Assembly: GCA_018992565.1 (NCBI GenBank)
Contig: JACVGW010000001.1
Location: 36,712 to 100,711, forward strand
Origin: Theionarchaea archaeon
GTDB taxonomy: Archaea; Methanobacteriota_B; Thermococci; Methanofastidiosales; SZ-28-30
Direction: 5' to 3'
DNA: 64,000 nucleotides
Shown here one piece after another: positions 1 through 64,000 of the stretch. The notes beneath the pieces were generated by a model. That model was not told the origin of the DNA. It saw only the letters and a list, made by a program, of their open reading frames with translations, and did not search any database. Positions within the stretch are counted from its first letter, which is position 1. Every line of letters begins with the position of its first letter. The translations under genes and the position numbers were made by a program.

Positions 1-2
1 CC

Positions 3-443
3 ATGTGCACGACAATGACACGCCACTTTGGGTTGAAAGGAAGTTGTGGCATTGATTTTGTCGTTGACCCAAACGGCAATCCGTATGTCATGGAAATAAA
101 CCCTCGCCCTCAGGCCACTCTGGAGCTCCTGGAAAGAGTGTATGGGCGGAATATGGTAGTCCTCCATGAAAATGCGGTTCGAGGAATCCTGGATGTGTCT
201 TCCGCTCAGCCCAGCGCTCTCAGAACATGGGGGAAAGCCATTGTGTATGCTGAAAGGAATATCACTATGCCCGATACCAGTGAATGGCTTTTCTATTCAT
301 GGATCAAGGACATTCCTCATCCTGCTGAATCCATTCTGAAATCGGAACCAATCTGCACTGTTGTTGCTGATGGTAGTGATAGAGATGATTGCTTTGAACA
401 TCTTGTTCAACATTCTCTGACTCTCAAGGGCTTCTTTCAGTAA
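3..443 (+). CDS. ATP-grasp superfamily enzyme, C-terminal fragment (5' end lies outside the window)
   Basis: ORF is open to the window edge. It carries the ATP-grasp core block GIDFVVDPNGNPYVMEINPRPQ (the E-x-N metal/ATP site typical of ATP-grasp carboligases). Confidence 0.6.
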   Translation: MCTTMTRHFGLKGSCGIDFVVDPNGNPYVMEINPRPQATLELLERVYGRNMVVLHENAVRGILDVSSAQPSALRTWGKAIVYAERNITMPDTSEWLFYSWIKDIPHPAESILKSEPICTVVADGSDRDDCFEHLVQHSLTLKGFFQ

Positions 444-651
444 GTCCTTTTCTGTGATCCACTATATCCTGCAGTGTCCTCGTAACAAGGGTAGAACACC
501 TGGTGAGACCCAGAAGATCAATGATTGATGGTCAGAATACCAATCTGTGTCGTCTCTATAGAGCAAATACCCCCTTCTTGGTGGTTTCACCTAAGGCCAC
601 CTCCTTCAGCTGCTACTTCTCAGCTGAAATCATGGACAATTTGCATAGATT

Positions 652-1326
652 ATGAATCAGAATCATCTTATAGGCGGACAAGCACTACGGGACATGAGTG
701 AACATAGAATACCTGGTAAGCTGATCTGCGTTATATTCAGGAGCGTGGAAGAGCAGCTGGGCGAGAATGGACTCAACACTTTGCTGAGACGATCTGGGCT
801 TGATCATTACATTGACAATCCCCCTCCAGATGATGACACACCTGCTCTTGAACTTGAACCCTTTAAAAAGGCAATAGGATCTGTGGTGGATCTATTCGGA
901 GAGAAGGCCGCCAAACCGCTTCTCTTGCGCTGGGGAAAGCTAGTCTTTCAGTATGCGCTGGAAAGTCGGCCCACCATGTTTGGGTTGGCAGGCTTGACTA
1001 CTACGTTCTTGTCCGAAGAGAGAAAGATGCGATTCATCCTATCCAGGGTATTAGCGGAATTGGACAAGTTGTTTGGAGTTGCTCATATTCTGACTGAAGA
1101 TGAAACTCACTTCCATGTGGAGGTGAAGGACTGCTACTACTGCGGAGGAGTGAAATCATCAGAATGTATATGCTGGCAGCCTGTCGGATTCTGGACCAGT
1201 CTCATGACCTGGATTACAGGGAAAGAACATGAAGTCAAGGAAATTGAATGTAAAGCCCAGGGAAAGGAATCCTGCAAGTTTACTATTGCAAAACAGGGAA
1301 AGAATGCTGCAAAAGAGGCGTCATGA
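652..1326 (+). CDS. V4R (4-vinyl reductase-like) small-molecule-binding domain protein, paralogue 1
   Basis: C-terminal block HFHVEVKDCYYCGG...WITGKEHEVKEIECKAQGKESCKF is typical of V4R domains. It is clearly paralogous to ORF 5168-6004. Confidence 0.6.
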   Translation: MNQNHLIGGQALRDMSEHRIPGKLICVIFRSVEEQLGENGLNTLLRRSGLDHYIDNPPPDDDTPALELEPFKKAIGSVVDLFGEKAAKPLLLRWGKLVFQYALESRPTMFGLAGLTTTFLSEERKMRFILSRVLAELDKLFGVAHILTEDETHFHVEVKDCYYCGGVKSSECICWQPVGFWTSLMTWITGKEHEVKEIECKAQGKESCKFTIAKQGKNAAKEAS

Positions 1327-1485
1327 TCAGTATGTGAAAGCGCTGTCTGTCCAAAAGTTTATAGGGATTGCTGCCTTACCAGATACAGGCAAACCAGAAT
1401 AGTCACCAATGAAAGAATATGTAAAGACCCCCCGACTAAAGAAAAGGAATCTGGTTTGTTTCAATCTGTTGCAGGAGGCATTCTT

Positions 1486-3954
1486 ATGGAATTCGAAAAA
1501 TTGGGTGCATTCTACCTGGGAAAAGAATATAATAGTGCTCGTGGCCAGTTGCTGGATCGCCTGGTCATGTATGATGCCAGAGATCTGACTACTCATGCAC
1601 TCTGTGTGGGTATGACAGGGAGTGGGAAGACAGGTCTGTGCATTGACCTGCTTGAGGAGGCTGCCATCGACCACGTACCTGCCCTTATTATTGATCCCAA
1701 GGGTGATATTACTAATCTGCTGCTGACATTCCCTGAATTGAATCCTGAGGATTTCAAACCTTGGGTGAATGTGGATGATGCCCGCAGGAAAGGATTGACT
1801 GTTGAGCAATTTGCTTCACAGCAAGCGGAATTATGGCGCAATGGACTGAAGGAGTGGGGCCAGGACGGAGATCGGATCTCACTGCTCCGAGAATCAGCAG
1901 ATTTTGCCCTTTATACGCCGGGAAGTGATGCAGGCATACCTGTGTCCATTTTGCAGTCTTTTGCCGCGCCGCTTTTAGAGTGGGAAGGCAATGCAGAGTT
2001 GCTCCGGGAGCGAATTCAGGGGACAGTCAGCGCGCTACTAGGGCTCATCGGGATGGATGTCGACCCTGTGCGAAGCCGGGAACACATTCTCCTAGCTAAC
2101 CTTTTTGAATACTTCTGGCGGCAAAAGGAGGACCTGGATCTGCGAAAATTAATACTTGCAATACAGAACCCACCTATGAGTCAGCTGGGTGTTTTCGATA
2201 TGGACACATTCTTCCCCCAGAGAGAACGGCTTGCTCTGGCCATGAATCTCAATAATATTATTGCAGCTCCCGGATTCCAGACCTGGCTCAAGGGACAGCC
2301 ACTGGACATACCTGGATTCTTGAGCACGCCTGAAGGAATCCCACGACATTCCATTTTCTATATTGCTCATCTCAGTGATGCAGAACGCATGTTTTTCGTC
2401 ACCATGCTCTTGAACCAGGTCGTCACCTGGATGCGTACGCAGCCAGGTACAACAAGCCTGCGAGCTCTCCTGTACATGGATGAGATTTTCGGGTTCTTTC
2501 CTCCAGTTGCAAATCCTCCTTCAAAACAGCCCATGCTAACCCTGTTGAAACAGGCTAGAGCCTTTGGACTCGGGGTGGTACTGACCACTCAGAATCCCGT
2601 GGATCTTGACTATAAGGGGCTGACCAATACAGGAACCTGGCTCATCGGGAGGCTCCAGACAGAACGAGACAAGATGCGGGTACTGGATGGGCTGGAGAGT
2701 GCCTCTGCCGAGGCGGGTCAATCCTTGGATCGGGCCGAGCTGAGTCAGATAATCTCAAGCCTGGGATCAAGAATATTTCTCCTGCACAATGTTCATGAGA
2801 AAGCACCCGTTACCTTTCAAACTCGATGGGCTATGAGTTATCTCAGAGGGCCGCTGACCCGCAGCCAGGTGAAGCAACTGGTAGGTCAGAGAAAGCCTGA
2901 CTACCTGGAAGGTGTAAACCCCGCAGTCCACTCTCCCGTTTCGGAATCCCTCGCTTCTCTCCCTCCCTCGATTTCACCTGATATTGACCAGGTTTATCTT
3001 CCCTTGAAGAAAGGTGTTCAGGCTACGCTACAAGACATCCAGGGTGAGCCTCTTGCCACACTGGAGAAGAGCGAGCTCATATATGTGCCTGCTGTCCTGG
3101 GGATGGGCTCTGTCCATGTTACAGATCGCAAGCTGCGACTAGATGAAGAGAAGAAGTTCGCACTGCTCTTGCTGGATACTCTCAATCTCCTCCAGTGGGA
3201 ACAAAGCCTATCCCTCGAGCTCGATGCCCGCGATGTACTTTCTGCACCTGAGCCAGATGCACTTTTCGAGGTCTTGCCTGATTCTTTCGATGAGAAGAGA
3301 GAAATTACGAATCTGAAAAAGGATCTCACAGACCATCTCTACCGCACTGGGGGAATCACCCTTCTTCATAGCCCGTCACTAAAAACATATTCAAAACCTG
3401 GGGAATCAGAACGCGACTTTAAGATGCGCTTGACCCAAATGGCACGTGAGAAGAGAGACGAAGAGGTAGATGCTCTTACCCGGAAATTTGACAAACGCTT
3501 TCAGAGCCTTGAGAACCGGTTGCGCAAAGCAGAGGCAACACTGACCAAGAAACAAGCTAAGGCAGGAGCATACAAACAGGAAATCGCTGTTTCTGTAGGT
3601 GAATCAGTGCTGGGTATGTTCATGGGACGCCGATCTACCCGTGCTGCATCCACTGCCTTGAGCAAGTACCGTCAGAGCAAGATGTCCAGCATGGAGGCAG
3701 AACAAGCAGAAGAGAACGTGGAGGCTCTCAGAGAAGAAACGAAGCAGCTTGAACAGGAACTGAAAGAGCAGACTGCAGTGATAACTCAGGAATGGGAGAG
3801 AGCTCTGGACAATGTGGAGAGAGTTTCCCTCGCTCCGCGTAAGAGCGATATTGCAGTGAATATGGTCAGCTTGGCCTGGATACCTCACTGGCGTATTGCA
3901 TACAGAGACGAGAAAGGAGGTTCCCAGACTGCGACAGTTCCTGCCTTTCAATAG
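1486..3954 (+). CDS. HerA/FtsK-type (DUF87-like) P-loop ATPase with long C-terminal coiled-coil region
   Basis: Walker A is GMTGSGKTG and Walker B-like is LLYMDEIFGFFPP. The block VVLTTQNPVDLDYKGLTNTGTWLIGRLQTERD is typical of HerA/VirB4-like ATPases. The start was moved to ATG 1486, which follows GCAGGAGGC. The C-terminal ~200 aa are rich in heptad-like K/E/Q repeats. Confidence 0.7.
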   Translation: MEFEKLGAFYLGKEYNSARGQLLDRLVMYDARDLTTHALCVGMTGSGKTGLCIDLLEEAAIDHVPALIIDPKGDITNLLLTFPELNPEDFKPWVNVDDARRKGLTVEQFASQQAELWRNGLKEWGQDGDRISLLRESADFALYTPGSDAGIPVSILQSFAAPLLEWEGNAELLRERIQGTVSALLGLIGMDVDPVRSREHILLANLFEYFWRQKEDLDLRKLILAIQNPPMSQLGVFDMDTFFPQRERLALAMNLNNIIAAPGFQTWLKGQPLDIPGFLSTPEGIPRHSIFYIAHLSDAERMFFVTMLLNQVVTWMRTQPGTTSLRALLYMDEIFGFFPPVANPPSKQPMLTLLKQARAFGLGVVLTTQNPVDLDYKGLTNTGTWLIGRLQTERDKMRVLDGLESASAEAGQSLDRAELSQIISSLGSRIFLLHNVHEKAPVTFQTRWAMSYLRGPLTRSQVKQLVGQRKPDYLEGVNPAVHSPVSESLASLPPSISPDIDQVYLPLKKGVQATLQDIQGEPLATLEKSELIYVPAVLGMGSVHVTDRKLRLDEEKKFALLLLDTLNLLQWEQSLSLELDARDVLSAPEPDALFEVLPDSFDEKREITNLKKDLTDHLYRTGGITLLHSPSLKTYSKPGESERDFKMRLTQMAREKRDEEVDALTRKFDKRFQSLENRLRKAEATLTKKQAKAGAYKQEIAVSVGESVLGMFMGRRSTRAASTALSKYRQSKMSSMEAEQAEENVEALREETKQLEQELKEQTAVITQEWERALDNVERVSLAPRKSDIAVNMVSLAWIPHWRIAYRDEKGGSQTATVPAFQ

Positions 3955-3979
3955 CCAGGCTGCCCTCATAAAAAGGTAC

Positions 3980-4414
3980 TTATTTCTCAGCAGCCTTGAA
4001 AATGAGAGCAACGTCCCTCTCCGGTAGCGTGCGCATTGCCTTGCCTTGGAGGTGCCCGCTCCATCTCTTTTTGTTCTTAATAAAAGAAAGGTCAGGAATC
4101 AATGGTTTGAAAGGAATTTCTCCAAAAGATACAACATCTTGAAGCCTAGTCCTGAGAGGATATGTCTCGCCTGTTTTCGACGTGAAAATTCTTTTGATAT
4201 CCCTGAAAACATCTGAAGCAACGTCAGCATGGCCGCACACTGCAGACTCCAACCGCCCACTCTGAGACTGTTCGCCCACCAGGTAGAAGAATAGTCCATC
4301 GCCAATTGTCACCCGTGAGATTGTGTTCCTGTGGCGTTCAGAAACACCCCACACCTGGTGATCGAGAACAGATTTCCAGTTCTCTCGGTTCAGAATGCAG
4401 AGCCAGTGTGTCAT
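3980..4414 (-). CDS. PUA-like (EVE/ASCH-type) domain protein
   Basis: The N-terminus HWLCILNRENWKSVLDHQVWGVSERHRNTISRVTIGDGLFFY matches the N-terminal pattern of EVE/PUA-like proteins (W..i.n..nW......vWGv.......i..v..GD...fY). Confidence 0.5.
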   Translation of the reverse strand: MTHWLCILNRENWKSVLDHQVWGVSERHRNTISRVTIGDGLFFYLVGEQSQSGRLESAVCGHADVASDVFRDIKRIFTSKTGETYPLRTRLQDVVSFGEIPFKPLIPDLSFIKNKKRWSGHLQGKAMRTLPERDVALIFKAAEK

Positions 4415-4638
4415 GAGATATGTTGATTCTGCAGTTTATAAGTCCACTGCAAGGGCACAGTGGGGCTGGACATCACCAGATGTGGGCACTTATCTCAACT
4501 CTCGCTTCTTTCATGGATTTCATGCTGTGCTTCAATGTTTTTCCAGTTCCTCATGCACAGATGCATCCGCAAAGGTTATATAAGAATATACGATGAGGGA
4601 GAGAGAACACGGCATAAAGCGAAATCGAAGGTACCTCT

Positions 4639-5136
4639 ATGCGAGCAAAGAGATCTATCGACAAAATGGAAAAAAAGAAAGACGTTGCCGGTCTTATTGA
4701 AATGCTGAGAAGAAATGACTGGACTCTCAGAAGGAAAGCAGCTACCGCGCTGGAAAAAGTCGGTGCCCCGGCTGTGGAAGCAGTCATAATTGCCCTTGAA
4801 GATGAGAACAGGTATGTCAGAAGAATGGCTGCTCTTATACTGGGAACAATAAGAGATAGACGGGCAGTAGAACCCCTCATCGCGGTATTAGGAGACCAGG
4901 ACACCAATGTTCGGCGCTGTGCAGCGGAATCATTAGGGAAACTGAAAGACAAGCGCGCTATAGAACCCCTTGTTCTAGCTTTGAGAGAAGAGAAGGATTC
5001 TGTTCGATGGATAATTGCTCTTGCTCTGCAGAAACTGGGTGGTGAAAAAGAAGTCGATTCTCTCATGGGGGCACTTGAAGATAGCCAGGATGTACGCGAA
5101 AATGAGGTGGAAGGGAACACGGATAATATCCTGTGA
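4639..5136 (+). CDS. HEAT-repeat (PBS-lyase HEAT-like) protein
   Basis: There are about five ~31-aa repeats of the form D..VRr.AA.aLG.i.d.rAvepLi.aL. Confidence 0.75.
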   Translation: MRAKRSIDKMEKKKDVAGLIEMLRRNDWTLRRKAATALEKVGAPAVEAVIIALEDENRYVRRMAALILGTIRDRRAVEPLIAVLGDQDTNVRRCAAESLGKLKDKRAIEPLVLALREEKDSVRWIIALALQKLGGEKEVDSLMGALEDSQDVRENEVEGNTDNIL

Positions 5137-5167
5137 ATTACTCCATTAATAGGCTGCATCTCCTTTG

Positions 5168-6004
5168 ATGGAGCAAGAAGAGAAGAGAGGGGAGACAAAA
5201 CCTTATATACACATCCTTTATACGGTGTGCAGGGTGAGTGAAATGACTACCGAGCCGAGAGTACCTTCAGACAGAGAGCTATCTCTGGAGGGTCAAGATG
5301 AAGTGGAATTCTCTTCTCTGTCCTGTGAAAAGGACAAGGTTGGTTTTGATGAGGGTTGCCCAGAACCCACACACTATGAAAGCGGTGGAGGAAAAAACAC
5401 CAGCAACTATGAAATGAGAACCTGGCTGGAGACCATACAGAACATCGTTGGATCGAATGGACTGAAATCTATCCTGAATCATGCCCATCTACAGCACTAC
5501 CAATCTAACTTCCCACCCAAAGACTATCAGTTCAAGATTCCGCTGGAAGATGTGGGAAACCTCTTTAAATCATTGAACACTCTTTTTGGAGACAGAGGGA
5601 CTCGCAGTCTGCAGCTGCGGATTGGTCGAGAATTCACCCGTGTCACAATTGACAATTACAATCCGGTGATGGCCAAGAGTCTTCAGGTCGCTGCCCGATT
5701 GGTACCTGAGGTTACCAAAATGCGTCTTGCTTTACGAAAATTCGAAGAAGAGATGGGAAAGGGTCTTTCTTTGGAAATAAAACTCACAGAGGAAAGCGAT
5801 CACTTCCTATTAACCATTAAGGGCATTTTCGTCAGTGAGGGCGTTCAATGCGAGACGCCCGTGTGCCATGCATATGTAGGCATTCTCCAGTATCTAATGG
5901 AATGGATTACTGGCCGCCCTCATGAAGTGGAAGAAATCGAGTGCAGAGCACAGGGGTTCCCTGCTGACGTGTTCAGAATTTCAAAGGACTCTGAGCTGCA
6001 TTGA
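5168..6004 (+). CDS. V4R domain protein, paralogue 2, with disordered N-terminal extension
   Basis: C-terminal block HFLLTIKG...CHAYVGILQYLMEWITGRPHEVEEIECRAQG parallels ORF 652-1326. The start is uncertain (ATG 5168 or 5237). Confidence 0.6.
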   Translation: MEQEEKRGETKPYIHILYTVCRVSEMTTEPRVPSDRELSLEGQDEVEFSSLSCEKDKVGFDEGCPEPTHYESGGGKNTSNYEMRTWLETIQNIVGSNGLKSILNHAHLQHYQSNFPPKDYQFKIPLEDVGNLFKSLNTLFGDRGTRSLQLRIGREFTRVTIDNYNPVMAKSLQVAARLVPEVTKMRLALRKFEEEMGKGLSLEIKLTEESDHFLLTIKGIFVSEGVQCETPVCHAYVGILQYLMEWITGRPHEVEEIECRAQGFPADVFRISKDSELH

Positions 6005-6031
6005 AGATGAAGCCACACAGGACGTGAACAC

Positions 6032-7381
6032 ATGACATCTGTTCAGAAGGAGATGTTCTTGCGCAAACTGGGTGCGAATGAACGGGTGGTTTGGCAGACA
6101 ATTCAGGCGGGGTCAATCAACTTTGCTGCAGTAGCTCGTATCTCAGGGTATGTGGATGAGGCGGCACTCCGGACTGTCCTCGATCTTCTTTCTCAGCGTC
6201 ATCCCCTGCTGAGAACCCGGATTGACATACAGCAGGGAGAACCGGTTTTTACGTCATGTGATGTTCCCGAAATTCCTCTGCGGTCAGTAAGGAGAACCAA
6301 GGATACCCAGTGGCAGGAGGAAGCAGAAAGAGAACTGAATACGGTATTACCGTGGTCTACAGGGCCCTTGTTACGGGTGGTACTCCTACAAAACCGTAAT
6401 CATAGTGACATAGTGACCAGGTTTCATCATGTCATGGGTGATGGAACCTCAGGAATGTATCTCATGCACGACCTAATAAAGCTCCTGGGAAGCATTTGTA
6501 ACGGCAAAGTCCCCACATTTAAGCGCATGCCGGAAAGGCCTCCGGTAGAAGAACTTCTTCCTCATATGAATAACCTGGAAGGAATGGTAAAGAGTGCTAC
6601 TCTGGCCAGCAGGCAAATGTTCAACATTATCATGAGACGCCCTCGAACGTTGCCTATAGATAGGAAAGCCTCCCTGGAAGAGTGTTTCACCCGGATTGTG
6701 CACTGCACGCTTTCAAAAGAGGAAACTGGTGCCCTCATTGAACGATGCAGAAGGGAATCCACGTCAGTCCATGGAGCGATTTGTGCGGCTATGCTCATGG
6801 CAGCAAGCAAGCAAATCTGTAATTCCGAGGAGAAGTATCCTATCACCTTAAATTGCATGTCCCCGGTGGATCTCCGTCCGTATCTCAATCCCCCACTTGG
6901 GGAAGAACTAGGATTTTACGCCTCCATGGTAATCACAGCTCATAAGGTACAAGACAATGGGAAATTATGGGATCTCGCTCGAAGTGTTCGACGTCGAGTA
7001 CAGACCTCCATTCAGAGTGGTGATCCTCTTGTATTCATCTCACTCCTGGATATGCTGACCCCCCATGATGCTCGACCCTCTGATTTCGCCAGAAGAGCCT
7101 CTCAAATCTACCCGGCGCCTATTATGGTCACCAACTTAAGACGAATTGCCATTCCCAAGGTATATGAGACCTTATCCCTGGAAAAACTGCACTTTGTCGT
7201 CTCAAACAAGGCAGTCCCCAATCTATTCAATGCGGCACTCGTGACCTTCGCTGACAGACTGACTCTCAATTTCTCTTACGTAGATCCAGTAATATCTCCA
7301 GAGCACGCCCGCTCCCTCGTTGAAGATACTATGAAAATGCTTGGTACCCAATTCCATCAGCAATCGCTGCATTGCATGTGA
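6032..7381 (+). CDS. Condensation-domain / PapA5-like acyltransferase (HHxxxDG family)
   Basis: Catalytic motif HHVMGDGTSG lies at about nt 6424-6450. Size is ~450 aa. The N-terminal pattern (RHPLLRTRI...) is as in condensation / wax-ester-synthase-like enzymes. Confidence 0.55.
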   Translation: MTSVQKEMFLRKLGANERVVWQTIQAGSINFAAVARISGYVDEAALRTVLDLLSQRHPLLRTRIDIQQGEPVFTSCDVPEIPLRSVRRTKDTQWQEEAERELNTVLPWSTGPLLRVVLLQNRNHSDIVTRFHHVMGDGTSGMYLMHDLIKLLGSICNGKVPTFKRMPERPPVEELLPHMNNLEGMVKSATLASRQMFNIIMRRPRTLPIDRKASLEECFTRIVHCTLSKEETGALIERCRRESTSVHGAICAAMLMAASKQICNSEEKYPITLNCMSPVDLRPYLNPPLGEELGFYASMVITAHKVQDNGKLWDLARSVRRRVQTSIQSGDPLVFISLLDMLTPHDARPSDFARRASQIYPAPIMVTNLRRIAIPKVYETLSLEKLHFVVSNKAVPNLFNAALVTFADRLTLNFSYVDPVISPEHARSLVEDTMKMLGTQFHQQSLHCM

Positions 7382-7418
7382 TGGTTCTTCCGCCATTCCT
7401 CATAATGTAATCAACTAG

Positions 7419-7437
7419 AAAAGGAAGAAAAAAAGGT
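7419..7437 (-). terminator. Oligo-T tract terminator candidate after the OPT and small-ORF unit
   Basis: The minus strand reads TAAACCTTTTTTTCTTCCTTTTC directly after the small ORF stop. Archaeal termination typically uses oligo-T runs. Confidence 0.3.
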
Positions 7438-7557
7438 TTATTCCGATTCGTCCTCCAGATCAGAGTCCTGCGCCATCAGCTCTTCATAAATCACATACAA
7501 GACTCCAAGACAGGCAATAATTCCCAAGCACAGCCAGAGTGTTACCCACCAGTACAT
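7438..7557 (-). CDS. Small (39 aa) single-pass membrane protein with acidic tail, coupled to the OPT transporter
   Basis: My own translation is MYWWVTLWLCLGIIACLGVLYVIYEELMAQDSDLEDESE. Its ATG directly abuts the OPT stop (TAGATG). It is too short for the supplied ORF track. Confidence 0.4.
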   Translation of the reverse strand: MYWWVTLWLCLGIIACLGVLYVIYEELMAQDSDLEDESE

Positions 7558-9513
7558 CTAGCCACCTCCTAATGCTGAAACAACAACATTGATGAGCACC
7601 ATGACCAGCGGCGCCAGTGCAATCCCACCCAGGACCAGACCTGCTGCAAACGGTTTCCCTTTTCTATCCATCCAGGCTGTGCCCTTCACTCGTTCCACGA
7701 TTGCGCGGATCAGGCCTCCTATGAAGAACGTGCTGGTATACATGGGGCCCACAAGTGCGCCAATGCCCACAGCAGTGAGGATGAAGGGCAGATTCCGTTT
7801 CTGCAGGAAGAACACCACAATCCCGATTATAAACCCTGCCAGTACAAAGGAACGGTCGAAGACCAGTCCAAGCTGTCCTGTGGAAAAGGCGATGATACTT
7901 GAGGCCACATTCTGCATATTGGTCATGGGGAGTGCAGTCCCGCCCACTCCGTAGAAATGCCATATCAGGAACACGAAAGGAGTAGATATCAGCCATCCAA
8001 AGCACCATCCCAGAAGCGCGCTGAGGTACTGATGGCGGGGATTCACATCAAAAGCTTCACCCACTTTCAGTGCTTCCATCTGTCCCGCAGCAAACCGGGA
8101 CCCCTGCAGACTCTCTGTAATGGCAAACCCTCCAAATCCCAGAACACCCAGTGAGTTCAGTGCAAACTGTCTTAGAGAATCTGTAACACCAGCGAACTGA
8201 GATAGCCATATGATTCCTGCTTCCCCAGCTATTCTGGTGTCAATGAGAATGGCCAGCAGGAATATGCCCAGGACAATGCATCCTATCAACAGTGCTCTTG
8301 ACAAACTCAGTGGAAATTCGCTGATAAATCGATCAAATGACATCACGGAGGATAGCATCAACACGGCTGCAGAGAAAATGACGAAGACAATCACCGTACT
8401 CTTGGAGGGTCTCCAGGTGACTCTGGACCCTGAAAGCAACGGAGCAACTATTTTTAGAATAATTGGAGCCAGCGCTGCTGTTATCAGCAGCCCTGAGGCA
8501 ATAGAGAATCCATAAGGATACCTGAAATCAGTCCATTGATTCGCAAAGAATGCATAACCCTTTATGGTACCTCTGCTCACCAGAAGAGCACTGAGAAAGA
8601 CGTAGAAAGCCACAGCACTTCCTATCATGTTAAATGTCGATTTGGGAGACATGAGCATTCCCAGCCCAATAAACCCTACACTGATAATAACACAGAACAG
8701 TGCTCCGTGAAGAACGGACCCCACATAGGGAGTCAGATCCAGTAACCGGAATTGACTGGAGATATCCACCAGCCAGTCTGGAGCATATCCCAGGGAAGAG
8801 GGATAGTACACAAATACAAAATCCACCACAAATCCAATGATCATTCCATAGAACAGGTGGTCGAGCCTGTACCTCTCAAGTTGCAGCCCTTTTATAAACT
8901 GGATGTCTGTTTGAGCCCCAGGGAAAGCGAGACCTTCTTCTTTTATCAGGCTGTTTCTCAGCCAGATAACCACCATCAGTGCTGCAATCCCTGACACAAT
9001 GGCAACGGGCACCATCCAGGAAAGAGGTGTAATCCAGCTCTTTGAGAGCATCACACCTTCCTGCAGCACATTTCCGTATAATGTCTTATTGGGCAAAATC
9101 CAATCAGGAATCCGCATACCTGCAGACTCTGGAACATTATACAAAGTAATAAGAACCCATGTTAGAGGGAATATGGAGAAAGCGAAAGCTGCAGCCTGGT
9201 GAACAGTGTAACTAACCACTGCCTCTTTGGATGATGGAGGTTGTGCCTGGAATAATGAAGCATACGCGAATAGTGCAGTCACAGAAATCATGGCCCCTGT
9301 AATCATGAGACCAACAGTGAGCACCAGGAATGCATTTACCACCGCTACGAGACTGCCAAAGACCAGTCCGATGAGTAATGATCGCACGGTAAGAGTTTTT
9401 TCTGTCATCACCAAGAAAGACTTTGACAGTAATATAAATATTTCGGTGATTCGACTCACGTCTTCATGATTCGGTTTGTGAAGCACATTTTCCATGAGGC
9501 GTAGCGAATGCAT
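7558..9513 (-). CDS. OPT-family oligopeptide/metal-chelate transporter
   Basis: ~650-aa polytopic membrane protein with many hydrophobic segments and an OPT-like N-terminal block TVRSLLIGLVFGSLVAVVNAFLVL. The start is uncertain (9513 or ATG 9408). Confidence 0.6.
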   Translation of the reverse strand: MHSLRLMENVLHKPNHEDVSRITEIFILLSKSFLVMTEKTLTVRSLLIGLVFGSLVAVVNAFLVLTVGLMITGAMISVTALFAYASLFQAQPPSSKEAVVSYTVHQAAAFAFSIFPLTWVLITLYNVPESAGMRIPDWILPNKTLYGNVLQEGVMLSKSWITPLSWMVPVAIVSGIAALMVVIWLRNSLIKEEGLAFPGAQTDIQFIKGLQLERYRLDHLFYGMIIGFVVDFVFVYYPSSLGYAPDWLVDISSQFRLLDLTPYVGSVLHGALFCVIISVGFIGLGMLMSPKSTFNMIGSAVAFYVFLSALLVSRGTIKGYAFFANQWTDFRYPYGFSIASGLLITAALAPIILKIVAPLLSGSRVTWRPSKSTVIVFVIFSAAVLMLSSVMSFDRFISEFPLSLSRALLIGCIVLGIFLLAILIDTRIAGEAGIIWLSQFAGVTDSLRQFALNSLGVLGFGGFAITESLQGSRFAAGQMEALKVGEAFDVNPRHQYLSALLGWCFGWLISTPFVFLIWHFYGVGGTALPMTNMQNVASSIIAFSTGQLGLVFDRSFVLAGFIIGIVVFFLQKRNLPFILTAVGIGALVGPMYTSTFFIGGLIRAIVERVKGTAWMDRKGKPFAAGLVLGGIALAPLVMVLINVVVSALGGG

Positions 9514-9976
9514 GCAGGGAACCCATCGTTTTCCTGTGCCGACCTTTCTGTGGTCACTGCAGTATCTTCAGCTTGTCATGAGGATGTGCGTTATGTTGCG
9601 CTTCGGTAGTACCCAGAAAATCTCAATGCATTTTTGGAATACCAAGAGATTGGTACTTCGTCGCCCCAAAAAGGTCTTTGAGAAAATCGTGTCTGCAGCG
9701 TGACACTGTCTTGTTCAGCTTCTGCAATCGCTGTAACTCCCATTGTTCTGAAGGAATGGGAAGGTTTGCCTATACTTACATAGGAGACACTAGTTCCTCT
9801 TGAATCACTCTTTACAACATCTCTTCTATTTTTGTAACCTAAAATGAAATAAATGAATATCTAAACATAATAACAAAAACAAGATTATTAGTACTCTTTT
9901 TTCCAATTAGAAGAAGAAATAAAGTAATATAAAGAAAAGCAAAACCATATAAAGGATATCACCCACAGAAAACGCA

Positions 9977-11371
9977 ATGCACCTGTACCTCATTCCCCCG
10001 GCTGTGTCCCTGCTGGGCAATGCAGCCATGGGGGTGTACCTTATCAAGAAAAGACCCAGTTCACGGGTAACCCATGCATTTTCGATTCTCATACTCCTGC
10101 TCATAGGCTGGGCGTTCTCCGAGATCATGATGAGGAGCAGCCCCAATGAAGAGATCGCCCTTTTCTGGGCGAAAATCCTCTATCTGAATAGCTTTTTTCT
10201 GCCTTCTGCATTTGTTGTTCTGGCCTACGTCTATACTGGTGGCAAGAAGAAGATATACACCTTTTTGCCATATGCAGCAGGGTTCGGATTCATTTGTCTT
10301 CTATTCACCGACAATTTTCTGGTAGGAATGGAGGAGATCCCTCTCTGGGGGTATGATGCTGATGTTGGTTCTTTGTTCACCTATTTCACAGGAGGATACT
10401 TGGCAATCATTGCGGCCGGGACCTTGATTCTACTGCGTTACTATAAGAAGAGCTCTTCCATAGAGAAACGGAGGCTGCAGACCATGCTGGCGGGCTTTCT
10501 GCTTTCTCTCGTGCTGATTGCCATCACCAACCTACTCTCCCGAATAAAAGATGTCCCTCTTCCCCGTATGGGTTCTATGTTCACTCTCATAGCTACCCTG
10601 AGCTTCGCCTATGGGATCTTGAAATACCAGCTGCTCATTGTACCTATCAGAGAGAGAGCCAGGGAAACGCTTGATGCCAGATGTGGAGCACTCTGCACAT
10701 CGTGTAGCCGATACCTTGAGAACGAGTGTCCCAGCTGTGAGCAGGGAGATAAGGAGTTGAGGGAAAGCTGCCCTATCTATCAGTGTTCTGTGCAGAGAGG
10801 TGTTCTATGTGAAAACTGCCCCCTCCTTCTGGGATGCGAGACCTACAGAACATACTGTGAACAATGTCCTTTCAAAACAGATCAATTTGGACTTAAACCT
10901 AGAAACAGCTACTTGTGGGAAGATGCAGACCCTGATGTGGCCTTTCGCATTTTCAGGGACTACACCATAAGGGGATCCTTTGGACTTCTTATCACCAGGG
11001 AATATCCTGAAAAGGTGAGGGAAAAATACAGCCTTCCTCATGTGAGCATCCTGTGGCTCAGTCAGCTTGAAGATCACGAAAAAGGAGTGGATCCGACCAA
11101 CCTCCCCCGATTGACCCATACTGTAACCCAGTTTGTCAGGCAAACTCCGCAGTCTTTTGTACTACTCACAGGACTGGAGTATCTAGTCGTCCACAACGGG
11201 TTTGAGAGAGTCCTCAAGCATGTGCACATGATGAATGATCAGGTGATGACTCATAGCTCACGGCTGCTGGTCGTTGTAGACCCCAAGACGCTTGATCCCA
11301 AAGAACTGAGTCTTCTGCAGAGAGAATTGCGTTCTTTGAAGAAGGAAAACCTTTTTAAATATCCTGCTTAA
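9977..11371 (+). CDS. Membrane sensor: 7TM (HisKA_7TM-like) domain + 12-Cys linker + C-terminal DUF835 domain
   Basis: The N-terminal ~230 aa form seven hydrophobic helices. The linker is CGALCTSC...CPSC...CPIYQC...CENC...C...CEQC. The C-terminal block GLLITREYPEKVREKY...ILWLS...LLTGLEYLVVHNGFERVLKHV...VVVDPKTLDPKELSLLQREL matches DUF835 and resembles the tail of ORF 38037-40142. Confidence 0.65.
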   Translation: MHLYLIPPAVSLLGNAAMGVYLIKKRPSSRVTHAFSILILLLIGWAFSEIMMRSSPNEEIALFWAKILYLNSFFLPSAFVVLAYVYTGGKKKIYTFLPYAAGFGFICLLFTDNFLVGMEEIPLWGYDADVGSLFTYFTGGYLAIIAAGTLILLRYYKKSSSIEKRRLQTMLAGFLLSLVLIAITNLLSRIKDVPLPRMGSMFTLIATLSFAYGILKYQLLIVPIRERARETLDARCGALCTSCSRYLENECPSCEQGDKELRESCPIYQCSVQRGVLCENCPLLLGCETYRTYCEQCPFKTDQFGLKPRNSYLWEDADPDVAFRIFRDYTIRGSFGLLITREYPEKVREKYSLPHVSILWLSQLEDHEKGVDPTNLPRLTHTVTQFVRQTPQSFVLLTGLEYLVVHNGFERVLKHVHMMNDQVMTHSSRLLVVVDPKTLDPKELSLLQRELRSLKKENLFKYPA

Positions 11372-11374
11372 GGA

Positions 11375-11962
11375 ATGTTAATGGATCTCGTTGGAATAAT
11401 TCCCACAGGGAAGGTCTGGGGTCTCATTCTAAGGGATTTGATACTTGATTCGAAGACATTGTTCGAAAAGGCTGGAAAAAAACTGATGATAGACATATTG
11501 ACAGAACGTCCGTGCCCTCTTCCCAGGCTGGCCTATGATAAAGATTTGAGAAAGTATCGGGTAGAAGGGTTTTACTTGCAAGCTTTTGACATAAAAAGCG
11601 AAGTGGAACGTCTTCACAACATTTCCATTGACAAGGTTCTGGTTTTGACTGATGTTGATATCTGTGACCCACCGTGTATGAATGGCTTCGGATTTTCTGA
11701 CGCAGTCAACCGCATGTTCGCCATTGTCTCTATTTTCAAGTTGGAGAAAGGTGCCAGTGAAACTGTACTGAGAGATCGGCTGGTAAAAGAGGCGGCACAC
11801 GAGCTGGGTCATACATACGGGCTGGACCACTGTGCCAAAAGCATCTGCCCCATGAGCGATTCCCCGTCAACCCTGGAGATAGACCAGAAAGCCAAAGAAT
11901 TCTGCCCACGCTGCACCGAGATGCTTTCAGATAGTGGATATGGCAGGTACTGGGGGGTTTGA
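11375..11962 (+). CDS. amzA: Archaemetzincin (peptidase M54)
   Basis: It has the signature HELGHTYGLDHCAKSICPM...CPRC (HExxHxxGxxxCxxxxCxM followed by CxxC). Confidence 0.8.
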   Translation: MLMDLVGIIPTGKVWGLILRDLILDSKTLFEKAGKKLMIDILTERPCPLPRLAYDKDLRKYRVEGFYLQAFDIKSEVERLHNISIDKVLVLTDVDICDPPCMNGFGFSDAVNRMFAIVSIFKLEKGASETVLRDRLVKEAAHELGHTYGLDHCAKSICPMSDSPSTLEIDQKAKEFCPRCTEMLSDSGYGRYWGV

Positions 11963-12747
11963 TGATTTACTATTACCCGGGTGAGAGCTTTCCTGCAATT
12001 TCTGTTACAGGTAGGCAGTGTCAGCTCATGTGTCCTCACTGCCAGGGGCACTACTTGAAATCCATGGTTGAGGCCAGGACGGGACGGGACCTAGTTGCTG
12101 TGTGCAAAGGTGTGGAAAACCGGGGAGGTGTGGGCTGTTTGATCTCAGGAGGATGTGACGCTAGGGGGAGAGTCCCGCTGCCCCTGCAGGCCATCAAACA
12201 AGTAAAAGAGGAAACCCACCTCATCCTGAATGTGCATACAGGTCTCGTGGATGAAAGTACTGCAGGAGTCCTGCGGGAAATAAACCCCTATATCTCCTTT
12301 GAAATTCCAACAGAGGCTGTACTACGCGAACTATATCAGATTAGAGCCAAACAGGAAGATTACTTTTCATCTCTCCTGCACCTTGAGGGGCTGCGTGTGA
12401 TCCCTCACGTCATGGTGGGGTTCAGGACAAAATATGATGCAGAGACCATATCCCGGATTAGAGATATGGGATTTGACACCCTGGTTCTCATTGTGTTTAC
12501 ATCTACACGAGGGACTCCTTTTGAGAATCATGTGGTAGACCTGCAGAGAGTCAGGGAGAGCATTGAAAAGGCTCGGTCACTGTTTCCTCGTCTCTTCCTG
12601 GGATGTATGCGACCCCGAATCAGAGAGCTTGAGGAATGTGCCCCCCTATTTGACGGTATTGTGGTTCCAACACCCTGGGCAAGAGACGCTGTGATCCGGG
12701 CGGGATTACCTGTGAGAATTATGAAGACCTGCTGTGTGGTAGAATGA
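11959..12747 (+). CDS. Radical SAM protein (function unknown)
   Basis: CxxxCxxC cluster motif CQLMCPHC lies near the N-terminus, with the block ISGGCDARGRVPL. Its start overlaps the amzA stop (ATGA). Confidence 0.6.
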   Translation: MMIYYYPGESFPAISVTGRQCQLMCPHCQGHYLKSMVEARTGRDLVAVCKGVENRGGVGCLISGGCDARGRVPLPLQAIKQVKEETHLILNVHTGLVDESTAGVLREINPYISFEIPTEAVLRELYQIRAKQEDYFSSLLHLEGLRVIPHVMVGFRTKYDAETISRIRDMGFDTLVLIVFTSTRGTPFENHVVDLQRVRESIEKARSLFPRLFLGCMRPRIRELEECAPLFDGIVVPTPWARDAVIRAGLPVRIMKTCCVVE

Positions 12748-12962
12748 GGTTCAACCCCAGCACACATCGTATCATGCTAGACGTCTTTGGATCGCGCCAC
12801 CTAGGAGTCATCTCTGCATAAGACCTCACATTTTCTTTCTAAGAGATGAAAAGACTTATATGCTGCTCTTACACCTCAGTATCCGTGTATCAAAGTCTGA
12901 AGCTTTAGGAGAAGCTCAGAAGATTGGCAGACATCTGTGCAGACACTCAACCGGGTGATCCT

Positions 12963-13096
12963 TTGATTGAACCTGAGAATCTGACCAGGAAATTTGGCAC
13001 TCTCACTGCGGCTGATGCTGTGGGTGGTCGCATTCAGTTCGTTACTGAGGTCAGCCCAGCGTTAGAGAATGTGTACTCGAAACTGGCCAGGAGTTG
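12963..13096 (+). pseudogene. Remnant of an ABC-transporter ATPase gene (large internal deletion)
   Basis: The reading frame gives LIEPENLTRKFGTLTAADAV (a typical ABC ATPase N-terminus before the Walker A). It is fused directly to ...VSPALENVYSKLARS*, a typical ABC-2 ATPase C-terminus. Walker A, signature and Walker B motifs are all missing. The stop sits 8 nt before the permease ATG, as in intact ATPase-permease pairs. Confidence 0.45.
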
Positions 13097-13103
13097 AAGA
13101 AAG

Positions 13104-13844
13104 ATGGATCTGGAAAATTCCTTGACAGCTGCAGTGAAGGGCTTTGGCATATTCAAGAGGCAAAAGAATATACTCATTTCCCTAGTCTCCTTTCCACCTA
13201 TATTGTCGATTGGTCTGCCTGCAGTCATCTGGCTCTTGATAACGGTAAGATCGATTCCCACAGGAGTGATCACCGTTCTGCTGAATGCATTTTCCTTTTA
13301 CTTTGTCATCCTGGCATGCTTCCTCCCCATTACTCTCGCATCTTACAGTATTGTTCGCGATAAGATCGAGAAAAGCCTAGAACCACTTCTGGCAACCCCC
13401 ATAACCGATAGTGAATTCCTCTTTGGGAAGAGCCTTGCGGCATTTCTGCCATCCATCGCCGCGACGTATGCAGGTATCGTCATATTCATGCCGCTTGCAG
13501 ATGCACTAACATACAATAAGCTCGGTTATCTTTTTTTCCTCAATGGAACCATGATAGTCATTCTGCTGTTGACGTTACCTCTCTCATGTATGCTGAGCGT
13601 TGAAATGAATGTCATTATTTCCTCAAGAGTCAATGATTTGAGGACTGCAGCGGAACTTGGAGCACTCGTATTGCTTCCCTTTGGAGCTATTTATGTTCTT
13701 TCTGAGCTCGATTTCATTCCGCTCAATGAAGTCAATTTGTTAATGATTTCAGTCTTTGTTGCCGCTGTTGATGTATTTCTGTTCTACCTGAGCAGAATCA
13801 CCTTCCGCAGGGAGGAGATTCTTGCAGAATCAAAACAAGAGTGA
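13104..13844 (+). CDS. ABC-2-type transporter permease-like membrane protein
   Basis: 246 aa with about six hydrophobic helices. It sits directly downstream of the ABC ATPase remnant. Confidence 0.5.
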   Translation: MDLENSLTAAVKGFGIFKRQKNILISLVSFPPILSIGLPAVIWLLITVRSIPTGVITVLLNAFSFYFVILACFLPITLASYSIVRDKIEKSLEPLLATPITDSEFLFGKSLAAFLPSIAATYAGIVIFMPLADALTYNKLGYLFFLNGTMIVILLLTLPLSCMLSVEMNVIISSRVNDLRTAAELGALVLLPFGAIYVLSELDFIPLNEVNLLMISVFVAAVDVFLFYLSRITFRREEILAESKQE

Positions 13845-13886
13845 TAAAAATGGAGTCAAATTGTATTATCTGGTCCACGTGATGGA

Positions 13887-14822
13887 ATGAAAACGATACG
13901 CGTCTCTCTGGGCTCTGCAGCAGCATTGGGGTTGAAAAAGGTCAGAATAGACTGTCTGCCCACCACCATATACATCATGACCCCTGGAAAGTGTAGGGCG
14001 CGCTGTTTGTTTTGTTCCCAGTGGATACAGAGGGACTACTTGTCCAGAGTCCACTGGCCGGAATTCACAGTGGAAGATGTAGTATCTCATTTGAAGAAGG
14101 ATCAAAGGGTGTGCATCCAGTGCCTTAATTATGAAGGCGTATTTGAAGAGGTCATGGAACTTGCTGGACGATTGCAGGATAAGACAGGAGCTATTTCTGT
14201 TTCAGCCCACCCTTTTTCTAGAGAGGAAATTTGCAGTCTGCATCCCTATATCGACCGAATCTCCATTAACATGGATTGTGCAACGCAGAGTCTTTTTGAG
14301 AAGATCAAACCCTACTATTCTTGGAAGAACCATCTGTCATCCCTGCTGTATGCAAAACGAATCTTCGGCGCATTTAAAGCAGGGTCTCACTTGATTGTGG
14401 GGCTCGGTGAGACTGAAGAGGAGATGGGCCGAATGATGGCCTGGTTGTATCACCATGAACTCACCTGTTCTCTGTTTGCCTTCACTCCCCTGCCAGGTAC
14501 ACCACTCGAAAAAGTGAAGAAACCAGATATCACCTACTACAGACGCTTGCAGGCCGCCCACTATCTCATGTATGACAGGGGAGAAACGCTACGATTTGAA
14601 AACGGACTCATCTCCAATCTCAACGATGACATTCCTCCAGAGGCTTTTACCACCAGAGGATGTCCTGGGTGCAACAGGCCGTATTACACAGAAACTCCCA
14701 GAAATATATATAATTTTCCGTACACTCCTACAGAATCACAAAGAAACCTTGTTAAAGCCCAATTAAAGAGAATAGATACGCCTGGCTGTAATGATAGTAC
14801 ATGTCCGAAAAAGAGTCAATGA
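13887..14822 (+). CDS. Radical SAM protein, BioB/ThiH-like subgroup
   Basis: CxxxCxxC motif CRARCLFC. The block LIVGLGETEEEM is typical of the biotin-synthase-like radical SAM subgroup. CPGC lies near the C-terminus. Confidence 0.65.
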   Translation: MKTIRVSLGSAAALGLKKVRIDCLPTTIYIMTPGKCRARCLFCSQWIQRDYLSRVHWPEFTVEDVVSHLKKDQRVCIQCLNYEGVFEEVMELAGRLQDKTGAISVSAHPFSREEICSLHPYIDRISINMDCATQSLFEKIKPYYSWKNHLSSLLYAKRIFGAFKAGSHLIVGLGETEEEMGRMMAWLYHHELTCSLFAFTPLPGTPLEKVKKPDITYYRRLQAAHYLMYDRGETLRFENGLISNLNDDIPPEAFTTRGCPGCNRPYYTETPRNIYNFPYTPTESQRNLVKAQLKRIDTPGCNDSTCPKKSQ

Positions 14823-14835
14823 ACGCTGCTTGTAT

Positions 14836-15858
14836 TCACCCTGCTTTGTCAAATATCTGCTTCAGGTCAACGTGCCGTTTCACAAGTTCTTTGACCAGGG
14901 GGGCCCGGTGAGGCCTCAGCTCAGCCACTGTCTGTTCGCACCTCTGGGCTGCGGTCATGGTATCATACGGGACCATCACCACGGGGATATGCAGCTCATC
15001 TGCCTTTGCCAGAACATCCATGGAAGGATAGCTGCTTCCTGTGAGTACAAGAAGGCTGCTTCCGGAATCGCATGCAAGAAGCTGCATGTCCGCCCTGTCT
15101 CCTCCTGTCACCATAATGGTCTTCTGAGGAAATCCCATCTGCTGCAGCGTTCTCTGAGCAGTGTCATATGTCATGGCCCCCACTACTGTAGTTCCTACCA
15201 TCTTGTGCAGTCCTTCTTCTCCTGCAAGGAGTTCTCCATCCAGGACATCCAGGACATCCTCGGAGGTGGGAGTCTTGAGGTCTTCATCCTCTGGAATGAC
15301 GCCCAGAAGGGTGATTCCTTTCTCTTCCAATTGTGCCTGAAGGTTCTCATCCAGTGATGAAGCCTTATTGACCACCACTCCCAGCATGATAGCCTCTTTT
15401 ACAGCAAAACAACGGTCAGCCATAACGCTCTTATCAATGATTTTTTCAGATGTGCCCTCTGTTACAAGCACAGCAGGCACTCCTAATTGTGAACCAATCT
15501 GGGGAGCGCTCAGCCCAGTGTAAGAACCGTATGAGAGCGTATGGGCTGTCTCAATGATTGTGAAATCCTTTCCCCTTGAGAGCTGCTGATATCGTTCCAT
15601 CAATAGGTGAGTGAAATCCGTTTCTGGTTCAAGATCATGCATGATCCTGTGATAATCCTTGGACAAATTGAAAGACCCAGCATCCTCCGTCAAGCCGAAT
15701 ACCTCTCTGAATAGGAGGACATCTCTATCGTTCCCATTGTCAAGGTTTGTACCCAATGGCTTGAAAAACCCAACCTTTCCTGGGCAGTTGAGACCGATAC
15801 CTAGACCCACCATGGTCTTACCGGCATTTTTGCTGGTTGAAGTAATCAGCAAGCTCAT
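14836..15858 (-). CDS. Phosphotransacetylase N-terminal-like protein (CobQ/MinD-type NTP-binding domain + DRTGG domain)
   Basis: N-terminal P-loop-like block ITSTSKNAGKT. The C-terminal block MVTGGDRADMQLLA...LVLTG is the DRTGG domain signature. Confidence 0.7.
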   Translation of the reverse strand: MSLLITSTSKNAGKTMVGLGIGLNCPGKVGFFKPLGTNLDNGNDRDVLLFREVFGLTEDAGSFNLSKDYHRIMHDLEPETDFTHLLMERYQQLSRGKDFTIIETAHTLSYGSYTGLSAPQIGSQLGVPAVLVTEGTSEKIIDKSVMADRCFAVKEAIMLGVVVNKASSLDENLQAQLEEKGITLLGVIPEDEDLKTPTSEDVLDVLDGELLAGEEGLHKMVGTTVVGAMTYDTAQRTLQQMGFPQKTIMVTGGDRADMQLLACDSGSSLLVLTGSSYPSMDVLAKADELHIPVVMVPYDTMTAAQRCEQTVAELRPHRAPLVKELVKRHVDLKQIFDKAG

Positions 15859-15962
15859 GGACTCTCTTCCTTTCCACGCTATAAATAGGTTTGGTTCATA
15901 CCAACTTGCACAGAAATAGTAGTCTTCTCAGAATTAAATACAAAAAAGAGAGAAAAAGGAGA

Positions 15963-17900
15963 TTATTTGACACTGTCTTTGATCTTTTCCACAATAGATG
16001 AATCTCGAAGTGTTGTGGTGTCGCCGAGTTCTTTTCCCTCTGCAATGTCCTTGAGAAGTCGACGCATAATCTTTCCTGACCGCGTCTTGGGCAAGTCCTC
16101 AGTGAATACGATCCAGTCTGGCCTTGCAATGGGGCCGATAACAGTGCCCACATGTTTCTTGAGGTCTGCTTCCAGTTCACTGGAGGCTGACTGCTCTCCC
16201 TTGAGAATGACGAAGGCCATGATCCCCTGTCCCTTAACGTCATGTGGTCTGGCTACTACAGCAGCTTCTGCTACAGCAGGATGGTCAACAAGCGCAGATT
16301 CGACTTCCATGGTACTGATCCTGTGGCCTGAGACATTCATCACATCATCCACACGGCCCAGTATCCAGATGTATCCATCCATATCCTTCTTTGCTCCATC
16401 TCCAGGGAAGTAGATTTCTTTGCCGTAACGATCCCAGTAGGTCTTCACGTACCGATCAGGATCTTTGTACAATGTTCGAAGCATGGCAGGCCAAGGAGTC
16501 TTCATCACCAGGTATCCGCCACCTCCTGGAGGCACCGGTGTTCCCTTCTCATCCACAACGTCTGCTTTCAGGCTGGGGAAGGGTTTAGTTGCACTCCCTG
16601 GCTTCAGAGTGGTCACTCCAGGCAGAGGTGTGATCAAGATCATGCCAGTCTCGGTTTGCCACCAGGTATCCACTATGGGACATGTGCTCTTGCCAATAGT
16701 CTCGTAATACCACATCCAGGCTGCTGGGTTGATAGGTTCACCCACACTTCCCAGAAGTCGCAGAGTGGAGAGATCATGCATCTCAGGGTACTTCTTTCCC
16801 CACTGCATGAAGGCCCTAATGGCAGTAGGAGCGGTATAGAATACAGTCACCCCATATTTCTCCACAATACCCCAGAATCTGTCCTTGTCGGGATAATCGG
16901 GTGCACCTTCAAACATCACACTTGTTGTACCCAGAGCTAAGGGGCCATATACAATGTAGCTGTGCCCCGTGACCCAGCCAATGTCAGCTGTGCACCAGAA
17001 GGTGTCTTCTTCTTTGAGATCGAACACCCATTTGGTAGTAGCATATACTCCCGTCAGGTAGCCTCCGGTGGTGTGGACCACACCTTTCGGTTTTGCAGTG
17101 GTACCCGAGGTATACAGAATATAGAGGATGTCTTCAGCATCCATAGGTTCTGCTTCACACACAGACGAAGCATCCTTCATAAGTTCATGCCACCAAAGGT
17201 CTCGTCCCTTTTTGAAAGGAATGTCGTTTTCTGTCCGTTTCACCACAATAACATGCTCGATAGAAGGTGTTTCTCTTAATGCTTCATCTGCATTCTCTTT
17301 GAGAGCAACGACCTTTCCTCGCCTCCACCCTCCATCTGTGGTTATGAGGATCTTCGCTTCTGCATCAATGATTCTGTCCCGCAGAGAAGCAGGCGAGAAC
17401 CCTCCAAATACAATACTGTGAGGGGCACCAATACGGGTACAGGCCAGCATGGCAATAGGAAGTTCAGGAACCATGGGCATATAAATGGCAACTCGATCTC
17501 CTTTCTTCACGCCCAGCCCTTTGAGCACATTAGCAAATTTGCATACTTCCCTGTATAGATCCCAATACGTGTAGATCTTGATGTCGCCAGGCTCACCTTC
17601 CCAGATAATAGCTGCTTTATTCTTTCGAAAGGTCTGGATGTGCCTATCCAGGCAATTATAACTAACGTTGATTTTTCCATTGATGAACCACTTGGCCCAC
17701 GGAGGATCCCATTCTAAGACTCTGTCCCACTTCTTGAACCAGTGCAGTTCTTCAGCAAACGTGGCCCAGAATCCTTCGAAATCCTTTTCAGCTTTCTCAT
17801 ATATGGTATCGTCTTTTACCCAGGCCTGTTTTTTGAAATCTTCAGGCGGGGGAAAAACCTTTCCCTCTTCCAATAATACTTCAATTGTCTCATCTGACAT
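15963..17900 (-). CDS. acs: Acetyl-CoA synthetase (AMP-forming)
   Basis: 645 aa. AMP-binding motifs [11 protein letters not shown] and WWQTETG are present, with the C-terminal block [14 protein letters not shown]. Confidence 0.9.
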
Positions 17901-18026
17901 GTTCTCACCTCAGATTAGCGCAAGGCTATACATAGTTGATCTAGGAATTACTTTTAAATGTTGTGGTATGTAAACTGTACCTACGTCACGTTACCACACC
18001 GCTGAATGGCTCCTAGTACTAGTGGG

Positions 18027-18974
18027 TTAGGGGGACGGAAGAGCCAGGTCAGCAGGGCCGTGCTTTGACAGTCTCAGATCTGGGTGGATCTTTTCCACAA
18101 AATCCCGGATTATTTCCGCGTACTTGACCTTTTCCCTGGCGAACTTCGCAAGGAACTCTTCTGCAGTCCAGGGTTTATAGAGGCCTCCTCCTACGGCTAA
18201 GGCTGTACCAGGTTCTATCTTGAAGTAACATGGGGATGTTACCCTGGCCAGCTCTGCTGTCTCCCACATTCTATTATATCCTCCAAAAGACTCTGACAGC
18301 ATCACATGTACATCCACTGGTATTTTCACTGCCTTTCTGATAGCAGCAAACATCGGGAGGCTCAAGTCACCAAGTGGGTTAAAGGTATTTGCACCCAGTG
18401 ATTCAAGGACCTTCCCTCCAGCTCCACTTGCATGACCTGCATAGATGGAAACCTTAAATATGGTGTCTTTCTGTATGATGCCGTCTTCCCGCAACTTGGA
18501 AAGCAGCCAGAGTGCTCCCTCATCCATGACCAGGAATCCTCTGAATCCCAGCTCAGCGCAGCGCACAATATCTGCTATCAGGTACGATAGGTTGTCACTA
18601 CCTCGGATTCTTGCTCCCGAAAGGCCTCCTTCTGGTGTAACCAGTTGCCGACCTGTATCCCAGGCGCTACGTGGCCCTGGTGTCAGCACCACTTCCATTT
18701 TCTTTTCTTTGGCCAGCTGGGCAAATTGAGTCAGTTCTTCATCATCCAAGAGTGTTGACCCCATAACAACGCTTATGAGCCTATGGATAGGTACATCACG
18801 CTTCTCCATTTCATCAACAAGAGCTTCTAGTGTGGAAAGGCGCTCAACCCCAGAAATCTCCATGCGGTAATGAGCACCGTCAGGGAATTTCAAGGGAGAA
18901 GACGGCAATTCATACAAATCCCTCCCTGGAATTCCATGTTTTTCCATGGCACGTCTAATTTCTTGAATGTCCAT
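18027..18974 (-). CDS. Conserved hypothetical protein (possible alpha/beta-barrel enzyme), function unknown
   Basis: Long ORF with good coding character. The start was moved to ATG 18974, which follows GAGGAGGAATTCAG. I recognised no diagnostic motif. Confidence 0.5.
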   Translation of the reverse strand: MDIQEIRRAMEKHGIPGRDLYELPSSPLKFPDGAHYRMEISGVERLSTLEALVDEMEKRDVPIHRLISVVMGSTLLDDEELTQFAQLAKEKKMEVVLTPGPRSAWDTGRQLVTPEGGLSGARIRGSDNLSYLIADIVRCAELGFRGFLVMDEGALWLLSKLREDGIIQKDTIFKVSIYAGHASGAGGKVLESLGANTFNPLGDLSLPMFAAIRKAVKIPVDVHVMLSESFGGYNRMWETAELARVTSPCYFKIEPGTALAVGGGLYKPWTAEEFLAKFAREKVKYAEIIRDFVEKIHPDLRLSKHGPADLALPSP

Positions 18975-19814
18975 CTGAATTCCTCCTCTTAGACCTTTAT
19001 TTCTCAATATGAATGTGTGGAAGTTTTTTACCTTAAATAATTATCGGACCATGCACATTTTGGGTATCCCCTCTCTACATTCCGCGCAACACAGGTGACG
19101 ACGCGATACAAACCTCTTTCTGATGTCAAGCAATCCCAGAAAATCACTTCCAATCGAAGGAATCCATTGAGCACTTTTTGCATCAAAAGCCAGCAGAAAT
19201 AATAGGAATGCTCCCTGGAGAGGAGCATTCCCTCAGTTCTTCCTCATCCTTCACCTCCCTGGGCAGAGACCAAATCATAATGGTGATTGGAATGTGAAAA
19301 GGTATAGACCTTCTCTTTTCACTATTGAAGGAAATTTCTTCCTTTCAATGAAGAAATACTCCTAGGCGTCTTTCCTTCCTACTAAATATAGGCTTGTCGC
19401 TGCTTTATAAATGTTTCCACTGCGGAATTCTATGGAAACCTTTTTTGAGAAATTCGTGAAGATTTGTTAAAAGAGCAAGCTCAGTTCTTAGAAATTCTCC
19501 AGCAGACCTTCAGTTCTTACAAGCAAACTAGAAATATTCTCAAGCAAAATGTGGCAATTCCGTGGAGAGCTTCGGGATAATCAGTGCTCTAAAACCTCAC
19601 ATTCTCTCCGACTACTTCCCTGACCCTCATTTTTAATTTGGAGAAGAAATTACATGTATTGAGACCCGTAATTATGCAGAATGTCAGATTTACTGCTTTA
19701 GTCACACTGAATGTCAGTGTAGAAAGAGATAACTTAAGCTAGACTTTGGTTACAACCATGGCGAAAATCTTTTAAAGGAATGGAGTACAGTGTGAAGAGA
19801 CACGAGGTGGTATC

Positions 19815-20243
19815 ATGAACATTCAAGGATATGAACTCCCTGATGATCTCTACTACGAGGAACATCACTACTGGGCACGAGTCGAAGGAGGCCTTGTAGT
19901 CGTTGGAGCCACTGATTATACACAGAAAGCAGCTGGAGACTTTGTATTTGTGGAACTGCCCTACGAAGGGGACAAAGTGGAACAGGGGAAACCCTTTGCC
20001 ACAATTGAATCGGGGAAATGGACAGGAAGAATCCATGCTCCTGTTTCAGGAGAAGTTGCCGAAGTCAACGAAGATCTTGAGGATGACTACACGAAAATAA
20101 ACCAGGATCCATATGGAGAAGGATGGATCATTAAGATCAAACCTTCGAACCTGGATGCAGAACTGAAAACCCTGCTTCATGAGAAGAAAGAAGTGGAAGA
20201 GTGGATGAAGAAGGAAATCGAGATCCACAAGGTTGAATCCTGA
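19815..20243 (+). CDS. gcvH: Glycine-cleavage H-like lipoyl carrier protein
   Basis: It has HHYWARVEGG..VVGATDYTQ and the lipoyl-lysine context IESGKW...HAPVSGEV. SD GAGGTGG lies 4 nt upstream of the ATG. Confidence 0.8.
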   Translation: MNIQGYELPDDLYYEEHHYWARVEGGLVVVGATDYTQKAAGDFVFVELPYEGDKVEQGKPFATIESGKWTGRIHAPVSGEVAEVNEDLEDDYTKINQDPYGEGWIIKIKPSNLDAELKTLLHEKKEVEEWMKKEIEIHKVES

Positions 20244-20421
20244 TTTTCTTTTCACTTTTTATTTTTGATCATGCTACCTTCTTTTTGAGAAAGACTCCAG
20301 TGTAGGACTTCATATCAGACCCTTGCTCCCCTTGTTATTCAAGCTGAAACTAAATGAAGATATCTCAACCTGCAGAAAACTATAAAAGGTGAAACCAAGA
20401 TTATAGGTGGAGGTTATTGAT

Positions 20422-20931
20422 ATGGCTGAATTGCTGGTAAGGGACGCAATGACTGAAAGCTACGTGAAACTTAGTCCCAAAACCGTTTCCAGTGAAGCCG
20501 CGCGCATTATGGCAGATTCAGATGCAGATTGTATTCTTGTTATCAGAGAAGGAACTCCAGCAGGGATCGTAACTGCCTCTGATTTTCTGCGTCGTGTGGT
20601 AGCAGAAGGGAAAAACGCCAGCGAGATTCTTTTAAAAGAGATTATGTCGTCGCCAGTCATTACCATTGATCCCAACAAAACCCTGGCCGAAGCATCCAAC
20701 AGACTGTCGGCAAACAATGTGAAGAGACTCATTGTAATGGAGGGAAACATGGTGGCTGGTGTATTAACATCAGTTGATATCCTTTTCTATGCAGAGGATC
20801 TGGGAGAAGCTCAGGAAGAACGTGAGATGGGGCCCAGTATGTGTGAGATATGCGGGGGTTACTTTGAGGTACTGACCGAGGTCGATGGGAAATTCGTCTG
20901 TGAAGACTGCAAAGAGCTGCTTGAAAGGTGA
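20422..20931 (+). CDS. CBS-pair protein with C-terminal zinc ribbon
   Basis: Two CBS repeats are followed by CEICGG...CEDC. The ATG follows GGTGGAGGT. Confidence 0.75.
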   Translation: MAELLVRDAMTESYVKLSPKTVSSEAARIMADSDADCILVIREGTPAGIVTASDFLRRVVAEGKNASEILLKEIMSSPVITIDPNKTLAEASNRLSANNVKRLIVMEGNMVAGVLTSVDILFYAEDLGEAQEEREMGPSMCEICGGYFEVLTEVDGKFVCEDCKELLER

Positions 20932-20935
20932 AATC

Positions 20936-21703
20936 ATGCAGATACATGAAATCATGAAAGAACCAGTAGTAGTAGAACCTGAAGATTACGCCACACGAAT
21001 CAGAGCTTTGCTGCGAGATAAGACTCGAATTGTTGTGGTGAAAGAAGATGATAGAGTCCTGGGGATTATCACACGGAAGGATGTCATGCTGGTAACTTCA
21101 ACAAAATCCAATTTGAAGGCCAGGGAAATCATGTCTGCGCCTGTGCTGGTTTTCAGACCAGACGAGGAAGTCCATGAAGCCGGACGGAAGATGATTAACA
21201 TGGATGTATATTCTGCTCTTGTCATGGAAAATAATTCCGTTCTGGGAATTGTACACATGGAAGAGATCTTGCAGAGTGTCTACCGCCCCACTACAAAGAA
21301 AGTCAGTGATATCATGACAGCTGATGTGGTTTCCTGTGACGTGTCTGAGAATGTTGTACGAGTGTGGAACCTCATGGAATACCACAATCTCACCGGGCTG
21401 CCAGTAACTCGAGAGGTGTCTTCTTCTCGCCGCCGATACAAGAAGCTGGAAGGATTTGTCACCAGGAAGGATATACTGCGCAGCGGAACTATCCGACCAG
21501 GAGAAGAAGTGCATTTCTCCAACCCTCCACCAATTGAAAAAGCCATGACCCGTACTCCCAGGTACGTGCGTCCTCATGACTCAGTTGATGCTTGCGTGAA
21601 CCTCTTCAAGAAGCATGACATTGGCCGATTGCCTGTGATACGTGACGGGTATGAACTGATTGGGATTGTAGATAGAGAAGACGTCTTGACGCTGTACGTG
21701 TAG
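20936..21703 (+). CDS. CBS-domain protein (four CBS repeats)
   Basis: It begins MQIHEIMKEP after AGGTGAAATC. There are four CBS-like repeats (..IM...v.v........a...m....i..lPVv..). It has the same 255-aa size as ORF 22606-23373. Confidence 0.75.
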   Translation: MQIHEIMKEPVVVEPEDYATRIRALLRDKTRIVVVKEDDRVLGIITRKDVMLVTSTKSNLKAREIMSAPVLVFRPDEEVHEAGRKMINMDVYSALVMENNSVLGIVHMEEILQSVYRPTTKKVSDIMTADVVSCDVSENVVRVWNLMEYHNLTGLPVTREVSSSRRRYKKLEGFVTRKDILRSGTIRPGEEVHFSNPPPIEKAMTRTPRYVRPHDSVDACVNLFKKHDIGRLPVIRDGYELIGIVDREDVLTLYV

Positions 21704-21714
21704 GAGGAATAGAA

Positions 21715-22596
21715 ATGAAAAGAACAATTCAGGGAAAGCTTGACCGGGGGCCACGTGAGTTTGAGACCCGGGTTCATGAACACGAAGGAGAAGTAATGGG
21801 TATTGCGAGAAGAGATGTGGTTACTGCCCCCCCCACCATTTCCATTAAAGGGGCTGCAGAAACAATGGCTTCCTATAAGACAAGGAGGCTGCCCATAACC
21901 CACCCCGGCACAAGCAGAATCGAAGGTATTGTAATCAGCAGAGATATCATCAATTTTCTGGGTGGGGGAGAAAAGAACAAGATTATCTCAGAAAAGTACT
22001 ATGGAAACTTGTTTGCTGCAATGAATGATTCTATCAGGGACATTATGAGCCGTGATGCAATAACTGTGAAGAATACTGCCTCCATTGATGAGGTTGTCAC
22101 GGAAATGAAAGAAAAGAATGTGGGGGGATTTCCTGTGATCAATACGGAGTATCAGGTGGTAGGCATCATTGAAGAGAAGGACCTGGTGCGCCAGATCGCA
22201 GGCACAATTACCGGTGAACTCGTGGAAGACAGAATGACCACTGATCCAATAATCATTACCCCAGGAACTACCATCAAGGACACCAACCGGTTCATGATTG
22301 CCAATGACATCAGGAGACTTCCTGTGGTCAGTGAAGGAGAACTGGTGGGACTGATAACCACCACAGACATTCTACGCTACTTTGCCTCCAATGAGATGTT
22401 CAGGCACATGAGAGGAGATCCTCTGTCTCTGCGCATACAGGATATCATGGTGCGAGATCTGAAGACCATATCCCCTCGAGAAGACGTGGGAAAGGCGGTC
22501 CAGGTTATGAAGGACAATGATGTGGGCTGTCTGCTTGTCATGGATAAGAATCTGGTGGGAATACTCACAGAACGAGATATTCTGGGGTTGTTTTAG
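21715..22596 (+). CDS. CBS-domain protein (four CBS repeats)
   Basis: It has repeated CBS blocks with RRLPI/GFPV/RRLPV/GCLLV cores. The start is uncertain (21715 or 21796). Confidence 0.7.
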   Translation: MKRTIQGKLDRGPREFETRVHEHEGEVMGIARRDVVTAPPTISIKGAAETMASYKTRRLPITHPGTSRIEGIVISRDIINFLGGGEKNKIISEKYYGNLFAAMNDSIRDIMSRDAITVKNTASIDEVVTEMKEKNVGGFPVINTEYQVVGIIEEKDLVRQIAGTITGELVEDRMTTDPIIITPGTTIKDTNRFMIANDIRRLPVVSEGELVGLITTTDILRYFASNEMFRHMRGDPLSLRIQDIMVRDLKTISPREDVGKAVQVMKDNDVGCLLVMDKNLVGILTERDILGLF

Positions 22597-22605
22597 GGTG
22601 GTGCC

Positions 22606-23373
22606 ATGCACATCAGAGAGATTATGAAAGAACCCATTCATGTAGACAAAGACCAGAGGCTTTCTCATGCAATAGACTTATTCAAGAAGCATAATATTGC
22701 CCGACTGCCTGTCCTTGAGGGCGGTGATCTGGTGGGAATCATAACGCAGAGAGATATCATGGATAAAATCGGATATTTCAAAGAGGATTTGAAGGTATCC
22801 ACCTTCCACATATCTGCCTGCATGACAAAAGATCCCTACACTCTCAGCCCCTCAGACTCTCTTGAGAGTGCCATCACAATCTTCCGAAAGCGAAAAATCT
22901 CAGGTATCCCCATTGTAGATGAGCAGCTCGTGGGCATGGTTACCAAACTGGATGTAATCCAGCAGTGCACATACGCGGGGAACGTGGCAGACTGTTATAC
23001 CCCCCAGTTTGTGTCTGTATCCGCCAGTGAAAGAGTGGTTCATGCCCGGATGCTCATGCTGAGACACAATGAACGCTGCTTTCCAGTTATTGATAATGCT
23101 CTTGAAGGAATCATTACCACAGCAGATGTAGTCTATGAGCTATACAAGTTCATGGACTTGATTGACAAGCATCAGAGTTCTCTGGTGAGAAACCTCAGTG
23201 TTGAAGAGGCCATGAATCAGAATCCTGTGACCACTGCTCCGTGGGTAGACCTTGAGAAAGTCAAAGGTACGATGGTCCGTGATAATCTCTCCACACTGCC
23301 TGTGGTGACTGAAGACTCAGAAGTCCTGGGGTTGATATCAAAGGATGAGATGATGCAGGCGCTCACAGTATGA
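22606..23373 (+). CDS. CBS-domain protein (four CBS repeats)
   Basis: It begins MHIREIMKEP, paralogous to ORF 20936-21703, with four CBS blocks. Confidence 0.75.
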   Translation: MHIREIMKEPIHVDKDQRLSHAIDLFKKHNIARLPVLEGGDLVGIITQRDIMDKIGYFKEDLKVSTFHISACMTKDPYTLSPSDSLESAITIFRKRKISGIPIVDEQLVGMVTKLDVIQQCTYAGNVADCYTPQFVSVSASERVVHARMLMLRHNERCFPVIDNALEGIITTADVVYELYKFMDLIDKHQSSLVRNLSVEEAMNQNPVTTAPWVDLEKVKGTMVRDNLSTLPVVTEDSEVLGLISKDEMMQALTV

Positions 23374-23476
23374 CTTCTCGCTCTCACGTGAGGAAAGTCT
23401 TTTAAACCTCTTAACGAAGGCAGTTCAGGAGATGAGGTTGAAATGCCTATTTCTGTGAAGAGCGGAGGCGAGGCTG

Positions 23477-24442
23477 TTGCCTACCAGCCTTGAAGCCAAA
23501 ATAAGGCACTACAGGATGATCTATGAGATTCTGGTTTCCCAAACTCCACGAATCTCTGTCAAAGACATTTCTTCCATTCTTCATGTTGATCCCAGGACGG
23601 CCAGCAGTAGAATGAAGGAGGCTCTCGATCAGGGGTACATTGCGGGTCCCCAGATCAGGAAGCGTTCCTATGCTAATATGAAAGAGTATATGTATTTCAT
23701 CTCCTGTGAGAATCCCTTCCCCAAGTATCTGAACTACAGCCAGGATGAACGTGTGGTGTATCATGCCAGAATGGCGGGGTTTGCCAGTCTGTGGATAGTT
23801 TCCAGAGCCCCCCTGGACATAGAAGAACCCGTAGTGCTGGAAGGGTGCCGGTCTGACTATCACCTCTCGTACGCTCCCGACCACTCCTGGGGGTATGCCA
23901 TGGAGGTGATGAAGAATTCCTTAGAAGCCTTCGATTTTCATGGACACCAATCAGCCCACATCCTCAAAAGTCGTTGTGACACGTGTATCGGGTGGGATGA
24001 CGAGGACGAATCTCTCTACCAATACTTTAAGTACAACTTGAGGAACCCCTTTTCTCCTGTCATGCGGAGACATCTCATCACGTCCGGGAAGATATATACA
24101 TTCCTTGAGAAGCTGCCTTCCCGCTGCACCATCATTACTCATTATTTCCCGGAAGGAATAGCTGCATATGATCCATACCTCTTCATGTTTGATACAGAGT
24201 ATGAGGACTTCATCATCGAGGTATTCTCTCTGCTTCCCACATCCTGCTTTTTCTTCAAAGTTTCTGATAGATTATTGCTGCTGGCTTATGTGAAGCGACA
24301 CCTTCTCAGGTATGATGGCCTGACCATGTCCGATGTGGGCCAGTTGCAGATTCCCATTCTCGTGAAATTACTGCTGGAAAAGAAGATTATAAGAAGTGAA
24401 GACCATGCTATAGTGGAATATCACTGGGCAAAGGACCTGTAA
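23477..24442 (+). CDS. Putative two-module winged-helix protein (regulator?), function unknown
   Basis: The N-terminal HTH-like segment is ISVKDISSILHVDPRTASSRMKEALDQGYIAGP. Its architecture resembles ORF 42208-43359. The start codon is uncertain. Confidence 0.4.
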   Translation: MPTSLEAKIRHYRMIYEILVSQTPRISVKDISSILHVDPRTASSRMKEALDQGYIAGPQIRKRSYANMKEYMYFISCENPFPKYLNYSQDERVVYHARMAGFASLWIVSRAPLDIEEPVVLEGCRSDYHLSYAPDHSWGYAMEVMKNSLEAFDFHGHQSAHILKSRCDTCIGWDDEDESLYQYFKYNLRNPFSPVMRRHLITSGKIYTFLEKLPSRCTIITHYFPEGIAAYDPYLFMFDTEYEDFIIEVFSLLPTSCFFFKVSDRLLLLAYVKRHLLRYDGLTMSDVGQLQIPILVKLLLEKKIIRSEDHAIVEYHWAKDL

Positions 24443-24464
24443 CCCAGTATATGATGCAGAAAGA

Positions 24465-25928
24465 CTAGTACGTGAATTTTCTCCTGACTATGAGCCTCAG
24501 CAGCATGAGTACGGGGATGATTTCCAATCTTCCTATCCACATATTGAACATGAGAGTGGCTTTGTTGAGTGTCCCCATCCAGGGACCGGTAATTCCAGTG
24601 GAAAGCCCCACATTTCCCTGCGCTGATGCCACTTCAAAAATCACATCCCCCAGAGTATATTGAGGGGGAACAGTCTGCAGGAGCACCAGAACTCCCATGA
24701 GAAGGAAAACCAGCCACAAGAAAGAAATGAGGCCAGCTTCTGCCACTTCTTCATTCGCTTCATCGGGCGACAGTGACTTTGAACCCAGTTTATGGGAAAT
24801 GATCGCCGTGGGGGAAAGAGAAACTTTCCTGAACTTCCATACCACTCCCTTGTACAAGAGGATTACTCTGATTAGTTTTATTCCTCCCACTGTAGACCCT
24901 GCTGCCCCTCCAATGATCATGGCTAGAGAAAGAATGAGTTTTGAAGACTCATTCCATATCTGCACGTTGGCCGTCTGAAACCCAGTGCAGGTCAGTGCAG
25001 AAAAAACCTGGAAACTTGAAAACCTGAAGGATGAGGAAGCAGCACCATATGTTTGCATGTTCACATAGGCTAAGAAGGCAATAGCTGTTCCAGCAATCAA
25101 AAAATATGCTCTGTTTTGGGGATCGGTGAAGAAAACTTTGTAATTTACCCTAATCATTCGATAGTGAACCACAAAGGAGACTGCACCTGCTGTCATAATA
25201 GGGATGAGTGCGTAATCAATGAGAGGAGAATCATAGGTGCCAATGCTGTTGTCAACCACAGAGAATCCACCAGTGGCAATTCCAGTCATGGAATGGTTTA
25301 TGGCATCCCAAAGAGGCATCCGGCACAGCCACAGCAGAAATACTCCCAACACAGTATAAATGAGGAATATCTTCCAGATGGTCTTCACTGTGGACACAAT
25401 TGAAGGATGTATCTTCTCTACCCGACCTTCTGATTTGTAGAGAGAATATGCTCCTGTCCCGGGCCTGGCCAGGATAGAAATCATCAACACAATGACGCCG
25501 ACTCCCCCGATCCACTGCATGAGAGACCTCCAGAATTGAATGCTGTGGGAGAGGAGGTCTTCCCTGATCACCATAGTCAGTCCAGTTCCACTCCACCCAG
25601 ACATACACTCAAACATGCAATCAATAAACGGCATTTTCTCTATGAAAAAAATCGGTATAGTGCTGTAAAGAGGGACGATAACCCACGCCAGAGCAGCCAC
25701 AATCATGGCATGCCTGGTCCTTGGCTCTTCTTCCACCCGCACTGAAAGCAGGACCATGGAAGACAGAAATGCCAATCCACTGGTCAGCAGGAAGTACCAG
25801 ACAGCGTGGAATTCCCCAAATATCACGGGTATGAGTATGGCAAAGAAGGTCACAAAGGAGAAGATGCGAAGGATCCTGCCTAGCTCTTCAAGAATGATCC
25901 GAACATCAGAGGCGAGTATCCCCTTCAT
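24465..25928 (-). CDS. trkH: TrkH/KtrB-family K+ transporter membrane subunit (copy 1)
   Basis: Polytopic protein with repeated selectivity-filter-like GTGLT/TGGFS/CTGFQ/NVGLSTG segments. The start was moved to the Met just after the trkA stop. Confidence 0.8.
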   Translation of the reverse strand: MKGILASDVRIILEELGRILRIFSFVTFFAILIPVIFGEFHAVWYFLLTSGLAFLSSMVLLSVRVEEEPRTRHAMIVAALAWVIVPLYSTIPIFFIEKMPFIDCMFECMSGWSGTGLTMVIREDLLSHSIQFWRSLMQWIGGVGVIVLMISILARPGTGAYSLYKSEGRVEKIHPSIVSTVKTIWKIFLIYTVLGVFLLWLCRMPLWDAINHSMTGIATGGFSVVDNSIGTYDSPLIDYALIPIMTAGAVSFVVHYRMIRVNYKVFFTDPQNRAYFLIAGTAIAFLAYVNMQTYGAASSSFRFSSFQVFSALTCTGFQTANVQIWNESSKLILSLAMIIGGAAGSTVGGIKLIRVILLYKGVVWKFRKVSLSPTAIISHKLGSKSLSPDEANEEVAEAGLISFLWLVFLLMGVLVLLQTVPPQYTLGDVIFEVASAQGNVGLSTGITGPWMGTLNKATLMFNMWIGRLEIIPVLMLLRLIVRRKFTY

Positions 25929-25932
25929 GGGA

Positions 25933-26592
25933 TCATCCCGTAAACAGCCTCGTGGTCTCTTCAATTCTCTTGGCTAAAACGAATACTGTCACTCTGTCCC
26001 CTTCTTTAATCACAGTGTCTCCTCTGGGAATGATAATTCCATCATCCCGGGCAATGGCCACTATCAAAGCATCTTTCTGAGCCAATCTCAGGCTGTCCAG
26101 CGTCTTACCAACCACGAAGGCTCTGTCTGTGACTACAATCTCGAAAATCTCCGCTTCACCGCCTCCAATACTCATGAAATCTCTAATGGACGGCCTTTGC
26201 AGTACACGATAGAGATACTCTGCCACTGCTGAAGAAGGATTCTCCATGACGTTAGCTCCAATCCTTCTGAACATCAAAGCATGCTCAGGCTGGGAAACCA
26301 GCGACACCAGCGACTGGATCTTCAATTCCTTGCCTACCAGAATAGTGAGAAGGTTTACTGCATCATCTTTAGTGGTGGCGGCCAGAGCATCGGCTCTGCG
26401 GGCTCCCGCATCCTCCAGGATGGATTTGATGGTAGAATCCCCACATATAGCCATTATATCATATTTTTCTGCAATTTCATTGCACTTCGCCTCATCCTTG
26501 TCCACAATTACGACATTATGTCCTCTTTCTGTGGTGATTTTCACAAGGCTCTCGCCTACGCTTCCAGCTCCAACCACAATAATATACATCAC
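25933..26592 (-). CDS. trkA: TrkA/KtrA K+ uptake regulatory subunit (RCK N and C domains), copy 1
   Basis: Rossmann motif IIVVGAGSVG is followed by a TrkA_C-like C-terminal domain. Confidence 0.8.
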   Translation of the reverse strand: MMYIIVVGAGSVGESLVKITTERGHNVVIVDKDEAKCNEIAEKYDIMAICGDSTIKSILEDAGARRADALAATTKDDAVNLLTILVGKELKIQSLVSLVSQPEHALMFRRIGANVMENPSSAVAEYLYRVLQRPSIRDFMSIGGGEAEIFEIVVTDRAFVVGKTLDSLRLAQKDALIVAIARDDGIIIPRGDTVIKEGDRVTVFVLAKRIEETTRLFTG

Positions 26593-26745
26593 ATTGGCAT
26601 AAATCGGGGAACTTATAAAGGTAAGGTTTCAAGAGAACAGAGAAAACAGCATGGTCAGAAAAGACCATGCGGTGAACAGCAATCCTCATATACTGCAGGT
26701 CAGCAATTTCAGTATGATTTCCTGCGAACTCACAAGAGTGTCAAC

Positions 26746-28089
26746 ATGGAGATGGTTCATATGAACAGACTCATTGGAAAAGTGAAGCCAATCCAGTTCC
26801 TGGTTATAGGATATATTGCGATCATCTGCATAGGTTCCTTGTTCCTGTATTTGCCTGCTGCTTCCTCTGCAGGTACATCTCAGGACTATGTGGACGCATT
26901 GTTCACAGCCACCTCAGCAGTCTCCACCACGGGGCTGGTAGTGGTGGATACAGGTACCTTCTACTCAGGGTTCGGGCAGTTCATTATTCTGCTCCTGTTC
27001 CAGATTGGAGGGCTGGGATATATGGTATTCGTAGTGTTTATGGTATATGCACTGGGCAGAAAACCATCTCTTACCAGTGCTGTTACACTGCAGCAGTCAC
27101 TCTCCGGGGTTACGCTGGGGAACATGAAGCAGTATCTCAAAGCAGTACTTGTTTTCACACTACTCTTTGAGGGGCTGGGAGCACTTGTTCTCAGTATCTA
27201 CTGGATGGATCGATTCACTCCATCAGAGGCAGTTTTTCTTGGAGTCTTTCATTCAGTGTCAGCGTTCTGTACCTCAGGATTTTCCATATTTTCTGACAGT
27301 TTCAACTCGTATCAAACCAGTGTTTTCATGAATGTGGTGCTCGGCATATTGTGCATTGGAGGGGGAATTGGGTTCATTGTACTCTCTGATCTGCAGAACC
27401 TGGTGAGAAAGAGGATTTCCGGGGTGAGACCCTGCAGGCTGTCACTTCATAGCAATATGTCACTGTTGATTTCTGCGCTGTTAATGATGACTGGAGCTTT
27501 CGTCTTGATGAGTCAGGAATCCAGTATCCCTCTATCAGACAGAATGCTACCTTCTCTGTTCCAGTCAGTTTCAGCCTCCAGTACTACAGGATTCAATACA
27601 GTGGATATTGGGGCGTTGACCACAAGCAGTCTGTTCATGCTGGCTATTTTAATGGCTATTGGTGCGTCTCCAGGAGGAAGTGGAGGAGGGATCAAGGTTA
27701 CAGCTGTGGGTTCCATGATGCTTTCAGTATGGGCTCTCTTGAGAGGAAGAAAGGAGGTCAAGGCCTTTGGATGGCAGATCCCCGAGGAAACAGTAAGAAG
27801 ATCTTTTGCCGTGGCTACACTGGTTGCAATATGGGTGATTCTGGTGACCATGGTTCTTTCTGCCACAGAAGACGGCACATTCATGCAGGTCCTCTTTGAG
27901 GTGATATCTGCTGTAGGAACAGTAGGACTTACCACAGGGCTGACCCCTATGCTCACTTCTCTGGGGAAAGTGCTGATCATCACAACTATGCTGATTGGAC
28001 GGGTGGGTCCTCTCGCTATTGCATTCACAGTATTGGGAGAAGAGAAAGCGTCTTTCGAGCATGCAGAAGGAGAAATATATATCGGATAA
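26746..28089 (+). CDS. trkH: TrkH/KtrB-family K+ transporter membrane subunit (copy 2)
   Basis: Filter-like segments are TTGLVV, CTSGFS, STTGFN and TVGLTTG. The ORF-track N-terminal extension (26281-26745) is antisense to trkA and was rejected. Confidence 0.8.
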   Translation: MEMVHMNRLIGKVKPIQFLVIGYIAIICIGSLFLYLPAASSAGTSQDYVDALFTATSAVSTTGLVVVDTGTFYSGFGQFIILLLFQIGGLGYMVFVVFMVYALGRKPSLTSAVTLQQSLSGVTLGNMKQYLKAVLVFTLLFEGLGALVLSIYWMDRFTPSEAVFLGVFHSVSAFCTSGFSIFSDSFNSYQTSVFMNVVLGILCIGGGIGFIVLSDLQNLVRKRISGVRPCRLSLHSNMSLLISALLMMTGAFVLMSQESSIPLSDRMLPSLFQSVSASSTTGFNTVDIGALTTSSLFMLAILMAIGASPGGSGGGIKVTAVGSMMLSVWALLRGRKEVKAFGWQIPEETVRRSFAVATLVAIWVILVTMVLSATEDGTFMQVLFEVISAVGTVGLTTGLTPMLTSLGKVLIITTMLIGRVGPLAIAFTVLGEEKASFEHAEGEIYIG

Positions 28090-28100
28090 GAGGTGAAGCA

Positions 28101-28751
28101 ATGAAGCAATTCGTCGTAATAGGATTGGGAAGGTTTGGAATGAATCTGGCTGCCGCTTTAGCTGAAGCAGGACATGAAGTCTTGGTCATTGACGAAGACA
28201 AAAAGAAGATCGAGGCAATCAAAGAGAAGGTGACCCACGCAGTCGTAGCAGACGCTACAGATAAACAGGTCATATCTGAGTTCGTTACAGCAGATGTGGA
28301 CACCGTTGTTGTGGGAGTGAATGAAAGCATGGAAGCCAGTACTCTGGCCACATTGTACCTCAAAGAGATGGGAGTCAAAGAAGTCATTGTAAAAGCAACC
28401 AGTGATGACCATGCCAAGATATTGAAGGCCTTGGGGGCCACAGAGATAATTTATCCAGAAAAAGATGTAGCATTGAGGCTGGCTGAGAGGTTGAGTACTC
28501 CAAATCTGATTGAACATCTTCCCCTTACTCCTGAGTACAGTATTGTGGAAATTACTCCTCCTGAAGACTTTCTGGGAAAAACCCTGCGGAGCCTCGAACT
28601 ACGGAAAGAATATGGAATCGTGGTAATTGCAGTAAAAGACATGCTCACCAATACCTTCCACTTGATTCCTGGAGGAGAGTATGAAATCCGAGCAGATACT
28701 GCCCTCATAATCATAGGGAAGAAGTCTGATATCGAGAAACTGGATGTATGA
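28101..28751 (+). CDS. trkA: TrkA/KtrA K+ uptake regulatory subunit, copy 2
   Basis: Rossmann motif VVIGLGRFG. SD AGGTGA lies 4 nt upstream. A TrkA_C-like tail is present. Confidence 0.8.
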   Translation: MKQFVVIGLGRFGMNLAAALAEAGHEVLVIDEDKKKIEAIKEKVTHAVVADATDKQVISEFVTADVDTVVVGVNESMEASTLATLYLKEMGVKEVIVKATSDDHAKILKALGATEIIYPEKDVALRLAERLSTPNLIEHLPLTPEYSIVEITPPEDFLGKTLRSLELRKEYGIVVIAVKDMLTNTFHLIPGGEYEIRADTALIIIGKKSDIEKLDV

Positions 28752-29302
28752 AGCGGGTGAAACGATTGGAAATAGAAGTAAAATCCAGAGCTTGCACACT
28801 GGAGGAAGTGGAGGAGAGACTTTTGGCCATGGGGGGTGCATTTGTTGACGAGGTTATCCAGAAAGATACATATTTTAACCATCCCTGCAAAAATTTTGAA
28901 ACGACTGATGAGGCGGTTCGAATCCGGGTCTCCAATGACCGCTCTTATCTTACGTACAAGGGAAAAAAGGTGGATCCTGAAAGCAAGACTCGGGACGAAA
29001 TTGAAATCCTTATTGAAGATTCAGAGAAAGGAAAAGAAATCCTCAAATCCCTGGGCTTCATAGAAGTTGCCATTGTTGCAAAGACTCGGAGAGTGTATAG
29101 TCTGGATGAGTTCTCCGTATGCCTGGACACGGTAGACAAACTGGGAACCTTTGTGGAAGTAGAGGGATATCTGGGTGGGAACCCTGAACTTGTCCACTGT
29201 GAAAAGCTGCGCGACAAGGCTTTGAACCTGCTGAATGAGCTGCACCTCACTGACTGTGAGCGAAGATCATATCTAGAATTGCTTCTTGAGCAGGAAGAAT
29301 GA
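28748..29302 (+). CDS. CYTH-domain protein (class IV adenylyl cyclase / triphosphate tunnel metalloenzyme)
   Basis: It has the N-terminal EIEVK motif, the pattern RIR....YLTYKG and the C-terminal FVEVEG. Its start overlaps the trkA stop (ATGA). Confidence 0.75.
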   Translation: MKRVKRLEIEVKSRACTLEEVEERLLAMGGAFVDEVIQKDTYFNHPCKNFETTDEAVRIRVSNDRSYLTYKGKKVDPESKTRDEIEILIEDSEKGKEILKSLGFIEVAIVAKTRRVYSLDEFSVCLDTVDKLGTFVEVEGYLGGNPELVHCEKLRDKALNLLNELHLTDCERRSYLELLLEQEE

Positions 29303-29348
29303 AGGGTATCGGGTCAAGTCTTTTTAACAATGAAAATGAGAAGAGATT

Positions 29349-30299
29349 ATGTCCATTGAAGATGAGATTGAAACCCTGAGGCAGCAACTTCCCAATATCC
29401 TCTCAAATCCCCCCCATATTCTGAAGGCAGAGGAGGGGGATGTCATCTCTATTGTGGCAGCTGACAGACCGGACAAGGCAGTAGTCATTGGTCCAGGGGG
29501 ATACATCGCAGGACACCTTGCCAAGAACCATGAGAAACCTCTCTCCATTACAGCGTATACTGACGAGTGGATTAGAGACTTCAGAAAAGCAGAATCAAAG
29601 CGCCTGCTGACCATCATGAAGACCATGGTGACCGAAGAACAAAAAAGAGTCCTCCTTCTCCTTGAAAGCCTGCTCATGGGGCATTCATGTACTGATCCAT
29701 CGCTCACTGTAGGTGTTGCACTCTCGGGGGGGAGGGACAGCCTTGCCAGTGCAGTACTACTTCACAACGTGGTCAGAACCCAGGGATTGACTGTGTATCC
29801 ATCTGATATTATACTGCCGCGTCATCAAAGAGAATCACTTGACAGGGCTGTTGATGCTCTGGCTATTGAACACCAGTACGTGGAGGCAGACTTCTCAGAA
29901 ATCATCAACAGGACACTCAAGGGACACATTCACCCCTGCGGTCACTGCCACCAGAAAACATTCAGTGTACTGGTAGACGCCTGCATTGAACATTCAATCT
30001 CGTCCCTGGTTCTTGGAGAACTACTTCCTACTGGCTCTCAATCCCTCAGACTGGTCCGAGGAGTTCTCATTATCAACTTACCTGCTTTTCTGGCTTTGAA
30101 CAAGAGAGATACCACAAATATTGCGTCCCGGATAGAGAAATATTCTGGATTTAGACTCGGATGCCCACTGCTCAAGCAAGCCCATCGGAAATTCCCCAAC
30201 ATGAAATACGCCACTGCCAAGAGGTTGTTCAGAGAAGTGCGAGCCGGAGTGTTAGAGCCAGGAGAAGCTCTCCAGTATCTAAAACCTCTCTTGAAGTGA
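29349..30299 (+). CDS. KH-like domain + PP-loop ATP pyrophosphatase fusion protein
   Basis: The N-terminal block VVIGPGGYIAGHL is GxxG KH-like. The PP-loop motif is ALSGGRDS. A downstream PCGHCHQ pair resembles those of thiolation/lysidine-type PP-loop enzymes. Confidence 0.55.
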   Translation: MSIEDEIETLRQQLPNILSNPPHILKAEEGDVISIVAADRPDKAVVIGPGGYIAGHLAKNHEKPLSITAYTDEWIRDFRKAESKRLLTIMKTMVTEEQKRVLLLLESLLMGHSCTDPSLTVGVALSGGRDSLASAVLLHNVVRTQGLTVYPSDIILPRHQRESLDRAVDALAIEHQYVEADFSEIINRTLKGHIHPCGHCHQKTFSVLVDACIEHSISSLVLGELLPTGSQSLRLVRGVLIINLPAFLALNKRDTTNIASRIEKYSGFRLGCPLLKQAHRKFPNMKYATAKRLFREVRAGVLEPGEALQYLKPLLK

Positions 30300-30311
30300 T
30301 ATCCTGTTAGT

Positions 30312-31121
30312 TCAGGCCCTCAACAACGTCAACTTGCAGTCAATCTTGCTGCATATTCTTGAGAATACGTAACTATAGAACGGGAAAGCGAGTCGGTTGT
30401 CTTCTGAATGTCCTCTGTAGAACTGAAGAGGAAACTCATACAGGGGCGAAATCAGCAAAAATATCTGATAGAAACTGCTTCCAGGTTCTATTCCATCATA
30501 TGGTTCCAGCTCAGCCTTTCCTCGAATGGAAAACTCTCCTTCTGTCTGCTTCTCGATTTCCTCACACACAGTATCAAATCCAGGTTCATTGGAGAGCCTG
30601 GCAACTGGAGCCAGATAGAAAGAAATCCCCAGGGTACAGTACTCAAAGAGATCCGTCTGAGAGATCAAATATCGTATGCAATCCAGGAGCTCGACTTTGT
30701 TTTCTGTGTAATCCACAATAGTCCCGTACCCTTCTGTCCATTCAGAAAGATCTCCTTCAAATCCAAATCGGCTCTTCGTTTCTTGAAGTGTGGCCTCAAT
30801 TCGGGCCCGCAGTCTCTCTGCTACAGCAGAAATAACACCTTCTGGCTCATCCATCTCTTCATCCCAGAGTTCCTCATCTGGCTGAGACACATCCAGGAGC
30901 AATTCCAGGCTGAAGCCCTGAGAAATGTCCACATAGGGAGAATTGAGGATTTTCTTGGTGAGAGCGGAGACTCTCCTGGAATCTGTGGGTATTCCATAGC
31001 ATAGTTCACTGGGATCAAACTCAGTGGTCGACCACCACTCGTCTTCCATGTGCCTATTTATTGTGAGATGATTAAAAACCTTTGGCATCTTTCCCCTTGA
31101 AATCAGCCTGCACATCTGCAT
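30312..31121 (-). CDS. Hypothetical acidic protein
   Basis: Long ORF with no recognisable motif. The start is uncertain because there are several N-terminal Met codons. Confidence 0.4.
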   Translation of the reverse strand: MQMCRLISRGKMPKVFNHLTINRHMEDEWWSTTEFDPSELCYGIPTDSRRVSALTKKILNSPYVDISQGFSLELLLDVSQPDEELWDEEMDEPEGVISAVAERLRARIEATLQETKSRFGFEGDLSEWTEGYGTIVDYTENKVELLDCIRYLISQTDLFEYCTLGISFYLAPVARLSNEPGFDTVCEEIEKQTEGEFSIRGKAELEPYDGIEPGSSFYQIFLLISPLYEFPLQFYRGHSEDNRLAFPFYSYVFSRICSKIDCKLTLLRA

Positions 31122-31170
31122 GAGGTTGACTGCTATGAAAAGAATTTAAACTCCAGAATACAGCAAGATC

Positions 31171-31671
31171 ATGCCTCTGAGAACTGCAAGAAAACGTAGA
31201 GTGCAGACAGACTATGACCGAACAGCACTGTTCTATGAGAAGAGGTATCTGTCTATCCAGTGGGAAAAGTACTCTATTATGATGGAAAACCATCTAAAGG
31301 GATGTATCCTTGATTTAGGATGTGGAACGGGACTTTTATCTGAATACCTTCATAGCCGAATAGTGGGAATAGACATCTCCTTCAAGATGCTGGACCAGGC
31401 CAGAACCAGAGAACGTGTTGTACAGGGAGACATGGATTTCCTACCTTTTAGAAACGAAGTTTTTGATGCTGTAGTATCTTTCACCTCCCTGCAGAATCTC
31501 TCAGATGTGAACCCTGCATTGAAGGAAGTGAGACGAGTTCTCAAGAGTGGATCTCCTTTCATAGTGACCCTTCTGAACAAAGGCTCCTCAGTCGAGAAAG
31601 AAATTGAGAAATACTTCACTATTATATCAATTCGGCAGTGCGGAGAAGACATTGGATTCATATGCTGGTAA
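31171..31671 (+). CDS. Class I SAM-dependent methyltransferase
   Basis: Motif I is ILDLGCGTGLL. The post-I acidic residue and the motif FDAVVSFTSLQ are present. Confidence 0.7.
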   Translation: MPLRTARKRRVQTDYDRTALFYEKRYLSIQWEKYSIMMENHLKGCILDLGCGTGLLSEYLHSRIVGIDISFKMLDQARTRERVVQGDMDFLPFRNEVFDAVVSFTSLQNLSDVNPALKEVRRVLKSGSPFIVTLLNKGSSVEKEIEKYFTIISIRQCGEDIGFICW

Positions 31672-31912
31672 AACAAGGTGGGCCTGCTTGGAGCTTTCCC
31701 TCTTTCGAGGTTCTTTCCTTCTTTCCTTTTCAGGATCGATTTCTGCCGCATTGACACGAGGTCTTTGCGAGCTCTCCTTACAGACCCATTCCCTATTAGG
31801 GGGACTCAATATATAAATCTTTCGGTTCAGTTGTGTTACATTAAACTATAGGTAAAAAGAAATTTCCACTGGAAGTTTTTCATGAATTACTCTTCTCAAA
31901 ATGAGTTGACTT

Positions 31913-32689
31913 CTAAAATTCCTCCAAAATTTCGTAGTCTGCAAAATCATTATAGAATAATACCTTTTTAGCAAAAATAAATCCTTCTTTTCTACATTTC
32001 GATACCAGGGGATGAACATCCCGATACGTTCTTGAGACATGAGCTATGGCAATGGTAGTATCAGGGAGTTCCTTCTTGATCTGCTTGAGGTCTCTGAAAT
32101 GGACATGAAAGCGGTCTTCAGTCTCCTGGTACTTGCTGTCCTCAAAATACCTGCATTCAGTAACGAGAAGATGAGGACTGAGGTCTGCAATGCGAGCTTG
32201 ATTTTCTGAAGAAGAACCCTTCCAATCTCCTGTGATGAGCACTGTGAACTCTGTGTCTATTTTTTCAATGAACAGCCCCAAGTTCAGAAAAGAGTGCTCC
32301 AGGGGAATGGCTGTCAGCATGGAATTGTTGATGGGGATCTTCTGGAAAGGAATGACTGGGTTGAGCACTCGCTTTCCCTTTGAATGGAATTTGTACAGCT
32401 CTTCATGGAGCTTGAAACAGCTCATGCCATTCACTTGTGTGGTATCAAGAGGCGCAAAAATAGTGATTACCTCCCCCTGCTCCAAGAGGTAGTCAGCTCC
32501 CCCTGCTATGCTGCTTCTGATGTGGTCGAAGTGGAAATGGGTGATCCAGTGCACAAACTTGTCTGCTCGATTTGAACAGGCAGCGTCAACGCTGTAGTAC
32601 TTGTCCTGGATTCTCACACTGATATACGGATGGTATGGAGCGTGGAGTTCCAATTTGGCGACGCTGCTGCCAGTCCTGTCAACCATCAT
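31913..32689 (-). CDS. Metallo-beta-lactamase-fold hydrolase
   Basis: The HxHxDH motif is present (THFHFDHI). Confidence 0.6.
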   Translation of the reverse strand: MMVDRTGSSVAKLELHAPYHPYISVRIQDKYYSVDAACSNRADKFVHWITHFHFDHIRSSIAGGADYLLEQGEVITIFAPLDTTQVNGMSCFKLHEELYKFHSKGKRVLNPVIPFQKIPINNSMLTAIPLEHSFLNLGLFIEKIDTEFTVLITGDWKGSSSENQARIADLSPHLLVTECRYFEDSKYQETEDRFHVHFRDLKQIKKELPDTTIAIAHVSRTYRDVHPLVSKCRKEGFIFAKKVLFYNDFADYEILEEF

Positions 32690-32841
32690 GTAAAGGATGA
32701 GAATCCCGCATATAAAGGTTTCCCCAGCTTTACATAAAATTGAGAGAAATCTGTTTTAGTAGTGGAAGAGCGCAGGTGAGAAAAGTATCACGAGAGCAGG
32801 CTGCAGTTCAAGAAATGTGGGTATTCTCGGGTTCCTGTCCC

Positions 32842-33585
32842 TTACAGATAGTCAATAATACTGGCAATGATCCTGTTTTCACCTTCAGCCAGCTGTTCAT
32901 AGACAGTGGCTGGTGACAGCCCCAATTCATCTGCCAGATCTTTGATGCGTGCTCTCTTGGGTATCTCGAAATACCCTCTCAAGTATGCTCTTTTCAGTGT
33001 TCGCAACTGCTTCTCAGAAAGCAGCCCTTTCAACTCTACAACATTAATGAAAAAGGAGTCATCCACATGTTCGAGGGGATGGACTGCTGTTATCTTCACT
33101 TCTCCAATATTCTGAAGCATCTCTACCACATTCCGCAGTTTGTCAGCATCTGGGGCCAGAATCCTGTAGTGCTTGGCTCCTTTGCAGGTGACAATAGGAT
33201 TGGGAAGAAGGTAGTAACATCCTCCTCTGGAGAGAATGTCATGAACTTTGTATCTATTCTCACACCGGCACACACTCTGAACAACAATTTCATTCTGATT
33301 TTGGGAGAAGATGTCAAGTGATACAAGAGTGTCATCAGCTCTGGCCTTTTCAAGCGCTGCTCGAAGCTGAAGGGAGTCCTCACATTCCCATCGAGAAAGG
33401 CCCTTTTCCTGATGAATAGAAAAAACAGTCATGGTGATATCCGGAAACTCCTGTGAAAGCTTCTGGGCCCAGCAGCGCTCTGGTTTTATCTGGAAGCTTG
33501 CTTCTATCATGCACCTAACATATTTGGTCTGCATAAAAGGATTGTCATGAAAGAAGAGGTTATGTGACACAGGGGCAGCCTCCAA
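32842..33585 (-). CDS. HTH_10 (Bat-type) transcriptional regulator
   Basis: The C-terminal block LSEKQLRTLKRAYLRGYFEIPKRARIKDLADELGLSPATVYEQL is the HTH_10 signature. The true start may be the internal ATG at 33534. Confidence 0.65.
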   Translation of the reverse strand: MEAAPVSHNLFFHDNPFMQTKYVRCMIEASFQIKPERCWAQKLSQEFPDITMTVFSIHQEKGLSRWECEDSLQLRAALEKARADDTLVSLDIFSQNQNEIVVQSVCRCENRYKVHDILSRGGCYYLLPNPIVTCKGAKHYRILAPDADKLRNVVEMLQNIGEVKITAVHPLEHVDDSFFINVVELKGLLSEKQLRTLKRAYLRGYFEIPKRARIKDLADELGLSPATVYEQLAEGENRIIASIIDYL

Positions 33586-33588
33586 ACC

Positions 33589-33598
33589 TTTTTATAAT
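33589..33598. promoter_or_regulatory. Shared AT-rich TATA-like element between divergent genes
   Basis: TTTTTATAAT sits in the 22-nt gap between the maximal ORFs of the HTH_10 gene and the 908-aa gene. This implies that both real starts lie further inside (ATG 33534 and ATG 33647). Confidence 0.3.
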
Positions 33599-33607
33599 CA
33601 TGAAAGA

Positions 33608-36334
33608 ATGAGAAAATCCTCAACAGAAATCCTGTGGTGGTATGAGATGTACAAAGGATATCCTATTTGTCTCGAGGAAGACGATGGGACAGTTTCAGTG
33701 CTGCGTCTGAAACTTGAACCGCTGGACAAGATACGCCTACATGAAGAGGTCATCCCTGAGGCGTTTAGAAAAATCTGTAAGGCGATATGTGAAGAAAAAG
33801 TCCTTCAGGATCCAATCTTCGTTGACGAGCAGTCAAAAGTCATACTGGATGGAATGCACAGGGCTGCAGCGCTGCTCATGCTACAGTCAGGAGACTGCAA
33901 AAACCTTTTCTGGGACGAGACTGAGAAGCATTACACGTATTCGCAGTGCGAGAACTGCTCCGGCAAATTCAAGAATCTGGAGTACATTTTGTGCTGCTCC
34001 CTAGACTACGTCAACAGCAAGGCTGTGACACTGAAAAAGTGGTATCGAGGAGTTGACTTCCCTTTTGAAACAGCAATTGAGCTTTTGAAAACCAGGTATG
34101 CCATGCGAGAACAGACGGGAAAAAACGCATCTCTTCTGAAGGAAGACGCTTTTGCAGTCTTGACTGATGGAAAGAGATACGTCTCTCTCTCCGCTGGTTT
34201 TGACACAACGCTGGACAAATACATGTCTCTCCGAGACGTGGAATCCCTGATACGGGAAAATGGGGGTCACATTATGTACTGTGCTGATGAAGAAGCATAT
34301 TCGCTGCTGGAGCAGAAGAAGTTCTCATTTCTGATGATAACACCTACCATAACTCGTGAGGATGTGCAGACCTTTTCCAAGCCAGGACTTCCTGAAAAAG
34401 GAGAAGTCTTCCCTCCGAAATCTACGCGTCATCGTCTTGCCGCACGCCCTCTCAAGATCAACATTCCGCTCAGGTTACTGGAAAAGGGAGAGTATCAATT
34501 CAAACAGGAACAACTCAAAGTGTTCTTGAGAAGAAAGCGTAAATTGACTGTAACAGGCAGGCTGGAGCAATACCTGGAGAAACATAAGATACTGTTTGGA
34601 GAACCTGCAGAGTTGAAAGAACCTCTGGAAACCCCGTATCTGTGGATATGTGAATTCCCTCTGGAATTCTATGAGATTAAATACGATGTGGACCAGTTCA
34701 CTGAAGCTGTGTCTGCAGACTTGATACAGAAGGGGATGGAATTGGCATATTCTGCCTTGATCAGGGAGACCAATCGCCTGCTGCTTATTATTTCTGGTGT
34801 GAAAGATGAAATAAAGACTGAAGAGAGACTTATGTCCTTAATGGTTTCCCATTTTCCAGGTTACAAGATGAAGAACTTATTCGGCCACAGGAAGAACGGG
34901 TCCCCAGTGTGGATGATTCCTATGGAAGACTGTACTCCTTCGAGAGCCTATTTTGAACGCAACGAGAGGTTATTGAGAAAGCTGGTGAGGACTCACAATG
35001 CTGTGCAATCTGGGAGAGGAGGATTCCAGCAGGCTCTCACCAGCGCATACACGGATATCATGGTGACACATAGCTCACAGGAGCTTCTCCTCTTATTTGC
35101 CTTTCATGTCCTGGATAGCGCACCGCGGTGCAAAGTGTTTGAATATCTCCACGAGGACATTGATGACCACCAGAAGGTTTTCTCAGGAATAGAGACACTC
35201 AGGAAGAAAGGACTTCTTTCCTTGCATGACGGAGAGATTGAGCTCACTGAAAATGGTAAAGAAGTCATCACAGGGGCTCTCGCTGCCACCGGGGAACTCA
35301 CCAGCCTTTTGAGGGAGCTGTCCACAGACAAGTTCACTGGCTTTCTGAGAAAAATCGATTCAAACGTAACTCATGTCATAAAACCTGATGGCAGAAAAGA
35401 TGAGTTTCATATTGGAAGTATCATGGAATCATTGATCTTCACCGATATGGGGTGGAGAAAGGTGGCAGATGTTCTGGACAGGGTTGCAGAGGAGTTCGAG
35501 AATGTTGATTTTGTCTCTTCTGATGAGCTAACAAGCTTTGTGCAACGATACCTGGAAGAAGAACATCCACTGAGTAATGTGCCTTCCAGATACGACTATT
35601 TCATTAATTCGAGAGATCACATCTTCTCCAGAGGAGCCAGAGTCACCTCCCTGTCTCGGAATCAGATTGAACAGGACATTGATGAATTCATCCCGGAGTG
35701 CCTTGAAATGAGTGCCAGTCAGAAATCTCAGCTCTCAAACATGATATATGAAGGAGTGAGGCTCCTGACTATTCCCCTGGTGAAGGAACTGTACGAAAAA
35801 GAGCAAATTGTATTTGAAAAGCACCTTCTCCATGAGATTGAGAAATTTCTGGTGGATCAGGCAGTTCCCATCCTTGGCAAGATCAGAGATAGTCCTTCCC
35901 AGGCAGTGATTGCATATGTGAAAGAGACTCTGAAAAAGGCAGATACCCATATTGAAATAAGCGAAGACCTGCTACAGAGAATGGACTCTGAGTTCATAAG
36001 GTACTATCTTTCAGCCATGGATGAATTGACAGAATCTGTTTCAGTGGGATTGGGTAAGGTGCCTTTCTTCAGTGTGTTTGGCAGGTTGAGCCAGCTGGCT
36101 CTCGTGGTGGGAGAGCCAGAAGCCACTCCACTCTACTTCGAGCTAGACAACCTCCGCCAGTTTCTCAGTCATATGAGAAGCGTTTTCAGGAGAGCTACTT
36201 CATTACTGGATCAGTGGCGTAGTTCATATGCTCTTGAAGAAAAGGCCATACTGAAGGGGCACAAGAAAGCCTGGGAGAGTCATCTGAGAGACGTGAAGGG
36301 ATTAATTGGAAGATGTGAAAAAGCCCTGCCCTGA
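33608..36334 (+). CDS. Large multidomain protein: N-terminal ParB/Srx-fold domain + winged helix + ATP-cone + helical C-terminal region
   Basis: The ParB-type block is LDKIRLHEEVIPEAFRKICKAICEEKVLQDPIFVDEQSKVILDGMHRAAAL, with DGxHR at about nt 33848-33862. The wHTH-like block VFEYLHEDIDDHQKVFSGIETLRKKGLLSLHDGEIELTENGKEV lies at about nt 35130-35270. The ATP-cone-like block HVIKPDGRKDEFHIGSIMESLIFTDMGWRKVADVLDRVAEEFENVDFVSSDELTSFVQRYLEEE lies at about nt 35368-35570. An alternative start is ATG 33647, after GGTGGT. Confidence 0.6.
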   Translation: MRKSSTEILWWYEMYKGYPICLEEDDGTVSVLRLKLEPLDKIRLHEEVIPEAFRKICKAICEEKVLQDPIFVDEQSKVILDGMHRAAALLMLQSGDCKNLFWDETEKHYTYSQCENCSGKFKNLEYILCCSLDYVNSKAVTLKKWYRGVDFPFETAIELLKTRYAMREQTGKNASLLKEDAFAVLTDGKRYVSLSAGFDTTLDKYMSLRDVESLIRENGGHIMYCADEEAYSLLEQKKFSFLMITPTITREDVQTFSKPGLPEKGEVFPPKSTRHRLAARPLKINIPLRLLEKGEYQFKQEQLKVFLRRKRKLTVTGRLEQYLEKHKILFGEPAELKEPLETPYLWICEFPLEFYEIKYDVDQFTEAVSADLIQKGMELAYSALIRETNRLLLIISGVKDEIKTEERLMSLMVSHFPGYKMKNLFGHRKNGSPVWMIPMEDCTPSRAYFERNERLLRKLVRTHNAVQSGRGGFQQALTSAYTDIMVTHSSQELLLLFAFHVLDSAPRCKVFEYLHEDIDDHQKVFSGIETLRKKGLLSLHDGEIELTENGKEVITGALAATGELTSLLRELSTDKFTGFLRKIDSNVTHVIKPDGRKDEFHIGSIMESLIFTDMGWRKVADVLDRVAEEFENVDFVSSDELTSFVQRYLEEEHPLSNVPSRYDYFINSRDHIFSRGARVTSLSRNQIEQDIDEFIPECLEMSASQKSQLSNMIYEGVRLLTIPLVKELYEKEQIVFEKHLLHEIEKFLVDQAVPILGKIRDSPSQAVIAYVKETLKKADTHIEISEDLLQRMDSEFIRYYLSAMDELTESVSVGLGKVPFFSVFGRLSQLALVVGEPEATPLYFELDNLRQFLSHMRSVFRRATSLLDQWRSSYALEEKAILKGHKKAWESHLRDVKGLIGRCEKALP

Positions 36335-36538
36335 TGTGATGGTGGCTAGTACGGTTCCTGCCATACAGAAGAGGCAAGATGAATGATGGGCTCAACGGCA
36401 TTATAGATTCACATGCACGATAACGTATTCGGACTGCAAGAGGGTATTCTACACTTCTCCAGAGGTTCTGGAAATCAACAGCTGTATTCGCAGAGGGTTC
36501 ACACTTCTTGTGATACTATGCTACAAATTCACACATAG

Positions 36539-36547
36539 ATATATAAA
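36539..36547 (+). promoter_or_regulatory. TATA-box-like element upstream of the KaiC-like gene
   Basis: ATATATAAA ends 34 nt upstream of ATG 36581. It lies within a 247-nt gap. Confidence 0.3.
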
Positions 36548-36580
36548 CTTATAAAGGGAACCTCATAAGGGTTGAATTCT

Positions 36581-37999
36581 ATGGGAAGGATCAGAATCCC
36601 TAGAGAGGTTGCTAACTTCCTGAAACAGGAAGGAAGTCAGAGACTGATTGTGAAAGGTGATGCAGGAACAGGTAAGACAATTTTTGTTCTGTCACTGCTG
36701 CGATATCTTTCACGCTACAGCCAGGGAGTCTATGTCTCCACTAGGGTAACCCATAAGGACATCTACCGGTATACCCCGTGGGTGAGAGACAAGATTCAGA
36801 AGGATAACATCATTGACGCTACAAACCCTCAGGGCACGCTCTTGTCTATGGAATCTGAGTTGAAGTACAACAGCGCAGGTGACTTTGTAAAGATCATAGC
36901 TGACAAGTGCCGGCTTCTGGAAGTCCTAGACATGAAATACGGTTGCGTGATCATTGATTCCTGGGAATCTCTGGTGGCCAATATCCCATATCCTCGAACT
37001 GATGGTGGAATTCAGTTGGAACGGACTTTGATAGATCTTTCCAAAGAAATGAATGTCAACCTCATTCTCACCCTGGAAACCACGGCCAGCACCCGGCTGG
37101 ACTATGTGGCAGATGGCGTGGTCTCCATGGAAAAAGAACTCATCAATGAAAACAGAATCCGCACCATGCGACTGAAAAAACTGAGAGGGGTCAAGATTAC
37201 AAACCCTGTCTATCCTTTTACGTTGGACGGTGGGAAATTTCAGGTTCTGGAACCTGAGCCCATATACTTCGAACCCAAGAAGTCCAAGCGATTGAGGAGG
37301 ATACGACCTCCCACACCTAACCATGTCTCCTCGGGGATCAGAGACTTTGATGGGCTGCTGGGAAGTGGTCTCAAGAAAGGCAGCCTGAACCTCTTGGAGG
37401 TGGGAAAGGGATTGGGATTTTCTTACATTCCTTTTGTCACCATTTCTGTCATCAATGCCTTGAATACTGGAATGAGCGCCATTGTAGCAGTACCTGAAGG
37501 GATCAACTTCTCATTATTGAAGGAACGGCTGGTTGGGCCGTTCGTTAAGCCTGAATTGTACAGCAATGCACGGGTGGTGGAGGAGACATACATGCCTGAA
37601 AATGAACTCCCTTCTGAAGTCACTCCATTGAGAATTGCCAGAACACACAAGGATTTTCTTGATCTCCTGGAAGCACTGAGAGAGAGACTGCAGCGTCCGA
37701 CTCTGCAGATCATAGGAATGGACAACGTGGAACACAAGTATGGATTCTCCAATATCCAGAGTGACCTTGGAAGAGTCTCGTCTCAAAACAGGAGCTCCCA
37801 GGACATAACAGTGCTGGTTGCAAAAGAAGGACAGCAAATCACTCCCCACCTGGGCCACATATGCGACACACACTGGAGACTGGAGACCATTAGCAAATGT
37901 CTCTTCATGGAAGGCATCATACCCAAGACAGGTCTCTATCATATACATTTTTACGATTCCACGTCAGGTCCTGCAGCCCGGCTGACTCCTCTTCTCTGA
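36581..37999 (+). CDS. Two-domain KaiC/RecA-superfamily ATPase (first P-loop intact, second degenerate)
   Basis: Domain 1 has Walker A GDAGTGKT and Walker B-like CVIIDSWE. Domain 2 begins with the KaiC-type SGIRDFDGLLGSGLKKGSLNLLEVG, but GKGLGFSY replaces the P-loop. Confidence 0.65.
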   Translation: MGRIRIPREVANFLKQEGSQRLIVKGDAGTGKTIFVLSLLRYLSRYSQGVYVSTRVTHKDIYRYTPWVRDKIQKDNIIDATNPQGTLLSMESELKYNSAGDFVKIIADKCRLLEVLDMKYGCVIIDSWESLVANIPYPRTDGGIQLERTLIDLSKEMNVNLILTLETTASTRLDYVADGVVSMEKELINENRIRTMRLKKLRGVKITNPVYPFTLDGGKFQVLEPEPIYFEPKKSKRLRRIRPPTPNHVSSGIRDFDGLLGSGLKKGSLNLLEVGKGLGFSYIPFVTISVINALNTGMSAIVAVPEGINFSLLKERLVGPFVKPELYSNARVVEETYMPENELPSEVTPLRIARTHKDFLDLLEALRERLQRPTLQIIGMDNVEHKYGFSNIQSDLGRVSSQNRSSQDITVLVAKEGQQITPHLGHICDTHWRLETISKCLFMEGIIPKTGLYHIHFYDSTSGPAARLTPLL

Positions 38000-38036
38000 C
38001 CACAAGACTTATATTTGGCTATCTGTAGGTGTTCGT

Positions 38037-40142
38037 ATGCCTGGAAAAGTTATCCCTCTGATGCTTTTGTCTCTCCTGGTCCTAGCCGCTGCAGATGGGG
38101 TTTTCGAGCAAAAAGAAACCCATGACTTGAGCAAGCACATGTCAACATTGCTCAGCCTGTGGGCAGGGGACATAGATGCTGATCGTACAGCAGAAATACT
38201 GGCAGGAGGTATCATCTACGAAGGAGCCATTTCAAAAGGTATTCTTGTCCAGATTAAGCGAAATGATATCTCTATTCTTGCAAAAATCCCCTCCACGTCC
38301 AGGACTGTCGTTATTACAGTGTGTGATGCTACTGCTGATACTGGCCAAGAGATAGTTGTGGGAGCCAATGACCTGTACGTGTACACGAGGGGGGGAAAAT
38401 TGTTGACCACAAAGCCAGTGGGAGGAGATGTAACTGCAGTCCAGGCACTAGACACTGGAGACTCCCCCCTCAGTGAAATCATATGTGGGACTTCATCGGG
38501 GGAGGTATTGTATTTTGTTAATCTGGAAACCAAGGCACAGGTTTCTGTAATGAAGTCAGTAACTCAGATTCTGAAAAGAGACGATGGGACTTTTTATGCC
38601 ATTGCAGGCCAGTCCATAAACTGTATCAGTACCGGCGGAGAGAAGCTGTGGCTGCATAATGCCCAGGGAGAGATAACAAGCGCAGCAGTATATGACATGG
38701 ATGGAGATACTGTCAATGAGCTCATATATGTTGCAGGACCCAGCATCTATACCCTCTCTTCTGACGGGAAGAAAGAGACCCTGCTCATGACACCTTCCAA
38801 CCATCCCCTCTCTCTTCTAGTAAAGGATTTCACAGAGGACGGTAAGCCAGACCTCGTGGTGGCCGACAGCAAGGACAGCGTTGCCGTCTATTCTAACCTG
38901 AAGCAGCAGGTTGAATCCCTTTTTTTCAGAAGGGAAGCAGGTGAAATTCCTCTTCTGTTTGCTGCAAACGTGGCAGGAGACCAAAAGACTGACCTTGTCT
39001 ATGGAGGGGTGACGAAAGTCCATGTTCTGGAAAACATCATACCGTCGGCAGAATTGGTCACAAGAGGACAGCAGGTGCTCAGTGAAGGGAAAGGACTCCT
39101 GGAAGAAAGGGAATATGAGAGAGCAAAATCCAAATTCGAAGAGGCAGAAAGAATATTTTCTCTGGGAGGAGAAGAGAGACTGGCAGCAGAATGTCAAGCA
39201 TATATCGAGGAGATCACAGCACTATTAAAAAGGAAATCACAAGCAGAAAATGCCATAAAAGAAGGGAAAGATTTGTTTTCGCAGGGAGAATATGAAAAAG
39301 CCAAGATCCAGTTTGAACTTGCAGCCCAGGAATATGGGCTGCTGGCAGGCCAGGATTCTTACTACCAACCCTATGCAGAAGAGGCACGAACGCTTGTGAA
39401 TCAATGTGATGAGGCCATAGCAGATCGCTATTTTGACGCTGGAATGGAATATCTCAGCAACAGTCAGTATGATGGGGCCAGGGAGTATTTTGAAGCTGCG
39501 GAGGCTATTTATTCTCAAATTGGCAGCAAAAAGGCTGAACTGTGCCTTGAAAAGATCCAGCAGATCGAAGATGAGCTGGGAAGGAAACCGATAGAAAAAG
39601 ACATGACAATATTCTTCTATGCAGGGGTAGTACTCCTTATTGCTGCTGTCGTGGTGATATTGTTTGCCACCAGGAAGAAAGTGTCCACAAAATTGGAGAA
39701 GGGTCGTCTGTACCTCCTGCTTGAGCCACAGCCCAAGAAAGCTCTCCAGCTGATCAAAGAGTATGGAAGGATAGGATATGAAGGTCTGGTGATCAGCAGA
39801 CTTCCAGCCGAGCAACTGCGGAAGAAAAAGCTGAAGAAACAAAAAATACTACAGTTTTCAAGCACCAGCAAGGAGGACAGCATTCCTCCAGACAACGTAG
39901 TTAATATACTGCTTGGCATGAAGGAGTTCATGACTAGCAGAGACAGCAGCATCATACTGCTGGATAGTCTGGATTACCTTATCATCCAGAACTCTTTTGA
40001 AGATGCATTCAGTCTCATCCAGAAATTGGCGGAATCAGTGACGCTGTATAAAGGCATTGTCCTGGCAGTATTGAATCCCAAGAGCGTGGAAGAGAGAGAA
40101 CTTGTTCTTCTGGAAGGAGAAATGGAACTTCTGGAAATATGA
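38037..40142 (+). CDS. Receptor-like protein: signal peptide + FG-GAP/VCBS beta-propeller + TPR-like repeats + TM helix + cytoplasmic DUF835
   Basis: The signal peptide is MPGKVIPLMLLSLLVLAAADG. FG-GAP-like motifs are DIDADRTAEILAGG, DMDGDTVNELIYV, DFTEDGKPDLVVAD and AGDQKTDLVYGG. Three G..L...gEYE.AK..FE.A repeats follow. The TM helix is IFFYAGVVLLIAAVVVILFA. The DUF835-like tail is GLVISR...ILLDSLDYLIIQNSFEDAFSLIQKL...AVLNPKSVEERELVLLEGEM. Confidence 0.6.
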   Translation: MPGKVIPLMLLSLLVLAAADGVFEQKETHDLSKHMSTLLSLWAGDIDADRTAEILAGGIIYEGAISKGILVQIKRNDISILAKIPSTSRTVVITVCDATADTGQEIVVGANDLYVYTRGGKLLTTKPVGGDVTAVQALDTGDSPLSEIICGTSSGEVLYFVNLETKAQVSVMKSVTQILKRDDGTFYAIAGQSINCISTGGEKLWLHNAQGEITSAAVYDMDGDTVNELIYVAGPSIYTLSSDGKKETLLMTPSNHPLSLLVKDFTEDGKPDLVVADSKDSVAVYSNLKQQVESLFFRREAGEIPLLFAANVAGDQKTDLVYGGVTKVHVLENIIPSAELVTRGQQVLSEGKGLLEEREYERAKSKFEEAERIFSLGGEERLAAECQAYIEEITALLKRKSQAENAIKEGKDLFSQGEYEKAKIQFELAAQEYGLLAGQDSYYQPYAEEARTLVNQCDEAIADRYFDAGMEYLSNSQYDGAREYFEAAEAIYSQIGSKKAELCLEKIQQIEDELGRKPIEKDMTIFFYAGVVLLIAAVVVILFATRKKVSTKLEKGRLYLLLEPQPKKALQLIKEYGRIGYEGLVISRLPAEQLRKKKLKKQKILQFSSTSKEDSIPPDNVVNILLGMKEFMTSRDSSIILLDSLDYLIIQNSFEDAFSLIQKLAESVTLYKGIVLAVLNPKSVEERELVLLEGEMELLEI

Positions 40143-40780
40143 ATGGGTTGACCATGAAAGGAATAGTCCTGATGTCAGGAGGCATCGATTCTCCTGTGGC
40201 TGCCTACTTGATGGCGAATTACGACCTGATAGCACTTCACTGTGACAATAACCCGTATACTGAAGGTGCGAAACAGGCTGCTGCAGCAGTCACCGCTCGA
40301 TTGGAAGATGTTCTGAAGAAGGAAATTCCATTCTTCGTTGCTCCTCACGGCGAAGTATTAACCGAGTTCCTCAGAGTATGCGAGGCTGAAGGCCGGAAAT
40401 ATACCTGCCTCTTTTGCAAGCGTATGATGTTCAGGGTGGGTGAAAGGATTGCCCTGGATATGGGGGGCGATTTCCTGGTTACTGGAGAGAATCTCGGCCA
40501 GGTGGCATCTCAGACACTCCAGAATATTCTTGTAACCTCACGGGCAGTCCAGATCCCCATAGTACGTCCAGTCATTGGGCTGGATAAACTGGATATCATC
40601 AGCATTGCTGAGACGGTTGGCACATATGAAATCTCAACAGGAAAGGCTGCAACCTGCCGCGCTGTTCCCCGTTATCCCGCCACCCGAGCACAACTGCATA
40701 CAGTGGAAGCTCTTGAGAAGCGTCTCCCCATTGAACGCCTTGTTTCACGTGCTGCAGAAGCCGCGGAAGAAGCCCATTGA
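40139..40780 (+). CDS. ThiI-like PP-loop sulfurtransferase domain protein (no THUMP domain)
   Basis: Motifs SGGIDSPVAAYL, CLFCKRMM and TGENLGQVASQTLQN...RPVIGLDKLDII are present. The start overlaps the upstream stop (ATGA). Confidence 0.7.
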   Translation: MNGLTMKGIVLMSGGIDSPVAAYLMANYDLIALHCDNNPYTEGAKQAAAAVTARLEDVLKKEIPFFVAPHGEVLTEFLRVCEAEGRKYTCLFCKRMMFRVGERIALDMGGDFLVTGENLGQVASQTLQNILVTSRAVQIPIVRPVIGLDKLDIISIAETVGTYEISTGKAATCRAVPRYPATRAQLHTVEALEKRLPIERLVSRAAEAAEEAH

Positions 40781-40848
40781 GGGCCTCTGGAAGTGCAGGC
40801 TTTCACAGGCGGCAGAAGAATTATAAGACCTCGCCCGTACGTTATCAT

Positions 40849-42231
40849 ATGAATGAAGTGGAGACTTCTATTTTGGACTGCAATTCCAGGTACTTTGGCT
40901 TTGACACTCTCCAGCTTATGGAGAATGCAGGAAGAAGTGTGGCACAGGAGATTGAGAATCGGTATTCACATGATAATAAAATAGGCATTTTTTGCGGAAG
41001 AGGGAATAATGGGGGAGATGGATTTGTGGCTGCACGATTCCTGGCAGAGCACAATGACGTCACTGTCTATCTGGTGGGATCACCAAGAGATATATATACT
41101 GAAGAAGCACGGAAAAACTATTCCATTTTGAAGAATACGTCTGTGAAGAGTCAGATCATCCTGGATACAAAAACCATACAGATCGCTAAGCATGACATCA
41201 TTGTGGATGCACTTCTTGGAACAGGTATCCAGGGAGAACTGCGAGAGCCCTACCGAACACTGGTTGAAAAGATGAATGCATGTCCTGCAGCGAAAGTCTC
41301 AGTAGATATTCCCACAGGATACAACACGTCAGTCCAGATAGCAGCAGATCTCGTCATCTCCATGCACTACGAGAAAGTCCCTTCATGTGTGGTTGCTACC
41401 ATAGGAGTTCCCACCCAAATTGAATCACTGGTTGGCCCGGGTGATGTGAGATTCCTAAAACGGAGAAAGAACGATTCACACAAGGGGGACAATGGGAGAG
41501 TACTCATTGTTGGGGGCTCAGAGCTCTACCATGGGGCACCTGTCTATTCCGGCACAGCAGCTTCCAAGATTTCAGACCTTGTCTTTATTGCGTGCCCCCG
41601 GTCTGCAGCTCCCGTAATTAAAGGGGCTACCCCAGATTTCATAGTCCACCCTCTCTCTTCAGAGTATCTGGTACCTGAAGATGTCTCCACACTCGAGGAT
41701 CTTGCTGAATCCTGCGACATTGTCCTCATCGGGCCCGGGCTGGGAATCCATCCGAAGACCCAGAAGGCCTGCCAGAGCCTGTTTGCACTCGATATTCCCA
41801 AGGTGATAGATGCAGATGGACTCAAAGCACTGAAAGGAATGGTTGATGTACTAGCTCCTCCTGCTGTTCTAACGCCTCATCATGGGGAATTCGCCCACGT
41901 ATTCGGCACTCAGTCGGTACAGGATGCGGCTCGAGAACATGCCTGTATTATCGTCCAGAAAGGTGTCACTGACGTTATCACCACTGGAACTCGCACCAAG
42001 TACAATCATACAGGAAATGCAGGGATGACCACAGGAGGGACGGGGGACATTCTCGCAGGTCTCATTACAGGGTTCGGTGCGGTCAATGACTTGTTCCAGG
42101 CCTCATGTGCTGCAGCCTTTGTTAGTGGAATGGCGGGAGATCGCTGTTACCAGAAGATGGGGTTTCACTACTCGGCTTCTGATGTACTGGACCAGCTGCA
42201 ACCTACCTTACAGTGGTGCGAGACATTCTGA
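40849..42231 (+). CDS. nnr: Bifunctional NAD(P)H-hydrate repair enzyme (YjeF_N epimerase + carbohydrate-kinase-like dehydratase)
   Basis: The N domain has GRGNNGGDGFVAARFL. The C domain has HKGDNGRVLIVGGS..YHGAP and GTGDILAG. The start was moved to ATG 40849. Confidence 0.8.
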   Translation: MNEVETSILDCNSRYFGFDTLQLMENAGRSVAQEIENRYSHDNKIGIFCGRGNNGGDGFVAARFLAEHNDVTVYLVGSPRDIYTEEARKNYSILKNTSVKSQIILDTKTIQIAKHDIIVDALLGTGIQGELREPYRTLVEKMNACPAAKVSVDIPTGYNTSVQIAADLVISMHYEKVPSCVVATIGVPTQIESLVGPGDVRFLKRRKNDSHKGDNGRVLIVGGSELYHGAPVYSGTAASKISDLVFIACPRSAAPVIKGATPDFIVHPLSSEYLVPEDVSTLEDLAESCDIVLIGPGLGIHPKTQKACQSLFALDIPKVIDADGLKALKGMVDVLAPPAVLTPHHGEFAHVFGTQSVQDAAREHACIIVQKGVTDVITTGTRTKYNHTGNAGMTTGGTGDILAGLITGFGAVNDLFQASCAAAFVSGMAGDRCYQKMGFHYSASDVLDQLQPTLQWCETF

Positions 42232-43359
42232 TTCTACTGCCTTCCGTATTTCTTCCAGATACTGATGGTAGGGATAGTATAGGGTGCAAGTATCAGGGTT
42301 ATAGCATTTGGTGTCTATAGTCTGCATCACCCAGAAAGATGCGGGAAACGATCTCAAAAAGTAGAATTTCTTGTCCTCTATCTCCACGTACCGATCCAGG
42401 TCCTGCAACAGCTTTATGAGAAAAGAGGGATGACAGACGCACTGCACTACGCCATAGTCCTGTCCTCCAGAAAAAGGAGTCCAGTAGGTCAATCGTTCCT
42501 GGATACGCACGTTTTTGCCAAAATTGAACAGGAGTCGATCGGTCTTTTCCCGATGACTGCTGCGCATTAACAGGATGAACCTGGAGCACTTCTCTCTCGG
42601 AATGGGATATACATTGTAATACTCCTCGATAATGTTGAGGTCAAGAAGCTTTCGGGCAGAAGACTTGAGCTCCGAATACGTGAGAAAGAGACCCTCCTTC
42701 TGTCGCTCATACTGACTGATCTTGCGCAGATTGCACTCCCCGATGCCCAGAAAGAGGTCCTCAATGAGGGAAAGATCACACGTAGTGAGAGATTCGCCAC
42801 AGAACTCACCAAGAGAAAGATCGGGCACCTCAGTCTCTTCCAACAACCTGTCCAGTGATGGAATGAGAGGGACTGGCTCATTCTTGTGGGTTACGAAGAG
42901 AGGATTTCTCAGATACCAGGAGGTCTTCTGCAAGTACAGGTCATAATGAACCAGAATATCACACTGCAAGAGATAGTCAAAAATCTCCTTGAGTTTTTCC
43001 TGATCAGAGCATACAAAGGAAGAGACCAGCATTCTAAAAGACTGTTCAAATACTGGATAGAGAGTGACAAAACAGCCGATCTTTTTTAGCAAATTAATGA
43101 CATATGGATAATCCCTGCGAAACATGAGCACTGCAATCATTCGACAGAGACGGTTCTTGGTAAATCGCCCCACATCCACATCGAAGTAAGGACCTGAGAG
43201 GTATCCTGCCTGTTTTAGCCTACGCTTTACCGCAGAAACATAGACTGAATTCTTGTAGTTTGAAAGAGTCGCCAGCCTTTCATTGGGAATATTCGGGTCT
43301 TTCGCCAAGCATTGTAGTATTAGTTTACGTCTCAACGGCAGATTGTCCTCAGTTTCCAT
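42208..43359 (-). CDS. Putative two-module winged-helix protein, distant paralogue of ORF 23477-24442
   Basis: The N-terminal block LRRKLILQCLAKDPNIPNERLATLSNYKNSVYVSAVKRRLKQAGYLSGP is HTH-like. A second HTH-like segment lies mid-protein. Confidence 0.4.
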   Translation of the reverse strand: METEDNLPLRRKLILQCLAKDPNIPNERLATLSNYKNSVYVSAVKRRLKQAGYLSGPYFDVDVGRFTKNRLCRMIAVLMFRRDYPYVINLLKKIGCFVTLYPVFEQSFRMLVSSFVCSDQEKLKEIFDYLLQCDILVHYDLYLQKTSWYLRNPLFVTHKNEPVPLIPSLDRLLEETEVPDLSLGEFCGESLTTCDLSLIEDLFLGIGECNLRKISQYERQKEGLFLTYSELKSSARKLLDLNIIEEYYNVYPIPREKCSRFILLMRSSHREKTDRLLFNFGKNVRIQERLTYWTPFSGGQDYGVVQCVCHPSFLIKLLQDLDRYVEIEDKKFYFLRSFPASFWVMQTIDTKCYNPDTCTLYYPYHQYLEEIRKAVESECLAPL

Positions 43360-43424
43360 GATTAACTTTTTTGGCCTTGAGAGTATTTAAGTGTTTTGAG
43401 GGAGTACAGAAAGCGGTGATCCCC

Positions 43425-43616
43425 GTGAGAAAGAAACTTGTATGTATCCTCCTGTTGACAGCCTTGCTGGTAGCTTCAGGTTGTGTCCTGATAAGTGCCG
43501 GCGAAGATTCCGACTGCTCAAAAATCACAGTAACGGGTTGGGACAACCCGTTTGGAAAGGAAGGTGGAGATGAAGGAATATTTCTCTGCTTTATAAGCGG
43601 AGAAGACTCAGATTGA
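43425..43616 (+). CDS. Small acidic lipoprotein candidate (63 aa)
   Basis: A GTG start follows GGTGATCCCC. The signal is RKKLVCILLLTALLVASGC, with a lipobox-like ASGC. The mature part both starts and ends with IS(A)GEDSD. Confidence 0.4.
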   Translation: MRKKLVCILLLTALLVASGCVLISAGEDSDCSKITVTGWDNPFGKEGGDEGIFLCFISGEDSD

Positions 43617-43970
43617 GTGCCGAAAGGAAATAGGTGCATCACTATCACAAGAGAAAAGGAAAGGTGTGAAAAGTAGAGGCTGTTCAACACGTGCGCCGAG
43701 TAGTGTCTGTTGATGGAAGATGAGTGGATCGATCTCGGATGGGGCTACCAAAGGGAATGAGGAGAAGAACGGACTACCCAGTGCCTTTTCCTCCATTACG
43801 TCCGAAAGGGTATCTCCTCTACCCTTCTTATGATTGTTGTAACCATGGGTAAATATACGATTCTATATGATTACATACAATAAAAATGGTATGTAAAGTA
43901 CCTGTTCATGTACGCATGAACTCGAAATGAGCATGGAAACCCTTAAGAAGAGTGCTTGATACTCTCCCAT

Positions 43971-44843
43971 ATGCAGATTATTGAATCGATTCCCAATTTT
44001 TCAGAGGGAACTGACATGAGTACAGTGGAGAAAATCCTGGACGATTTCAGGTCTTCGGATGTGAGACTTGTAGATTACACGTTTGATTCTGATTATAATC
44101 GTCTGGTGGTGACGATAATCGGAGAGTCAAGAAAAGTGAAAGCAGCACTCCTGAAAGCCTCAGATACGGCAATTACGCACATTGATATGCGAAAGCACAA
44201 AGGCGCGCATCCCAGAATGGGAGCTGTTGACGTAGTCCCCTTTGTCCCCTTGAAAGGTATCACCATGAAGGAGTGCATTGAGCTATCAAGGGAATATGGA
44301 AAGGAGCTTTCAGAGGCCCACAACGTACCTGTATTCTTGTACGATGAATCAGCAACCTCTCTCGAGAGACGGGATATTGACTTTCTGAGAAAGGGTGAAT
44401 TTGAAGGACTCAAAGAACATCTCAAGATGGTAAAGCCGGACTTCGGTCCTGCTGTTCCTCATCCCACCGCAGGAGCCACCATCACGGGAGCCAGGGAAAT
44501 CATGGTTGGGCTAAATGTCAACCTGGGCACCAGCGACCTCAAGATCGCCAAGAAGATAGCCAAGGCCATCCATGCAAAGAGTGGGGGTCTCACCTATGTC
44601 AAAGCAATGGCATGCGAATTCGGAGAGATGACTCAGATTGGAATGAGTAACGTCAATTTCAGGAAGACGCCTCTCTACCGGCAACTGGAATTGATTACCA
44701 TTGAGGCCCGGCGATATGGGATTCAGGTGGTATCCAGTGAGTTTTGCGGGCTCATTCCCCTGGATGCACTCTTGGATGTATGTAAGTACTATCTAAAAGT
44801 AGATGATCTTGAAGAGAAAAGAATTATTGAAATGAATTTGTAG
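43971..44843 (+). CDS. Glutamate formimidoyltransferase (FtcD N-terminal-type)
   Basis: It begins MQIIESIPNFSEG, the formiminotransferase N-terminal signature. HPRMGAVDVVPFVP is present. Confidence 0.75.
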   Translation: MQIIESIPNFSEGTDMSTVEKILDDFRSSDVRLVDYTFDSDYNRLVVTIIGESRKVKAALLKASDTAITHIDMRKHKGAHPRMGAVDVVPFVPLKGITMKECIELSREYGKELSEAHNVPVFLYDESATSLERRDIDFLRKGEFEGLKEHLKMVKPDFGPAVPHPTAGATITGAREIMVGLNVNLGTSDLKIAKKIAKAIHAKSGGLTYVKAMACEFGEMTQIGMSNVNFRKTPLYRQLELITIEARRYGIQVVSSEFCGLIPLDALLDVCKYYLKVDDLEEKRIIEMNL

Positions 44844-44864
44844 CCTGTCTGGTGTCGACTTTCG

Positions 44865-45584
44865 TCACCGAAGGGTTTTCAGTGTACCCAGATATGTACC
44901 ATCCAACAGGTAGATATCGCACCGAGATTCATCCAACAGGTTCTGAGAAAAGAGGACTCCAGGTATTCTGGGATCGCTGTTTACAGCCACGCCTCTGATA
45001 ACAGGATTAAAGGCAGGCATGATGATAACTCTGGTATTCTGCAGAGTATATCCCAGAATCCAGCACTTTTCTTTTGTTCGCGACCCCAATTCGTCCTGAA
45101 ACTCTACTGCAGGATGAGAATGTCCCACCACCAGGAGCGGAGGAAGTGGGTTGTCCAGAGCCCGATGCCCATGGGTGAGGACTATGCCATTCATCACTAT
45201 TTCATTCTTCACGTCACAGTCAACCAGCGATTCAATCCCGCCGTCATGGTTACCCTTGACTATCTCGACAGGGACACTGAAATCCACAAAACCCGGTACC
45301 TCGCGTTCCTCATGCCAGGAGACATTAGGGACATTGTGCTTGATATCTCCCAGGAGAATTAGCCGGGTAATATCCTCAGTCAAGAGCGCTTCGATTTCAC
45401 CCTTAATTCTGTCTGTCAAAGATCCCATGCGAATGCCTTTGGTATACATTTCATATTCAATACCGAGGTGAATGTCACATACCACCAGCGTATGATCAAC
45501 TCTGAGAGCGGGTGCATCCCATAGTGGTTGAACCAGAACCATGCCATCTTGTACAACCAAACATTTATAAGTCTTGATAATCAC
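44865..45584 (-). CDS. Calcineurin-like metallophosphoesterase
   Basis: Motifs CDIHLG, GDIKH, GNHD, THGH and GHSHP occur in the canonical order. Confidence 0.7.
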   Translation of the reverse strand: MIIKTYKCLVVQDGMVLVQPLWDAPALRVDHTLVVCDIHLGIEYEMYTKGIRMGSLTDRIKGEIEALLTEDITRLILLGDIKHNVPNVSWHEEREVPGFVDFSVPVEIVKGNHDGGIESLVDCDVKNEIVMNGIVLTHGHRALDNPLPPLLVVGHSHPAVEFQDELGSRTKEKCWILGYTLQNTRVIIMPAFNPVIRGVAVNSDPRIPGVLFSQNLLDESRCDIYLLDGTYLGTLKTLR

Positions 45585-45605
45585 CCCTGAGGTGAGGACG
45601 ATTCA

Positions 45606-45701
45606 ATGGGAAAAAAGCCAAGAAAGTGGAAAAAGAAGGGTAGAATGAGATGGAGACATAAGAAGAAACGAATGAGGAGAATGAAGAAGAAAAAGCGCTA
45701 G
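45606..45701 (+). CDS. rpl41e: Ribosomal protein eL41 (31 aa)
   Basis: My own translation is MGKKPRKWKKKGRMRWRHKKKRMRRMKKKKR. The KWKKKGRMRW core and extreme basicity are typical of archaeal L41e. It is too short for the ORF track. Confidence 0.6.
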   Translation: MGKKPRKWKKKGRMRWRHKKKRMRRMKKKKR

Positions 45702-45982
45702 ACTTCAGCTACCCCTCTCGTCTTGGCGCGTTTCTGACGGCTTAGAATCATTTCGACAAGTCTATTCTCAGCATCCATTACTTCCTCTGCCTTACCGGCC
45801 AGTTCTACATATATGCCGGAAACTGCATCCATTGTCTCTACCTGTACTCCGAGTTCCCTCAGATCATAGATCAGGTCAAGATCAGCCCGATCTATTAAGA
45901 GGCGTACGCGGTACATGTCTACATCCCTTCTCAGGGCATCTTCAACGATTTTCAAGAGATCACCCACTCTACTTGGAAACAC
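45698..45982 (-). CDS. Hypothetical small protein (94 aa)
   Basis: ORF with a plausible alpha/beta pattern and no recognisable motif. Its 3' end overlaps the eL41 stop by 4 nt. Confidence 0.4.
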   Translation of the reverse strand: MFPSRVGDLLKIVEDALRRDVDMYRVRLLIDRADLDLIYDLRELGVQVETMDAVSGIYVELAGKAEEVMDAENRLVEMILSRQKRAKTRGVAEV

Positions 45983-46105
45983 TATTATATAAATGTTTCG
46001 ATTGAGATAGTAAGTTCAAGGGTATTCTGAAGCACTTCTTGATGCCGGAACCTCTTGGGCAAAAAAAGCAAAACTTGAGAAAAAAAGGAAAAAAGAAAGA
46101 CATAG

Positions 46106-46381
46106 TCACTGCTTCAAGGTGATTTCCATAGCGGAAACAGCTGATTTTGTTCCATCATCTCTGGCAACTTCTTCCGTCGAGGTTACAATTGAAGCAACTT
46201 TCAGGCCAGGCATGAACTTGCGTCTGACAATTTCGGACACATCTACAGCCCGGGATATGGCTCTTCCCCGTGCTTTTATAATTACCTCTGAGGATGTGCC
46301 TACATTGAGCTGGGTCACCACAGCCAAAACGTAGTTCATCACCGGTTTTCCTCCGATGAATACGGTGTTGTCGTCTTTCAA
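46106..46381 (-). CDS. albA: Alba DNA/RNA-binding chromatin protein
   Basis: [21 protein letters not shown]...[25 protein letters not shown] is the Alba signature. Confidence 0.85.
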
Positions 46382-46688
46382 AAGAACACCTCCGTGAAGT
46401 CTCTCACCCAGCCACAGTCTCTTTCCTCCACTTTTAAAGGTTTCGGTTTATCGGTCATTTCTTTCAGTGACATTAATTCCCAGAAGATGGATGTGTATGA
46501 CCTCAAGACGGGAGGATTCCTGGAGTTAGATTTATAAGTGGGAGGCAGTAGGAAATCCATGGTTCTCTGGTATGTGCTGCCACTGAAATCTATGGAAGAA
46601 CGCTTGAAAAAGACTTTTCCTGTCGCTTGCTGCTGGGTATTCCTCTTTTCTGTGCAGATTCAGCCCGATTCTTGTGGGAGGTTGCTTG

Positions 46689-48323
46689 ATGGTAGAACCT
46701 GATGGTTCTGTTTACCTTGAAGTTGCCCTGCCACAGATACGACGACTGCTGGGACTGCAGGACAGAAATCCCGGTTCATCTACGTATGGATGCTTTGACC
46801 GCAGCTTCTGGCACTATAGGGTTCTCGATTTTGCAAATGGAAGGCAACAGGAAGCTGCCCTGACCCTTGCTCTCGCATATCACATATCCCACCCGCTGAA
46901 CCCTTATTTTGGTAAGGAAAAGATGAAACAGTGGTGTCTGGCAGCTCTTCAATTTTTGACAGCCATTCAAAATGGAGACGGCTCCTTCAATGAATACTAC
47001 CCCCATGAACATGCCTTTGTGACTACTGCCTTTGCAGCCTTTGCAGGTTCTGAGGCGCTGCTCCTGCTGAATGAAAAGCCTCCCAGCACGGTGGAGATGT
47101 TGACCAAATGTGGGAAGTTCCTGTTAAAAAGAGATGAACTTGAAGTGGTAAACCAGAACCTTGGAGCTGCTTCTGCATTGTATAACATCCACCTACTAAC
47201 TAATGAGGAGAAGTTCAAAAAAGGTGCTTACTCCAAGATCAAAACCTCTCTCGAATCACAGTCACCAGAAGGATGGTTTCATGAGTACGGAGGCCCCGAT
47301 ATTGGGTATCTCAGTGTGGCTGTCAGCTATCTTGCTCACTTCTACTACAAAACAAGAGATGCACAAGCTCTTGCCGGCCTCAAGAAGGCAGTAACATTCT
47401 TGTCACATTTCATTCATCCTGATGGCACCGCGGGAGGGGAATATGGATCCCGCAACACTTTCTACCTCATCCCTGATGGCATTGAAATCTGCGCCCAGGT
47501 CGATCCATGTGCCGGCTATCTGGCCCGGGAAATACGCACTTCTCTAGCCCGAAAAGGGTTCTCCCCTGCTGACTTGGATAATCGTTATCTCTGCAACATG
47601 CTGTACAACTACGTGCAGGCCTACAGAATGTGCAACCCTGTACGAGAGCACACGTCACCAGAACCAGTTCTCTACGAAGAATCAGGTCTTTTGGTGGAAA
47701 AAAGAGACCAGTATCACATGGTGACAAACCTCCGGAAAGGTGGTGTATTCAAAGTGTTTTGTCACGGGGAACTGGTAGCCTCTGACTGTGGGATTCTGGG
47801 AAGGCTTTCCGACGGGACCCTTGTTACCAGTCAATGGCTTGGAACCTCGTTTACCCGGAAGAGATCTGGTGGCAGTACTCAGTACGTGGTGACTGGGCAG
47901 TTGATGAAGGTGCCTGAGCAACAGATGACGCCGCTAAAAACCATGATCTTGAGAGGTTCTCTTACGATTGGACAGAAGTATGTATCTGATCTGGCAAAAA
48001 ACCTGCTGAGAAAGCAACTCATCACCCAAAAAAACGCTGTACCTCTCTTCTTTGAACGCCGGCTAACCCTGAGTAGTGATATTCATGTCACTGACAAATT
48101 GAGAGGAACGGGTGAATTCGCCATGTTGCACCTGGTGACAAATGCCTCACTGATATATGTTCCTTCTTCGCGCTATTTCCGGATTACTGAGCTGTCTACT
48201 CCGCTATATCTCACTGATGATCTTTCGGATCTTTTTAATACCAAAGGGGAATTAGTTCTTGAGCGGAATATCACCTGTGATACTTGGCAGTCTCCACTGC
48301 GTAACCCACCAGGAGCACATTGA
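46689..48323 (+). CDS. Hypothetical protein, possibly alpha/alpha-toroid fold, glycan-locus associated
   Basis: It has repeated aromatic/Gly segments (IQNGDGSFNEYYPHEHAF, SPEGWFHEYGGPDIGY, IHPDGTAGGEYGSRNTFY) reminiscent of toroid repeats. The assignment is weak. Confidence 0.35.
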   Translation: MVEPDGSVYLEVALPQIRRLLGLQDRNPGSSTYGCFDRSFWHYRVLDFANGRQQEAALTLALAYHISHPLNPYFGKEKMKQWCLAALQFLTAIQNGDGSFNEYYPHEHAFVTTAFAAFAGSEALLLLNEKPPSTVEMLTKCGKFLLKRDELEVVNQNLGAASALYNIHLLTNEEKFKKGAYSKIKTSLESQSPEGWFHEYGGPDIGYLSVAVSYLAHFYYKTRDAQALAGLKKAVTFLSHFIHPDGTAGGEYGSRNTFYLIPDGIEICAQVDPCAGYLAREIRTSLARKGFSPADLDNRYLCNMLYNYVQAYRMCNPVREHTSPEPVLYEESGLLVEKRDQYHMVTNLRKGGVFKVFCHGELVASDCGILGRLSDGTLVTSQWLGTSFTRKRSGGSTQYVVTGQLMKVPEQQMTPLKTMILRGSLTIGQKYVSDLAKNLLRKQLITQKNAVPLFFERRLTLSSDIHVTDKLRGTGEFAMLHLVTNASLIYVPSSRYFRITELSTPLYLTDDLSDLFNTKGELVLERNITCDTWQSPLRNPPGAH

Positions 48324-49254
48324 CGCTGGAGAGTAGAAAAGCCACTGTCAGGACAACATTCCACCATAACATCCCTGCCCCAGAAAGCCACGTGTATAAC
48401 GCATATAATCCGAAAAGCAAGCCGACAGAAAGCATTCCGAAAGAAATCATGCCGAAGAGTCGAAATGGCCTTTCACCTAGTGTTAAATCCATCTTCAACG
48501 CAACCATATCCATAATTCCGCACGGGATTCTCATAGCACCATATTTTGATTTTCCATTCAACCTCGGTAGATAATCGACAGACACTTCCGCAATGGTGCA
48601 GCCTTTGTCCTTGAGAAGGGGGAGTATGTACCGATGTTCATCCTTCTTGAGGTACAAGTCTCTGACCGCCTCCCTCCTGAATGCCTTGAATCCCAGATTA
48701 AACTGGTGCACGGGCAATGAAAACAGCCTCTGGCAGATACCATTATATATGAGCGAAGGAACAATCTTAGTTATTGGCTCTTTCTTTTTTCCCCATCCAT
48801 TCACTACATCGTACCCTCTCTCCAGTTTCTCTACCATCTTCGGTATATCTGCTGCCCGGAACTGTCCATCTCCATCCATCAAGATAACGTATTTTCCTTC
48901 TGCATGTTGAAATCCAGTCATCATAGCTGCAGTTTTTCCTTTGTTAACATCATGGACAAGTACCTTTACATGAGGATGATACCGGCTTTGCATGGCCTGG
49001 GCGATTTCCAATGTTCGGTCAGTGCTTCCATCATCTACCAGAATGATATCATATTCTGTCCCAAGCGGAATGAGAGTCTCTTCAAGATCCTCTACCACAC
49101 TTTGGACATTCTTCTCTTCATTATACAATGGAACAATCACAGACACGTGCTTTCCACCATCTACCACACCATCTTCCAAGCAGGTCACCTGAATTGTCAC
49201 CTCCTCTACGGGAGAGGTTGAATGTTGATAGAAAGAATCAATCCGTTTGGTCAT
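48271..49254 (-). CDS. Family-2 glycosyltransferase, polyprenyl-phosphate type (Dpm1/GtrB/ArnC-like) with two C-terminal TM helices
   Basis: VSVIVPLYNEEKNV...ILVDDGSTDRT...DGDGQF is followed by two hydrophobic C-terminal helices. Confidence 0.8.
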   Translation of the reverse strand: MTKRIDSFYQHSTSPVEEVTIQVTCLEDGVVDGGKHVSVIVPLYNEEKNVQSVVEDLEETLIPLGTEYDIILVDDGSTDRTLEIAQAMQSRYHPHVKVLVHDVNKGKTAAMMTGFQHAEGKYVILMDGDGQFRAADIPKMVEKLERGYDVVNGWGKKKEPITKIVPSLIYNGICQRLFSLPVHQFNLGFKAFRREAVRDLYLKKDEHRYILPLLKDKGCTIAEVSVDYLPRLNGKSKYGAMRIPCGIMDMVALKMDLTLGERPFRLFGMISFGMLSVGLLFGLYALYTWLSGAGMLWWNVVLTVAFLLSSVNVLLVGYAVETAKYHR

Positions 49255-49583
49255 CTTTCACCACCTCTAAGTATCTATACCCTCCCTTGAAACTATATAA
49301 ACTTTCCGGTTGAAGAACACATTCAAAATTCACCGTTACATCTCTTTCTTTTATTACTTTATTGAATCTTCTTCTGCACTTAAAGAAGAGGTTTATATAA
49401 GGTATCACTGTATCTAAAGCCACATCTTCTGGCCTTCCCCTGTTTAGTACGGTGTAACTACTTTCTATTGCTTTGTAAGATTGATCGATATTTCACATAT
49501 TCATTCCAGGTAAGGTAATGCCAGTGCCCACGAATGAGAACCCGTGAAGATGAGATGAGAAGTGAGGGATACCGCTACCAGAA

Positions 49584-50603
49584 TCAGAAGGTCTTTCCCA
49601 GTATTCTATACAGAAAGATGCAGGGATAGACGGCTGCATGGAGGAGAGGGTTTCTCACTTTGGCAAATCCATATGCATTCTGTCTCTTGCATCCTATTCT
49701 CTCCTTGAATTCATAGGTAGATACGCCGAAATAGATCCTCTTTTGACCTCTCTGTAACGCTTCTCGTATGGTTTCGTAATACAGGAGGAAGTAAGCATGA
49801 CACTCCCTGTAGCCTGGATCAATGCCCGGGTACTTTATGTGCACAGTGCCTCCTGAGTTGAGCCACAGCGCACATGCTATAGGCATATCCTCCTTTAGAC
49901 AGATGGCTAATTCTGCTCTGTCTTTGAGATGATTCTCCAGACCTTCATAGAATGATTCAGTAAGGAGCCAGCGAGGATCTTTGTGGCTCTGACAGGTGTA
50001 TCTCTGGAGTCTATGCGCAGTGTCTTTCCATTTCAAGAAATCATTGGTAAAGATGGTTCTCAGGTTCCACTTTTTTGCTGCTCTGTTCATGGTGATTCGA
50101 GCACTCCTCCGTGTAGTTGGATCTAAAGACGCCAAGTAGTCGTCAAAATCCTTATAGGGGAGGTCAAGATAAGTATCATCAGCAAGGGGGAAGCCCACAA
50201 ATCCCTTCATCTGAGGGCCTAACCATGAGAATTCATCCCTGGTGAGTTCTAACACGAGCATGCCTCTGGTTCGAGTGGTTCTCTGGATCTCAAGCAGAGT
50301 GTCCAGGAGCTGGTGAGTATGTTCGGGGGAAGGAGAATGAAATGCAGAAGTGACACCAAGAGGTGATCTCACCTCTAGAAAAGCCACTCTCGTGGAAAAA
50401 ATGGGTTCTCTAATAGGAGAGCAGCATGCAGCGGCCAGAAGGGCTCCTCCTTCTTGTATTGTCACGTAGGTGAGCTCTCTCATTCCAGACTCTTCCACTG
50501 CCCTGTACCATCCGTAGGAACGTTCTACATCCTCTGTTCCCACCAGGTATTCCCATTCTCTTTGATCTATGTCCTGGATGCTTTTGAGAATTCTTACTTC
50601 CAT
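49584..50603 (-). CDS. FemAB-like / BioF2-like GNAT-fold acyltransferase, paralogue 1
   Basis: N-terminal EWEYLVG...GWYRAVEESGMRELTYV. C-terminal ...GIDPGYRECHAYFLLYYETIREALQRGQKRIYFGVSTYEFKERIGCK. It is 339 aa. Confidence 0.6.
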   Translation of the reverse strand: MEVRILKSIQDIDQREWEYLVGTEDVERSYGWYRAVEESGMRELTYVTIQEGGALLAAACCSPIREPIFSTRVAFLEVRSPLGVTSAFHSPSPEHTHQLLDTLLEIQRTTRTRGMLVLELTRDEFSWLGPQMKGFVGFPLADDTYLDLPYKDFDDYLASLDPTTRRSARITMNRAAKKWNLRTIFTNDFLKWKDTAHRLQRYTCQSHKDPRWLLTESFYEGLENHLKDRAELAICLKEDMPIACALWLNSGGTVHIKYPGIDPGYRECHAYFLLYYETIREALQRGQKRIYFGVSTYEFKERIGCKRQNAYGFAKVRNPLLHAAVYPCIFLYRILGKTF

Positions 50604-51004
50604 GGATACTACCTCGCTGGTGGGTCAGTAAATTGATTGACCAGCTCTCTTGCACCTCTCTCTTGTGAGACCGCCCTAATAAATACTGTGGTCTTAGCAA
50701 ATGTTGATAGAGAATTTTCTACGTTTTTATCTTTAAAAAAAATATTATATAACGATTTAGGATAATTAAAGATGATTAGGAAGACACACATGTATCATCA
50801 TAACCAGGTCACAATAGGTGCTAATGTCTTTCTTGGGTCAACGCAAGAGCTGTGACCATGAATAGGTGTAGCCCCTCTTCTAGAATGGATTCGCATATTC
50901 CCTAGTGAATGGAGAGAAGAAGGCCTGTCTGGTTCAGAGAAGAGAAACTGTATCGATGATGGAAGAATACCAGTTAATTGTGAGATGATGAACCTACACG
51001 TCAA

Positions 51005-51029
51005 CTAAAAAGGAAAAGCAGAAAAAATG
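51005..51029 (-). terminator. Oligo-T terminator candidate after the Cys-rich gene
   Basis: The minus strand reads CATTTTTTCTGCTTTTCCTTTTTAG, starting 13 nt after the stop. Confidence 0.4.
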
Positions 51030-51041
51030 AATTACAGCTGA

Positions 51042-51728
51042 TCACGGGTCTGGGCAACCATCGCACGTCTTCCCGCAGGTATCATCACATGTATATTCGC
51101 ACGTGTCTTCACATGTGTCTTCGCAGGTCCAGGGGCATGTAGGACCATCGCAGGTTGAAGGGCATGTCGCCTGGCACGTTGAACCACATGTATAACATGT
51201 CTGCTGACATCCTGTAGCATTACACGTCCATCCCTGACCCTGACAGGTCTCACACGTTGACGGACAGGTTACCACGCATGTTCCCATACATGTGAAAGCT
51301 GCAACGCACGTGTATCCGTCACACGAAAGGCTACACGTAAACTGAGTGCATGTCCACCAGTTCAGGCATGTGGCCAAACATGTGCTTCCTCCATGCGTAT
51401 ATCCCTCACAGGTCTGCGAGCACGTGTAGTACCCATGGCAGGTATAGTATCCGTAACAGGTTTCCAGTCCGGTGGTGCTCAAAATTTCGTCGTTGCAGCA
51501 ATCTGTGACCCCGCAATTCAGGCTACATCCCTGTTCAGCAGTATACATAAAGGCGTTTTGTTCAGTAGGTAGGAAATTCATTTTGTATGAAGCTTCTTCC
51601 ATTCTATAGGTATATAATGGCGTACTCAGGAATGGAGAATCGGCTGTCACAGCTGCAGCTGCAAGTACTACAGCAACGGTGCTGAACACCGCAATATATA
51701 GCATCTGTTTCTTTATTATGCTGGTCAC
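51042..51728 (-). CDS. Secreted Cys/Thr-rich repeat protein (about 34 Cys, mostly T-C dipeptides at 4-residue spacing)
   Basis: The Sec-type signal is KKQMLYIAVFSTVAVVLAAAAVTA. A Cys-free ~40-aa segment follows. The ~155-aa core is ...TCPSTCETC...TCYTCGSTCQATCPSTCDGPTCPWTCEDTCEDTCEYTCDDTCGKTCDGC. The start is ambiguous (GTG 51728, ATA 51719 or ATG 51704). Confidence 0.6.
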   Translation of the reverse strand: MTSIIKKQMLYIAVFSTVAVVLAAAAVTADSPFLSTPLYTYRMEEASYKMNFLPTEQNAFMYTAEQGCSLNCGVTDCCNDEILSTTGLETCYGYYTCHGYYTCSQTCEGYTHGGSTCLATCLNWWTCTQFTCSLSCDGYTCVAAFTCMGTCVVTCPSTCETCQGQGWTCNATGCQQTCYTCGSTCQATCPSTCDGPTCPWTCEDTCEDTCEYTCDDTCGKTCDGCPDP

Positions 51729-51747
51729 CTCCTTCTGGGCTCTGCTC

Positions 51748-51755
51748 TATTTATA
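51748..51755 (-). promoter_or_regulatory. TATA-box-like element upstream of the Cys-rich gene
   Basis: The minus strand has TATAAATA ending 20 nt upstream of GTG 51728. A second element, TTTTATAAAT, lies ~15 nt further upstream. Confidence 0.35.
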
Positions 51756-52000
51756 CAGAAGCATTTATAAAATTTTCTGTTCTTTATTCACAAAACATAT
51801 TCTGGTTTACTATTTAAAAGGACAATAATATAAGAGACCTGAATGCGATTTACCTTCAAAGGAACGTAAGTCTTGAAATGGAATCATTGACGTGACTCCC
51901 TCATCTTCATGTGGGGTGGTGGGGAGAACTTCCCACAGTACTGAAACGATGTAACAAATCTGAGCTTGAAATCCGCCAAGAGTACTGGGGGTTCCCATGC

Positions 52001-53020
52001 TCAAAACGTTCTTCCCAAAAAGCCCAGACCCCACGCATATGACTTTAGTGCCAGTTGAAGAAGCGGGTTGTCCAATTTTACAAATCCAAAGACCTGTTCT
52101 CTCCTGCATCCGATCTTCTTCTTAAATTCGTAGGTTGTTGGGCCAAAATAGATCCTTTTCTGATTTCTCTGCAGTGCCTTTTTGATTCCCTCATAATACA
52201 TTACAAAATATGCCTGATATTCTTTATACCCGGGGTCAACTCCCGCAAGTTTGTGGACAGCCAGAATATCCGTGTTCAGAACAAGCCCGGATGCGATAGG
52301 AATATCATCCTTTGAACAAATGATCAGCTCAGCCTTGTCTTTGAGATGCCTCTCCAGGGCTTCATAAAATGCTTCTGTGAGGTGGCTTCTTGTAATACCA
52401 TGTTCCTCACATAAATAACCTCTGAGCCTGTGTGCCGTTTCTTTCCATTCTGAAAATTCGCTGGTAAAAGTGGTCGTCAGATTCCATCTTTTTTCCGCCC
52501 TGCTCAGTGTTTTTCGCACACTCCTCCGCGCACTTGCATCAAGAGAGCTCAGATAGTCATCGAAATCCGCGTAGTCCAGGTCAATGTAAGTATCATCCAG
52601 TATTTGTACAGGGTTGTATCCATTCATCTGTTCTCTCAGAAGTGCAACCTCTGTGTCTTTTAATTCAAGAACGAGGATTCCCTTCGCGTTAACTGCTTGC
52701 CTGATCTTTTCCAATTCCTTCAATAGCTGCGGGATATACTTCAGAGATGTAGAGAATAGTCCAGAGGCAGTACCGAAAGGAGAACGCACTTCTAAGAAGC
52801 GTATTTCAATGTTCAGCAATTCCTCTTCATAGGGGTAGCACGTTGCAGCAGCCACAAGACGCCCCTCCTCTTTAAGGAACACATAGTGCATGTCTCTCAT
52901 CCCGGAATCTTCAACCGCCCTGTACCACCCGGTTAATTTCCCTGCGTGCTCAGTTCCCACGAGACGTTCCCACTCTTCCTGCTCTACATCTGTGATAGTA
53001 TCTGATTGCACGATATCCAT
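52001..53020 (-). CDS. FemAB-like / BioF2-like GNAT-fold acyltransferase, paralogue 2
   Basis: It has the same conserved blocks (EWERLVG...GWYRAVEDSGMRDMHYVF...GVDPGYKEYQAYFVMYYEGIKKALQRNQKRIYFGPTTYEFKKKIGC). The start was moved to ATG 53020, after AGGTGATTCA. This gives 339 aa, as in paralogue 1. Confidence 0.6.
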   Translation of the reverse strand: MDIVQSDTITDVEQEEWERLVGTEHAGKLTGWYRAVEDSGMRDMHYVFLKEEGRLVAAATCYPYEEELLNIEIRFLEVRSPFGTASGLFSTSLKYIPQLLKELEKIRQAVNAKGILVLELKDTEVALLREQMNGYNPVQILDDTYIDLDYADFDDYLSSLDASARRSVRKTLSRAEKRWNLTTTFTSEFSEWKETAHRLRGYLCEEHGITRSHLTEAFYEALERHLKDKAELIICSKDDIPIASGLVLNTDILAVHKLAGVDPGYKEYQAYFVMYYEGIKKALQRNQKRIYFGPTTYEFKKKIGCRREQVFGFVKLDNPLLQLALKSYAWGLGFLGRTF

Positions 53021-53327
53021 TGAATCACCTGTATGGTCCTCATCCTCCGCGGACACTTTTCATCTGAGTAAAAACAGAACCATTTAAGAGTTTTGTGATG
53101 CGGTAGCTTCTCATTTCACATTTGTGTCTGAATATCCCTTTTCTGCCTTTTACTACGTTGTCAATATCAGATGGATCGTGTTCTCCGATTCGAGACCACA
53201 TACGTACATGATCGAAGGAAAACTACTTTTGAGATCATGGTAGCTTTCCTGTATTGAAGCTGTCCCTCTCAATTATAGTGGCTCCTGGCGCTGAAATTGC
53301 GAATTGGAGTGATGAGGTGACAGCCTA

Positions 53328-54326
53328 TCAGAAATCTTTATTGATGAGGTTGTACCCAGCAGTAATAAGTCTGAAAAATGAATGGAACACTGGGTTATCG
53401 AACTTTACTAACCCGTAAAGCTCTTCTCTCTTGCAGCCGATTTTCTCTTTAAACGCATAGGTTGTAGAGCCGAAGTACATCCTTTTCTGACCTCTCTCAA
53501 TAGCCCTTCTAATGCCTTCATAGTAGAAAAGGAAATATGCTTGATATCTTCTGTACTCTGGATCCAGTCCTACGAGTTTATGCTCAGCAACAGTGGAAGA
53601 GAAGAAAGGAAGACCAAAGGCAATGAGAACGTCATTCTTGAAGAAGAGTATGAGTTCAGCATGATCTTTCATATTAGTCTGAACTGCTTCATAGAACCGG
53701 GGGGGAAAGCGAGTTCTGGAATCGCCATATTTCTGACACAGGTACCCCTGCAGCCTGTAGCATTCATCTTTCCATCTTGAAAAGTCAGTAGTGATAACTG
53801 TTTCTAGCTTGAACTCCTTTCTGGCCCTCTTAAGTGTCATCCGTGCACTCCTCCAGGCTTGTTCATCGAGAGAGTCAAGGTATTCATCAAAGCTCGCGAA
53901 GTGTAAGTCAAGATACGTTTCGTCTTTAAGAGGAAGGCTGATCCCTCCTGTCAAGTACTGTCTGATAGCATCAAACTCTGCTCTTTTTAGAAACAATGAT
54001 AGAATTCCTTTTGTCTTTTCTTTCTCCTTGATCTCCACCAGACCCTCCATGAGTTTCTGTGTGGAATCAGCATTGGGGGAAAAGAAAGATATCACATCCA
54101 GAAAAGGCATTCCGGAAAGAAATCTCCTCTCAATGTATGTGTAGCAGCAAGCAGCACCAATCAGAGTATCTTTCTCCTTCAGGAAAACATATTGCATATC
54201 CCTCATGCCAGAGTCTTCTATAGTTCTGTACCACCCATGCGAACGTTCTATGTATATTCTTCCTGCCACCCTCTCCCACTCTGTCTCTTCTATTTCCTTG
54301 ATGGTTTTTGAAATCACGAGTTCCAT
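53328..54326 (-). CDS. FemAB-like / BioF2-like GNAT-fold acyltransferase, paralogue 3
   Basis: It has the same conserved blocks (EWERVAG...GWYRTIEDSGMRDMQYVF...GLDPEYRRYQAYFLFYYEGIRRAIERGQKRMYFGSTTYAFKEKIGC). Confidence 0.6.
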   Translation of the reverse strand: MELVISKTIKEIEETEWERVAGRIYIERSHGWYRTIEDSGMRDMQYVFLKEKDTLIGAACCYTYIERRFLSGMPFLDVISFFSPNADSTQKLMEGLVEIKEKEKTKGILSLFLKRAEFDAIRQYLTGGISLPLKDETYLDLHFASFDEYLDSLDEQAWRSARMTLKRARKEFKLETVITTDFSRWKDECYRLQGYLCQKYGDSRTRFPPRFYEAVQTNMKDHAELILFFKNDVLIAFGLPFFSSTVAEHKLVGLDPEYRRYQAYFLFYYEGIRRAIERGQKRMYFGSTTYAFKEKIGCKREELYGLVKFDNPVFHSFFRLITAGYNLINKDF

Positions 54327-54833
54327 GGAATCATCTCACATCGCACTTTTCAGACTCTTCGAGATCATCCTTTCAGGATCAATCGTAGGAGATACCTGAA
54401 ATCTATCGTGTAGGTACTGCTAATAAAGGTTTTGTAAGAATAGAAATCGCCTTTGATCTCACTATGCTCTTCTCAAGAATAGGCATCCTGCCTGCCATAT
54501 TCTTCTTTTTTCGTTGCACTGTCCCAATTTCAGAATCCATGGCAATGGAAATCTCAGCATGTTTTTCCCTGAAAGCCGCATTCTTCCTATGGGGCCTGAC
54601 AGCCACGGCAAGAATGAAATCCGGGCTTCTTGGTTTCCACGAAACAATCCTTCTCCATTCAATGCAAACAGTGCTCCAGATGAGTACCTACACAAATAAT
54701 ACAGTCTTCTTCAGGTGTTCCTATCAGAGCATGAGATAATGGACGTCTTCACCTGCCAGCTGCTGAAAGCACCATGCTCTGCAGTGGGACTGATGGGAAC
54801 TGCCACGTTCTCCATTATTCAGTATTGGTATGC

Positions 54834-55730
54834 TCACTCAATTCTTTTTCCAGCTTTGGTCAACATCGCAATGTAGGTCTTCAAGGCAACATTCAAGAAG
54901 GGGTTCCTGAAGGCAGCCAGCCCAAAGACTCCTTCTCTCTTACATCCAATTTTCTCTTTGAATTCGTAGGTTGATGGGCCAAAATAGATCCTTTTCTGTC
55001 TTTTTTCAAGAGCTCTGCGAATTCCTTCATAATAAACCAGGAAATAAGCCTGGTAATCCCTGTATTTTGGATCGGTGCCCATGAATTTGTATTGGCAGAT
55101 CTCAGCTGAATTCAAAGACATAGCAAAAACCAAGGGTACGTCCTCCCTAGAGAAAAGCACCAGTTCTGCCTCATTCTTCAAGTAAGTTTCAAGAGCAGAG
55201 AAAAATTCCTCTGATAAGTACCATCTGTAATTTCTAAAACGATCACAGAGATATTTCTGGAGTTTACGAACAGTGTCTTTCCATTTCAGGAAGTCATGTG
55301 AAAAAACACACTGTATCCCAAGTTTTTCCGCCCTGTTCAATGTAGCTCTGACACTTCGCCGGGACTTTCCATTCAAGGACCCCAGGTAATCCTCAAAATC
55401 AGAGAAATTCAAGTCCATATACGTATTGTCATCTACCTGGAACTCTGTGAACCCTGTCATCTGGTTCTTCAACGAGGTAAGCTCATGGTTCTTTAGGTCC
55501 ATAATCATGAGCCCCGATGCTTTCACTTTCCTGCGGATTTTCTCCAGTTCTCGTAGAAGAGAACAAGCATGCTCAGAGGTCTGAGAAAAAAAGGCCAGGT
55601 TCGTCCCTAACGGCGATCGTACTTCCAGAAAAGGCATCTCCACATACATCTTCTCCCTATATGGGAAACAGCATGCAACAGCCACGAGGTGCCGCTCTTC
55701 TTTCAGGAATACGTAGCGCAGGTCTCTCAT
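54834..55730 (-). CDS. FemAB-like acyltransferase, paralogue 4, with lost canonical start codon (truncated product or pseudogene)
   Basis: The first ATG is at 55730. The frame stays open to 55883 and encodes the conserved N-terminal block (EIVQSHTVTDVEREEWENLVGTKDIERSYNWYRTIEASR) with no ATG/GTG/TTG. ACC sits where paralogue 2 has ATG, after a retained GGAGGTGA. Confidence 0.5.
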   Translation of the reverse strand: MRDLRYVFLKEERHLVAVACCFPYREKMYVEMPFLEVRSPLGTNLAFFSQTSEHACSLLRELEKIRRKVKASGLMIMDLKNHELTSLKNQMTGFTEFQVDDNTYMDLNFSDFEDYLGSLNGKSRRSVRATLNRAEKLGIQCVFSHDFLKWKDTVRKLQKYLCDRFRNYRWYLSEEFFSALETYLKNEAELVLFSREDVPLVFAMSLNSAEICQYKFMGTDPKYRDYQAYFLVYYEGIRRALEKRQKRIYFGPSTYEFKEKIGCKREGVFGLAAFRNPFLNVALKTYIAMLTKAGKRIE

Positions 55731-55965
55731 CCTGGATGCTTCTATTGTTCTGTACCAATTGTAAGAACGCTCAATGTCCTTCGTTCCTACCAGGTTCTCC
55801 CATTCCTCTCGTTCTACATCTGTGACGGTGTGTGATTGTACGATTTCGGTAGGATCACCTCCAGGTATGTACGGGCACTGAGACTATGTAATCCTTTGCC
55901 AATATAAACAATGAGGGCCTCTCTTCTATTATCTACTATCATACTACTGGAACCACCATCGGCTT

Positions 55966-56742
55966 TCAGCAGCCCGCGCCCTGAGTGCACCCTTCCTGGC
56001 AGGCATATTCACCCATGGTTAGAGGTTCTGCTTTCACAGTAGCCCACCTCAAGAATTTCTCGACTGCGCCTTCCATCTTCTCGCCAGTGTTCCTCGTATA
56101 CATAATTCCTCCCCTGGTGAGAGGCACAAATTCCCAGGGATGGAAGTAGATGGCCAGGTAATTGCTCTTCAATGCCAAGGTGACAATCTTGGCATATGAC
56201 ACGCCCAACTGCCTGAACCACACCCATGACAGAGGGAGACGTGCAAGAGGGGAAACACTCACTGGAATTTCGAGGACTCCCTCCTGAGAGAAGGGAATTC
56301 TGGGCTCACCAAGATGGTTGTAGCGTCCCGGTACAAGGGTTGGATGAAGTGAGCTCGAATACAGAAAGCCTGCACTCTTTAAAACGGCATATGAAGGAGG
56401 CCTCATCCGGGGTGCACGAAATCCAGCCACCTGATTGGTTATCCCTTTCTCCAGCTTTTCTTTTCCAGTGCGAAGCCTTTCGAGGGCATCTTCTGCAGAC
56501 ATGGACTGATAGTCGTCTCCATGAGACAGCCCATGAAACGCAATTTCGTGCTCGTCCGAAAGCTCTGCAACAAATTCGGAGTATCTGCTGTAAAATGATC
56601 CAGTGACAAAAAAGGTAGCCCGTACCTCGGTCCTTCTCAATAGGTCACGCACAACCTGCCCTCCCCTGTATCCTATCTCAAATCCATCTTCTCCTGCTTT
56701 ATCGTATTCTTCTAGATCAAAACTCAAGAGTAATGTATTCAT
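55966..56742 (-). CDS. Polysaccharide deacetylase (NodB-homology, EPS-locus type)
   Basis: Blocks LLLSFDLEEYD...ATFFVTG...HEIAFHGLSH are present. The start was set at the ATG that overlaps the upstream stop (ATGA). Confidence 0.7.
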   Translation of the reverse strand: MNTLLLSFDLEEYDKAGEDGFEIGYRGGQVVRDLLRRTEVRATFFVTGSFYSRYSEFVAELSDEHEIAFHGLSHGDDYQSMSAEDALERLRTGKEKLEKGITNQVAGFRAPRMRPPSYAVLKSAGFLYSSSLHPTLVPGRYNHLGEPRIPFSQEGVLEIPVSVSPLARLPLSWVWFRQLGVSYAKIVTLALKSNYLAIYFHPWEFVPLTRGGIMYTRNTGEKMEGAVEKFLRWATVKAEPLTMGEYACQEGCTQGAGC

Positions 56743-57581
56743 TGTTTCACCCCGATTATTGAGAAATTCCACGAAATCAAAGCAGGTTCAGTCTTGATTC
56801 CTAGTGAATATGGTTCAAAGACACTGTATAATTCTCTATCTGTGAAGACATGCAAATACTTCTCAGATATGAAATACAGGTCACGTATTTCTGCCAAAGT
56901 GGGGACTTTCTTTCTTCGGAGAGTAAATCTCGTGAGATGCAAAATGAATTTGACAATTCTTGCGGATTTCCCCATTGTATGCGAAAAGGGGTTATAGGAA
57001 AGCAGGGCCAGCCCGCTCAACACGAAGAATGCGCCTGCCAACAGAGGGGAGAAAATAAACCCTGCAACACCCAGAATCCCGCACCCTAGAGAACTTGCAG
57101 ACCACAGCACAAGATGCCCCCTGTTCCGCAGCTCTTTAGCGACGAAAGAACCTCCTTTCTTCAGCACTCTGTCTATTTCCTTGATAGTCCCTTCAAGGAC
57201 CTCTTCCGGTATCACAGACAAGAAGTAATCAGATAACACAAAATCAAAGCTTCCATCTTCAAAGGGGAGGTAGTCTCCCCTGCAGCAGATCACCTCGTTC
57301 CCTCTGGAAATGGCCATTTCCAGCATGCCAGGGGAGAGATCGATGCCACATACCCACGCCTGAGGCTTGAATTGCTTGATCAGCTCCATGAAGGACCCAT
57401 TCGTCACTCCCATCACCAAGATGCGGGATGTCTCATCGGGTATGAGACTGTTGTAGTAGGAGTCCCAGGCCCACTGTGGGTTTACTGTGGCAATGTCTTT
57501 CCAGTACCTGGATGCGACCTCCCAGTACACTGCCTGGGGCTGTTCAGCTAAGGGGGCTTTAGATGCCAAGTTTTTTCCCAA
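56739..57581 (-). CDS. Methyltransferase-like protein with C-terminal TM helices
   Basis: A class I MTase-like core (ILVMGVTNGS...CGIDLSPGML...FDFVLSDYFL...LKKGGSF) is followed by two hydrophobic helices. Motif I is atypical. Confidence 0.5.
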   Translation of the reverse strand: MGKNLASKAPLAEQPQAVYWEVASRYWKDIATVNPQWAWDSYYNSLIPDETSRILVMGVTNGSFMELIKQFKPQAWVCGIDLSPGMLEMAISRGNEVICCRGDYLPFEDGSFDFVLSDYFLSVIPEEVLEGTIKEIDRVLKKGGSFVAKELRNRGHLVLWSASSLGCGILGVAGFIFSPLLAGAFFVLSGLALLSYNPFSHTMGKSARIVKFILHLTRFTLRRKKVPTLAEIRDLYFISEKYLHVFTDRELYSVFEPYSLGIKTEPALISWNFSIIGVKQ

Positions 57582-58254
57582 TCCGCTCTCCCCACCTATC
57601 GAGAGGGGCCAGATTTAGAAGGACAACCAGCACCATGAAGGCAGCGAACCAGTACACCAGTTCATGCATCAAGGGATCCCTTCCCAAGAAATAGGATACA
57701 TGATAGACCCAAGAAGCAACCTCCGAATAGGGGAATCCCCATCTCAGGTGGAATATAGTCTGGAAGATGAAGATGTTGAGGCAGGAGAAGTAGACGAGCA
57801 GCCCTGAAAACACGATCTTCAATGTTTTTGCTGTAGACCCACCACCCATTCTGAAGGCCAGTGATACACCAAATATGATGGATGGAAACAACATGACATA
57901 GAACGCGTTCCACAATTCGTTGATGAAGTAGTGTCGATCCTGGTTGAACTCTGGAATGAATGTCTCTTCAAAGGCTTCATCCGGATAGGTTCCGAACCAT
58001 CCCCACGACAGAGCATTCTCATAAGGCACCAGGAATGCAAAGAGCAGCAAGACAATCAGAATGTACTTATATTTCCAGGTGTTGGGAAAAAACGCAACAG
58101 CAAGTCCCATGAATATCAAAGCAAAAAGCTTGGGCAGAAAGACACCCAGGGATATAACCTCTCTGGTATGTGGCGTAAATAACAGCATGTACCCTCCTAT
58201 GGATACTGCCAGGATTCCGAATATGAGCCATAACCATTTTCTGATAGGCAACAT
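57559..58254 (-). CDS. Polytopic membrane protein, function unknown
   Basis: 231 aa with about six hydrophobic helices. It is the first gene of the minus-strand run and overlaps the next gene by 23 nt. Confidence 0.5.
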   Translation of the reverse strand: MLPIRKWLWLIFGILAVSIGGYMLLFTPHTREVISLGVFLPKLFALIFMGLAVAFFPNTWKYKYILIVLLLFAFLVPYENALSWGWFGTYPDEAFEETFIPEFNQDRHYFINELWNAFYVMLFPSIIFGVSLAFRMGGGSTAKTLKIVFSGLLVYFSCLNIFIFQTIFHLRWGFPYSEVASWVYHVSYFLGRDPLMHELVYWFAAFMVLVVLLNLAPLDRWGERIGKKLGI

Positions 58255-58674
58255 AGATTCACCTCAGCCTTTCTCTCAAAGTGAGTTTATAAACTTTTCC
58301 ATGTTGATAACTGAGATATGCTGCTTTTTGAGATTTTCCGAAAGGGAATTTCCTTCAATGTGGTTTTTTGAACAGACCAGTAGATTTCTGCGTACATTAC
58401 GGGTGGGTCACTGGTATCCAGACACTCCAGGAAATGCTGGCAATAGCCCAGGGTCTGTTTGTCAATCTAGTCAGCTTTGGCGCCACCTAGACTTTTTCTG
58501 CAAATTACAGAGATGATCTCTGGATGGATGGACATACCTGGCTGACTCCACACTCCAAGCTTCAGGATAACCTTTAAGACTGCATAAACAAAGTAATTGT
58601 ATCCAGATACTACCTTGAATTGAACGTCATGCAGAGGTGATTCAATAAGAGTACGCCGAGCTACCCTTGAAGAT

Positions 58675-59403
58675 GTGGTAAAATTTCACCTGTTATTTAA
58701 AAAGGCATACTGTAATCACTCGCTATATCACGTCAGAACTCCAGAATTCTACCAGCAGCTCTTGATCAAGAGACCTAATGTCGGACTGAAGAACATTCTA
58801 GTAGCAGAGAGAGAAAATGGGCTGACAGGATTTGCGGCATTCGGAGTCAAAGACCTTGGCTCTGCAACGATTATTTCTATCTACGAAGTGTCAACCACGG
58901 ATGAAGAGTCATTTCATGCCCTGATGTCTGGAATTCAGCACATTGGAACAGAGAAAAGATGTGCCTACCTGGAAACAATGGCCCCTCCACAGGGCAACCT
59001 CGCCTCCCAGCTGACTGAAGAGGGGTATTCAAGGATCAAGGATATGATTACCATGGGTTACCCCATTACGGTCAGGAGAATTCTCAACCTCTTTGTTGAA
59101 AGAGCTCTCTCAAAGGGAATGTTCAGAAAGAATGTAAAGATAGCTTTTGATGTTAATGGGGAGCATATCGTTCTCACACTGCCTGAAGGCACGCTTGAGA
59201 ATGGAACTGAGGGGGACCTGTTGATTCAGACTTCTGCGTGCGTATTGCTGGAACTCCTCTTCAGGAGAGCTGGAATCTTAATATCACTCATCAAGGGAAA
59301 AGTGGTCGTAAGGCCGTTGCGATGTATAGTGTCTGCTCGTGAAGTGATTGAGTACCTGGCCGAAGAAGTAAGAGCAATTACTCCCTACACGGAATTGACT
59401 TGA
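58675..59403 (+). CDS. GNAT-type acetyltransferase with possible SCP2-like C-terminal domain (Eis-like)
   Basis: The open frame upstream of GTG 58675 encodes IRVRRATLEDV, a typical GNAT N-terminus. GAGGTGA + 4 nt precedes an ATA codon at 58645, so the true start may be a mutated or non-canonical codon. Confidence 0.45.
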   Translation: MVKFHLLFKKAYCNHSLYHVRTPEFYQQLLIKRPNVGLKNILVAERENGLTGFAAFGVKDLGSATIISIYEVSTTDEESFHALMSGIQHIGTEKRCAYLETMAPPQGNLASQLTEEGYSRIKDMITMGYPITVRRILNLFVERALSKGMFRKNVKIAFDVNGEHIVLTLPEGTLENGTEGDLLIQTSACVLLELLFRRAGILISLIKGKVVVRPLRCIVSAREVIEYLAEEVRAITPYTELT

Positions 59404-59528
59404 CTCATTTTTCCTCAACGTTGCACGTTTCGCCCGGCCCGACAATCTGTTTTATTTTCAGCCAAAGAACCCGAAAACCTTAAATACCCATGGATCGAGA
59501 AAAACAAGAAGTATAAGGAGGAAAGTAA

Positions 59529-60806
59529 ATGCATAGAATTCAAAAATGGATCCTCGTAGTGACAATTTCTTCAATTATGGTAATCTCAGGTATTTCCAGC
59601 GCTTCTGTTGTGAGAGAATCCCAGATAACTACCAATACTAACACTCAATGGCGTCCTTCCGTCTGGGGGAAGTACATTGTGTGGCAGGATCAGAGAAATG
59701 GGAATGCTGATATCTATGGCTATGATCTTACAACGGGGGCTGAATTCTCTATATGCACTAATGTATTCAACCAGGAACACCCTTCAATATATGGAAGTAC
59801 TGTTGTTTGGTATGACTGGAGAAATGGAAATGCTGATGTCTACGGATACGACCTCTCCACAGGAACTGAGTTTCCCATCTGCACCAATGTAAATAATCAA
59901 CGCCTGCCCATAATCTATGGTACATATGTCGTGTGGAACGACTGGAGGAATGGCAACTGGGATATCTACGGATACGACCTCTCCACAGGAACTGAGTTTC
60001 CCATCTGCACCAATACTGCCCACCAGTATTTTCCCAATGTGGGTAGCGGAATAGCAGTTTGGTGGGATGAGAGAAACGGCATTGGCAACTGGGATATCTA
60101 CGGATATGATATATCTACAGGGACAGAATTCCCGATTTGCCTGAATCCAGGTAACCAGGGATATCCTGTGACCCACAACAATGTGGTGGCATGGATTGAT
60201 GACCGAAATGGCAACTGGGATATCTACGGATATGATGTATCTACAGGGACAGAATTTCCTGTATGCACCAATACCTCTGACCAGTTCCGTCCGTGGGTCT
60301 TCAACGATGTCATTGTGTGGTTTGATATGCGGAATGGAAACCAGGACATTTATGGATATCAAATGTCAAGCGGTACAGAATTCCAGATTACAACCAACAC
60401 AGGCGACCAGAGACATCCCAAGATCCAGTGCAACTATGTAGTATGGCATGACAGGAGAGATGGAAACTACAACATATACCTTGCTGAGCTAGACATCAAT
60501 GAATGCGGAGGACAACCTACATTCCTTTATCGTCCCGTGGACTACAATAGTCCGATGAGGTCTCTTGCTTCAACGCGAATTTCGGAAGTGCAGGGATTAC
60601 TGGAAGAACTGCAGAATACGTGTGAAAAACTGAAAGAGAATGATGATCCTCTGTACGAGAGATGCTGCGTGGACAGACTGGACGAAGCACAAAAGTACCT
60701 GGAGAAGGCTGAGACGTTATTCATGAGCGGTAACTACATTGCGGCAAACTACTGGGCACTCAAGGCATTGGAAATCCTGCAGGAAGCCAAAGACTGCTGC
60801 TCATAA
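59529..60806 (+). CDS. Secreted protein with about 6.5 tandem 42-aa beta-propeller-type repeats and helical C-terminal domain
   Basis: It has a signal peptide. Repeats follow W.D.RNGN.DIYGYDLSTGTEFPICTN...Q..P......VVW. SD AGGAGG lies 7 nt upstream of the ATG. Confidence 0.65.
   Translation: MHRIQKWILVVTISSIMVISGISSASVVRESQITTNTNTQWRPSVWGKYIVWQDQRNGNADIYGYDLTTGAEFSICTNVFNQEHPSIYGSTVVWYDWRNGNADVYGYDLSTGTEFPICTNVNNQRLPIIYGTYVVWNDWRNGNWDIYGYDLSTGTEFPICTNTAHQYFPNVGSGIAVWWDERNGIGNWDIYGYDISTGTEFPICLNPGNQGYPVTHNNVVAWIDDRNGNWDIYGYDVSTGTEFPVCTNTSDQFRPWVFNDVIVWFDMRNGNQDIYGYQMSSGTEFQITTNTGDQRHPKIQCNYVVWHDRRDGNYNIYLAELDINECGGQPTFLYRPVDYNSPMRSLASTRISEVQGLLEELQNTCEKLKENDDPLYERCCVDRLDEAQKYLEKAETLFMSGNYIAANYWALKALEILQEAKDCCS
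59839..60014 (+). repeat. Intragenic tandem repeat with a perfect 50-nt copy at 126-nt offset
   Basis: TCTACGGATACGACCTCTCCACAGGAACTGAGTTTCCCATCTGCACCAAT occurs at 59839-59888 and again at 59965-60014. A second near-identical pair lies at 60084-60130 and 60210-60256. Confidence 0.85.
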
Positions 60807-61095
60807 TAAATCCTTCTTTTTCTCTTTCATCATATTTACGGCTTCTATTTACATTGTTAATTCTCGGATATCTGTGTGTCAGCTCTATTGTTGGTTTACC
60901 CGTGTGTGGAACGTAATGTGATACTGCTTTGTTCTCCCTTATCATTCATATGATAGACATCACAATACCTTGCTCGCATCTGGACAGCACAGGTTCTTCT
61001 CTGCCTCCTAATTACTGCCCATGGCTCAAAAATACAGTCAATCCATGAATTGAAAACAAACATTTTTAAGCATTACTCAAGTTAAGGTGATCCAC

Positions 61096-62364
61096 ATGCT
61101 TCCCAGAATGGTATTGTACGGACTAAAAGCCTATGCAATGCAGTGGAAATCTCCCAGAGCTATCGAGAAATTCCAAGAGAAAGAGCTGAGGTACATTGTA
61201 TCTCATGCATACAGGAACTCCTCCTTCTACAGACACAAATTCAGAGAACATGGAGTAGGGCCCGATGATATACAGACAATTGATGACTTGAGGAAGTTGC
61301 CAACTGTGAGCAAGAGAGAACTCATTGACAACTTCTCTGACGTGATAAGCAAGGGATTCAGAGAAGAAGCCTGCACAGTGGAGTCTACTTCTGGTTCTAC
61401 AGGAGAAAACATGACAATCCTCCATGACCAGAGAGCTATTGACTACTACGCTCCCGCTCACATTCGAGGACACTTGGCCGTAGGGTTGAGACCCCAGTAC
61501 AAGACAGCATACATACGGTACAAGTCCATGGGGCCGAGCCTCATTGAGAGGCTTGGATTTTTCAGATTCTGCCACATTCCATCAGATCTCCCTCCAGCAG
61601 CCATCATTGAGCGCATGAAGGAAATCAAAGCCTTCGCCATAAATTGCTATCCAAATACCATGTACCTGATTGCAAAGGAAATATCTCAGGAAGATGCTGA
61701 ATATCTGTCACCTCATCACATAGTGACCTGGTCGGAGAAACTCACTCCAAGGATTAGAAAGACTGTTGAGGAAACCTTTGGCTGCCCTGTGTACGATCAG
61801 TACGGTGCTTTTGAGTGTCATTCCATCGCATTTGAATGTAAGGAAAAAAGAATGCATATCAATGCGGATGTTTTGATAATGGAGTTTCTGAAAGACGGAG
61901 AACCTGTGGCTCCGGGAGAGCGAGGCGAGATAGTCATCACCAATTTATGGGACAGGGCAATGCCGTTCATTCGATACAGAATCGGAGACATCGGAGGACC
62001 ATCAGATGAAACATGCGAATGTGGCCGCGGGCTGCCATTGATGGAGGAACTTGAAGGACGCACAGACGATTCTCTGGTGACTGTTTCAGGAAAGCCAGTC
62101 TTACCCAGTATCGTTGTTCCAATCTTCTTTCCTTACCCTGAAATAGACGCCTTCCAAGTAGTCCAGGCGACAAAAAAAGATATACGAATCAAGATCGTGA
62201 AGGGAAAAAACTACAGAGAAGACATTGACAGGGAAATTCTCCGGAAATTCAGAGATATTTTTGGTGATGAACCTGATATTCGCATAGAATACGTAGAAGA
62301 AATCAAGAAGACACCGGGAGGCAAACTGCGGTGTATTGTGAGCGAGGTGCCTCAATGCTTCTGA
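61096..62364 (+). CDS. Phenylacetate-CoA ligase / CapK / F390-synthetase-like adenylate-forming enzyme, paralogue 1
   Basis: The N-terminus is ...HAYRNSSFYRHKFREHGVGPDDIQTIDDLRKLPTVSKRELIDN, with STSGSTGE and RYRIGDIG...CECGRGLP. The ATG follows AGGTGATCCAC. Confidence 0.7.
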   Translation: MLPRMVLYGLKAYAMQWKSPRAIEKFQEKELRYIVSHAYRNSSFYRHKFREHGVGPDDIQTIDDLRKLPTVSKRELIDNFSDVISKGFREEACTVESTSGSTGENMTILHDQRAIDYYAPAHIRGHLAVGLRPQYKTAYIRYKSMGPSLIERLGFFRFCHIPSDLPPAAIIERMKEIKAFAINCYPNTMYLIAKEISQEDAEYLSPHHIVTWSEKLTPRIRKTVEETFGCPVYDQYGAFECHSIAFECKEKRMHINADVLIMEFLKDGEPVAPGERGEIVITNLWDRAMPFIRYRIGDIGGPSDETCECGRGLPLMEELEGRTDDSLVTVSGKPVLPSIVVPIFFPYPEIDAFQVVQATKKDIRIKIVKGKNYREDIDREILRKFRDIFGDEPDIRIEYVEEIKKTPGGKLRCIVSEVPQCF

Positions 62365-63638
62365 ATTTGCCATATCACGTCTTGATGGCACTGAAGAACC
62401 AGTACGCCAGCCCAGAGTACTTGAAAAAATGGCAGCAAAAACGCTTGAAACACATGATAGAACATGCCTACAGGAACACTCGGTTCTACCACCAGAAATT
62501 CAGAGAGGCAGGGATACATCCTCATGACATTCAAGGATTGAGCGACATGCAGAAGATCCCTCTCATCAGCAAGGATGAAGTGCGCAACCAAGGTGCTGAT
62601 TCACTGGTGGCACAGGGATACGATGAAAGGAATTGCGAAGTCCACTACACCTCAGGATCTTCGGGGAAGATGCTGAGAATACTGTATGACTCTGAAAATC
62701 ATCTGTATGAGAGTGCTATTGCATACCGATACCACCTGGGCCAGGGAGTGAGACCATGGCACAGATACTACCTCATTCTTCACGATGAGAAAGAGCTCCA
62801 GGATACTCGAAAGAGGTCAATCTTGCATCGAACCATGGGTGTCGCAGGGGACCTGCCTGATGAAGAAAAAATCAGACTTGCTCAGGACTACAACCCCCAT
62901 GTAATGGGAGGACACCTTTCCAGCCTCATTTCCATGGGAAAGATAATGGAAACCCAACAGATAGACAGCATACGACCCAGAATTTTGATTGTAGGAGGAG
63001 AATTGTCACTTCCTGCTCATCGGAGATATGTTGAGCGCGTTTTTGGAGGAGCTACCTACGACAAGTATGGTGCTTTTGAGGTAAAATCAATTGCTTGGGA
63101 ATGCCGGCACCACACTATGCATATGGATGCAGATTCTGTGATGGTAGAGTTCCTGAAAGATGGAGAACCTGTTGCTCCTGGGGAGCGAGGTGAGGTGGTG
63201 GTGACCAGTTTGTGGAATAAGGCTATGCCCTTCATCCGGTACAGACTGGGGGATATTGGAGTACCGTCTGACAAGGTCTGCGAATGCGGGAGGACTCTTC
63301 CTGCAATGGAGATTATTGAAGGGAGACTGGATGACTTCATCGTCCTTCCTTCAGGAGCTTTTATCCCGCCTGGAGCTGTGGTGCCCCTGTTTCTTTCTGT
63401 GACGCAGGTCGATCAATTCAAAATAGTGCAGGACAAGAAAGACTCAATCAGGGTACAGATCAGGCCGGGTCAGGGATACACTCACGAAATAGAACAGGGG
63501 TTAATTCAGAAAATGAAGGAGGTTCTGGGCGAACCTGTTCATATTGATGTTGAACACGTTGAAAGCATTGAGCAGATAGCCAGAGGCAAATTCAGAGCCG
63601 TCATCTCTCACGTTGGCGTAGATTTATCACATCTGTGA
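62355..63638 (+). CDS. Phenylacetate-CoA ligase / CapK-like adenylate-forming enzyme, paralogue 2
   Basis: HAYRNTRFYHQKFREAGIHPHDIQGLSDMQKIPLISKDEV, TSGSSGK and RYRLGDIG...CECGRTLP are present. The ATG follows GAGGTGCCTCA and overlaps paralogue 1 by 10 nt. Confidence 0.7.
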   Translation: MLLNLPYHVLMALKNQYASPEYLKKWQQKRLKHMIEHAYRNTRFYHQKFREAGIHPHDIQGLSDMQKIPLISKDEVRNQGADSLVAQGYDERNCEVHYTSGSSGKMLRILYDSENHLYESAIAYRYHLGQGVRPWHRYYLILHDEKELQDTRKRSILHRTMGVAGDLPDEEKIRLAQDYNPHVMGGHLSSLISMGKIMETQQIDSIRPRILIVGGELSLPAHRRYVERVFGGATYDKYGAFEVKSIAWECRHHTMHMDADSVMVEFLKDGEPVAPGERGEVVVTSLWNKAMPFIRYRLGDIGVPSDKVCECGRTLPAMEIIEGRLDDFIVLPSGAFIPPGAVVPLFLSVTQVDQFKIVQDKKDSIRVQIRPGQGYTHEIEQGLIQKMKEVLGEPVHIDVEHVESIEQIARGKFRAVISHVGVDLSHL

Positions 63639-63779
63639 ATGAGAAAGTTGTTCTGAGATGTTCTCAAAGCACGAAAAATTAGATTCATTCGTCGAAAAAC
63701 GTCAAATAAACACTATTTCCTTCTGTAGCACTTTAGGCTGATCTGATGGAAGGAAAAGTTTATTAGTTCTCATCAACTC

Positions 63780-64000
63780 ATGTTTGTTATGTTCCTGAAA
63801 GATCTGTATTACCTGGGAAATTCATGGAGGACTCCCAGAAAGCCGTTTCACACTGTGGAAAAATATCAGCTCAAGATGTTAAAGGCTGCAGTGCGACATG
63901 CCTATAGACATTCAGCTTTTTACCATGAGAAGTTCAGGAGAGCAGGAGTTGGTCCAGAGGACATTACCTGTCTGAAGGACATTGAAAAGCTCCCTTTCAC
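63780..64000 (+). CDS. Phenylacetate-CoA ligase / CapK-like adenylate-forming enzyme, paralogue 3 (3' end outside the window)
   Basis: My own translation is MFVMFLKDLYYLGNSWRTPRKPFHTVEKYQLKMLKAAVRHAYRHSAFYHEKFRRAGVGPEDITCLKDIEKLPF. It is open to the window end and has the same N-terminal pattern as the two upstream genes. Confidence 0.6.
   Translation, partial: MFVMFLKDLYYLGNSWRTPRKPFHTVEKYQLKMLKAAVRHAYRHSAFYHEKFRRAGVGPEDITCLKDIEKLPF

Follow-up and report, generated by a model that had tools for sequence, protein, structure and literature searches.

Two probable units, a SerK/SbnI-related fusion gene with its regulator and a receptor–ATPase operon, adjoin at a Theionarchaea locus

Do three adjoining genes of a Theionarchaea/Methanofastidiosia genome constitute one signaling pathway, or do they belong to separate systems? 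KaiC-like ATPases are abundant in archaea, and a preliminary description of the locus had proposed an outside-in route, running from a membrane receptor (gene 3) through its DUF835 domain to a KaiC-like ATPase (gene 2) and on to a nucleotide-sensing, DNA-binding protein (gene 1). We analysed the locus within its window, the whole stretch of 64,000 nucleotides, and conclude, with a probability of roughly 60%, that it holds two independent core-chromosome units whose adjacency is lineage-specific synteny and not the mark of a conserved three-gene pathway. The three consecutive plus-strand genes of the earlier account are all present as open reading frames (33608–36334, 36572–37999 and 38037–40142), together with a minus-strand frame at 32842–33585, in a housekeeping chromosome setting. 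PADLOC, applied to the genes of the locus for anti-phage defence, returned nothing significant (best E 8e-5 over 38 P-loop residues, the rest >1e-3). The features are as follows.

32842–33510, minus strand: HTH_10-family regulator, 222 aa counted from M26 of its frame, with an HVO_A0563_N-like N-domain and a C-terminal HTH_10
33513–33540, minus strand: HTH_10 promoter, palindrome plus TATA-like box
33582–33598, plus strand: gene 1 BRE/TATA, CCAAACC TTTTTATAA, ~50 nt 5' of the ATG at 33647
33647–36334, plus strand: gene 1, 895-aa fusion protein
36496–36547, plus strand: gene 2 promoter, inverted repeat, third half-site and TATA box
36581–37999, plus strand: gene 2, 472-aa GvpD-type double KaiC/RecA-like ATPase
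38000–38036, plus strand: spacer between genes 2 and 3, 37 nt as described before, with TATA-like CTTATATTT (38008–38016) and Shine-Dalgarno AGGTG (38027–38031)
38037–40142, plus strand: gene 3, 701-aa type I membrane receptor
40139–40780, plus strand: ThiI-like gene, PP-loop domain only
40777–42231, plus strand: Nnr NAD(P)HX epimerase/dehydratase

Nearly all of the domain calls made at the outset hold, with two qualifications: the ATP-cone scores below the Pfam threshold in this protein but is recurrent in the family and supported by fold, and the Bat type does not fit the regulator. The latter belongs to the HTH_10 family (Pfam E 1.1e-15, with a weak HVO_A0563_N match at 5e-6) and is indeed divergent from gene 1, but a Bat-type identity was rejected, as the Pfam search found no PAS, GAF or BAT domain in the protein, which starts at 33510. 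Homologues of 221–238 aa lie beside gene 1, in divergent orientation, in all lineages with upstream sequence. In place of the single TATA-like element that the two genes were thought to share, there are two conserved TATA boxes, one per gene, about 50 nt apart. A palindrome, ACCwAAyATATTwGG(T), at 33513–33528 lies between the minus-strand TATA-like box (plus strand CATAAAAGG, 33532–33540) and the HTH_10 start codon, a position that predicts an operator of autoregulatory type and a leaderless mRNA. The palindrome is kept across 10 lineages; the window has it at one site only, where its symmetry gives a match on either strand; every locus with an exact match has one at the HTH_10 promoter position, and L021 carries a second copy. 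The BRE/TATA block of gene 1 is nearly invariant (alignment A4) and puts the likely transcription start downstream of the ATG at 33608; the start of gene 1, formerly set there to give 908 aa, is hence corrected to the ATG at 33647, and that of gene 2 is the ATG at 36581 (its frame opens at 36572).

What kind of protein does gene 1 encode? Its parts, all on the plus strand and numbered by residue as in the 908-aa frame, are these.

~14–310 (nt 33647–34537): SerK/SbnI-type ParB/Srx-fold kinase domain
between the kinase and ferredoxin-like domains: disordered linker
~344–440 (nt 34637–34927): ferredoxin-like alpha/beta domain
~480–572 (nt 35045–35323): MarR-like winged helix
~589–653 (nt 35372–35566): ATP-cone, sub-threshold by Pfam score, called from recurrence and fold
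654–908: alpha/beta and helical bundle

The N-terminal block had been described as ParB/Srx-type, and the fold is indeed of this type in its SerK/SbnI version, although PF02195 (ParBc) is not matched anywhere in the protein even at E <= 10. Residues 33–290 match the NCBIfam models for SerK (1.5e-13) and SbnI (3.5e-9), and two comparisons of the N-domain with the PDB give the two-subdomain SerK fold: phmmer, with SbnI, SerK and 1vk1 matched at 1e-7 to 1e-5, and Foldseek, with structures of these proteins matched at E 1e-9 to 4e-7 and a TM-score normalised to the target (TMt) of 0.57–0.73, among them 1vk1, 5x0k and 5uje at 1.8e-9 to 1.8e-7 and 0.65–0.73. The catalytic motifs E46, D81-G-M-H-R85 and K271-S-T-R-H275 align with SerK E30/SbnI E20 and with the DGxHR and K-S/T-T-R-H motifs of both proteins, and are invariant or nearly so in 23 family members; an insertion in the kinase domain carries four near-invariant cysteines (C97, C114, C117 and C130). 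Equivalog-level membership was rejected for SerK (50.5 bits against a cut-off of 380) and for SbnI (36.4 against 350), and standalone relatives likewise score just 60–92 bits. By sequence, the gene 1 kinase family is a subfamily separate from either equivalog.

The winged-helix-like segment is confirmed by the family profile (alignment A5), which retrieves 2x4h (5.2e-6), the MarR-family protein 2eth (6.6e-4) and HosA (2.4e-3) from the PDB, and by Foldseek matches to the MarR family (probability 1.0, TMt about 0.5). The ATP-cone fares less uniformly. In the window protein the segment reaches 16.1–17.3 bits with PF03477 against a Pfam gathering cut-off of 25.8, and the family profile search of PDB sequences retrieved no ATP-cones, but PF03477 is matched at one shared position in 10 of 17 fused and split family members (best E 3.7e-5) and is the commonest Pfam match across the family, and the top Foldseek match of the C-terminal model is 5im3 (E 3e-3, probability 0.99), a Pseudomonas aeruginosa NrdA that bears ATP-cones in tandem.

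Outside Theionarchaea, the parts of gene 1 occur as two adjoining genes, a SerK-like gene and, directly downstream, a gene for the C-module (as in L025, L035, L075 and L093, and in 12 of 57 testable SerK-like loci); the standalone C-modules P0082, P0143 and P0149 are about 600 aa long. What is new here is that gene 1, as these sequences read, is the fused form of a gene pair that other archaea keep separate but adjoining. Could it then be a metabolic kinase, acting on serine or a related compound in phosphoserine/cysteine metabolism, with the C-terminal part serving as an allosteric or oligomerisation extension and the winged helix binding no DNA? The intact catalytic motifs would fit, as would the classical allosteric role of ATP-cones, the PAP2, GDPD and phosphodiesterase genes of phospho-metabolism near the split pairs, the PGK gene that comes after gene 1 in L001, and the fact that SerK itself is a metabolic enzyme (PMC5120207). 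We nevertheless consider this unlikely: the score of gene 1 (50 against 380 bits) lies far under the SerK equivalog cut-off, the MarR-type winged helix is kept in all fused and split forms, the divergent transcription factor is a constant partner, and SbnI from Staphylococcus, of the same fold, doubles as a regulator, being a bifunctional transcriptional regulator/free L-serine kinase by its NCBIfam model name.

The second unit begins with gene 2, whose promoter contains an inverted repeat TCACA-N5-TGTGA (36499–36513), a third half-site TCACACA (36529–36535) and the TATA box ATATATAAA (36539–36547), ~38 nt 5' of the ATG at 36581. This block of roughly 85 nt is kept in 9 lineages, whether the upstream neighbour is gene 1 or AFOR (aldehyde ferredoxin oxidoreductase), while the 5' part of the gap before gene 2 is without conservation. 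The window contains a single copy of this palindrome, as does each gene 2 locus, and the sequence differs from that of the HTH_10 operator. The 246-nt gap between genes 1 and 2 has no obvious oligo-T terminator, so that read-through from gene 1 is possible.

Gene 2 had been described as a two-domain KaiC/RecA-type ATPase with a degenerate second P-loop, and so it appears by its Pfam matches: GvpD_P-loop at 2.9e-20 (73.4 bits against 24), KaiC at 5e-14 and GvpD_bR2 at 2.7e-8 (34.1 against 27.9). From its motifs, the N-domain is predicted to be active, with an invariant Walker A (GDAGTGKT) and a Walker B (VIIDSWE), and the C-domain, where GvpD_bR2 matches, is degenerate, with LLEVGKGLGFSY in place of the P-loop. 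A circadian KaiC identity was rejected on the NCBIfam score (58.3 against 408 bits) and on the degenerate second P-loop. Identity among gene 2 proteins is 76–96% within the clade and falls to 32% beyond it, where the closest relative adjoins REC proteins. Neither gvp genes nor GvpE were found within about 10 kb of gene 2 or in 9 related loci; the genes within this distance include HTH_10, gene 1, gene 3, ThiI-like, Nnr, FTCD, Trk and CYTH.

Gene 3 encodes the receptor foreseen from the outset, a conclusion now carried by Pfam matches to DUF835 (PF05763, 1.2e-23, 83.9 bits against 33.1), FG-GAP_3, BBS2_Mid and TPR, and by the signal peptide and transmembrane helix. Its regions, by residue, are as follows.

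1–21: signal peptide
about 23–340: FG-GAP/BBS-type beta-propeller
about 341–520: TPR-like helical repeats
523–545: single transmembrane helix, followed by a conserved juxtamembrane linker
566–696 (nt 39732–40124, plus strand): cytoplasmic DUF835 (inactivated KaiC, 'iKaiC')

We treat DUF835 as an inactivated KaiC-like domain because it has been so classed (PMC5847659). Residues 549–701 contain no GK[ST] (Walker A) motif, and an hhalign comparison of DUF835 (A7) with gene 2 (A8) gave a probability of 13%, which is not significant, with IILLDSLDYL opposite the Walker B segment VIIDSWESL. Conservation in the pair is highest in gene 2 and in the cytoplasmic DUF835, and far lower in the ectodomain. 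A paralogue of this ectodomain carries a TIR tail, a natural domain swap, and has no GvpD-like gene beside it.

Which of these genes belong together? Genes 2 and 3 adjoin in every lineage examined, separated by 37–38 nt, and the spacer (mean identity 86% across 8 lineages) exceeds the coding sequence of gene 3 in identity, its TATA-like element and Shine-Dalgarno sequence both being invariant in these lineages (alignment A9). The gene 3/ThiI-like and ThiI-like/Nnr junctions each have a 4-nt overlap of stop and start codon, which makes the ThiI-like and Nnr genes probable members of the same operon, and the order gene 2–gene 3–ThiI-like–Nnr is kept in 8 of 8 lineages read that far (the L098 sequence stops within gene 3). 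Of the 13 lineages with gene 1, on the other hand, 6 have gene 2 next downstream and 7 do not; three further gene 2 lineages have ferredoxin and AFOR upstream of gene 2, and a rough neighbour-joining tree implies that the adjacency was lost at least 2 times. The ThiI-like and Nnr genes, whose functions are unrelated, show a closer linkage to gene 3 than gene 2 shows to gene 1. Beside such background synteny of unrelated housekeeping genes, finding two genes next to each other in one genome, or even in half a clade, counts for less as evidence.

The route from gene 3 through DUF835 and the gene 2 ATPase to gene 1, with HTH_10 as co-regulator or target, has to be weighed against this pattern. 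The six adjacent lineages show four different upstream contexts, so a selective link could exist; the three families have identical, narrow phyletic ranges, GvpD sets a precedent for action on a transcription factor, and the intergenic gap lacks a clear terminator. The receptor–ATPase half of the proposed pathway stands, given universal adjacency, the conserved spacer and the conservation of DUF835 and gene 2. Its extension to gene 1 we regard as quite improbable, for besides the incomplete and repeatedly lost adjacency, gene 2 has a conserved promoter and operator of its own, unlike that of HTH_10 and indifferent to the gene upstream. No relatives of gene 2, gene 3 or HTH_10 turned up in the 764 kb of 81 SerK-like loci from outside the clade, and no KaiC, DUF835 or HTH_10 genes stand beside the split SerK-like/C-module pairs. 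Separate regulation of gene 2 and the lack of co-location elsewhere largely undo the link to gene 1, and the evidence does not support treating the three genes as one pathway. That gene 1 might be a ParB-like CTP-switch DNA clamp or nuclease of DNA segregation or defence, and not a kinase, is highly improbable, as the ParB/Srx fold, an archaeal SerK-like protein reported to bind CTP, not ATP (PMC12704722), the SerK homologue PF0380 once reported as a nuclease and the PolD genes beside the HTH_10/gene 1 pair in three lineages are set against the missing PF02195 match, the SerK-specific C-subdomain and KSTRH motif, the absence of a ParA partner near gene 1, the PADLOC result and the housekeeping setting.

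We therefore return to two units and propose the following model. In the first, the HTH_10 regulator and gene 1 are divergent, each with a TATA box of its own. Gene 1 joins a small-molecule kinase of SerK/SbnI type with a module of ferredoxin-like domain, MarR-like winged helix, ATP-cone and helical bundle; by analogy with SbnI, we infer that one protein may both phosphorylate a serine-like metabolite and bind DNA, with the ATP-cone signaling adenine-nucleotide status to kinase activity, DNA binding or both. In the second, gene 2, gene 3, ThiI-like and Nnr would form an operon controlled through the TCACA-N5-TGTGA operator. The propeller/TPR-like ectodomain of gene 3 would detect an extracellular cue, and its cytoplasmic DUF835 may contact the GvpD-type ATPase, which would then act on a regulator in the manner in which GvpD removes the activator GvpE in an ATP-dependent fashion. 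A bolder reading, to which we give only an outside chance, is that gene 1 and its split relatives represent an undescribed archaeal class of ParB/Srx-fold kinases coupled by fusion or operon to a winged-helix/ATP-cone module, and that the receptor–ATPase pair of Theionarchaea would in addition act on this module, GvpD–GvpE style, completing a path of KaiC-like proteins from extracellular signal to transcription.

How do these units compare with known systems? KaiC-like ATPases with iKaiC partners were reportedly proposed as signaling hubs by Makarova, Galperin and Koonin in 2017. Galperin et al. 2018 used this scheme and described DUF835 as a response-regulator output domain (REC–DUF835) in archaea (PMC5847659). 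Genes 2 and 3 likewise pair an active KaiC-family ATPase with an adjacently encoded DUF835 signaling protein, but the sensor is a secreted FG-GAP propeller with a TPR-like ectodomain in a single-pass protein, found in this clade only, and the pair probably shares its operon with ThiI-like and Nnr. No experimentally tested member of this class, and almost no tested sensor–ATPase pair of KaiC-like type, was found in the literature, and genes 2 and 3 offer a clean, highly conserved example, in which the extracellular sensor is obvious and both operator and spacer are conserved. GvpD, the haloarchaeal gas-vesicle repressor, shares with gene 2 an active KaiC-like P-loop domain followed by a degenerate bR2 domain; going by titles cited in PMC4390858, it lowers the level of GvpE in a P-loop-dependent way, with breakdown of GvpE. 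Gene 2, however, is just 24% identical to a named GvpD (P0231), and its partner is a DUF835 membrane receptor.

In NrdR, an ATP-cone and DNA binding occur together in one protein. The gene 1 segment resembles the ATP-cones of NrdR and ribonucleotide reductase in its beta-hairpin and helices and in a V-K-x-D/S-G-R-x-x-x-F signature, but gene 1 has neither the NrdR-type zinc ribbon nor a reductase. With SerK, the ADP-dependent free serine kinase TK0378 of Thermococcus kodakarensis, and with SbnI, the precedent for enzyme and regulator in one protein, gene 1 shares the two-subdomain ParB/Srx-type fold at about 19–20% identity; the four-cysteine insertion and the roughly 570-aa ferredoxin-like/winged-helix/ATP-cone/helical-bundle module are present in gene 1 only. 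Gene 1 thus widens the SerK/SbnI branch of this fold, and the latest survey of the ParB-CTPase fold, which searched by PF02195 (PMC12704722), would miss it because it has no such match. In several archaeal lineages the kinase is linked repeatedly, by operon or fusion, to a winged-helix/ATP-cone protein, which suggests that the enzyme-plus-regulator logic of SbnI is more general.

Our analysis of this region points to two units, A and B, a reading to which we assign a probability of about 0.6. Unit A comprises an HTH_10 regulator and gene 1, in which a SerK/SbnI-like kinase is fused to a C-terminal module (C-module); unit B comprises a GvpD-type ATPase (gene 2), a DUF835 receptor (gene 3), a ThiI-like gene and Nnr. 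The elements concerned are listed by window position, and residue numbers of gene 1 follow its 908-aa open reading frame.

32842-33510, minus strand: HTH_10 regulator
33582-33598, plus strand: BRE/TATA element of gene 1, CCAAAsC TTTTTATAA, nearly invariant
33647-36334, plus strand: gene 1
33896-33997, within gene 1: four-Cys insertion in the SerK-like domain (residues 97-130)
36499-36513: palindrome TCACA-N5-TGTGA in the promoter of gene 2
36581-37999, plus strand: gene 2
38037-40142, plus strand: gene 3
40139-42231: ThiI-like gene and Nnr
42208-43359, minus strand: gene for a 383-aa protein

All four open reading frames named in the preliminary description exist, but three starts, those of gene 1, gene 2 and the HTH_10 regulator, had to be revised. 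Homologues of gene 1 begin with MYKGYPICL, and ATG 33647 follows the BRE/TATA element by about 50 nt, ATG 33608 by only 10 nt; gene 1 therefore encodes 895 aa from ATG 33647. Gene 2 starts at ATG 36581 (MGRIRIP), common to nine of nine lineages, and the HTH_10 regulator most likely at 33510, giving a 222-aa product that matches homologue lengths. The gene 1 product has a 100% identical counterpart, a hypothetical protein, in a Theionarchaea MAG, and its close relatives all belong to Theionarchaea or Candidatus Methanofastidiosia. The surroundings are ordinary chromosomal genes, with two TrkH, TrkA, CYTH, methyltransferase and MBL-fold genes upstream and ThiI-like, Nnr, 383-aa protein and FTCD genes downstream, and the composition of the window is even (about 46% G+C), with no island signature. 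The TrkH pair lies in opposite orientations, followed by TrkA and the CYTH-domain protein (24465-29302). At Rfam gathering thresholds, neither the 246-nt gap that separates genes 1 and 2 nor the rest of the window matched a structured RNA or riboswitch.

Which of these genes travel together? In neighbourhoods gathered from 20 related loci, the HTH_10 gene and gene 1 lie side by side and divergently oriented wherever a lineage has sufficient upstream sequence. Gene 2, gene 3, the ThiI-like gene and Nnr are contiguous in 8 of 8 lineages read that far (L098 ends inside gene 3), with a gene 2-gene 3 spacer of 37-38 nt, a near-overlapping gene 3/ThiI junction, and overlaps of 4 nt each at gene 3/ThiI-like and ThiI-like/Nnr in the window. 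Gene 1 is followed by gene 2 in six lineages (the window, L007, L003, L096, L097 and L098) and not in seven (L001, L005, L016, L017, L018, L019 and L022), and ferredoxin and AFOR genes precede the gene 2 block in three (L099-L101). Linkage of gene 3 to the ThiI-like, Nnr, 383-aa protein and FTCD genes is more stable than that of gene 1 to gene 2, and a rough neighbour-joining tree suggests an old gene 1-gene 2 adjacency within some of the clade, followed by two or more losses.

Several features of these neighbourhoods stand apart. The 213-aa ThiI-like protein consists of the PP-loop domain only, without THUMP or a ferredoxin-like N-terminus, and Nnr combines YjeF_N with a carbohydrate kinase; it is puzzling that an NAD(P)HX repair enzyme and an ATPase of the sulfurtransferase type should share a probable operon with a receptor/ATPase pair. 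The 383-aa protein, conserved at 72-89% identity, matched nothing in Pfam or PADLOC; in most of the related loci its gene converges with Nnr, and a conserved short ORF (about 65 aa) diverges from it. In three lineages (L003 3992-8849, L005 3859-8584, L096 246-4959) the DNA polymerase D genes DP1 and DP2 are immediate neighbours of the HTH_10/gene 1 pair, and in L001 gene 1 is followed by a PGK gene; these placements may bear on the ATP-cone, as a dNTP sensor, or on serine metabolism.

The promoters point to the same division. Within the 246-nt gap the 5' part is unconserved, and conservation over the last ~85 nt persists irrespective of the upstream gene; this block carries GTTCACA-N5-TGTGA, a third half-site TCACACA and a TATA box, ATATATAAA, about 38 nt ahead of the gene 2 ATG. 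On the sequence evidence, gene 2 thus has its own conserved promoter and appears to be regulated separately across the gap, a circumstance that the preliminary description had said would count against its proposal; read-through could still occur, no oligo-T terminator being evident between genes 1 and 2. The 86% conserved gene 2-gene 3 spacer, with CTTATATTT and AGGTG invariant, suggests that a polycistronic mRNA is translated, perhaps with an internal promoter in addition. The window holds a single TCACA-N5-TGTGA, as does each gene 2 locus, and the half-sites of this palindrome may resemble the Thermococcales TGM motif. The palindrome also occurs at L005/L006 14553-14567, some 165 nt ahead of a gene for a 365-aa, 25%-identical paralogue of the 383-aa protein, and these sites may form a small regulon.

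The HTH_10/gene 1 intergenic region holds two separate conserved TATA boxes, and the palindrome ACCwAAyATATTwGGT, a single site in the window, sits between the HTH_10 TATA and start codon. A second copy of this promoter/operator, CAT...AACCTAATATATTTGG...ATAAAAGGATTTCCACA, at L021 716-750 precedes an apparent second HTH_10 paralogue leaving the contig end, indicating that the regulator family has paralogues with the same operator.

The preliminary description had joined genes 1, 2 and 3 into one outside-in pathway, in which the receptor would signal through the ATPase to gene 1. All its families share one narrow range, the gene 1-gene 2 adjacency recurs, and GvpD offers a precedent. We nevertheless consider the full pathway improbable: the adjacency holds in only 6 of 13 lineages, gene 2 has an independent promoter, and co-location outside the clade, which the proposal had led one to look for, was found in none of 81 non-Theionarchaea SerK-like loci (764 kb, split loci included), where no relatives of gene 2, gene 3 or the HTH_10 gene were detectable. 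An operator common to both units is rejected, since the HTH_10 ACCwAAyATATTwGG and gene 2 TCACA-N5-TGTGA motifs differ, with one site each in the window; TCACA/TGTGA pentamers between the unit A TATA boxes, seen by eye in 3 of 10 lineages, are not above chance. An anti-phage defence system was likewise discarded, PADLOC giving no significant match.

In the two-unit reading, unit A would consist of an SbnI-like kinase/regulator with a nucleotide-sensing ATP-cone, beside an autoregulated HTH_10 factor. Pfam gave no match to gene 1 at E < 0.01. Its first 290 residues match NCBIfam SerK (1.5e-13) and SbnI (3.5e-9), falling short of the SerK equivalog level (50 bits vs a 380-bit cut-off); PDB sequence searches retrieve SbnI, SerK and 1vk1, and an AlphaFold model (pLDDT 69) matches the same three at E 1e-9 to 4e-7 (TMt 0.57-0.73), which places the suspected ParB/Srx-type block with SerK and SbnI. 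E46 aligns with the catalytic glutamate (SerK E30, named in PDB mutant titles; SbnI E20), DGMHR with DGHHR/DGVHR, and FPPKSTRH with FSPKTTRH, all three being invariant or nearly so among 23 family members. With these catalytic motifs kept, the domain looks catalytically competent. The insertion is lineage-specific, missing from SerK, SbnI and standalone relatives, and its four cysteines (C97, C114-x2-C117, C130) are near-invariant; C57-x3-C61 is likewise nearly invariant. The cysteines may form a metal or redox site.

The C-terminal module also bears out the earlier domain calls, of which the ATP-cone is the weakest. Its profile matches PDB winged-helix regulators (2x4h, 5e-6; a MarR protein, 7e-4). 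In the window protein Pfam ATP-cone stays below threshold; across 17 fused and split members it ranks first among families in 10 (best E 3.7e-5). A profile search of PDB sequences did not retrieve ATP-cones. For an improved model of residues 340-908 (pLDDT 78), the top Foldseek match is an ATP-cone-bearing ribonucleotide reductase (E 3e-3, probability 0.99), alongside MarR regulators and small ferredoxin-like folds.

The strongest evidence that kinase and winged-helix/ATP-cone module work together is their occurrence both fused and split. The matches of an exhaustive profile search fell into three groups: the full-length architecture, all within one 50%-identity cluster; hundreds of 260-300-aa SerK-like proteins that stand alone and match the N-terminal part; and a few stand-alone proteins, about 600 aa long, that match the C-terminal part. 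In the metagenomic loci L025, L035, L075 and L093 a SerK-like gene precedes a same-strand C-module gene, stop and start sometimes overlapping. Such pairs occur in 12 of 57 non-Theionarchaea SerK-like loci, including a Thermofilaceae MAG (HMM scan of all fetched loci, counting only those with at least 1.5 kb of downstream sequence). Neighbours of split loci encode PAP2, GDPD, type I phosphodiesterase, DHHA1 and UbiD; the pairs directly adjoin PAP2 phosphatases (twice, divergent), a glycerophosphodiester phosphodiesterase and a type I phosphodiesterase (L035 439-1038, L075 9311-9907, L093 3345-4058, L035 5498-7408). These neighbours hint that the pairs are connected with the turnover of phospholipid head groups or of phospho-metabolites.

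Unit B would be a receptor and GvpD-type ATPase pair of the KaiC-hub kind. Gene 2 exceeds Pfam cut-offs for GvpD_P-loop, KaiC and GvpD_bR2; Walker A of domain 1 is invariant and the P-loop of domain 2 conserved yet degenerate, as first described. Within the clade gene 2 is unusually conserved (76-96% identity; gene 1, 54-86%; gene 3, 41-88%), its identity falling to 32% in Methanolobus, where this closest outside relative adjoins REC proteins and the archaellum operon, a signalling context; a second distant homologue lies in an unrelated one. Gene 3 has the layout originally proposed: signal peptide, FG-GAP/BBS-type propeller, TPR-like repeats, one TM helix followed by RKK, and cytoplasmic DUF835. 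Mean majority-residue frequency is 0.86-0.88 in DUF835 and the juxtamembrane linker vs 0.61-0.68 in the ectodomain, a pattern expected when the signalling part of a receptor contacts a conserved partner.

Galperin et al. 2018 (PMC5847659), citing Makarova et al. 2017, place DUF835 among the inactivated KaiC-like domains; we take the homology from that literature, our own profile-profile comparison with KaiC giving 13% probability. P0248 (L104 7001-9184), from Theionarchaea, is paralogous to the gene 3 ectodomain (41% identity) and has cytoplasmic TIR_2 in place of DUF835; its neighbours are radical SAM/SPASM and HEPN/nucleotidyltransferase genes, with no adjacent GvpD-like ATPase, which fits DUF835 as an element tied to gene 2. 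One Theionarchaea lineage carries another DUF835 sensor, HisKA_7TM + DUF835 (L100 1-1147, minus strand), about 7 kb from its gene 2/gene 3 pair. Several DUF835 receptors may converge on KaiC-like ATPases.

Our literature searches turned up no description of the gene 1 fusion or its split relatives, which belong to the SerK/SbnI branch of the ParB/Srx fold. The gene 2/gene 3 pair joins a class of sensor-ATPase systems known so far by prediction, and by analogy with GvpD/GvpE the output of unit B is probably a transcription factor.

Follow-up and report, generated by a model that had tools for sequence, protein, structure and literature searches.

The analysis of a 64-kb window (the whole stretch of archaeal DNA under study, 64,000 nucleotides) revealed a Theionarchaeal protein that is an end-to-end fusion of an operon pair which is separate in other archaea. 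Its N-terminal part has the fold of a SerK/SbnI-type free-serine kinase, and the remainder corresponds to a partner protein of ~600 amino acids, made up of an α/β domain, a MarR-like winged helix, an ATP-cone and a helical domain. The architecture is new and its parts are known. The partner family is described in none of the libraries or texts checked, and the sources label the fused-protein family 'hypothetical protein'.

Open reading frame, start codon and occurrence of the fusion

The uninterrupted ORF (33608..36334, + strand) codes for 908 amino acids, as originally predicted, and the peptides quoted for it were all located at their places: LEPLDK...DGMHRAAAL at residues 36-89, FPPKSTRHRL at 268-277, and HVIKPDGRKDEFHIGSIMESL...SSDELTSFVQRYLEE at 589-652. 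Translation most likely starts at M14 (33647) rather than at the ATG at 33608, giving a coding sequence (33647..36334, + strand) of 895 amino acids plus stop. This start is preferred because the homologues begin with MYKGYP in the alignment, and because a BRE/TATA-like element, AAACCTTTTTATAA (33584..33597, + strand), ends 11 nt before the ATG at 33608 and is too close to it. A Shine-Dalgarno-like GGTG motif is also present ~7 nt upstream of 33647. The element is a putative promoter with an invariant core (C89 and TTTTTATA in 5/5 Theionarchaeal loci).

The fused protein recurs in 25 protein clusters with 54-100% identity, drawn from independent sources (NCBI, JGI, ENA and Logan), most of which cover nearly the whole 908-residue query. 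The fusion junction is conserved among them, and the fused form is restricted to Theionarchaea/Methanofastidiosia. The fusion had been called unusual, and it is real; what the original prediction missed is that its halves are adjacent, separate genes in other archaea.

The SerK/SbnI-type kinase half

Residues ~30-330 adopt the SerK/SbnI-type free-serine kinase fold, with a ParB/Srx-like lobe followed by the SerK C-lobe. The NCBIfam models for SerK (E 1.5e-13; 50.5 bits vs an equivalog cut-off of 380) and SbnI (E 3.5e-9; 36.4 bits vs 350) both match, and PDB sequence searches also match SerK and SbnI, the profile matches reaching SerK residues 90-239 (E 9e-11). Foldseek comparison of the model recovered SerK/SbnI chains over the whole length (E 5.5e-10 to 4e-7; 263-302 alignment columns; target-normalised TM 0.58-0.70). 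The ParB/Srx-type fold suspected at the N-terminus was thus borne out, and the ~200 residues after DGxHR, thought to complete a kinase-like module, do so as part of the free-serine-kinase fold. As judged from its scores, the kinase half is a distant member of the SerK/SbnI family and not an equivalog; its substrate and phosphate donor are uncertain, since it falls far below the SerK equivalog cut-off and is only ~20% identical to SerK.

Within the N-lobe (residues 30-95; 33695..33892, + strand), E46 of the LHE motif (33743-33745) aligns with the catalytic E30 of Tk-SerK, a position fixed through the E30A and E30Q mutant chains in the PDB; E46 and the DGMHR motif (residues 81-85; 33848-33862) show at least 90% conservation across 24 homologues. 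A Cys-rich insertion of ~35 residues follows (96-130; 33893..33997, + strand), whose C97, C114, C117 and C130 are at least 90% conserved in the fused homologues and may form a putative Cys4 metal site. Neither SerK nor SbnI has this insertion, nor do the split SerK-like proteins; it appears as a gap in the alignment of Asgard SerK-like proteins. The C-lobe and tail (131-330; 33998..34597, + strand) are defined by PDB profile matches and invariant columns, including the invariant motif GEVFPPKSTRH (265-275; 34400-34432); its FPPKSTRH portion is retained in 24/24 members and aligns with FSPKTTRH of SerK. In the alignment, the tail matches the C-terminal end of the split SerK-like proteins.

The partner module

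The linker at the fusion junction (GEPAELKEPL..., residues 331-340; 34598..34627, + strand) is marked by low model confidence (pLDDT <50 over residues 309-336), and it is here that the SerK-like alignment stops and the partner-module alignment starts. Neither Pfam nor NCBIfam assigns a domain to residues 331-908.

The module begins with an α/β domain (341-470; 34628..35017, + strand), collinear with the stand-alone homologues and displaying a β-α-β-β-α-(β) order by DSSP on the model. Neither the PDB (best E 0.47) nor Pfam yielded a sequence match for it. Foldseek matches of low rank to HMG-CoA reductase, SerB2 and an engineered ferredoxin fold, obtained with the full-length model over ~300-500 columns, were rejected (TM <0.35, rmsd >19 Å). 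A match to eS24 at profile positions 435-525 (E 0.003) was taken as chance, Foldseek giving no support for it. The topology gives no more than a ferredoxin/ACT-like impression.

The following segment (~480-572; 35045..35323, + strand) is modelled as a MarR-like winged helix, in agreement with the MarR/ArsR-type assignment made earlier. Foldseek aligned it with MarR, OhrR, RovA and BpsR at a probability of 1.0 (~105-135 columns; target-normalised TM ~0.5-0.6), and winged-helix matches in Pfam (HTH_45, PadR, ANAPC2) are present below threshold in several members. One homologue is named a PadR-family regulator by JGI. The median net charge of the winged helix is −3 in the fused and −2.5 in the split proteins, and in neither set is an Arg or Lys of the recognition helix or wing conserved.

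The ATP-cone (586-672; 35363..35623, + strand), earlier placed at ~588-655, is composed of a β-hairpin, two helices, a strand and two helices. The Pfam ATP-cone model (PF03477) scores 16.1 bits in the target protein against a gathering score of 25.8 (E 0.017), and matches at E<=1 in 15/24 members (best E 3.4e-4); two stand-alone homologues, P0031 (26.1 bits) and P0033 (28.0 bits), pass the gathering score at the homologous position. The isolated cone was modelled with a pLDDT of 80 and pTM of 0.72, and its predicted structure shows a β-hairpin lid over a four-helix bundle, as in ATP-cones. The best 50 Foldseek PDB matches of this model are all ATP-cones (NrdD, NrdR, NrdA and NrdB), with probabilities of at least 0.9 in the top 33, query-normalised TM of 0.49-0.65 and a best E of 4e-3. 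PDB profile searches with the whole family and with the cone region gave no ATP-cone match at E<=10, so the assignment is based on the Pfam model, on the fold and on transitive homology. A structure search had been named beforehand as the test that could refute the domain calls, and Foldseek gave no different fold for the N-terminus or for residues 580-660.

The cone residues were compared with the nucleotide-contacting K50, R51, E56 and K62 of S. coelicolor NrdR (PMC9110341). Among the 24 fused cones, K50 is K/R in 23 and E56 is Asp in 21, with Pro at R51 and Ser at K62 in all 24. The cones of 18 split relatives are basic at R51 in 15, at K62 in 17 and at K50 in 5. Given the Pro/Ser substitutions, the fused cone may sense nucleotides differently or not at all.

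The C-terminal domain (680-908; 35645..36331, + strand) is all-helical by DSSP and collinear with the stand-alone homologues, with pLDDT mostly 80-94. It was expected to comprise ~250 residues of helical sequence, and about 230 residues are modelled as helices; the domain is without known relative.

Split counterparts in other archaea

An exhaustive profile search showed that residues 316-908 are collinear with stand-alone proteins of ~590-610 amino acids. These partners occur in Asgard and Thermoproteota archaea; those named in the profile search are Asgard proteins, and a GTDB genome scan (80 loci, seeded with the SerK-domain alignment) adds partners from Heimdall-, Baldr- and Njord-archaeal genomes and from Thermoprotei. 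A word-indexed search with a mixed alignment yielded just 2 proteins. In L007, L009, L012 and L013 the gene immediately upstream of the partner, and co-oriented with it, is the SerK-like one; in L010 the SerK-like gene is one gene away. A full-length partner comes right after the SerK-like gene in 7/80 GTDB loci and a shorter one in 2 more, the short variants retaining only the N-domain and winged helix. In L018, L022, L025, L029 and L039 the stop-to-stop ORF of the partner overlaps that of the SerK-like gene. The assignment of the Theionarchaeal protein as a fused operon pair follows from this collinearity of residues 316-908 with proteins encoded just downstream of SerK-like genes. About 70 of the 80 GTDB SerK-like loci are without such a partner nearby, which suggests that it is not generally required by SerK-like genes.

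Genes for a PGDH-like protein and a class-V aminotransferase adjoin the pair in L012 (PGDH-like gene TIGR01327, E 1e-94), L013 and L088, the last probably a duplicate of the L012 genome. The same PGDH/aminotransferase neighbours have been reported for serK of Desulfurococcales, and were taken there as a serine-to-3-phosphoglycerate route (Makino et al., PMC5120207).

Promoter region and neighbouring genes

The only neighbour conserved in every fused locus (L001 to L006 and L014) is a divergent gene for an HTH_10-family regulator (32842..33510, − strand), which codes for 222 amino acids from M26 with an HVO_A0563_N and an HTH_10 domain (Pfam HTH_10, E 1.1e-15); the remaining neighbours vary. 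An imperfect palindrome, CCTAACATATTTGG (33514..33527, both strands), is located 4 nt 5' of the HTH_10 start codon, within the shared intergenic region, and is conserved in 5/5 loci. It is the single such site in the window on either strand (0.2 chance matches expected), and is a candidate operator.

No serA-like, serC-like or SAM_HAT gene was found at E<=1e-3 in the 64-kb window. A link to gas vesicles was rejected, as a downstream GvpD-like ATPase is present only in some fused loci and no gas-vesicle structural genes were found among the ORFs scanned in 28101-43359. A defence-system reading was likewise set aside, PADLOC giving only weak winged-helix matches (E~0.008).

Proposed function and alternatives

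The best reading of these observations, held tentatively and a little short of an even chance, is an active serine-type kinase whose fused subunit senses nucleotides or a metabolite and gates it. The kinase half, presumably catalytically active, would have a free amino acid as its substrate, most probably L-serine, to be converted to O-phosphoserine, and the partner would act as its regulatory subunit. The ATP-cone, and perhaps also the α/β domain, would sense adenine nucleotides or a metabolite, and the complex would respond with a change of its oligomeric or conformational state. Phosphoserine production would thereby be gated by energy or metabolite status, as ATP-cones do in ribonucleotide reductases. 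Transcription of the Theionarchaeal gene is probably under the divergent HTH_10 regulator and not under the fused protein itself. A SerK-like protein has been reported to bind CTP (PMC12704722).

The overlapping or tightly spaced ORFs, the acidic winged helix and the dedicated HTH_10 regulator of every fused locus speak for an enzyme subunit rather than a transcription factor. The gated-kinase reading is weakened by the Pro and Ser in place of R51 and K62 in 24/24 fused cones, by the MarR-like fold just before the ATP-cone, which resembles the NrdR layout and would fit a DNA-binding regulator, and by the lack of serA- and serC-like genes in the window.

The chief alternative, unlikely but of some weight, is an NrdR-like trigger enzyme, in which the winged helix binds DNA, the cone controls that binding by nucleotide-dependent oligomerisation, the SerK domain brings in a metabolic signal in the manner of SbnI, BirA or PutA, and the targets are serine/phosphoserine genes or the shared divergent promoter. 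The complete MarR-like fold, the PadR name given by JGI, the palindrome in the shared intergenic region and the short partner variants that keep the winged helix all speak for it, as do the order of winged helix and cone, which is that of Zn-ribbon and cone in NrdR (PMC9110341), and the NCBIfam description of SbnI, of the same kinase family, as a bifunctional regulator/enzyme. However, the winged helix is net acidic and lacks a conserved basic recognition-helix or wing residue, the ORFs of split partners adjoin or overlap that of the kinase, as is commoner for subunits of a complex, every fused locus also encodes a separate HTH_10 regulator, and the fused cones are devoid of R51 and K62 equivalents. 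It is less likely than not that the partner represents an unrecognised archaeal family of nucleotide-sensing transcription factors, an NrdR counterpart for serine/phosphoserine metabolism, with the Theionarchaeal fusion as a true trigger enzyme. If it did, the family would span Asgard archaea, Thermoproteota and Theionarchaea, and in the Theionarchaeal enzyme one polypeptide would combine catalysis with adenylate sensing and with DNA binding.

It is improbable that the SerK-like domain is a kinase for another small molecule, or a ligand-sensing pseudo-enzyme, in a protein that senses a different pathway. The low identity to SerK with scores far below the equivalog cut-off, the lineage-specific Cys4 insertion in the N-lobe, the window without serine-pathway genes and the varying neighbours of the fused loci would agree with such a role; against it, the catalytic Glu, DGxHR and PK(S/T)TRH are common to the experimentally characterised SerK, some split relatives adjoin PGDH-like and aminotransferase genes like serK of Desulfurococcales (PMC5120207), and Theionarchaea carry SepRS, which needs phosphoserine (PMC5424206).

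The original prediction had taken the protein for a transcription or chromatin factor with two nucleotide-binding modules. Its fold calls stood and the function was not established: the N-domain is of the small-molecule kinase type and not a ParB CTP clamp, the winged helix is net acidic with no basic recognition or wing residue conserved, and the fused cone carries Pro and Ser in place of R51 and K62 of NrdR. The stronger form of that prediction, a ParB-type NTP-dependent DNA clamp or chromatin factor, is very improbable. The N-lobe does have the ParB/Srx fold with DGxHR, but no Pfam ParBc (PF02195) match was found at E<=1, SerK and SbnI match best across both lobes by structure and by sequence, and a GERRxR-type CTP motif (on reading the sequence), a ParB HTH, a C-terminal dimerisation domain and a neighbouring parA are all lacking. 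An assembly or frameshift artefact uniting two neighbouring genes, suggested by the adjoining separate genes of other archaea, is practically negligible in view of 25 clusters from independent assemblies with a conserved junction and a common MYKGYP start.

For the gated kinase, the wider interest lies in the fact that ATP-cones are known almost only from ribonucleotide reduction (RNRs and NrdR), and SerK/SbnI kinases as small stand-alone enzymes. At this locus a SerK-type kinase is joined to an unannotated four-domain protein with an ATP-cone; the pairing is conserved across Asgard archaea, Thermoproteota and Theionarchaea, is a fusion in one lineage, and points to an unstudied control module for the SerK-type kinase family. 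Should this module gate the formation of phosphoserine, archaea would have a new means of linking serine catabolism and the supply of cysteine (Sep-tRNA) to their energy status, and the functional range of the ATP-cone would be extended. The fusion also provides a single-chain construct for testing the kinase-partner interaction.

Comparison with known systems

The isolated cone model superposes on NrdR cones with a query-normalised TM of ~0.6. In NrdR, the ATP-cone repressor of ribonucleotide reductase genes (PMC9110341), the cone directly follows a DNA-binding domain, as it follows a domain of putative DNA-binding type in the fused protein; however, the domain of NrdR is a Zn-ribbon and not a winged helix, and NrdR has ~150 residues and no enzyme domain, as compared to 895 residues here. 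No RNR genes were found near the fused gene among the ORFs scanned (28101-43359), and no NrdR boxes are involved. Class I/III ribonucleotide reductases and archaeal 2-phosphoglycerate kinase carry the ATP-cone as an allosteric module on a metabolic enzyme. The latter has it on a kinase acting on a C3 metabolite. In these enzymes the cone is N-terminal and abuts the catalytic domain, whereas that of the fused protein is ~250 residues past the kinase, inside a separate four-domain module.

SbnI of Staphylococcus (PDB 5UJD, 6NR6), a transcriptional regulator and O-phospho-L-serine synthase of the same kinase family, is a precedent for a SerK-type enzyme with a regulatory role as well. It has ~254 residues without a separate winged helix or ATP-cone, and its equivalent of PKxTRH is PAGVTRF. 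SbnI takes haem as its regulatory input, and the kinase-fold protein itself is credited with the DNA binding.

Lineage-specific fusions of the ParB/Srx-type nucleotide-binding fold in archaea have likewise been recorded for the ParB-CTPase fold in a 2025 survey (PMC12704722), whose text has no occurrence of ATP-cone fusions. A figure legend of the survey defines the fold by PF02195, which the fused protein does not match at the threshold given above.

Another close counterpart is the ADP-dependent free L-serine kinase SerK of Thermococcus kodakarensis (TK0378; PDB 5X0B and others; PMC5120207), which has the two-lobe fold in common with the fused protein, together with the catalytic Glu in (L/P)HE, DGxHR and GEVFxPKxTRH. 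SerK is a stand-alone protein of 242 residues without the Cys4 insertion and without the winged-helix, ATP-cone and helical extension; it is not reported to have an operon partner of this kind. The PGDH-like/aminotransferase neighbourhood of the split relatives is like that of serK.

The fused gene and its reading frame

The frame at 33608..36334 (+) is open over 908 aa, and the peptides quoted from it in the original prediction lie where that prediction placed them. Its nearest database entry is a 'hypothetical protein' of 100% identity from a Theionarchaea archaeon MAG, a class that sits in Methanobacteriota in the NCBI taxonomy. A word-indexed search recovered 25 homologous protein clusters (54-100% identity) from four independent data sources. 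Most clusters, a few truncated entries excepted, cover nearly the entire 908-aa query, so the fusion is genuine and did not arise in assembly. The named homologues among them are all Theionarchaea or Methanofastidiosia, and none of the 25 clusters carries a precomputed Pfam domain.

While the frame is intact, its start is probably misplaced in the 908-aa reading. The annotated homologues begin at MYKGYP, which is M14 of that reading. A BRE/TATA-like element, AAACCTTTTTATAA (33584-33597), is invariant across five related loci and ends 11 nt before ATG 33608; ATG 33647 lies about 50 nt 3' of the element and has a GGTG motif upstream. This spacing and the GGTG motif suggest that the first ATG is probably not the start, and the CDS is likely to be 33647..36334, encoding 895 aa instead of 908. 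Residue numbers below follow the 908-aa reading.

The N-terminal kinase part

The N-terminal part matches the NCBIfam models of SerK, the ADP-dependent L-serine kinase of archaea (E 1.5e-13), and of SbnI (E 3.5e-9), and PDB sequence searches matched only SerK (1VK1 and 5X0B among others) and SbnI (5UJD, 6NR6). With the full-length AlphaFold model (mean pLDDT 71.9) as query, Foldseek ranks the same nine SerK/SbnI chains first (E 5.5e-10 to 4e-7), with target-relative TM of 0.58-0.70 over 263-302 columns. In an alignment anchored by the E30A/E30Q mutant chains, the catalytic Glu of Tk-SerK corresponds to E46 in a nearly invariant LHE motif, and the motifs at aa 81-85 (DGMHR) and aa 265-275 (GEVFPPKSTRH) are likewise conserved between the fused protein and SerK. 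Judged by sequence and modelled fold, aa 1-330 are a SerK/SbnI-type kinase and not a ParB CTPase. The Pfam ParBc model has no match to the fused protein at E<=1. The protein scores far under the NCBIfam equivalog cut-offs for both SerK and SbnI; it is a distant family member by fold and motifs, not an equivalog.

A Cys-rich insertion of about 35 aa (33893-33997, aa 96-130) follows the DGMHR helix in the SerK N-lobe. It is lineage-specific, being missing from SerK, SbnI and all SerK-like relatives encoded separately from the partner module, and its conserved C97, C114, C117 and C130 plausibly form a Cys4 metal site.

Winged helix and ATP-cone of the partner module

In the Foldseek ranking for the full model, SerK/SbnI are followed, as the next coherent set, by MarR-family regulators (BpsR, OhrR, MarR, RovA), with probability 1.0 over ~105-135 aligned columns, in agreement with the winged helix predicted originally. 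Pfam wHTH matches occur in several family members, all sub-threshold. The winged-helix region carries a net negative charge (median -3 in the fused proteins), and no conserved basic residues occur in its recognition helix or wing.

The Pfam ATP-cone model gives the fused protein 16.1 bits against a threshold of 25.8 and matches 15 of the 24 family members (best E 3.4e-4); family profiles found no PDB ATP-cone chains by sequence. Residues 572-672, modelled alone from a 22-sequence alignment (pLDDT 80.2, pTM 0.72), adopt a topology of hairpin, two helices, strand and two helices. Every one of the best 50 PDB matches of this model in Foldseek is an ATP-cone, the sources being RNRs of classes III and I, NrdR and NrdB (query-relative TM 0.49-0.65, best E 4e-3), with a probability of at least 0.9 for the top 33. 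Among the stand-alone homologues of the module, P0031 (26.1 bits) and P0033 (28.0 bits) reach the Pfam gathering score and P0029 and P0032 lie just under it, all four matches being at the homologous position. These isolated-domain fold matches and the transitive evidence from stand-alone homologues establish the predicted ATP-cone, by fold and homology and not by Pfam score.

Positions R51 and K62 of NrdR are nucleotide contacts (PMC9110341). In the cones of the 24 fused proteins the K50 equivalent is K/R in 23, while R51 is replaced by Pro and K62 by Ser in all 24; the split relatives have a basic residue at R51 in 15/18 and at K62 in 17/18. This difference suggests that the fused cone may bind nucleotide in another way or have lost binding. 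The remaining residues form an alpha/beta domain at aa 341-470 and a domain of ~230 aa, helical in the model as expected for the C-terminal stretch; Pfam and PDB sequence searches detected no relatives of known structure or family for either.

Stand-alone partners and origin of the fusion

Only 14 of 1.84 billion representative proteins, searched exhaustively with HMMER, matched a profile of aa 316-908 at E<=0.001; 12 of them (P0027-P0038) are stand-alone, with lengths of 578-613 aa in ten cases and 487 and 509 aa in two. They are collinear with the module, profile positions ~150-560 aligning to about equal protein positions, and their joint alignment with the fused C-module runs end to end. 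Where a source is named, it is an Asgard archaeon (Njordarchaeia, Njordarchaeales, Asgardarchaeia). Homology identifies the C-terminal 593 residues of the fused protein as a pre-existing protein.

A split SerK-like gene of ~295 aa lies immediately 5' of the partner gene, on the same strand, at L007 (10-bp gap) and at L009, L012 and L013 (41-43 bp). One gene separates the two at L010, and the short contig L011 alone shows no SerK-like gene. The split SerK-like genes match the Theionarchaeal N-domain HMM with E 4.5e-17 to 2e-40. Aligned to the fused protein, their C-terminal tail (…G…DRFYE…F) falls on aa ~316-330, after which a 10-residue low-confidence linker leads to the partner from its first residues. 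This arrangement identifies the fused gene, at the level of sequence, as an end-to-end joining of two complete ORFs. Fusion is more parsimonious than fission, since only one lineage has the fused form.

A GTDB scan (one genome per species, SerK-domain alignment as query) gave 300 relatives having VILDGMHR and FPPK[TS]TRH in common, in Bathyarchaeia, Hadarchaeota, many Asgard lineages, Desulfurococcaceae and others. Among the best 80 of the 300 loci, one is the Theionarchaeal fusion, accompanied here too by the divergent HTH_10 gene, and seven have a full-length partner directly 3' of the SerK-like gene (Heimdallarchaeota, Baldrarchaeum, Njordarchaeum, Thermoprotei, Thermoproteales, one unclassified archaeon and one contig labelled Nitrososphaerota). 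At five of these seven (L018, L022, L025, L029, L039) the stop-to-stop ORF overlaps the SerK-like ORF. The pairing recurs across distant archaeal phyla and is not universal for SerK-like genes. Two short partners in the same best 80, also 3' of SerK-like genes (L015 8802-9755 and L021 8761-9879; stop-to-stop ORF lengths of 318 and 373 aa), comprise the alpha/beta N-domain and winged helix only, without ATP-cone and helical domain, which suggests that the cone and helical half of the partner is an add-on.

Genomic neighbourhood

The only neighbour kept across all fused loci (L001-L006 and L014) is a divergent HTH_10-family regulator of ~222 aa, at 32842..33510 (-). The space between its ATG and a minus-strand TATA-like element (about 33533-33538) holds an imperfect palindrome, CCTAACATATTTGG (33514-33527), which is conserved and sits 4 nt upstream of the start codon. 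The pattern CC(T/A)AA(C/T)ATATT(T/A)GG is present in the window, at a single site, and in the intergenic regions of L001, L003, L005 and L006. The position is operator-like, making the palindrome a candidate operator.

The stretch 36572-42231, downstream of the fused gene, encodes a KaiC-type ATPase that is GvpD-like (36572..37999), a beta-propeller/TPR/DUF835 protein (38037..40142), a ThiI-like protein and YjeF/Nnr. The order of these four genes is kept in L003 and L004 and not in L001, L005 and L006. As no gas-vesicle structural genes occur among the nearby ORFs scanned, the GvpD-like protein presumably has another role. PADLOC gave no support for a defence-system link.

Proposed mode of action and comparison with known systems

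We infer the function of the fused protein from the observed architecture, kinase motifs, partner homology, operon linkage and fusion. The reading tentatively favoured is that of an active SerK-type kinase with the partner as its regulatory subunit, in which ATP-cone-type gating would tie phosphoserine formation to adenylate status. RNR ATP-cones gate the enzyme via nucleotide-dependent conformational or oligomeric change (PMC11226230). The abutting or overlapping split ORFs suggest stoichiometric co-production and count for a regulatory subunit. The main rival, a DNA-binding trigger enzyme, is somewhat less likely. It draws on the complete MarR-like fold right before the ATP-cone, which mirrors the Zn-ribbon-plus-cone order of NrdR (PMC9110341), and on SbnI as a precedent inside the kinase family; the acidic winged helix devoid of conserved basic residues, and the divergent transcription factor that every fused locus already has, are more in keeping with a regulatory subunit. 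The altered contact residues of the cone bear on both readings.

NrdR has a Zn-ribbon before its cone (PMC9110341), whereas the fused protein has a MarR-like winged helix; strictly, the fused protein is a member of none of the NrdR, ParB-CTPase and MarR families. ATP-cones go unmentioned in the text of a survey on ParB-fold fusions from 2025 (PMC12704722); a figure legend there takes PF02195 as the criterion for the fold, and the fused protein does not match that model. Full-text literature searches for an ATP-cone with a serine kinase, or with a winged helix and archaea, found nothing relevant, and no prior description of the SerK-kinase/winged-helix/ATP-cone architecture was found. The novelty lies in a conserved combination of known parts and an unannotated ~600-aa protein family, not in a new principle; it takes the ATP-cone beyond ribonucleotide reduction and provides archaeal serine kinases with a concrete candidate regulator that can be tested.

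Serine-pathway genes and other recurrent neighbours

The split pair at L012, L013 and L088 has two flanking genes, one for a PGDH-like 2-hydroxyacid dehydrogenase (TIGR01327, E 1e-94 to 4e-98) and one for a class-V aminotransferase. L088 is probably from the genome of L012 and not independent, since protein P0034 occurs in both. The MAG labels conflict ('uncultured Nitrososphaerota archaeon' for L088, 'Candidatus Njordarchaeales archaeon' for P0034 in NCBI) and should be treated with care. Both flanking genes also occur at L089 and L091, without the partner, and at L015 a few kb from the short partner. The serK of Desulfurococcales has the same neighbours, read as a route from serine via phosphoserine to 3-phosphoglycerate (Makino et al., PMC5120207), and SepRS, a phosphoserine consumer, is present in Theionarchaea (PMC5424206). 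The 64-kb window contains no serA-like, serC-like or SAM_HAT genes at E<=1e-3. At L001, the most divergent fused locus, a phosphoglycerate kinase gene (PF00162, 10940-12250) lies directly 3' of the P0022 gene, which is suggestive given the 3-phosphoglycerate link, yet it is not conserved at other fused loci.

A SAM_HAT gene (PF01887, SAM hydroxide adenosyltransferase family) recurs by or near the split pair in Asgard loci (L010 5081-5902, L011 2064-2870, L013 1-759, L029 1-840, L088 1692-2516), lying at L010 between the SerK-like and partner genes on the opposite strand. A further ORF of 536-588 aa, matched by no Pfam, NCBIfam or partner-module HMM, recurs in Asgard loci (L010 494-2113 (-), L012 1695-3461 (+), L013 1841-3451 (+)), where an ASCH-domain gene accompanies it.

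What the first reader, a model, noticed from the sequence alone, without database searches (positions are those of the whole stretch)
46689..64000. 17-kb surface-decoration island resembling bacterial exosortase-type EPS loci, with heavy paralogue expansion
Seen: the genes are contiguous. They are a toroid-like hypothetical, a polyprenyl-phosphate GT2, four FemAB-like acyltransferases, a Cys-rich secreted protein, a polysaccharide deacetylase, a membrane-anchored methyltransferase-like protein, a polytopic membrane protein, a GNAT, a secreted propeller-repeat protein and three PaaK/CapK-like adenylating enzymes. Ten of these genes run on the minus strand from 58254 to 48271. Known: in bacteria, FemAB-related proteins, this deacetylase subtype and CapK-like ligases co-occur in PEP-CTERM/exosortase-associated exopolysaccharide loci. 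Inference: this is an archaeal pathway that attaches activated carboxylates or amino acids (3 ligases x 4 transferases) to a lipid-linked glycan or to secreted proteins. The enzyme multiplicity suggests combinatorial or variable decoration. No flippase, oligosaccharyltransferase or archaeosortase is visible in the window.
Basis: partly seen in the sequence, partly recalled or inferred. Interest (0 to 1): 0.6.

Follow-up and report, generated by a model that had tools for sequence, protein, structure and literature searches.

The report
Archaeal amino-acid sugar-decoration gene cluster
An uncultured sediment archaeon (Theionarchaea) has a native gene cluster of about 23 kb with four Fem-type transferases and five CapK-type ligases. 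It most likely hangs amino acids or short peptides on a membrane-bound surface sugar, a chemistry shown in bacteria and, as far as I know, unstudied in archaea.

Summary
The genes are real, contiguous and carry the stated domains. There are three corrections:
- Nine, not ten, genes lie on the minus strand.
- The "GNAT" is supported only at fold level.
- The cluster does not end at the window. A 99.9 %-identical conspecific contig joins it to another contig of this genome, giving five tandem CapK-like ligases.

The organism is a Theionarchaeon. This Fem-like clade occurs only in its genus and this CapK-like clade only in its family. The genome holds 11 ligases and 8 Fem-like genes, all old paralogues (26-54 % identity). 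Codon usage is native, so this is not a recently acquired island.

None of the proteins reaches the cut-offs of the exosortase/PEP-CTERM families, and no exosortase was found. Paralogues elsewhere sit beside a Wzx flippase, a Wzy-like polymerase and a second deacetylase. The genome also encodes WecB/WecC, which make UDP-ManNAcA.

Best reading (0.6): two independent amide-forming chemistries act on a lipid-linked amino-uronic sugar.
- A deacetylase plus Fem-like transferases, as in VimE/VimA of Porphyromonas.
- CapK-like ligases, as in VpsH of Vibrio.

This is a new variant of a known kind, notable for its archaeal host and extreme enzyme multiplicity. No chemistry has been shown.

The parts
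46674..48323 (+). g01, a cytoplasmic (alpha/alpha)-toroid + beta-sandwich protein. Gene callers start it at ATG 46689 (544 aa). Candidate uronate C5-epimerase- or lyase-like enzyme.
   Evidence: No Pfam or NCBIfam hit locally. AF2 pLDDT 90.7. Best Foldseek PDB hits are uronate polysaccharide lyases (chondroitin AC, hyaluronate, heparin, alginate, ulvan and PL33 lyases) and dermatan-sulfate epimerase, TM 0.44-0.55. No signal peptide. Homologues at 33-43 % identity occur in bacteria and archaea. All 3 contexts examined have a GT2 and a UDP-sugar 6-dehydrogenase within a few kb; in two the GT2 is adjacent or one gene away.
48271..49254 (-). g02, a GT2 glycosyltransferase of the polyprenyl-phosphate-sugar synthase type (like ArnC, AglJ, PgfS).
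   Evidence: PF00535 120 bits. Best NCBIfam hits are ArnC 110, PgfS 108 and AglJ 97 bits, all far below their cut-offs. Two C-terminal TM helices.
49584..50603 (-). Fem1, FemAB-like (double-GNAT) transferase.
   Evidence: PF04339 57 bits, PF13480 51 bits. TIGR03019 only 29 bits. 51 % identical to Fem2. Forms its own subclade, sister to that of Fem2.
51042..51728 (-). Secreted Cys-rich (Thr-Cys repeat) protein. Probably a passenger rather than a pathway enzyme.
   Evidence: Signal-type N-terminus and 34 Cys. No family hit. Six or more paralogues lie elsewhere in the genome, away from Fem and ligase genes. Absent from the syntenic cluster of the sister species.
52001..53056 (-). Fem2, FemAB-like transferase.
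   Evidence: PF04339 53 bits, PF13480 45 bits, PF02388 33 bits. Orthologue at 78-80 % identity in the sister species. RNA contigs at 99-100 % identity from two metatranscriptomes lie at 52729-52998.
53328..54326 (-). Fem3, FemAB-like transferase, the most divergent of the four.
   Evidence: PF13480 39 bits, PF04339 38 bits. Deep, separate branch in the family tree.
54834..55868 (-). Fem4, FemAB-like transferase. The frame is open from ATA 55868-55866. The first canonical start is ATG 55730.
   Evidence: PF04339 52 bits. The upstream 46 codons are collinear with the sister orthologue, which begins MDGGDPTEIVQ where this genome reads IPGGDPTEIVQ. An RNA contig lies at 54959-55128.
55966..56772 (-). 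g08, a cytoplasmic NodB/CE4-type polysaccharide deacetylase with a DUF3473 C-terminal domain.
   Evidence: PF01522 41 bits; DUF3473 27.8 bits, just under its 29.6 cut-off. TIGR03006 73 bits against a cut-off of 276. Overlaps the methyltransferase gene by 34 nt.
56739..57581 (-). g09, a class I SAM methyltransferase anchored by two TM helices.
   Evidence: Methyltransf_11 58.5 bits, Methyltransf_25 53 bits. TM helices at about 158-187. Overlaps g10 by 23 nt.
57559..58254 (-). g10, a 6-TM membrane protein of unknown family. First gene of the g10-g09-g08 overlapping unit.
   Evidence: No family hit. Six predicted TM helices. Conserved in the sister species.
58645..59403 (+). g11, an orphan protein with an N-terminal GNAT-like fold. 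ATA 58645 stands where four homologues begin with Met. The first canonical start is GTG 58675.
   Evidence: No Pfam or NCBIfam hit. Only 5 protein clusters known; the two that carry a name are from Theionarchaea. AF2 is confident only for residues 1-106, which show GNAT topology. The top 50 Foldseek hits are nearly all GNAT acetyltransferases. Start codon comparison.
59529..60806 (+). g12, a secreted beta-propeller repeat protein with a ~90-aa Cys-containing C-terminal module.
   Evidence: TIGR04275 310 bits, 7 repeats. Signal-type N-terminus. A protein of the same size sits at the same position in the sister cluster. The C-terminal module is shared at 42 % identity with only one other protein, the Peptidase_C11-like protein beside the second Fem/ligase cluster (family from the sister orthologue). 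Highest RNA contig coverage in the region.
61087..62364 (+). Lig1, CapK/PaaK-like adenylate-forming ligase.
   Evidence: PaaK models 126-153 bits against cut-offs of 646-700. PF27533 CapK_C is on record for the conspecific gene at this position. Best PDB relatives are PaaK structures (run with Lig2).
62331..63638 (+). Lig2, CapK/PaaK-like ligase. Belongs to the subgroup that has one member at each of the five ligase loci.
   Evidence: 79 % identical to its orthologue in the sister species.
63780..64000 (+). Lig3, N-terminus of a third CapK-like ligase. It runs off the window and the contig. In the conspecific contig L100 it is 430 aa and is followed by a CxxCxxCC protein and two more ligases, which correspond to own-genome C79:27290-30724.

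Best explanation
The cluster is a native, lineage-specific glycan-tailoring locus of Theionarchaea, about 23 kb long. It covers window 46674-64000 and about 6 kb more, most of it on contig C79. It most likely decorates a membrane-bound (polyprenyl- or dolichyl-phosphate-linked) N-acetyl-amino-uronic sugar with amino acids or short peptides on the cytoplasmic side.

Proposed steps (all inferred; no chemistry has been shown for any of these proteins):
1. WecB and WecC, encoded on contig C121, supply UDP-ManNAcA or a related sugar.
2. The two-TM GT2 (g02) puts a sugar on the lipid carrier. Its conserved partner g01, which has a uronate lyase/epimerase fold, acts at C5 of a uronic acid.
3. The NodB-type deacetylase (g08) frees the 2-amino group. 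It is made from one overlapping gene unit with the membrane-anchored methyltransferase g09 and the 6-TM protein g10.
4. The four Fem-like transferases each add a particular aminoacyl residue to that amine, or to the growing chain. The donor is probably aminoacyl-tRNA. This follows the VimE/VimA model.
5. The five CapK-like ligases use ATP to amide-link amino acids or amines to carboxylates, either C6 of the uronate or a peptide C-terminus. This follows the VpsH model.
6. g09 methylates, and the GNAT-like g11 may cap an amine.
7. A Wzx-like flippase (C21), a Wzy-like polymerase (C49) and AglB enzymes (C30, C43) encoded elsewhere export and deliver the product.

The deeply diverged paralogues imply different specificities. 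The differing gene counts between species imply lineage-variable decoration.
For: **Domains and topology**
- Domain assignments.
- The Fem-like proteins, the ligases, the deacetylase and g01 have no signal peptide and no clear membrane helix; only the methyltransferase is membrane-anchored. The GT2 has 2 C-terminal TM helices.
- g10, g09 and g08 overlap.

**g01**
- It has a uronate lyase/epimerase fold.
- All 3 homologue contexts examined have a GT2 and a UDP-sugar dehydrogenase within a few kb, plus AglB or a PMT_2 GT-C enzyme in two of them.

**Supply and export genes in the same genome**
- WecB (323 bits, above cut-off) and a WecC-like dehydrogenase (TIGR03026, 438 bits).
- AglB genes.
- Paralogue loci: a Wzx-type flippase with a distant Fem-like gene, 3 ligases, a GNAT and a Fem. 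In that cluster the last ligase, the GNAT and the Fem overlap by 4 nt. Also PF01901 polymerase + Fem, HGSNAT-like + distant Fem, and a second PDA/DUF3473 with a hexapeptide acetyltransferase and, about 6 kb away, an 836-aa polytopic protein beside a ligase.

**Conservation and specificity of the association**
- Synteny with the sister species.
- Both families expand only in this lineage: 11/8/5 ligases and 7/5/4 Fem copies (profile hits) in the three species of the genus; an eighth, partly masked Fem-like gene lies on C21 here.
- None of 80 generic PaaK loci has a Fem-like neighbour; a single-sequence search also found no relative of this deacetylase or of g01.
- CapK_C (PF27533) is on record for the five ligases of conspecific contigs that are 99.9 % identical in DNA.
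- RNA contigs lie on Fem2, Fem4 and g12.

**Experimental precedents**
- VimE (CE4) plus VimA (TIGR03019-related) make 2-N-seryl or 2-N-glycyl uronic 'linking sugars', and VimA sets the amino acid (PMC7468200).
- VpsH, a PaaK/CapK-like protein, is required for glycine amidation of GulNAcA on a lipid-linked disaccharide (PMC13463779).
- Archaeal N-glycans carrying threonine-amidated mannuronic acids exist (PMC11407970).
- A deacetylase lies next to a FemAB-related gene in a bacterial PEP-CTERM locus (PMC3684757).
Against: - No enzyme of these clades has been assayed.
- The donor of the Fem-like proteins is unknown (aa-tRNA or acyl-CoA/acyl-AMP). By sequence they are only marginally related to FemA (E 0.16 against PDB).
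- No tRNA gene lies in the window.
- The acceptor sugar is not encoded in the cluster. WecB/WecC lie on another contig, with no proven link.
- Several ligase pairs (C113, C138) sit without any Fem gene, so the ligases may serve other targets.
- Two cluster genes (Fem4, g11) carry ATA where orthologues have ATG, so they may be weakly expressed or decaying.
- g10 and the C-terminal half of g11 remain unassigned.
- A nucleotide-sugar substrate rather than a lipid-linked one is not excluded.
Confidence: 0.6

Rival explanations
1. Coupled donor-acceptor scheme. The CapK/PaaK-like ligases activate diverse carboxylic acids as acyl-AMP or acyl-CoA. The Fem-like double-GNAT proteins then transfer those acyl groups to the amine freed by the deacetylase, giving N-acyl diversification of one amino sugar.
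For: - Both families expand together and only in this lineage: 11/7, 8/5 and 5/4 copies.
- In the C21 cluster a ligase, a GNAT and a Fem gene overlap by 4 nt.
- GNAT-fold enzymes commonly use acyl-CoA (own knowledge).
- The ligases score best against CoA-ligase models.
Against: - The Fem-family enzymes that I know to be characterised use aminoacyl-tRNA (own knowledge). VimA installs Ser or Gly, and no partner ligase is described for it.
- The one CapK-like protein with genetic and MS data, VpsH, is needed for glycine amidation of a sugar carboxylate.
- Ligase pairs or singles on C113 and C138 have no Fem neighbour.
- Copy numbers are not 1:1: 5 ligases and 4 Fem genes here.
Confidence: 0.2
2. 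The enzymes build a soluble peptide-type small molecule, such as a peptidyl-sugar or nucleoside-like secondary metabolite, rather than a cell-surface glycan.
For: - tRNA-dependent Fem-like transferases and ATP-dependent amide ligases also occur in antibiotic pathways (own knowledge).
- Earlier notes report radical-SAM modified-peptide cassettes elsewhere in this genome.
- No oligosaccharyltransferase or flippase lies inside the cluster itself.
Against: - The cluster has a polyprenyl-P-type GT2 with TM helices, a membrane-anchored methyltransferase and a polysaccharide deacetylase.
- g01 homologues consistently sit in glycan loci.
- Paralogues lie beside a Wzx flippase and a Wzy-like polymerase.
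- No exporter, NRPS, PKS or precursor peptide is linked to the cluster.
Confidence: 0.08
3. A true archaeal counterpart of the bacterial exosortase/PEP-CTERM EPS system. The Fem-like and deacetylase genes would be members of the XrtA-associated families, working with an archaeosortase.
For: - The best NCBIfam hits of the Fem-like proteins and the deacetylase are the XrtA-associated models.
- The deacetylase-Fem adjacency mirrors PEP-CTERM loci.
- An earlier, untested note reports a propeller-fused archaeosortase and a Cys-containing C-terminal sorting tail in this genome.
Against: - Scores are 27-31 bits against 260, and 73 bits against 276.
- No PF09721 match in the genome, although that model missed Haloferax in the control and is therefore insensitive.
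- None of the other XrtA-associated markers I recall (EpsI-type asparagine synthase, ACP, FadD-like ligase; own knowledge) is in the cluster.
Confidence: 0.05
4. The adjacency has no functional meaning: unrelated expanded gene families happen to lie side by side.
For: - The Fem genes are separated by 270-500 bp spacers with no shared upstream motif.
- The Cys-rich gene between them is a species-specific insert.
Against: - The order is conserved in the sister species.
- A second locus repeats the Fem+ligase+GNAT combination.
- The negative control of 80 PaaK loci shows no such neighbours.
Confidence: 0.04

Closest known systems
Wbp/Vim 'linking sugar' pathway of Porphyromonas gingivalis and Tannerella forsythia: VimE (CE4 deacetylase) plus VimA (TIGR03019-related transferase) (PMC7468200)
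   Same: - A CE4/NodB deacetylase gene lies directly next to a FemAB-like (PF04339/PF13480, TIGR03019-related) transferase gene.
- The predicted logic is the same: remove the 2-N-acetyl group of an N-acetyl-amino-uronic sugar, then add an amino acid whose identity is set by the transferase.
   Different: - Four transferases instead of one.
- Archaeal host.
- The proteins score only 27-31 bits on TIGR03019.
- No WbpB/E/D genes and no sortase have been identified.
- The role of the product, as a protein anchor or otherwise, is unknown.
VpsH of the Vibrio cholerae VPS pathway, a PaaK/CapK-like protein required for glycine amidation of GulNAcA on a lipid-linked disaccharide; with VpsA/B (WecB/WecC) and VpsJ (PMC13463779)
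   Same: - CapK/PaaK-like adenylate-forming enzymes sit inside a glycan locus.
- The genome encodes WecB/WecC.
- A non-canonical alpha/alpha-toroid protein (g01) may play a role like the proposed C5-epimerase VpsJ.
   Different: - Five tandem ligases here (11 in the genome) against one in VPS.
- g01 resembles lyases and dermatan-sulfate epimerase, whereas VpsJ is reported to resemble GlcNAc 2-epimerase.
XrtA/PEP-CTERM-associated EPS genes (TIGR03019 FemAB family, TIGR03006 deacetylase)
   Same: - These are the best-scoring curated models.
- Same domain architecture (Polysacc_deac_1 + DUF3473; double GNAT).
- Same deacetylase-Fem adjacency (PMC3684757).
   Different: - Scores lie far below the curated cut-offs.
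- No exosortase and no PEP-CTERM context.
Methanococcus N-glycans with threonine-amidated (di)acetamido-mannuronic acid (PMC11407970)
   Same: They show that archaeal surface glycans do carry amino acids amide-linked to uronic acids made through WecB/WecC-type chemistry.
   Different: - Those glycans carry a single amino acid.
- I could not verify the responsible enzyme in the literature available here.
- I know of no Fem-like enzymes in that pathway.
Staphylococcal FemX/FemA/FemB (aa-tRNA-dependent peptidyl transferases acting on lipid II)
   Same: - Same superfamily: PF02388 hits of 22-33 bits.
- Paralogues act on a lipid-linked precursor at the cytoplasmic face.
- A conserved 'Y-x-F-K-x-K-I-G-C' motif lies near the C-terminus. 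From memory it resembles the Fem 'FK' motif; this was not tested.
   Different: - Only marginal sequence similarity (E 0.16 to FemA).
- No coiled-coil insert.
- The acceptor is not peptidoglycan.

Membership tests
XrtA/PEP-CTERM-associated FemAB family (TIGR03019) | Score at or above the curated cut-off of 260.35 bits | tested here: not met
   27.3-31.3 bits for all four paralogues.
XrtA/PEP-CTERM-associated FemAB family (TIGR03019) | Occurs in a genome and locus with an exosortase and PEP-CTERM proteins | tested here: inconclusive
   No PF09721 match in the own genome, but the model rang in only 1 of the archaeal controls. An earlier, untested note mentions a fused archaeosortase.
XrtA system polysaccharide deacetylase (TIGR03006) | Score at or above 276.2 bits | tested here: not met
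   73.1 bits. The Polysacc_deac_1 + DUF3473 architecture is shared, with DUF3473 just under its cut-off.
Pfam FemAB_like (PF04339) / Acetyltransf_6 (PF13480) | Score above the gathering thresholds (27 and 22 bits) | tested here: met
   PF04339 38-57 bits and PF13480 36-51 bits for all four.
Fem aminoacyl-tRNA-dependent transferases (FemX/A/B, PF02388) | Sequence membership (cut-off 24 bits) and use of aminoacyl-tRNA as donor | tested here: inconclusive
   PF02388 gives 32.8 bits for Fem2, 24.1 for Fem1, and 22.2-22.4 for Fem3 and Fem4. FemA in PDB matches only at E 0.16. Donor use cannot be tested with these tools.
Phenylacetate-CoA ligase PaaK (TIGR02155 / NF041878) | Score at or above 646-700 bits | tested here: not met
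   96-153 bits for ligases 1-5.
CapK-like ligases (Pfam PF27533 CapK_C) | Match to the CapK_C model | tested here: met
   Precomputed unmarked hits (E <= 1e-5) for all five ligases of conspecific contigs L100 and L101, which are 99.9 % identical in DNA to this genome. The model is absent from the local Pfam copy, so this rests on the precomputed table.
Polyprenyl-phosphate sugar synthases of GT2 (ArnC, AglJ, PgfS, DPM type) | GT2 catalytic domain followed by C-terminal TM helices; equivalog cut-offs | tested here: inconclusive
   The architecture is met (PF00535 120 bits; 2 TM helices). Equivalog cut-offs are not met: 97-110 bits against 325-529.
Wbp/Vim linking-sugar pathway | Adjacent CE4 deacetylase and VimA-like transferase, plus the Wbp genes for a 2,3-diacetamido uronic acid, plus a sortase-type attachment enzyme | tested here: inconclusive
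   The adjacency is met (g08 next to Fem4). WecB and a WecC-like dehydrogenase are present. WbpB/E/D were not searched. No sortase was identified.
GNAT acetyltransferases (for g11) | GNAT fold with the acyl-CoA-binding R/Q-x-x-G-x-G/A motif | tested here: inconclusive
   No Pfam hit. The N-terminal fold and nearly all of the top 50 Foldseek hits are GNAT. The motif is not evident in the sequence. The model is of low confidence beyond residue 106.
Uronate polysaccharide lyases / GAG C5-epimerases (for g01) | (alpha/alpha)-toroid + beta-sandwich fold, with the catalytic Tyr/His/Asn set | tested here: inconclusive
   The fold is met with TM 0.44-0.55. Catalytic residues were not mapped. Invariant H47, Y205, Y212 and N160 exist in the family alignment, but their positions in the cleft were not checked.

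The most novel reading that the evidence does not exclude
Theionarchaea may use their many Fem-like transferases (8) and CapK-like ligases (11), together with the Wzx- and Wzy-like genes beside some of them, to build a true glycopeptide on a lipid carrier: a peptide-bearing amino-uronic glycan assembled without Mur ligases.

Such a product could serve in one of two ways:
- As a peptide-linked wall or sheath polymer.
- As an aminoacyl 'linking sugar', like that of the type IX secretion system, to which secreted proteins are covalently anchored. Candidates are the propeller protein and the C11 peptidase that share a C-terminal module, or proteins with the Cys-containing C-terminal tail noted earlier in this genome.
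Probability: 0.12. Interest if true: 0.85.

Novelty: new variant of a known kind. Interest (0 to 1): 0.5.

Why it matters
Amino-acid decoration of surface sugars has only recently been tied to genes in bacteria: VimA/VimE in 2020 and VpsH in 2026. As far as I know, no archaeal Fem-like or CapK-like enzyme has been studied.

This cluster is a compact natural library: four diverged Fem-like and five diverged CapK-like enzymes, with a deacetylase, a methyltransferase and a carrier-lipid glycosyltransferase. Expressing and assaying them could help define the specificity rules of both enzyme families.

The cluster also predicts that an abundant, cosmopolitan sediment archaeon carries an unusually peptide-rich surface glycan. 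The same DNA is found in at least 20 sediment, estuary, mangrove and soil-labelled metagenome runs from six studies. That glycan would bear on cell-envelope evolution, phage and predator recognition, and organic-matter chemistry in sediments.

Tried and rejected
1. **Metagenome scan with the Lig3 N-terminus.** It was meant to extend the cluster. The back-translated patterns hit only generic PaaK genes (<= 31 % identity over the full match), so it failed for that purpose. The loci were reused as a negative control. The extension came instead from an exact look-up of Lig2.
2. **Genome-contig scan with the Fem alignment.** Only 4 loci, from two Theionarchaea-type MAGs. No wider distribution was seen.
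3. **Literature searches.** A search for 'CapK'/'F390' was mostly noise but did surface the VPS paper. Searches for AglU/MMP1084, my recollection of the Methanococcus threonine-attachment gene, found nothing usable, so I make no claim on it.
4. **PF27533 as a genome search family.** The model is not in the local library.
5. **PDB sequence searches with Fem2 and with the Fem profile.** No significant match.
6. **Upstream regions and regulatory scans.** Aligning the regions upstream of the four Fem genes showed no shared motif. The bacterial promoter/terminator scan gave counts equal to shuffled sequence.
7. **g11 against the GNAT of the C21 cluster.** Not detectably homologous.
8. **Isoelectric points of the Fem-like proteins as a hint of tRNA binding.** Values range from 5.3 to 9.0 and are uninformative.
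9. **My first idea that Fem4 starts at ATC behind a perfect Shine-Dalgarno sequence.** Rejected: GGAGGTGATCC encodes the conserved GGDP of the N-terminus, and the orthologue's ATG aligns with ATA.
10. **Recent horizontal transfer.** Rejected on codon usage and GC.

Full report
**1. Observation**

Open frames at the stated places were listed. Pfam and NCBIfam scans confirm the following:
- A GT2 (48271-49254, minus strand; PF00535 120 bits).
- Four FemAB-like proteins (49584-50603, 52001-53056, 53328-54326, 54834-55730; PF04339 38-57 bits, PF13480 36-51 bits).
- A NodB-type deacetylase with DUF3473 (55966-56772).
- A class I methyltransferase (56739-57581).
- A propeller-repeat protein (59529-60806; TIGR04275 310 bits).
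- Three PaaK/CapK-like ligases (61087-62364, 62331-63638, and 63780 onward).

A hydropathy scan gives:
- Two C-terminal TM helices in the GT2.
- Two TM helices after the methyltransferase domain.
- Six TM helices in the 231-aa protein at 57559-58254.
- Signal-type N-termini in the Cys-rich protein (34 Cys) and in the propeller protein.
- No signal peptide and no clear membrane helix in the Fem-like proteins, the deacetylase, the ligases or g01.

I count nine solid minus-strand genes, not ten.

**2. The two unassigned proteins**

*g01 (46674-48323).*
- It has no local family hit.
- It has 443 homologues in bacteria and archaea; the 120 listed are 33-84 % identical.
- With a 30-sequence alignment it models at pLDDT 90.7.
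- Foldseek against PDB returns uronate-specific polysaccharide lyases and human dermatan-sulfate epimerase, with TM 0.44-0.55.
- In a Firmicute, a methanogen and a Nitrospirae bacterium its homologue has a GT2 and a UDP-sugar 6-dehydrogenase within a few kb. AglB is also present in Methanocalculus, and a PMT_2 GT-C enzyme in the Nitrospirae.

- It is an orphan family: 5 clusters, and the two that carry a name are from Theionarchaea.
- Only residues 1-106 model confidently. They have GNAT topology, and nearly all of the top 50 Foldseek hits are GNAT acetyltransferases.

**3. Extent of the cluster**

- The window is C68:36712-100711 of a 2.8-Mb, 154-contig MAG. The contig ends 407 b after the window.
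- An exact look-up of Lig2 found contigs of conspecific MAGs. L100 is 99.9 % identical to C68 up to 100915, and from position 12600 onward to the reversed end of contig C79.
- The order beyond the window is Lig3 (430 aa), a CxxCxxCC protein, Lig4 and Lig5. Then come an APS-kinase-family protein, an APH-like kinase and S-adenosylhomocysteine hydrolase.
- The left border (Alba, FTCD, YjeF) is shared with the sister species.
- The cluster therefore spans about 23 kb and holds four Fem-like and five CapK-like genes.

**4. Organism and distribution**

- Named homologues come from Theionarchaea or Methanofastidiosia MAGs.
- A profile of the Fem clade matches only the 3 genomes of the own genus among 61 genomes of the class, with 7, 5 and 4 copies.
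- Ligases of this clade (>230 bits) occur only in the own family, with 11, 8, 5 and 1 copies.
- An exhaustive HMMER search shows a tight clade, then a drop to about 120 bits for the general PF04339 family.
- The paralogues are old: ligases share 26-54 % identity and Fem proteins 41-51 %. In a tree of more than 100 environmental sequences they sit in separate subclades.
- The sister species has two Fem genes, and no Cys-rich gene, where this genome has four Fem genes and one Cys-rich gene.
- GC and codon usage are those of the genome.
- The DNA recurs in at least 20 sediment, estuary, mangrove and soil-labelled metagenome runs from six studies.
- RNA contigs at 99-100 % identity lie on Fem2 (two runs), on Fem4 (a run from another study) and on the propeller gene. 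DNA carry-over in these libraries cannot be excluded.

**5. Paralogue loci in the same genome**

- C21: a distant FemAB_like gene, a Wzx-type flippase (Polysacc_synt_3 89 bits), three ligases, a GNAT and a Fem. The last ligase, the GNAT and the Fem overlap by 4 nt. The same set is present in the sister species.
- C49: a PF01901 'O-antigen polymerase' (162 bits) next to a Fem gene.
- C84: an HGSNAT-like membrane acetyltransferase next to a distant Fem-like gene.
- C138: a second PDA+DUF3473 with a hexapeptide acetyltransferase and, about 6 kb further on, an 836-aa polytopic protein beside a ligase.
- C113: a ligase pair.
- Elsewhere in the genome: two to three AglB genes, a WecC-like nucleotide-sugar dehydrogenase followed by WecB, and no PF09721 exosortase (that model is insensitive).
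- As a control, 80 generic PaaK-like metagenome loci (0.8 Mb) contain no Fem-like gene. A single-sequence search also found no relative of this deacetylase or of g01.

**6. Mechanism**

Shown by the sequence analysis:
- The domains, the membrane topology and the overlapping g10-g09-g08 unit.
- The conserved synteny and the repeated link with glycan export genes.

Inferred from experimental precedents:
- A CE4 deacetylase followed by a TIGR03019-related transferase makes a 2-N-aminoacyl uronic sugar, and the transferase sets the amino acid (VimE/VimA; PMC7468200).
- A PaaK/CapK-like protein is required for glycine amidation of a uronic acid on a lipid-linked disaccharide (VpsH; PMC13463779).
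- Archaeal N-glycans do carry threonine-amidated mannuronic acids (PMC11407970).

I therefore read the cluster as two independent amide-forming toolkits working on one lipid-linked N-acetyl-amino-uronic sugar.
- Fem-like enzymes act on the amine freed by g08.
- CapK-like ligases act on carboxylates.
- Methylation (g09), possible C5 chemistry (g01) and possible N-capping (g11) complete the tailoring.
- Export uses the Wzx, Wzy-like and AglB genes encoded elsewhere.

The donor of the Fem-like enzymes, the acceptor sugar and every specificity are untested.

**7. Comparison with known families**

- No protein meets the cut-offs of the XrtA/PEP-CTERM equivalogs or of PaaK.
- They do meet the Pfam superfamily models. 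The ligases also carry precomputed CapK_C hits on the conspecific contigs, which are 99.9 % identical in DNA.
- Earlier notes of this scan report Fem + CapK + NodB modules in many bacterial polysaccharide loci. The module type is therefore widespread.
- What is unusual here is the archaeal host, the restriction of both clades to one lineage, and the multiplicity.

**8. Verdict**

- This is a new variant of a known kind.
- Interest is moderate (0.5). It would be much higher if the product proves to be a true glycopeptide polymer or a protein-anchoring sugar.

Noticed in passing
window 55866-55868 (minus strand) and 58645-58647 (plus strand): Two genes of the cluster, Fem4 and g11, have ATA exactly where the sister-species orthologues have the ATG start. 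For g11, all four known homologues start with Met. Both frames stay open and conserved upstream of the next canonical start. Either ATA initiates translation here or both genes are being silenced.
   Followed up: partly
window 60537-60806; own genome C21:30890-31168: The last ~90 residues of the propeller protein form a Cys-containing module with the motif GNYIAANYWAL. It is shared at 42 % identity with only one other protein in the genome, the secreted Peptidase_C11-like protein that lies beside the second Fem/ligase cluster. It could be a docking or acceptor module tied to the glycan.
   Followed up: partly
window 51042-51728: The Thr-Cys-repeat secreted protein has at least six paralogues on other contigs (C8, C30, C55, C67, C111, C125), one of them next to another propeller protein. 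It is absent from the sister species' cluster. A conspecific assembly carries a 220-aa version instead of 228 aa.
   Followed up: partly
own genome C68 end / C79 end (beyond window 64000): Contigs C68 and C79 are neighbours, with C79 reversed and about 0.55-0.75 kb missing inside ligase 3. Assemblies of this species and its sister repeatedly break at the propeller repeats or at the ligase paralogues.
   Followed up: yes
ligase loci C68, C79, C21, C113, C138: One ligase subgroup (C68b, C79a, C21a, C113a, C138; 43-53 % identical to each other) has one member at each of the five loci. At four of them it lies next to a ligase of another subgroup. This hints at a two-enzyme unit.
   Followed up: no
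L100:12745-13182 (= own C79:30215-30724) and L100:16176-19096: A CxxCxxCC (PF03692) metal-binding protein sits between ligases 3 and 4. The right flank holds an APS-kinase-family protein (88 bits), an APH-like kinase and SAH hydrolase. These may or may not belong to the pathway (sulfation, phosphorylation, SAH recycling).
   Followed up: no
own genome C138:39001-47126: A second PDA+DUF3473 deacetylase, a hexapeptide acetyltransferase, a TldD/E-sized gene pair that I did not annotate, an 836-aa polytopic membrane protein with no Pfam hit (possibly a GT-C) and a lone CapK-like ligase. This may be another tailoring or transfer locus.
   Followed up: partly
window 60109-60177: One metatranscriptome contig replaces 67 nt inside the propeller repeats with 67 other letters. 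This suggests repeat-level variants of this gene in the population.
   Followed up: no
own genome C21:~16800-18250: Runs of N (masked or scaffold gaps) interrupt the gene just upstream of the distant Fem-like gene and the N-terminal half of that gene, so its full length could not be read here. The sister orthologue is 358 aa.
   Followed up: no
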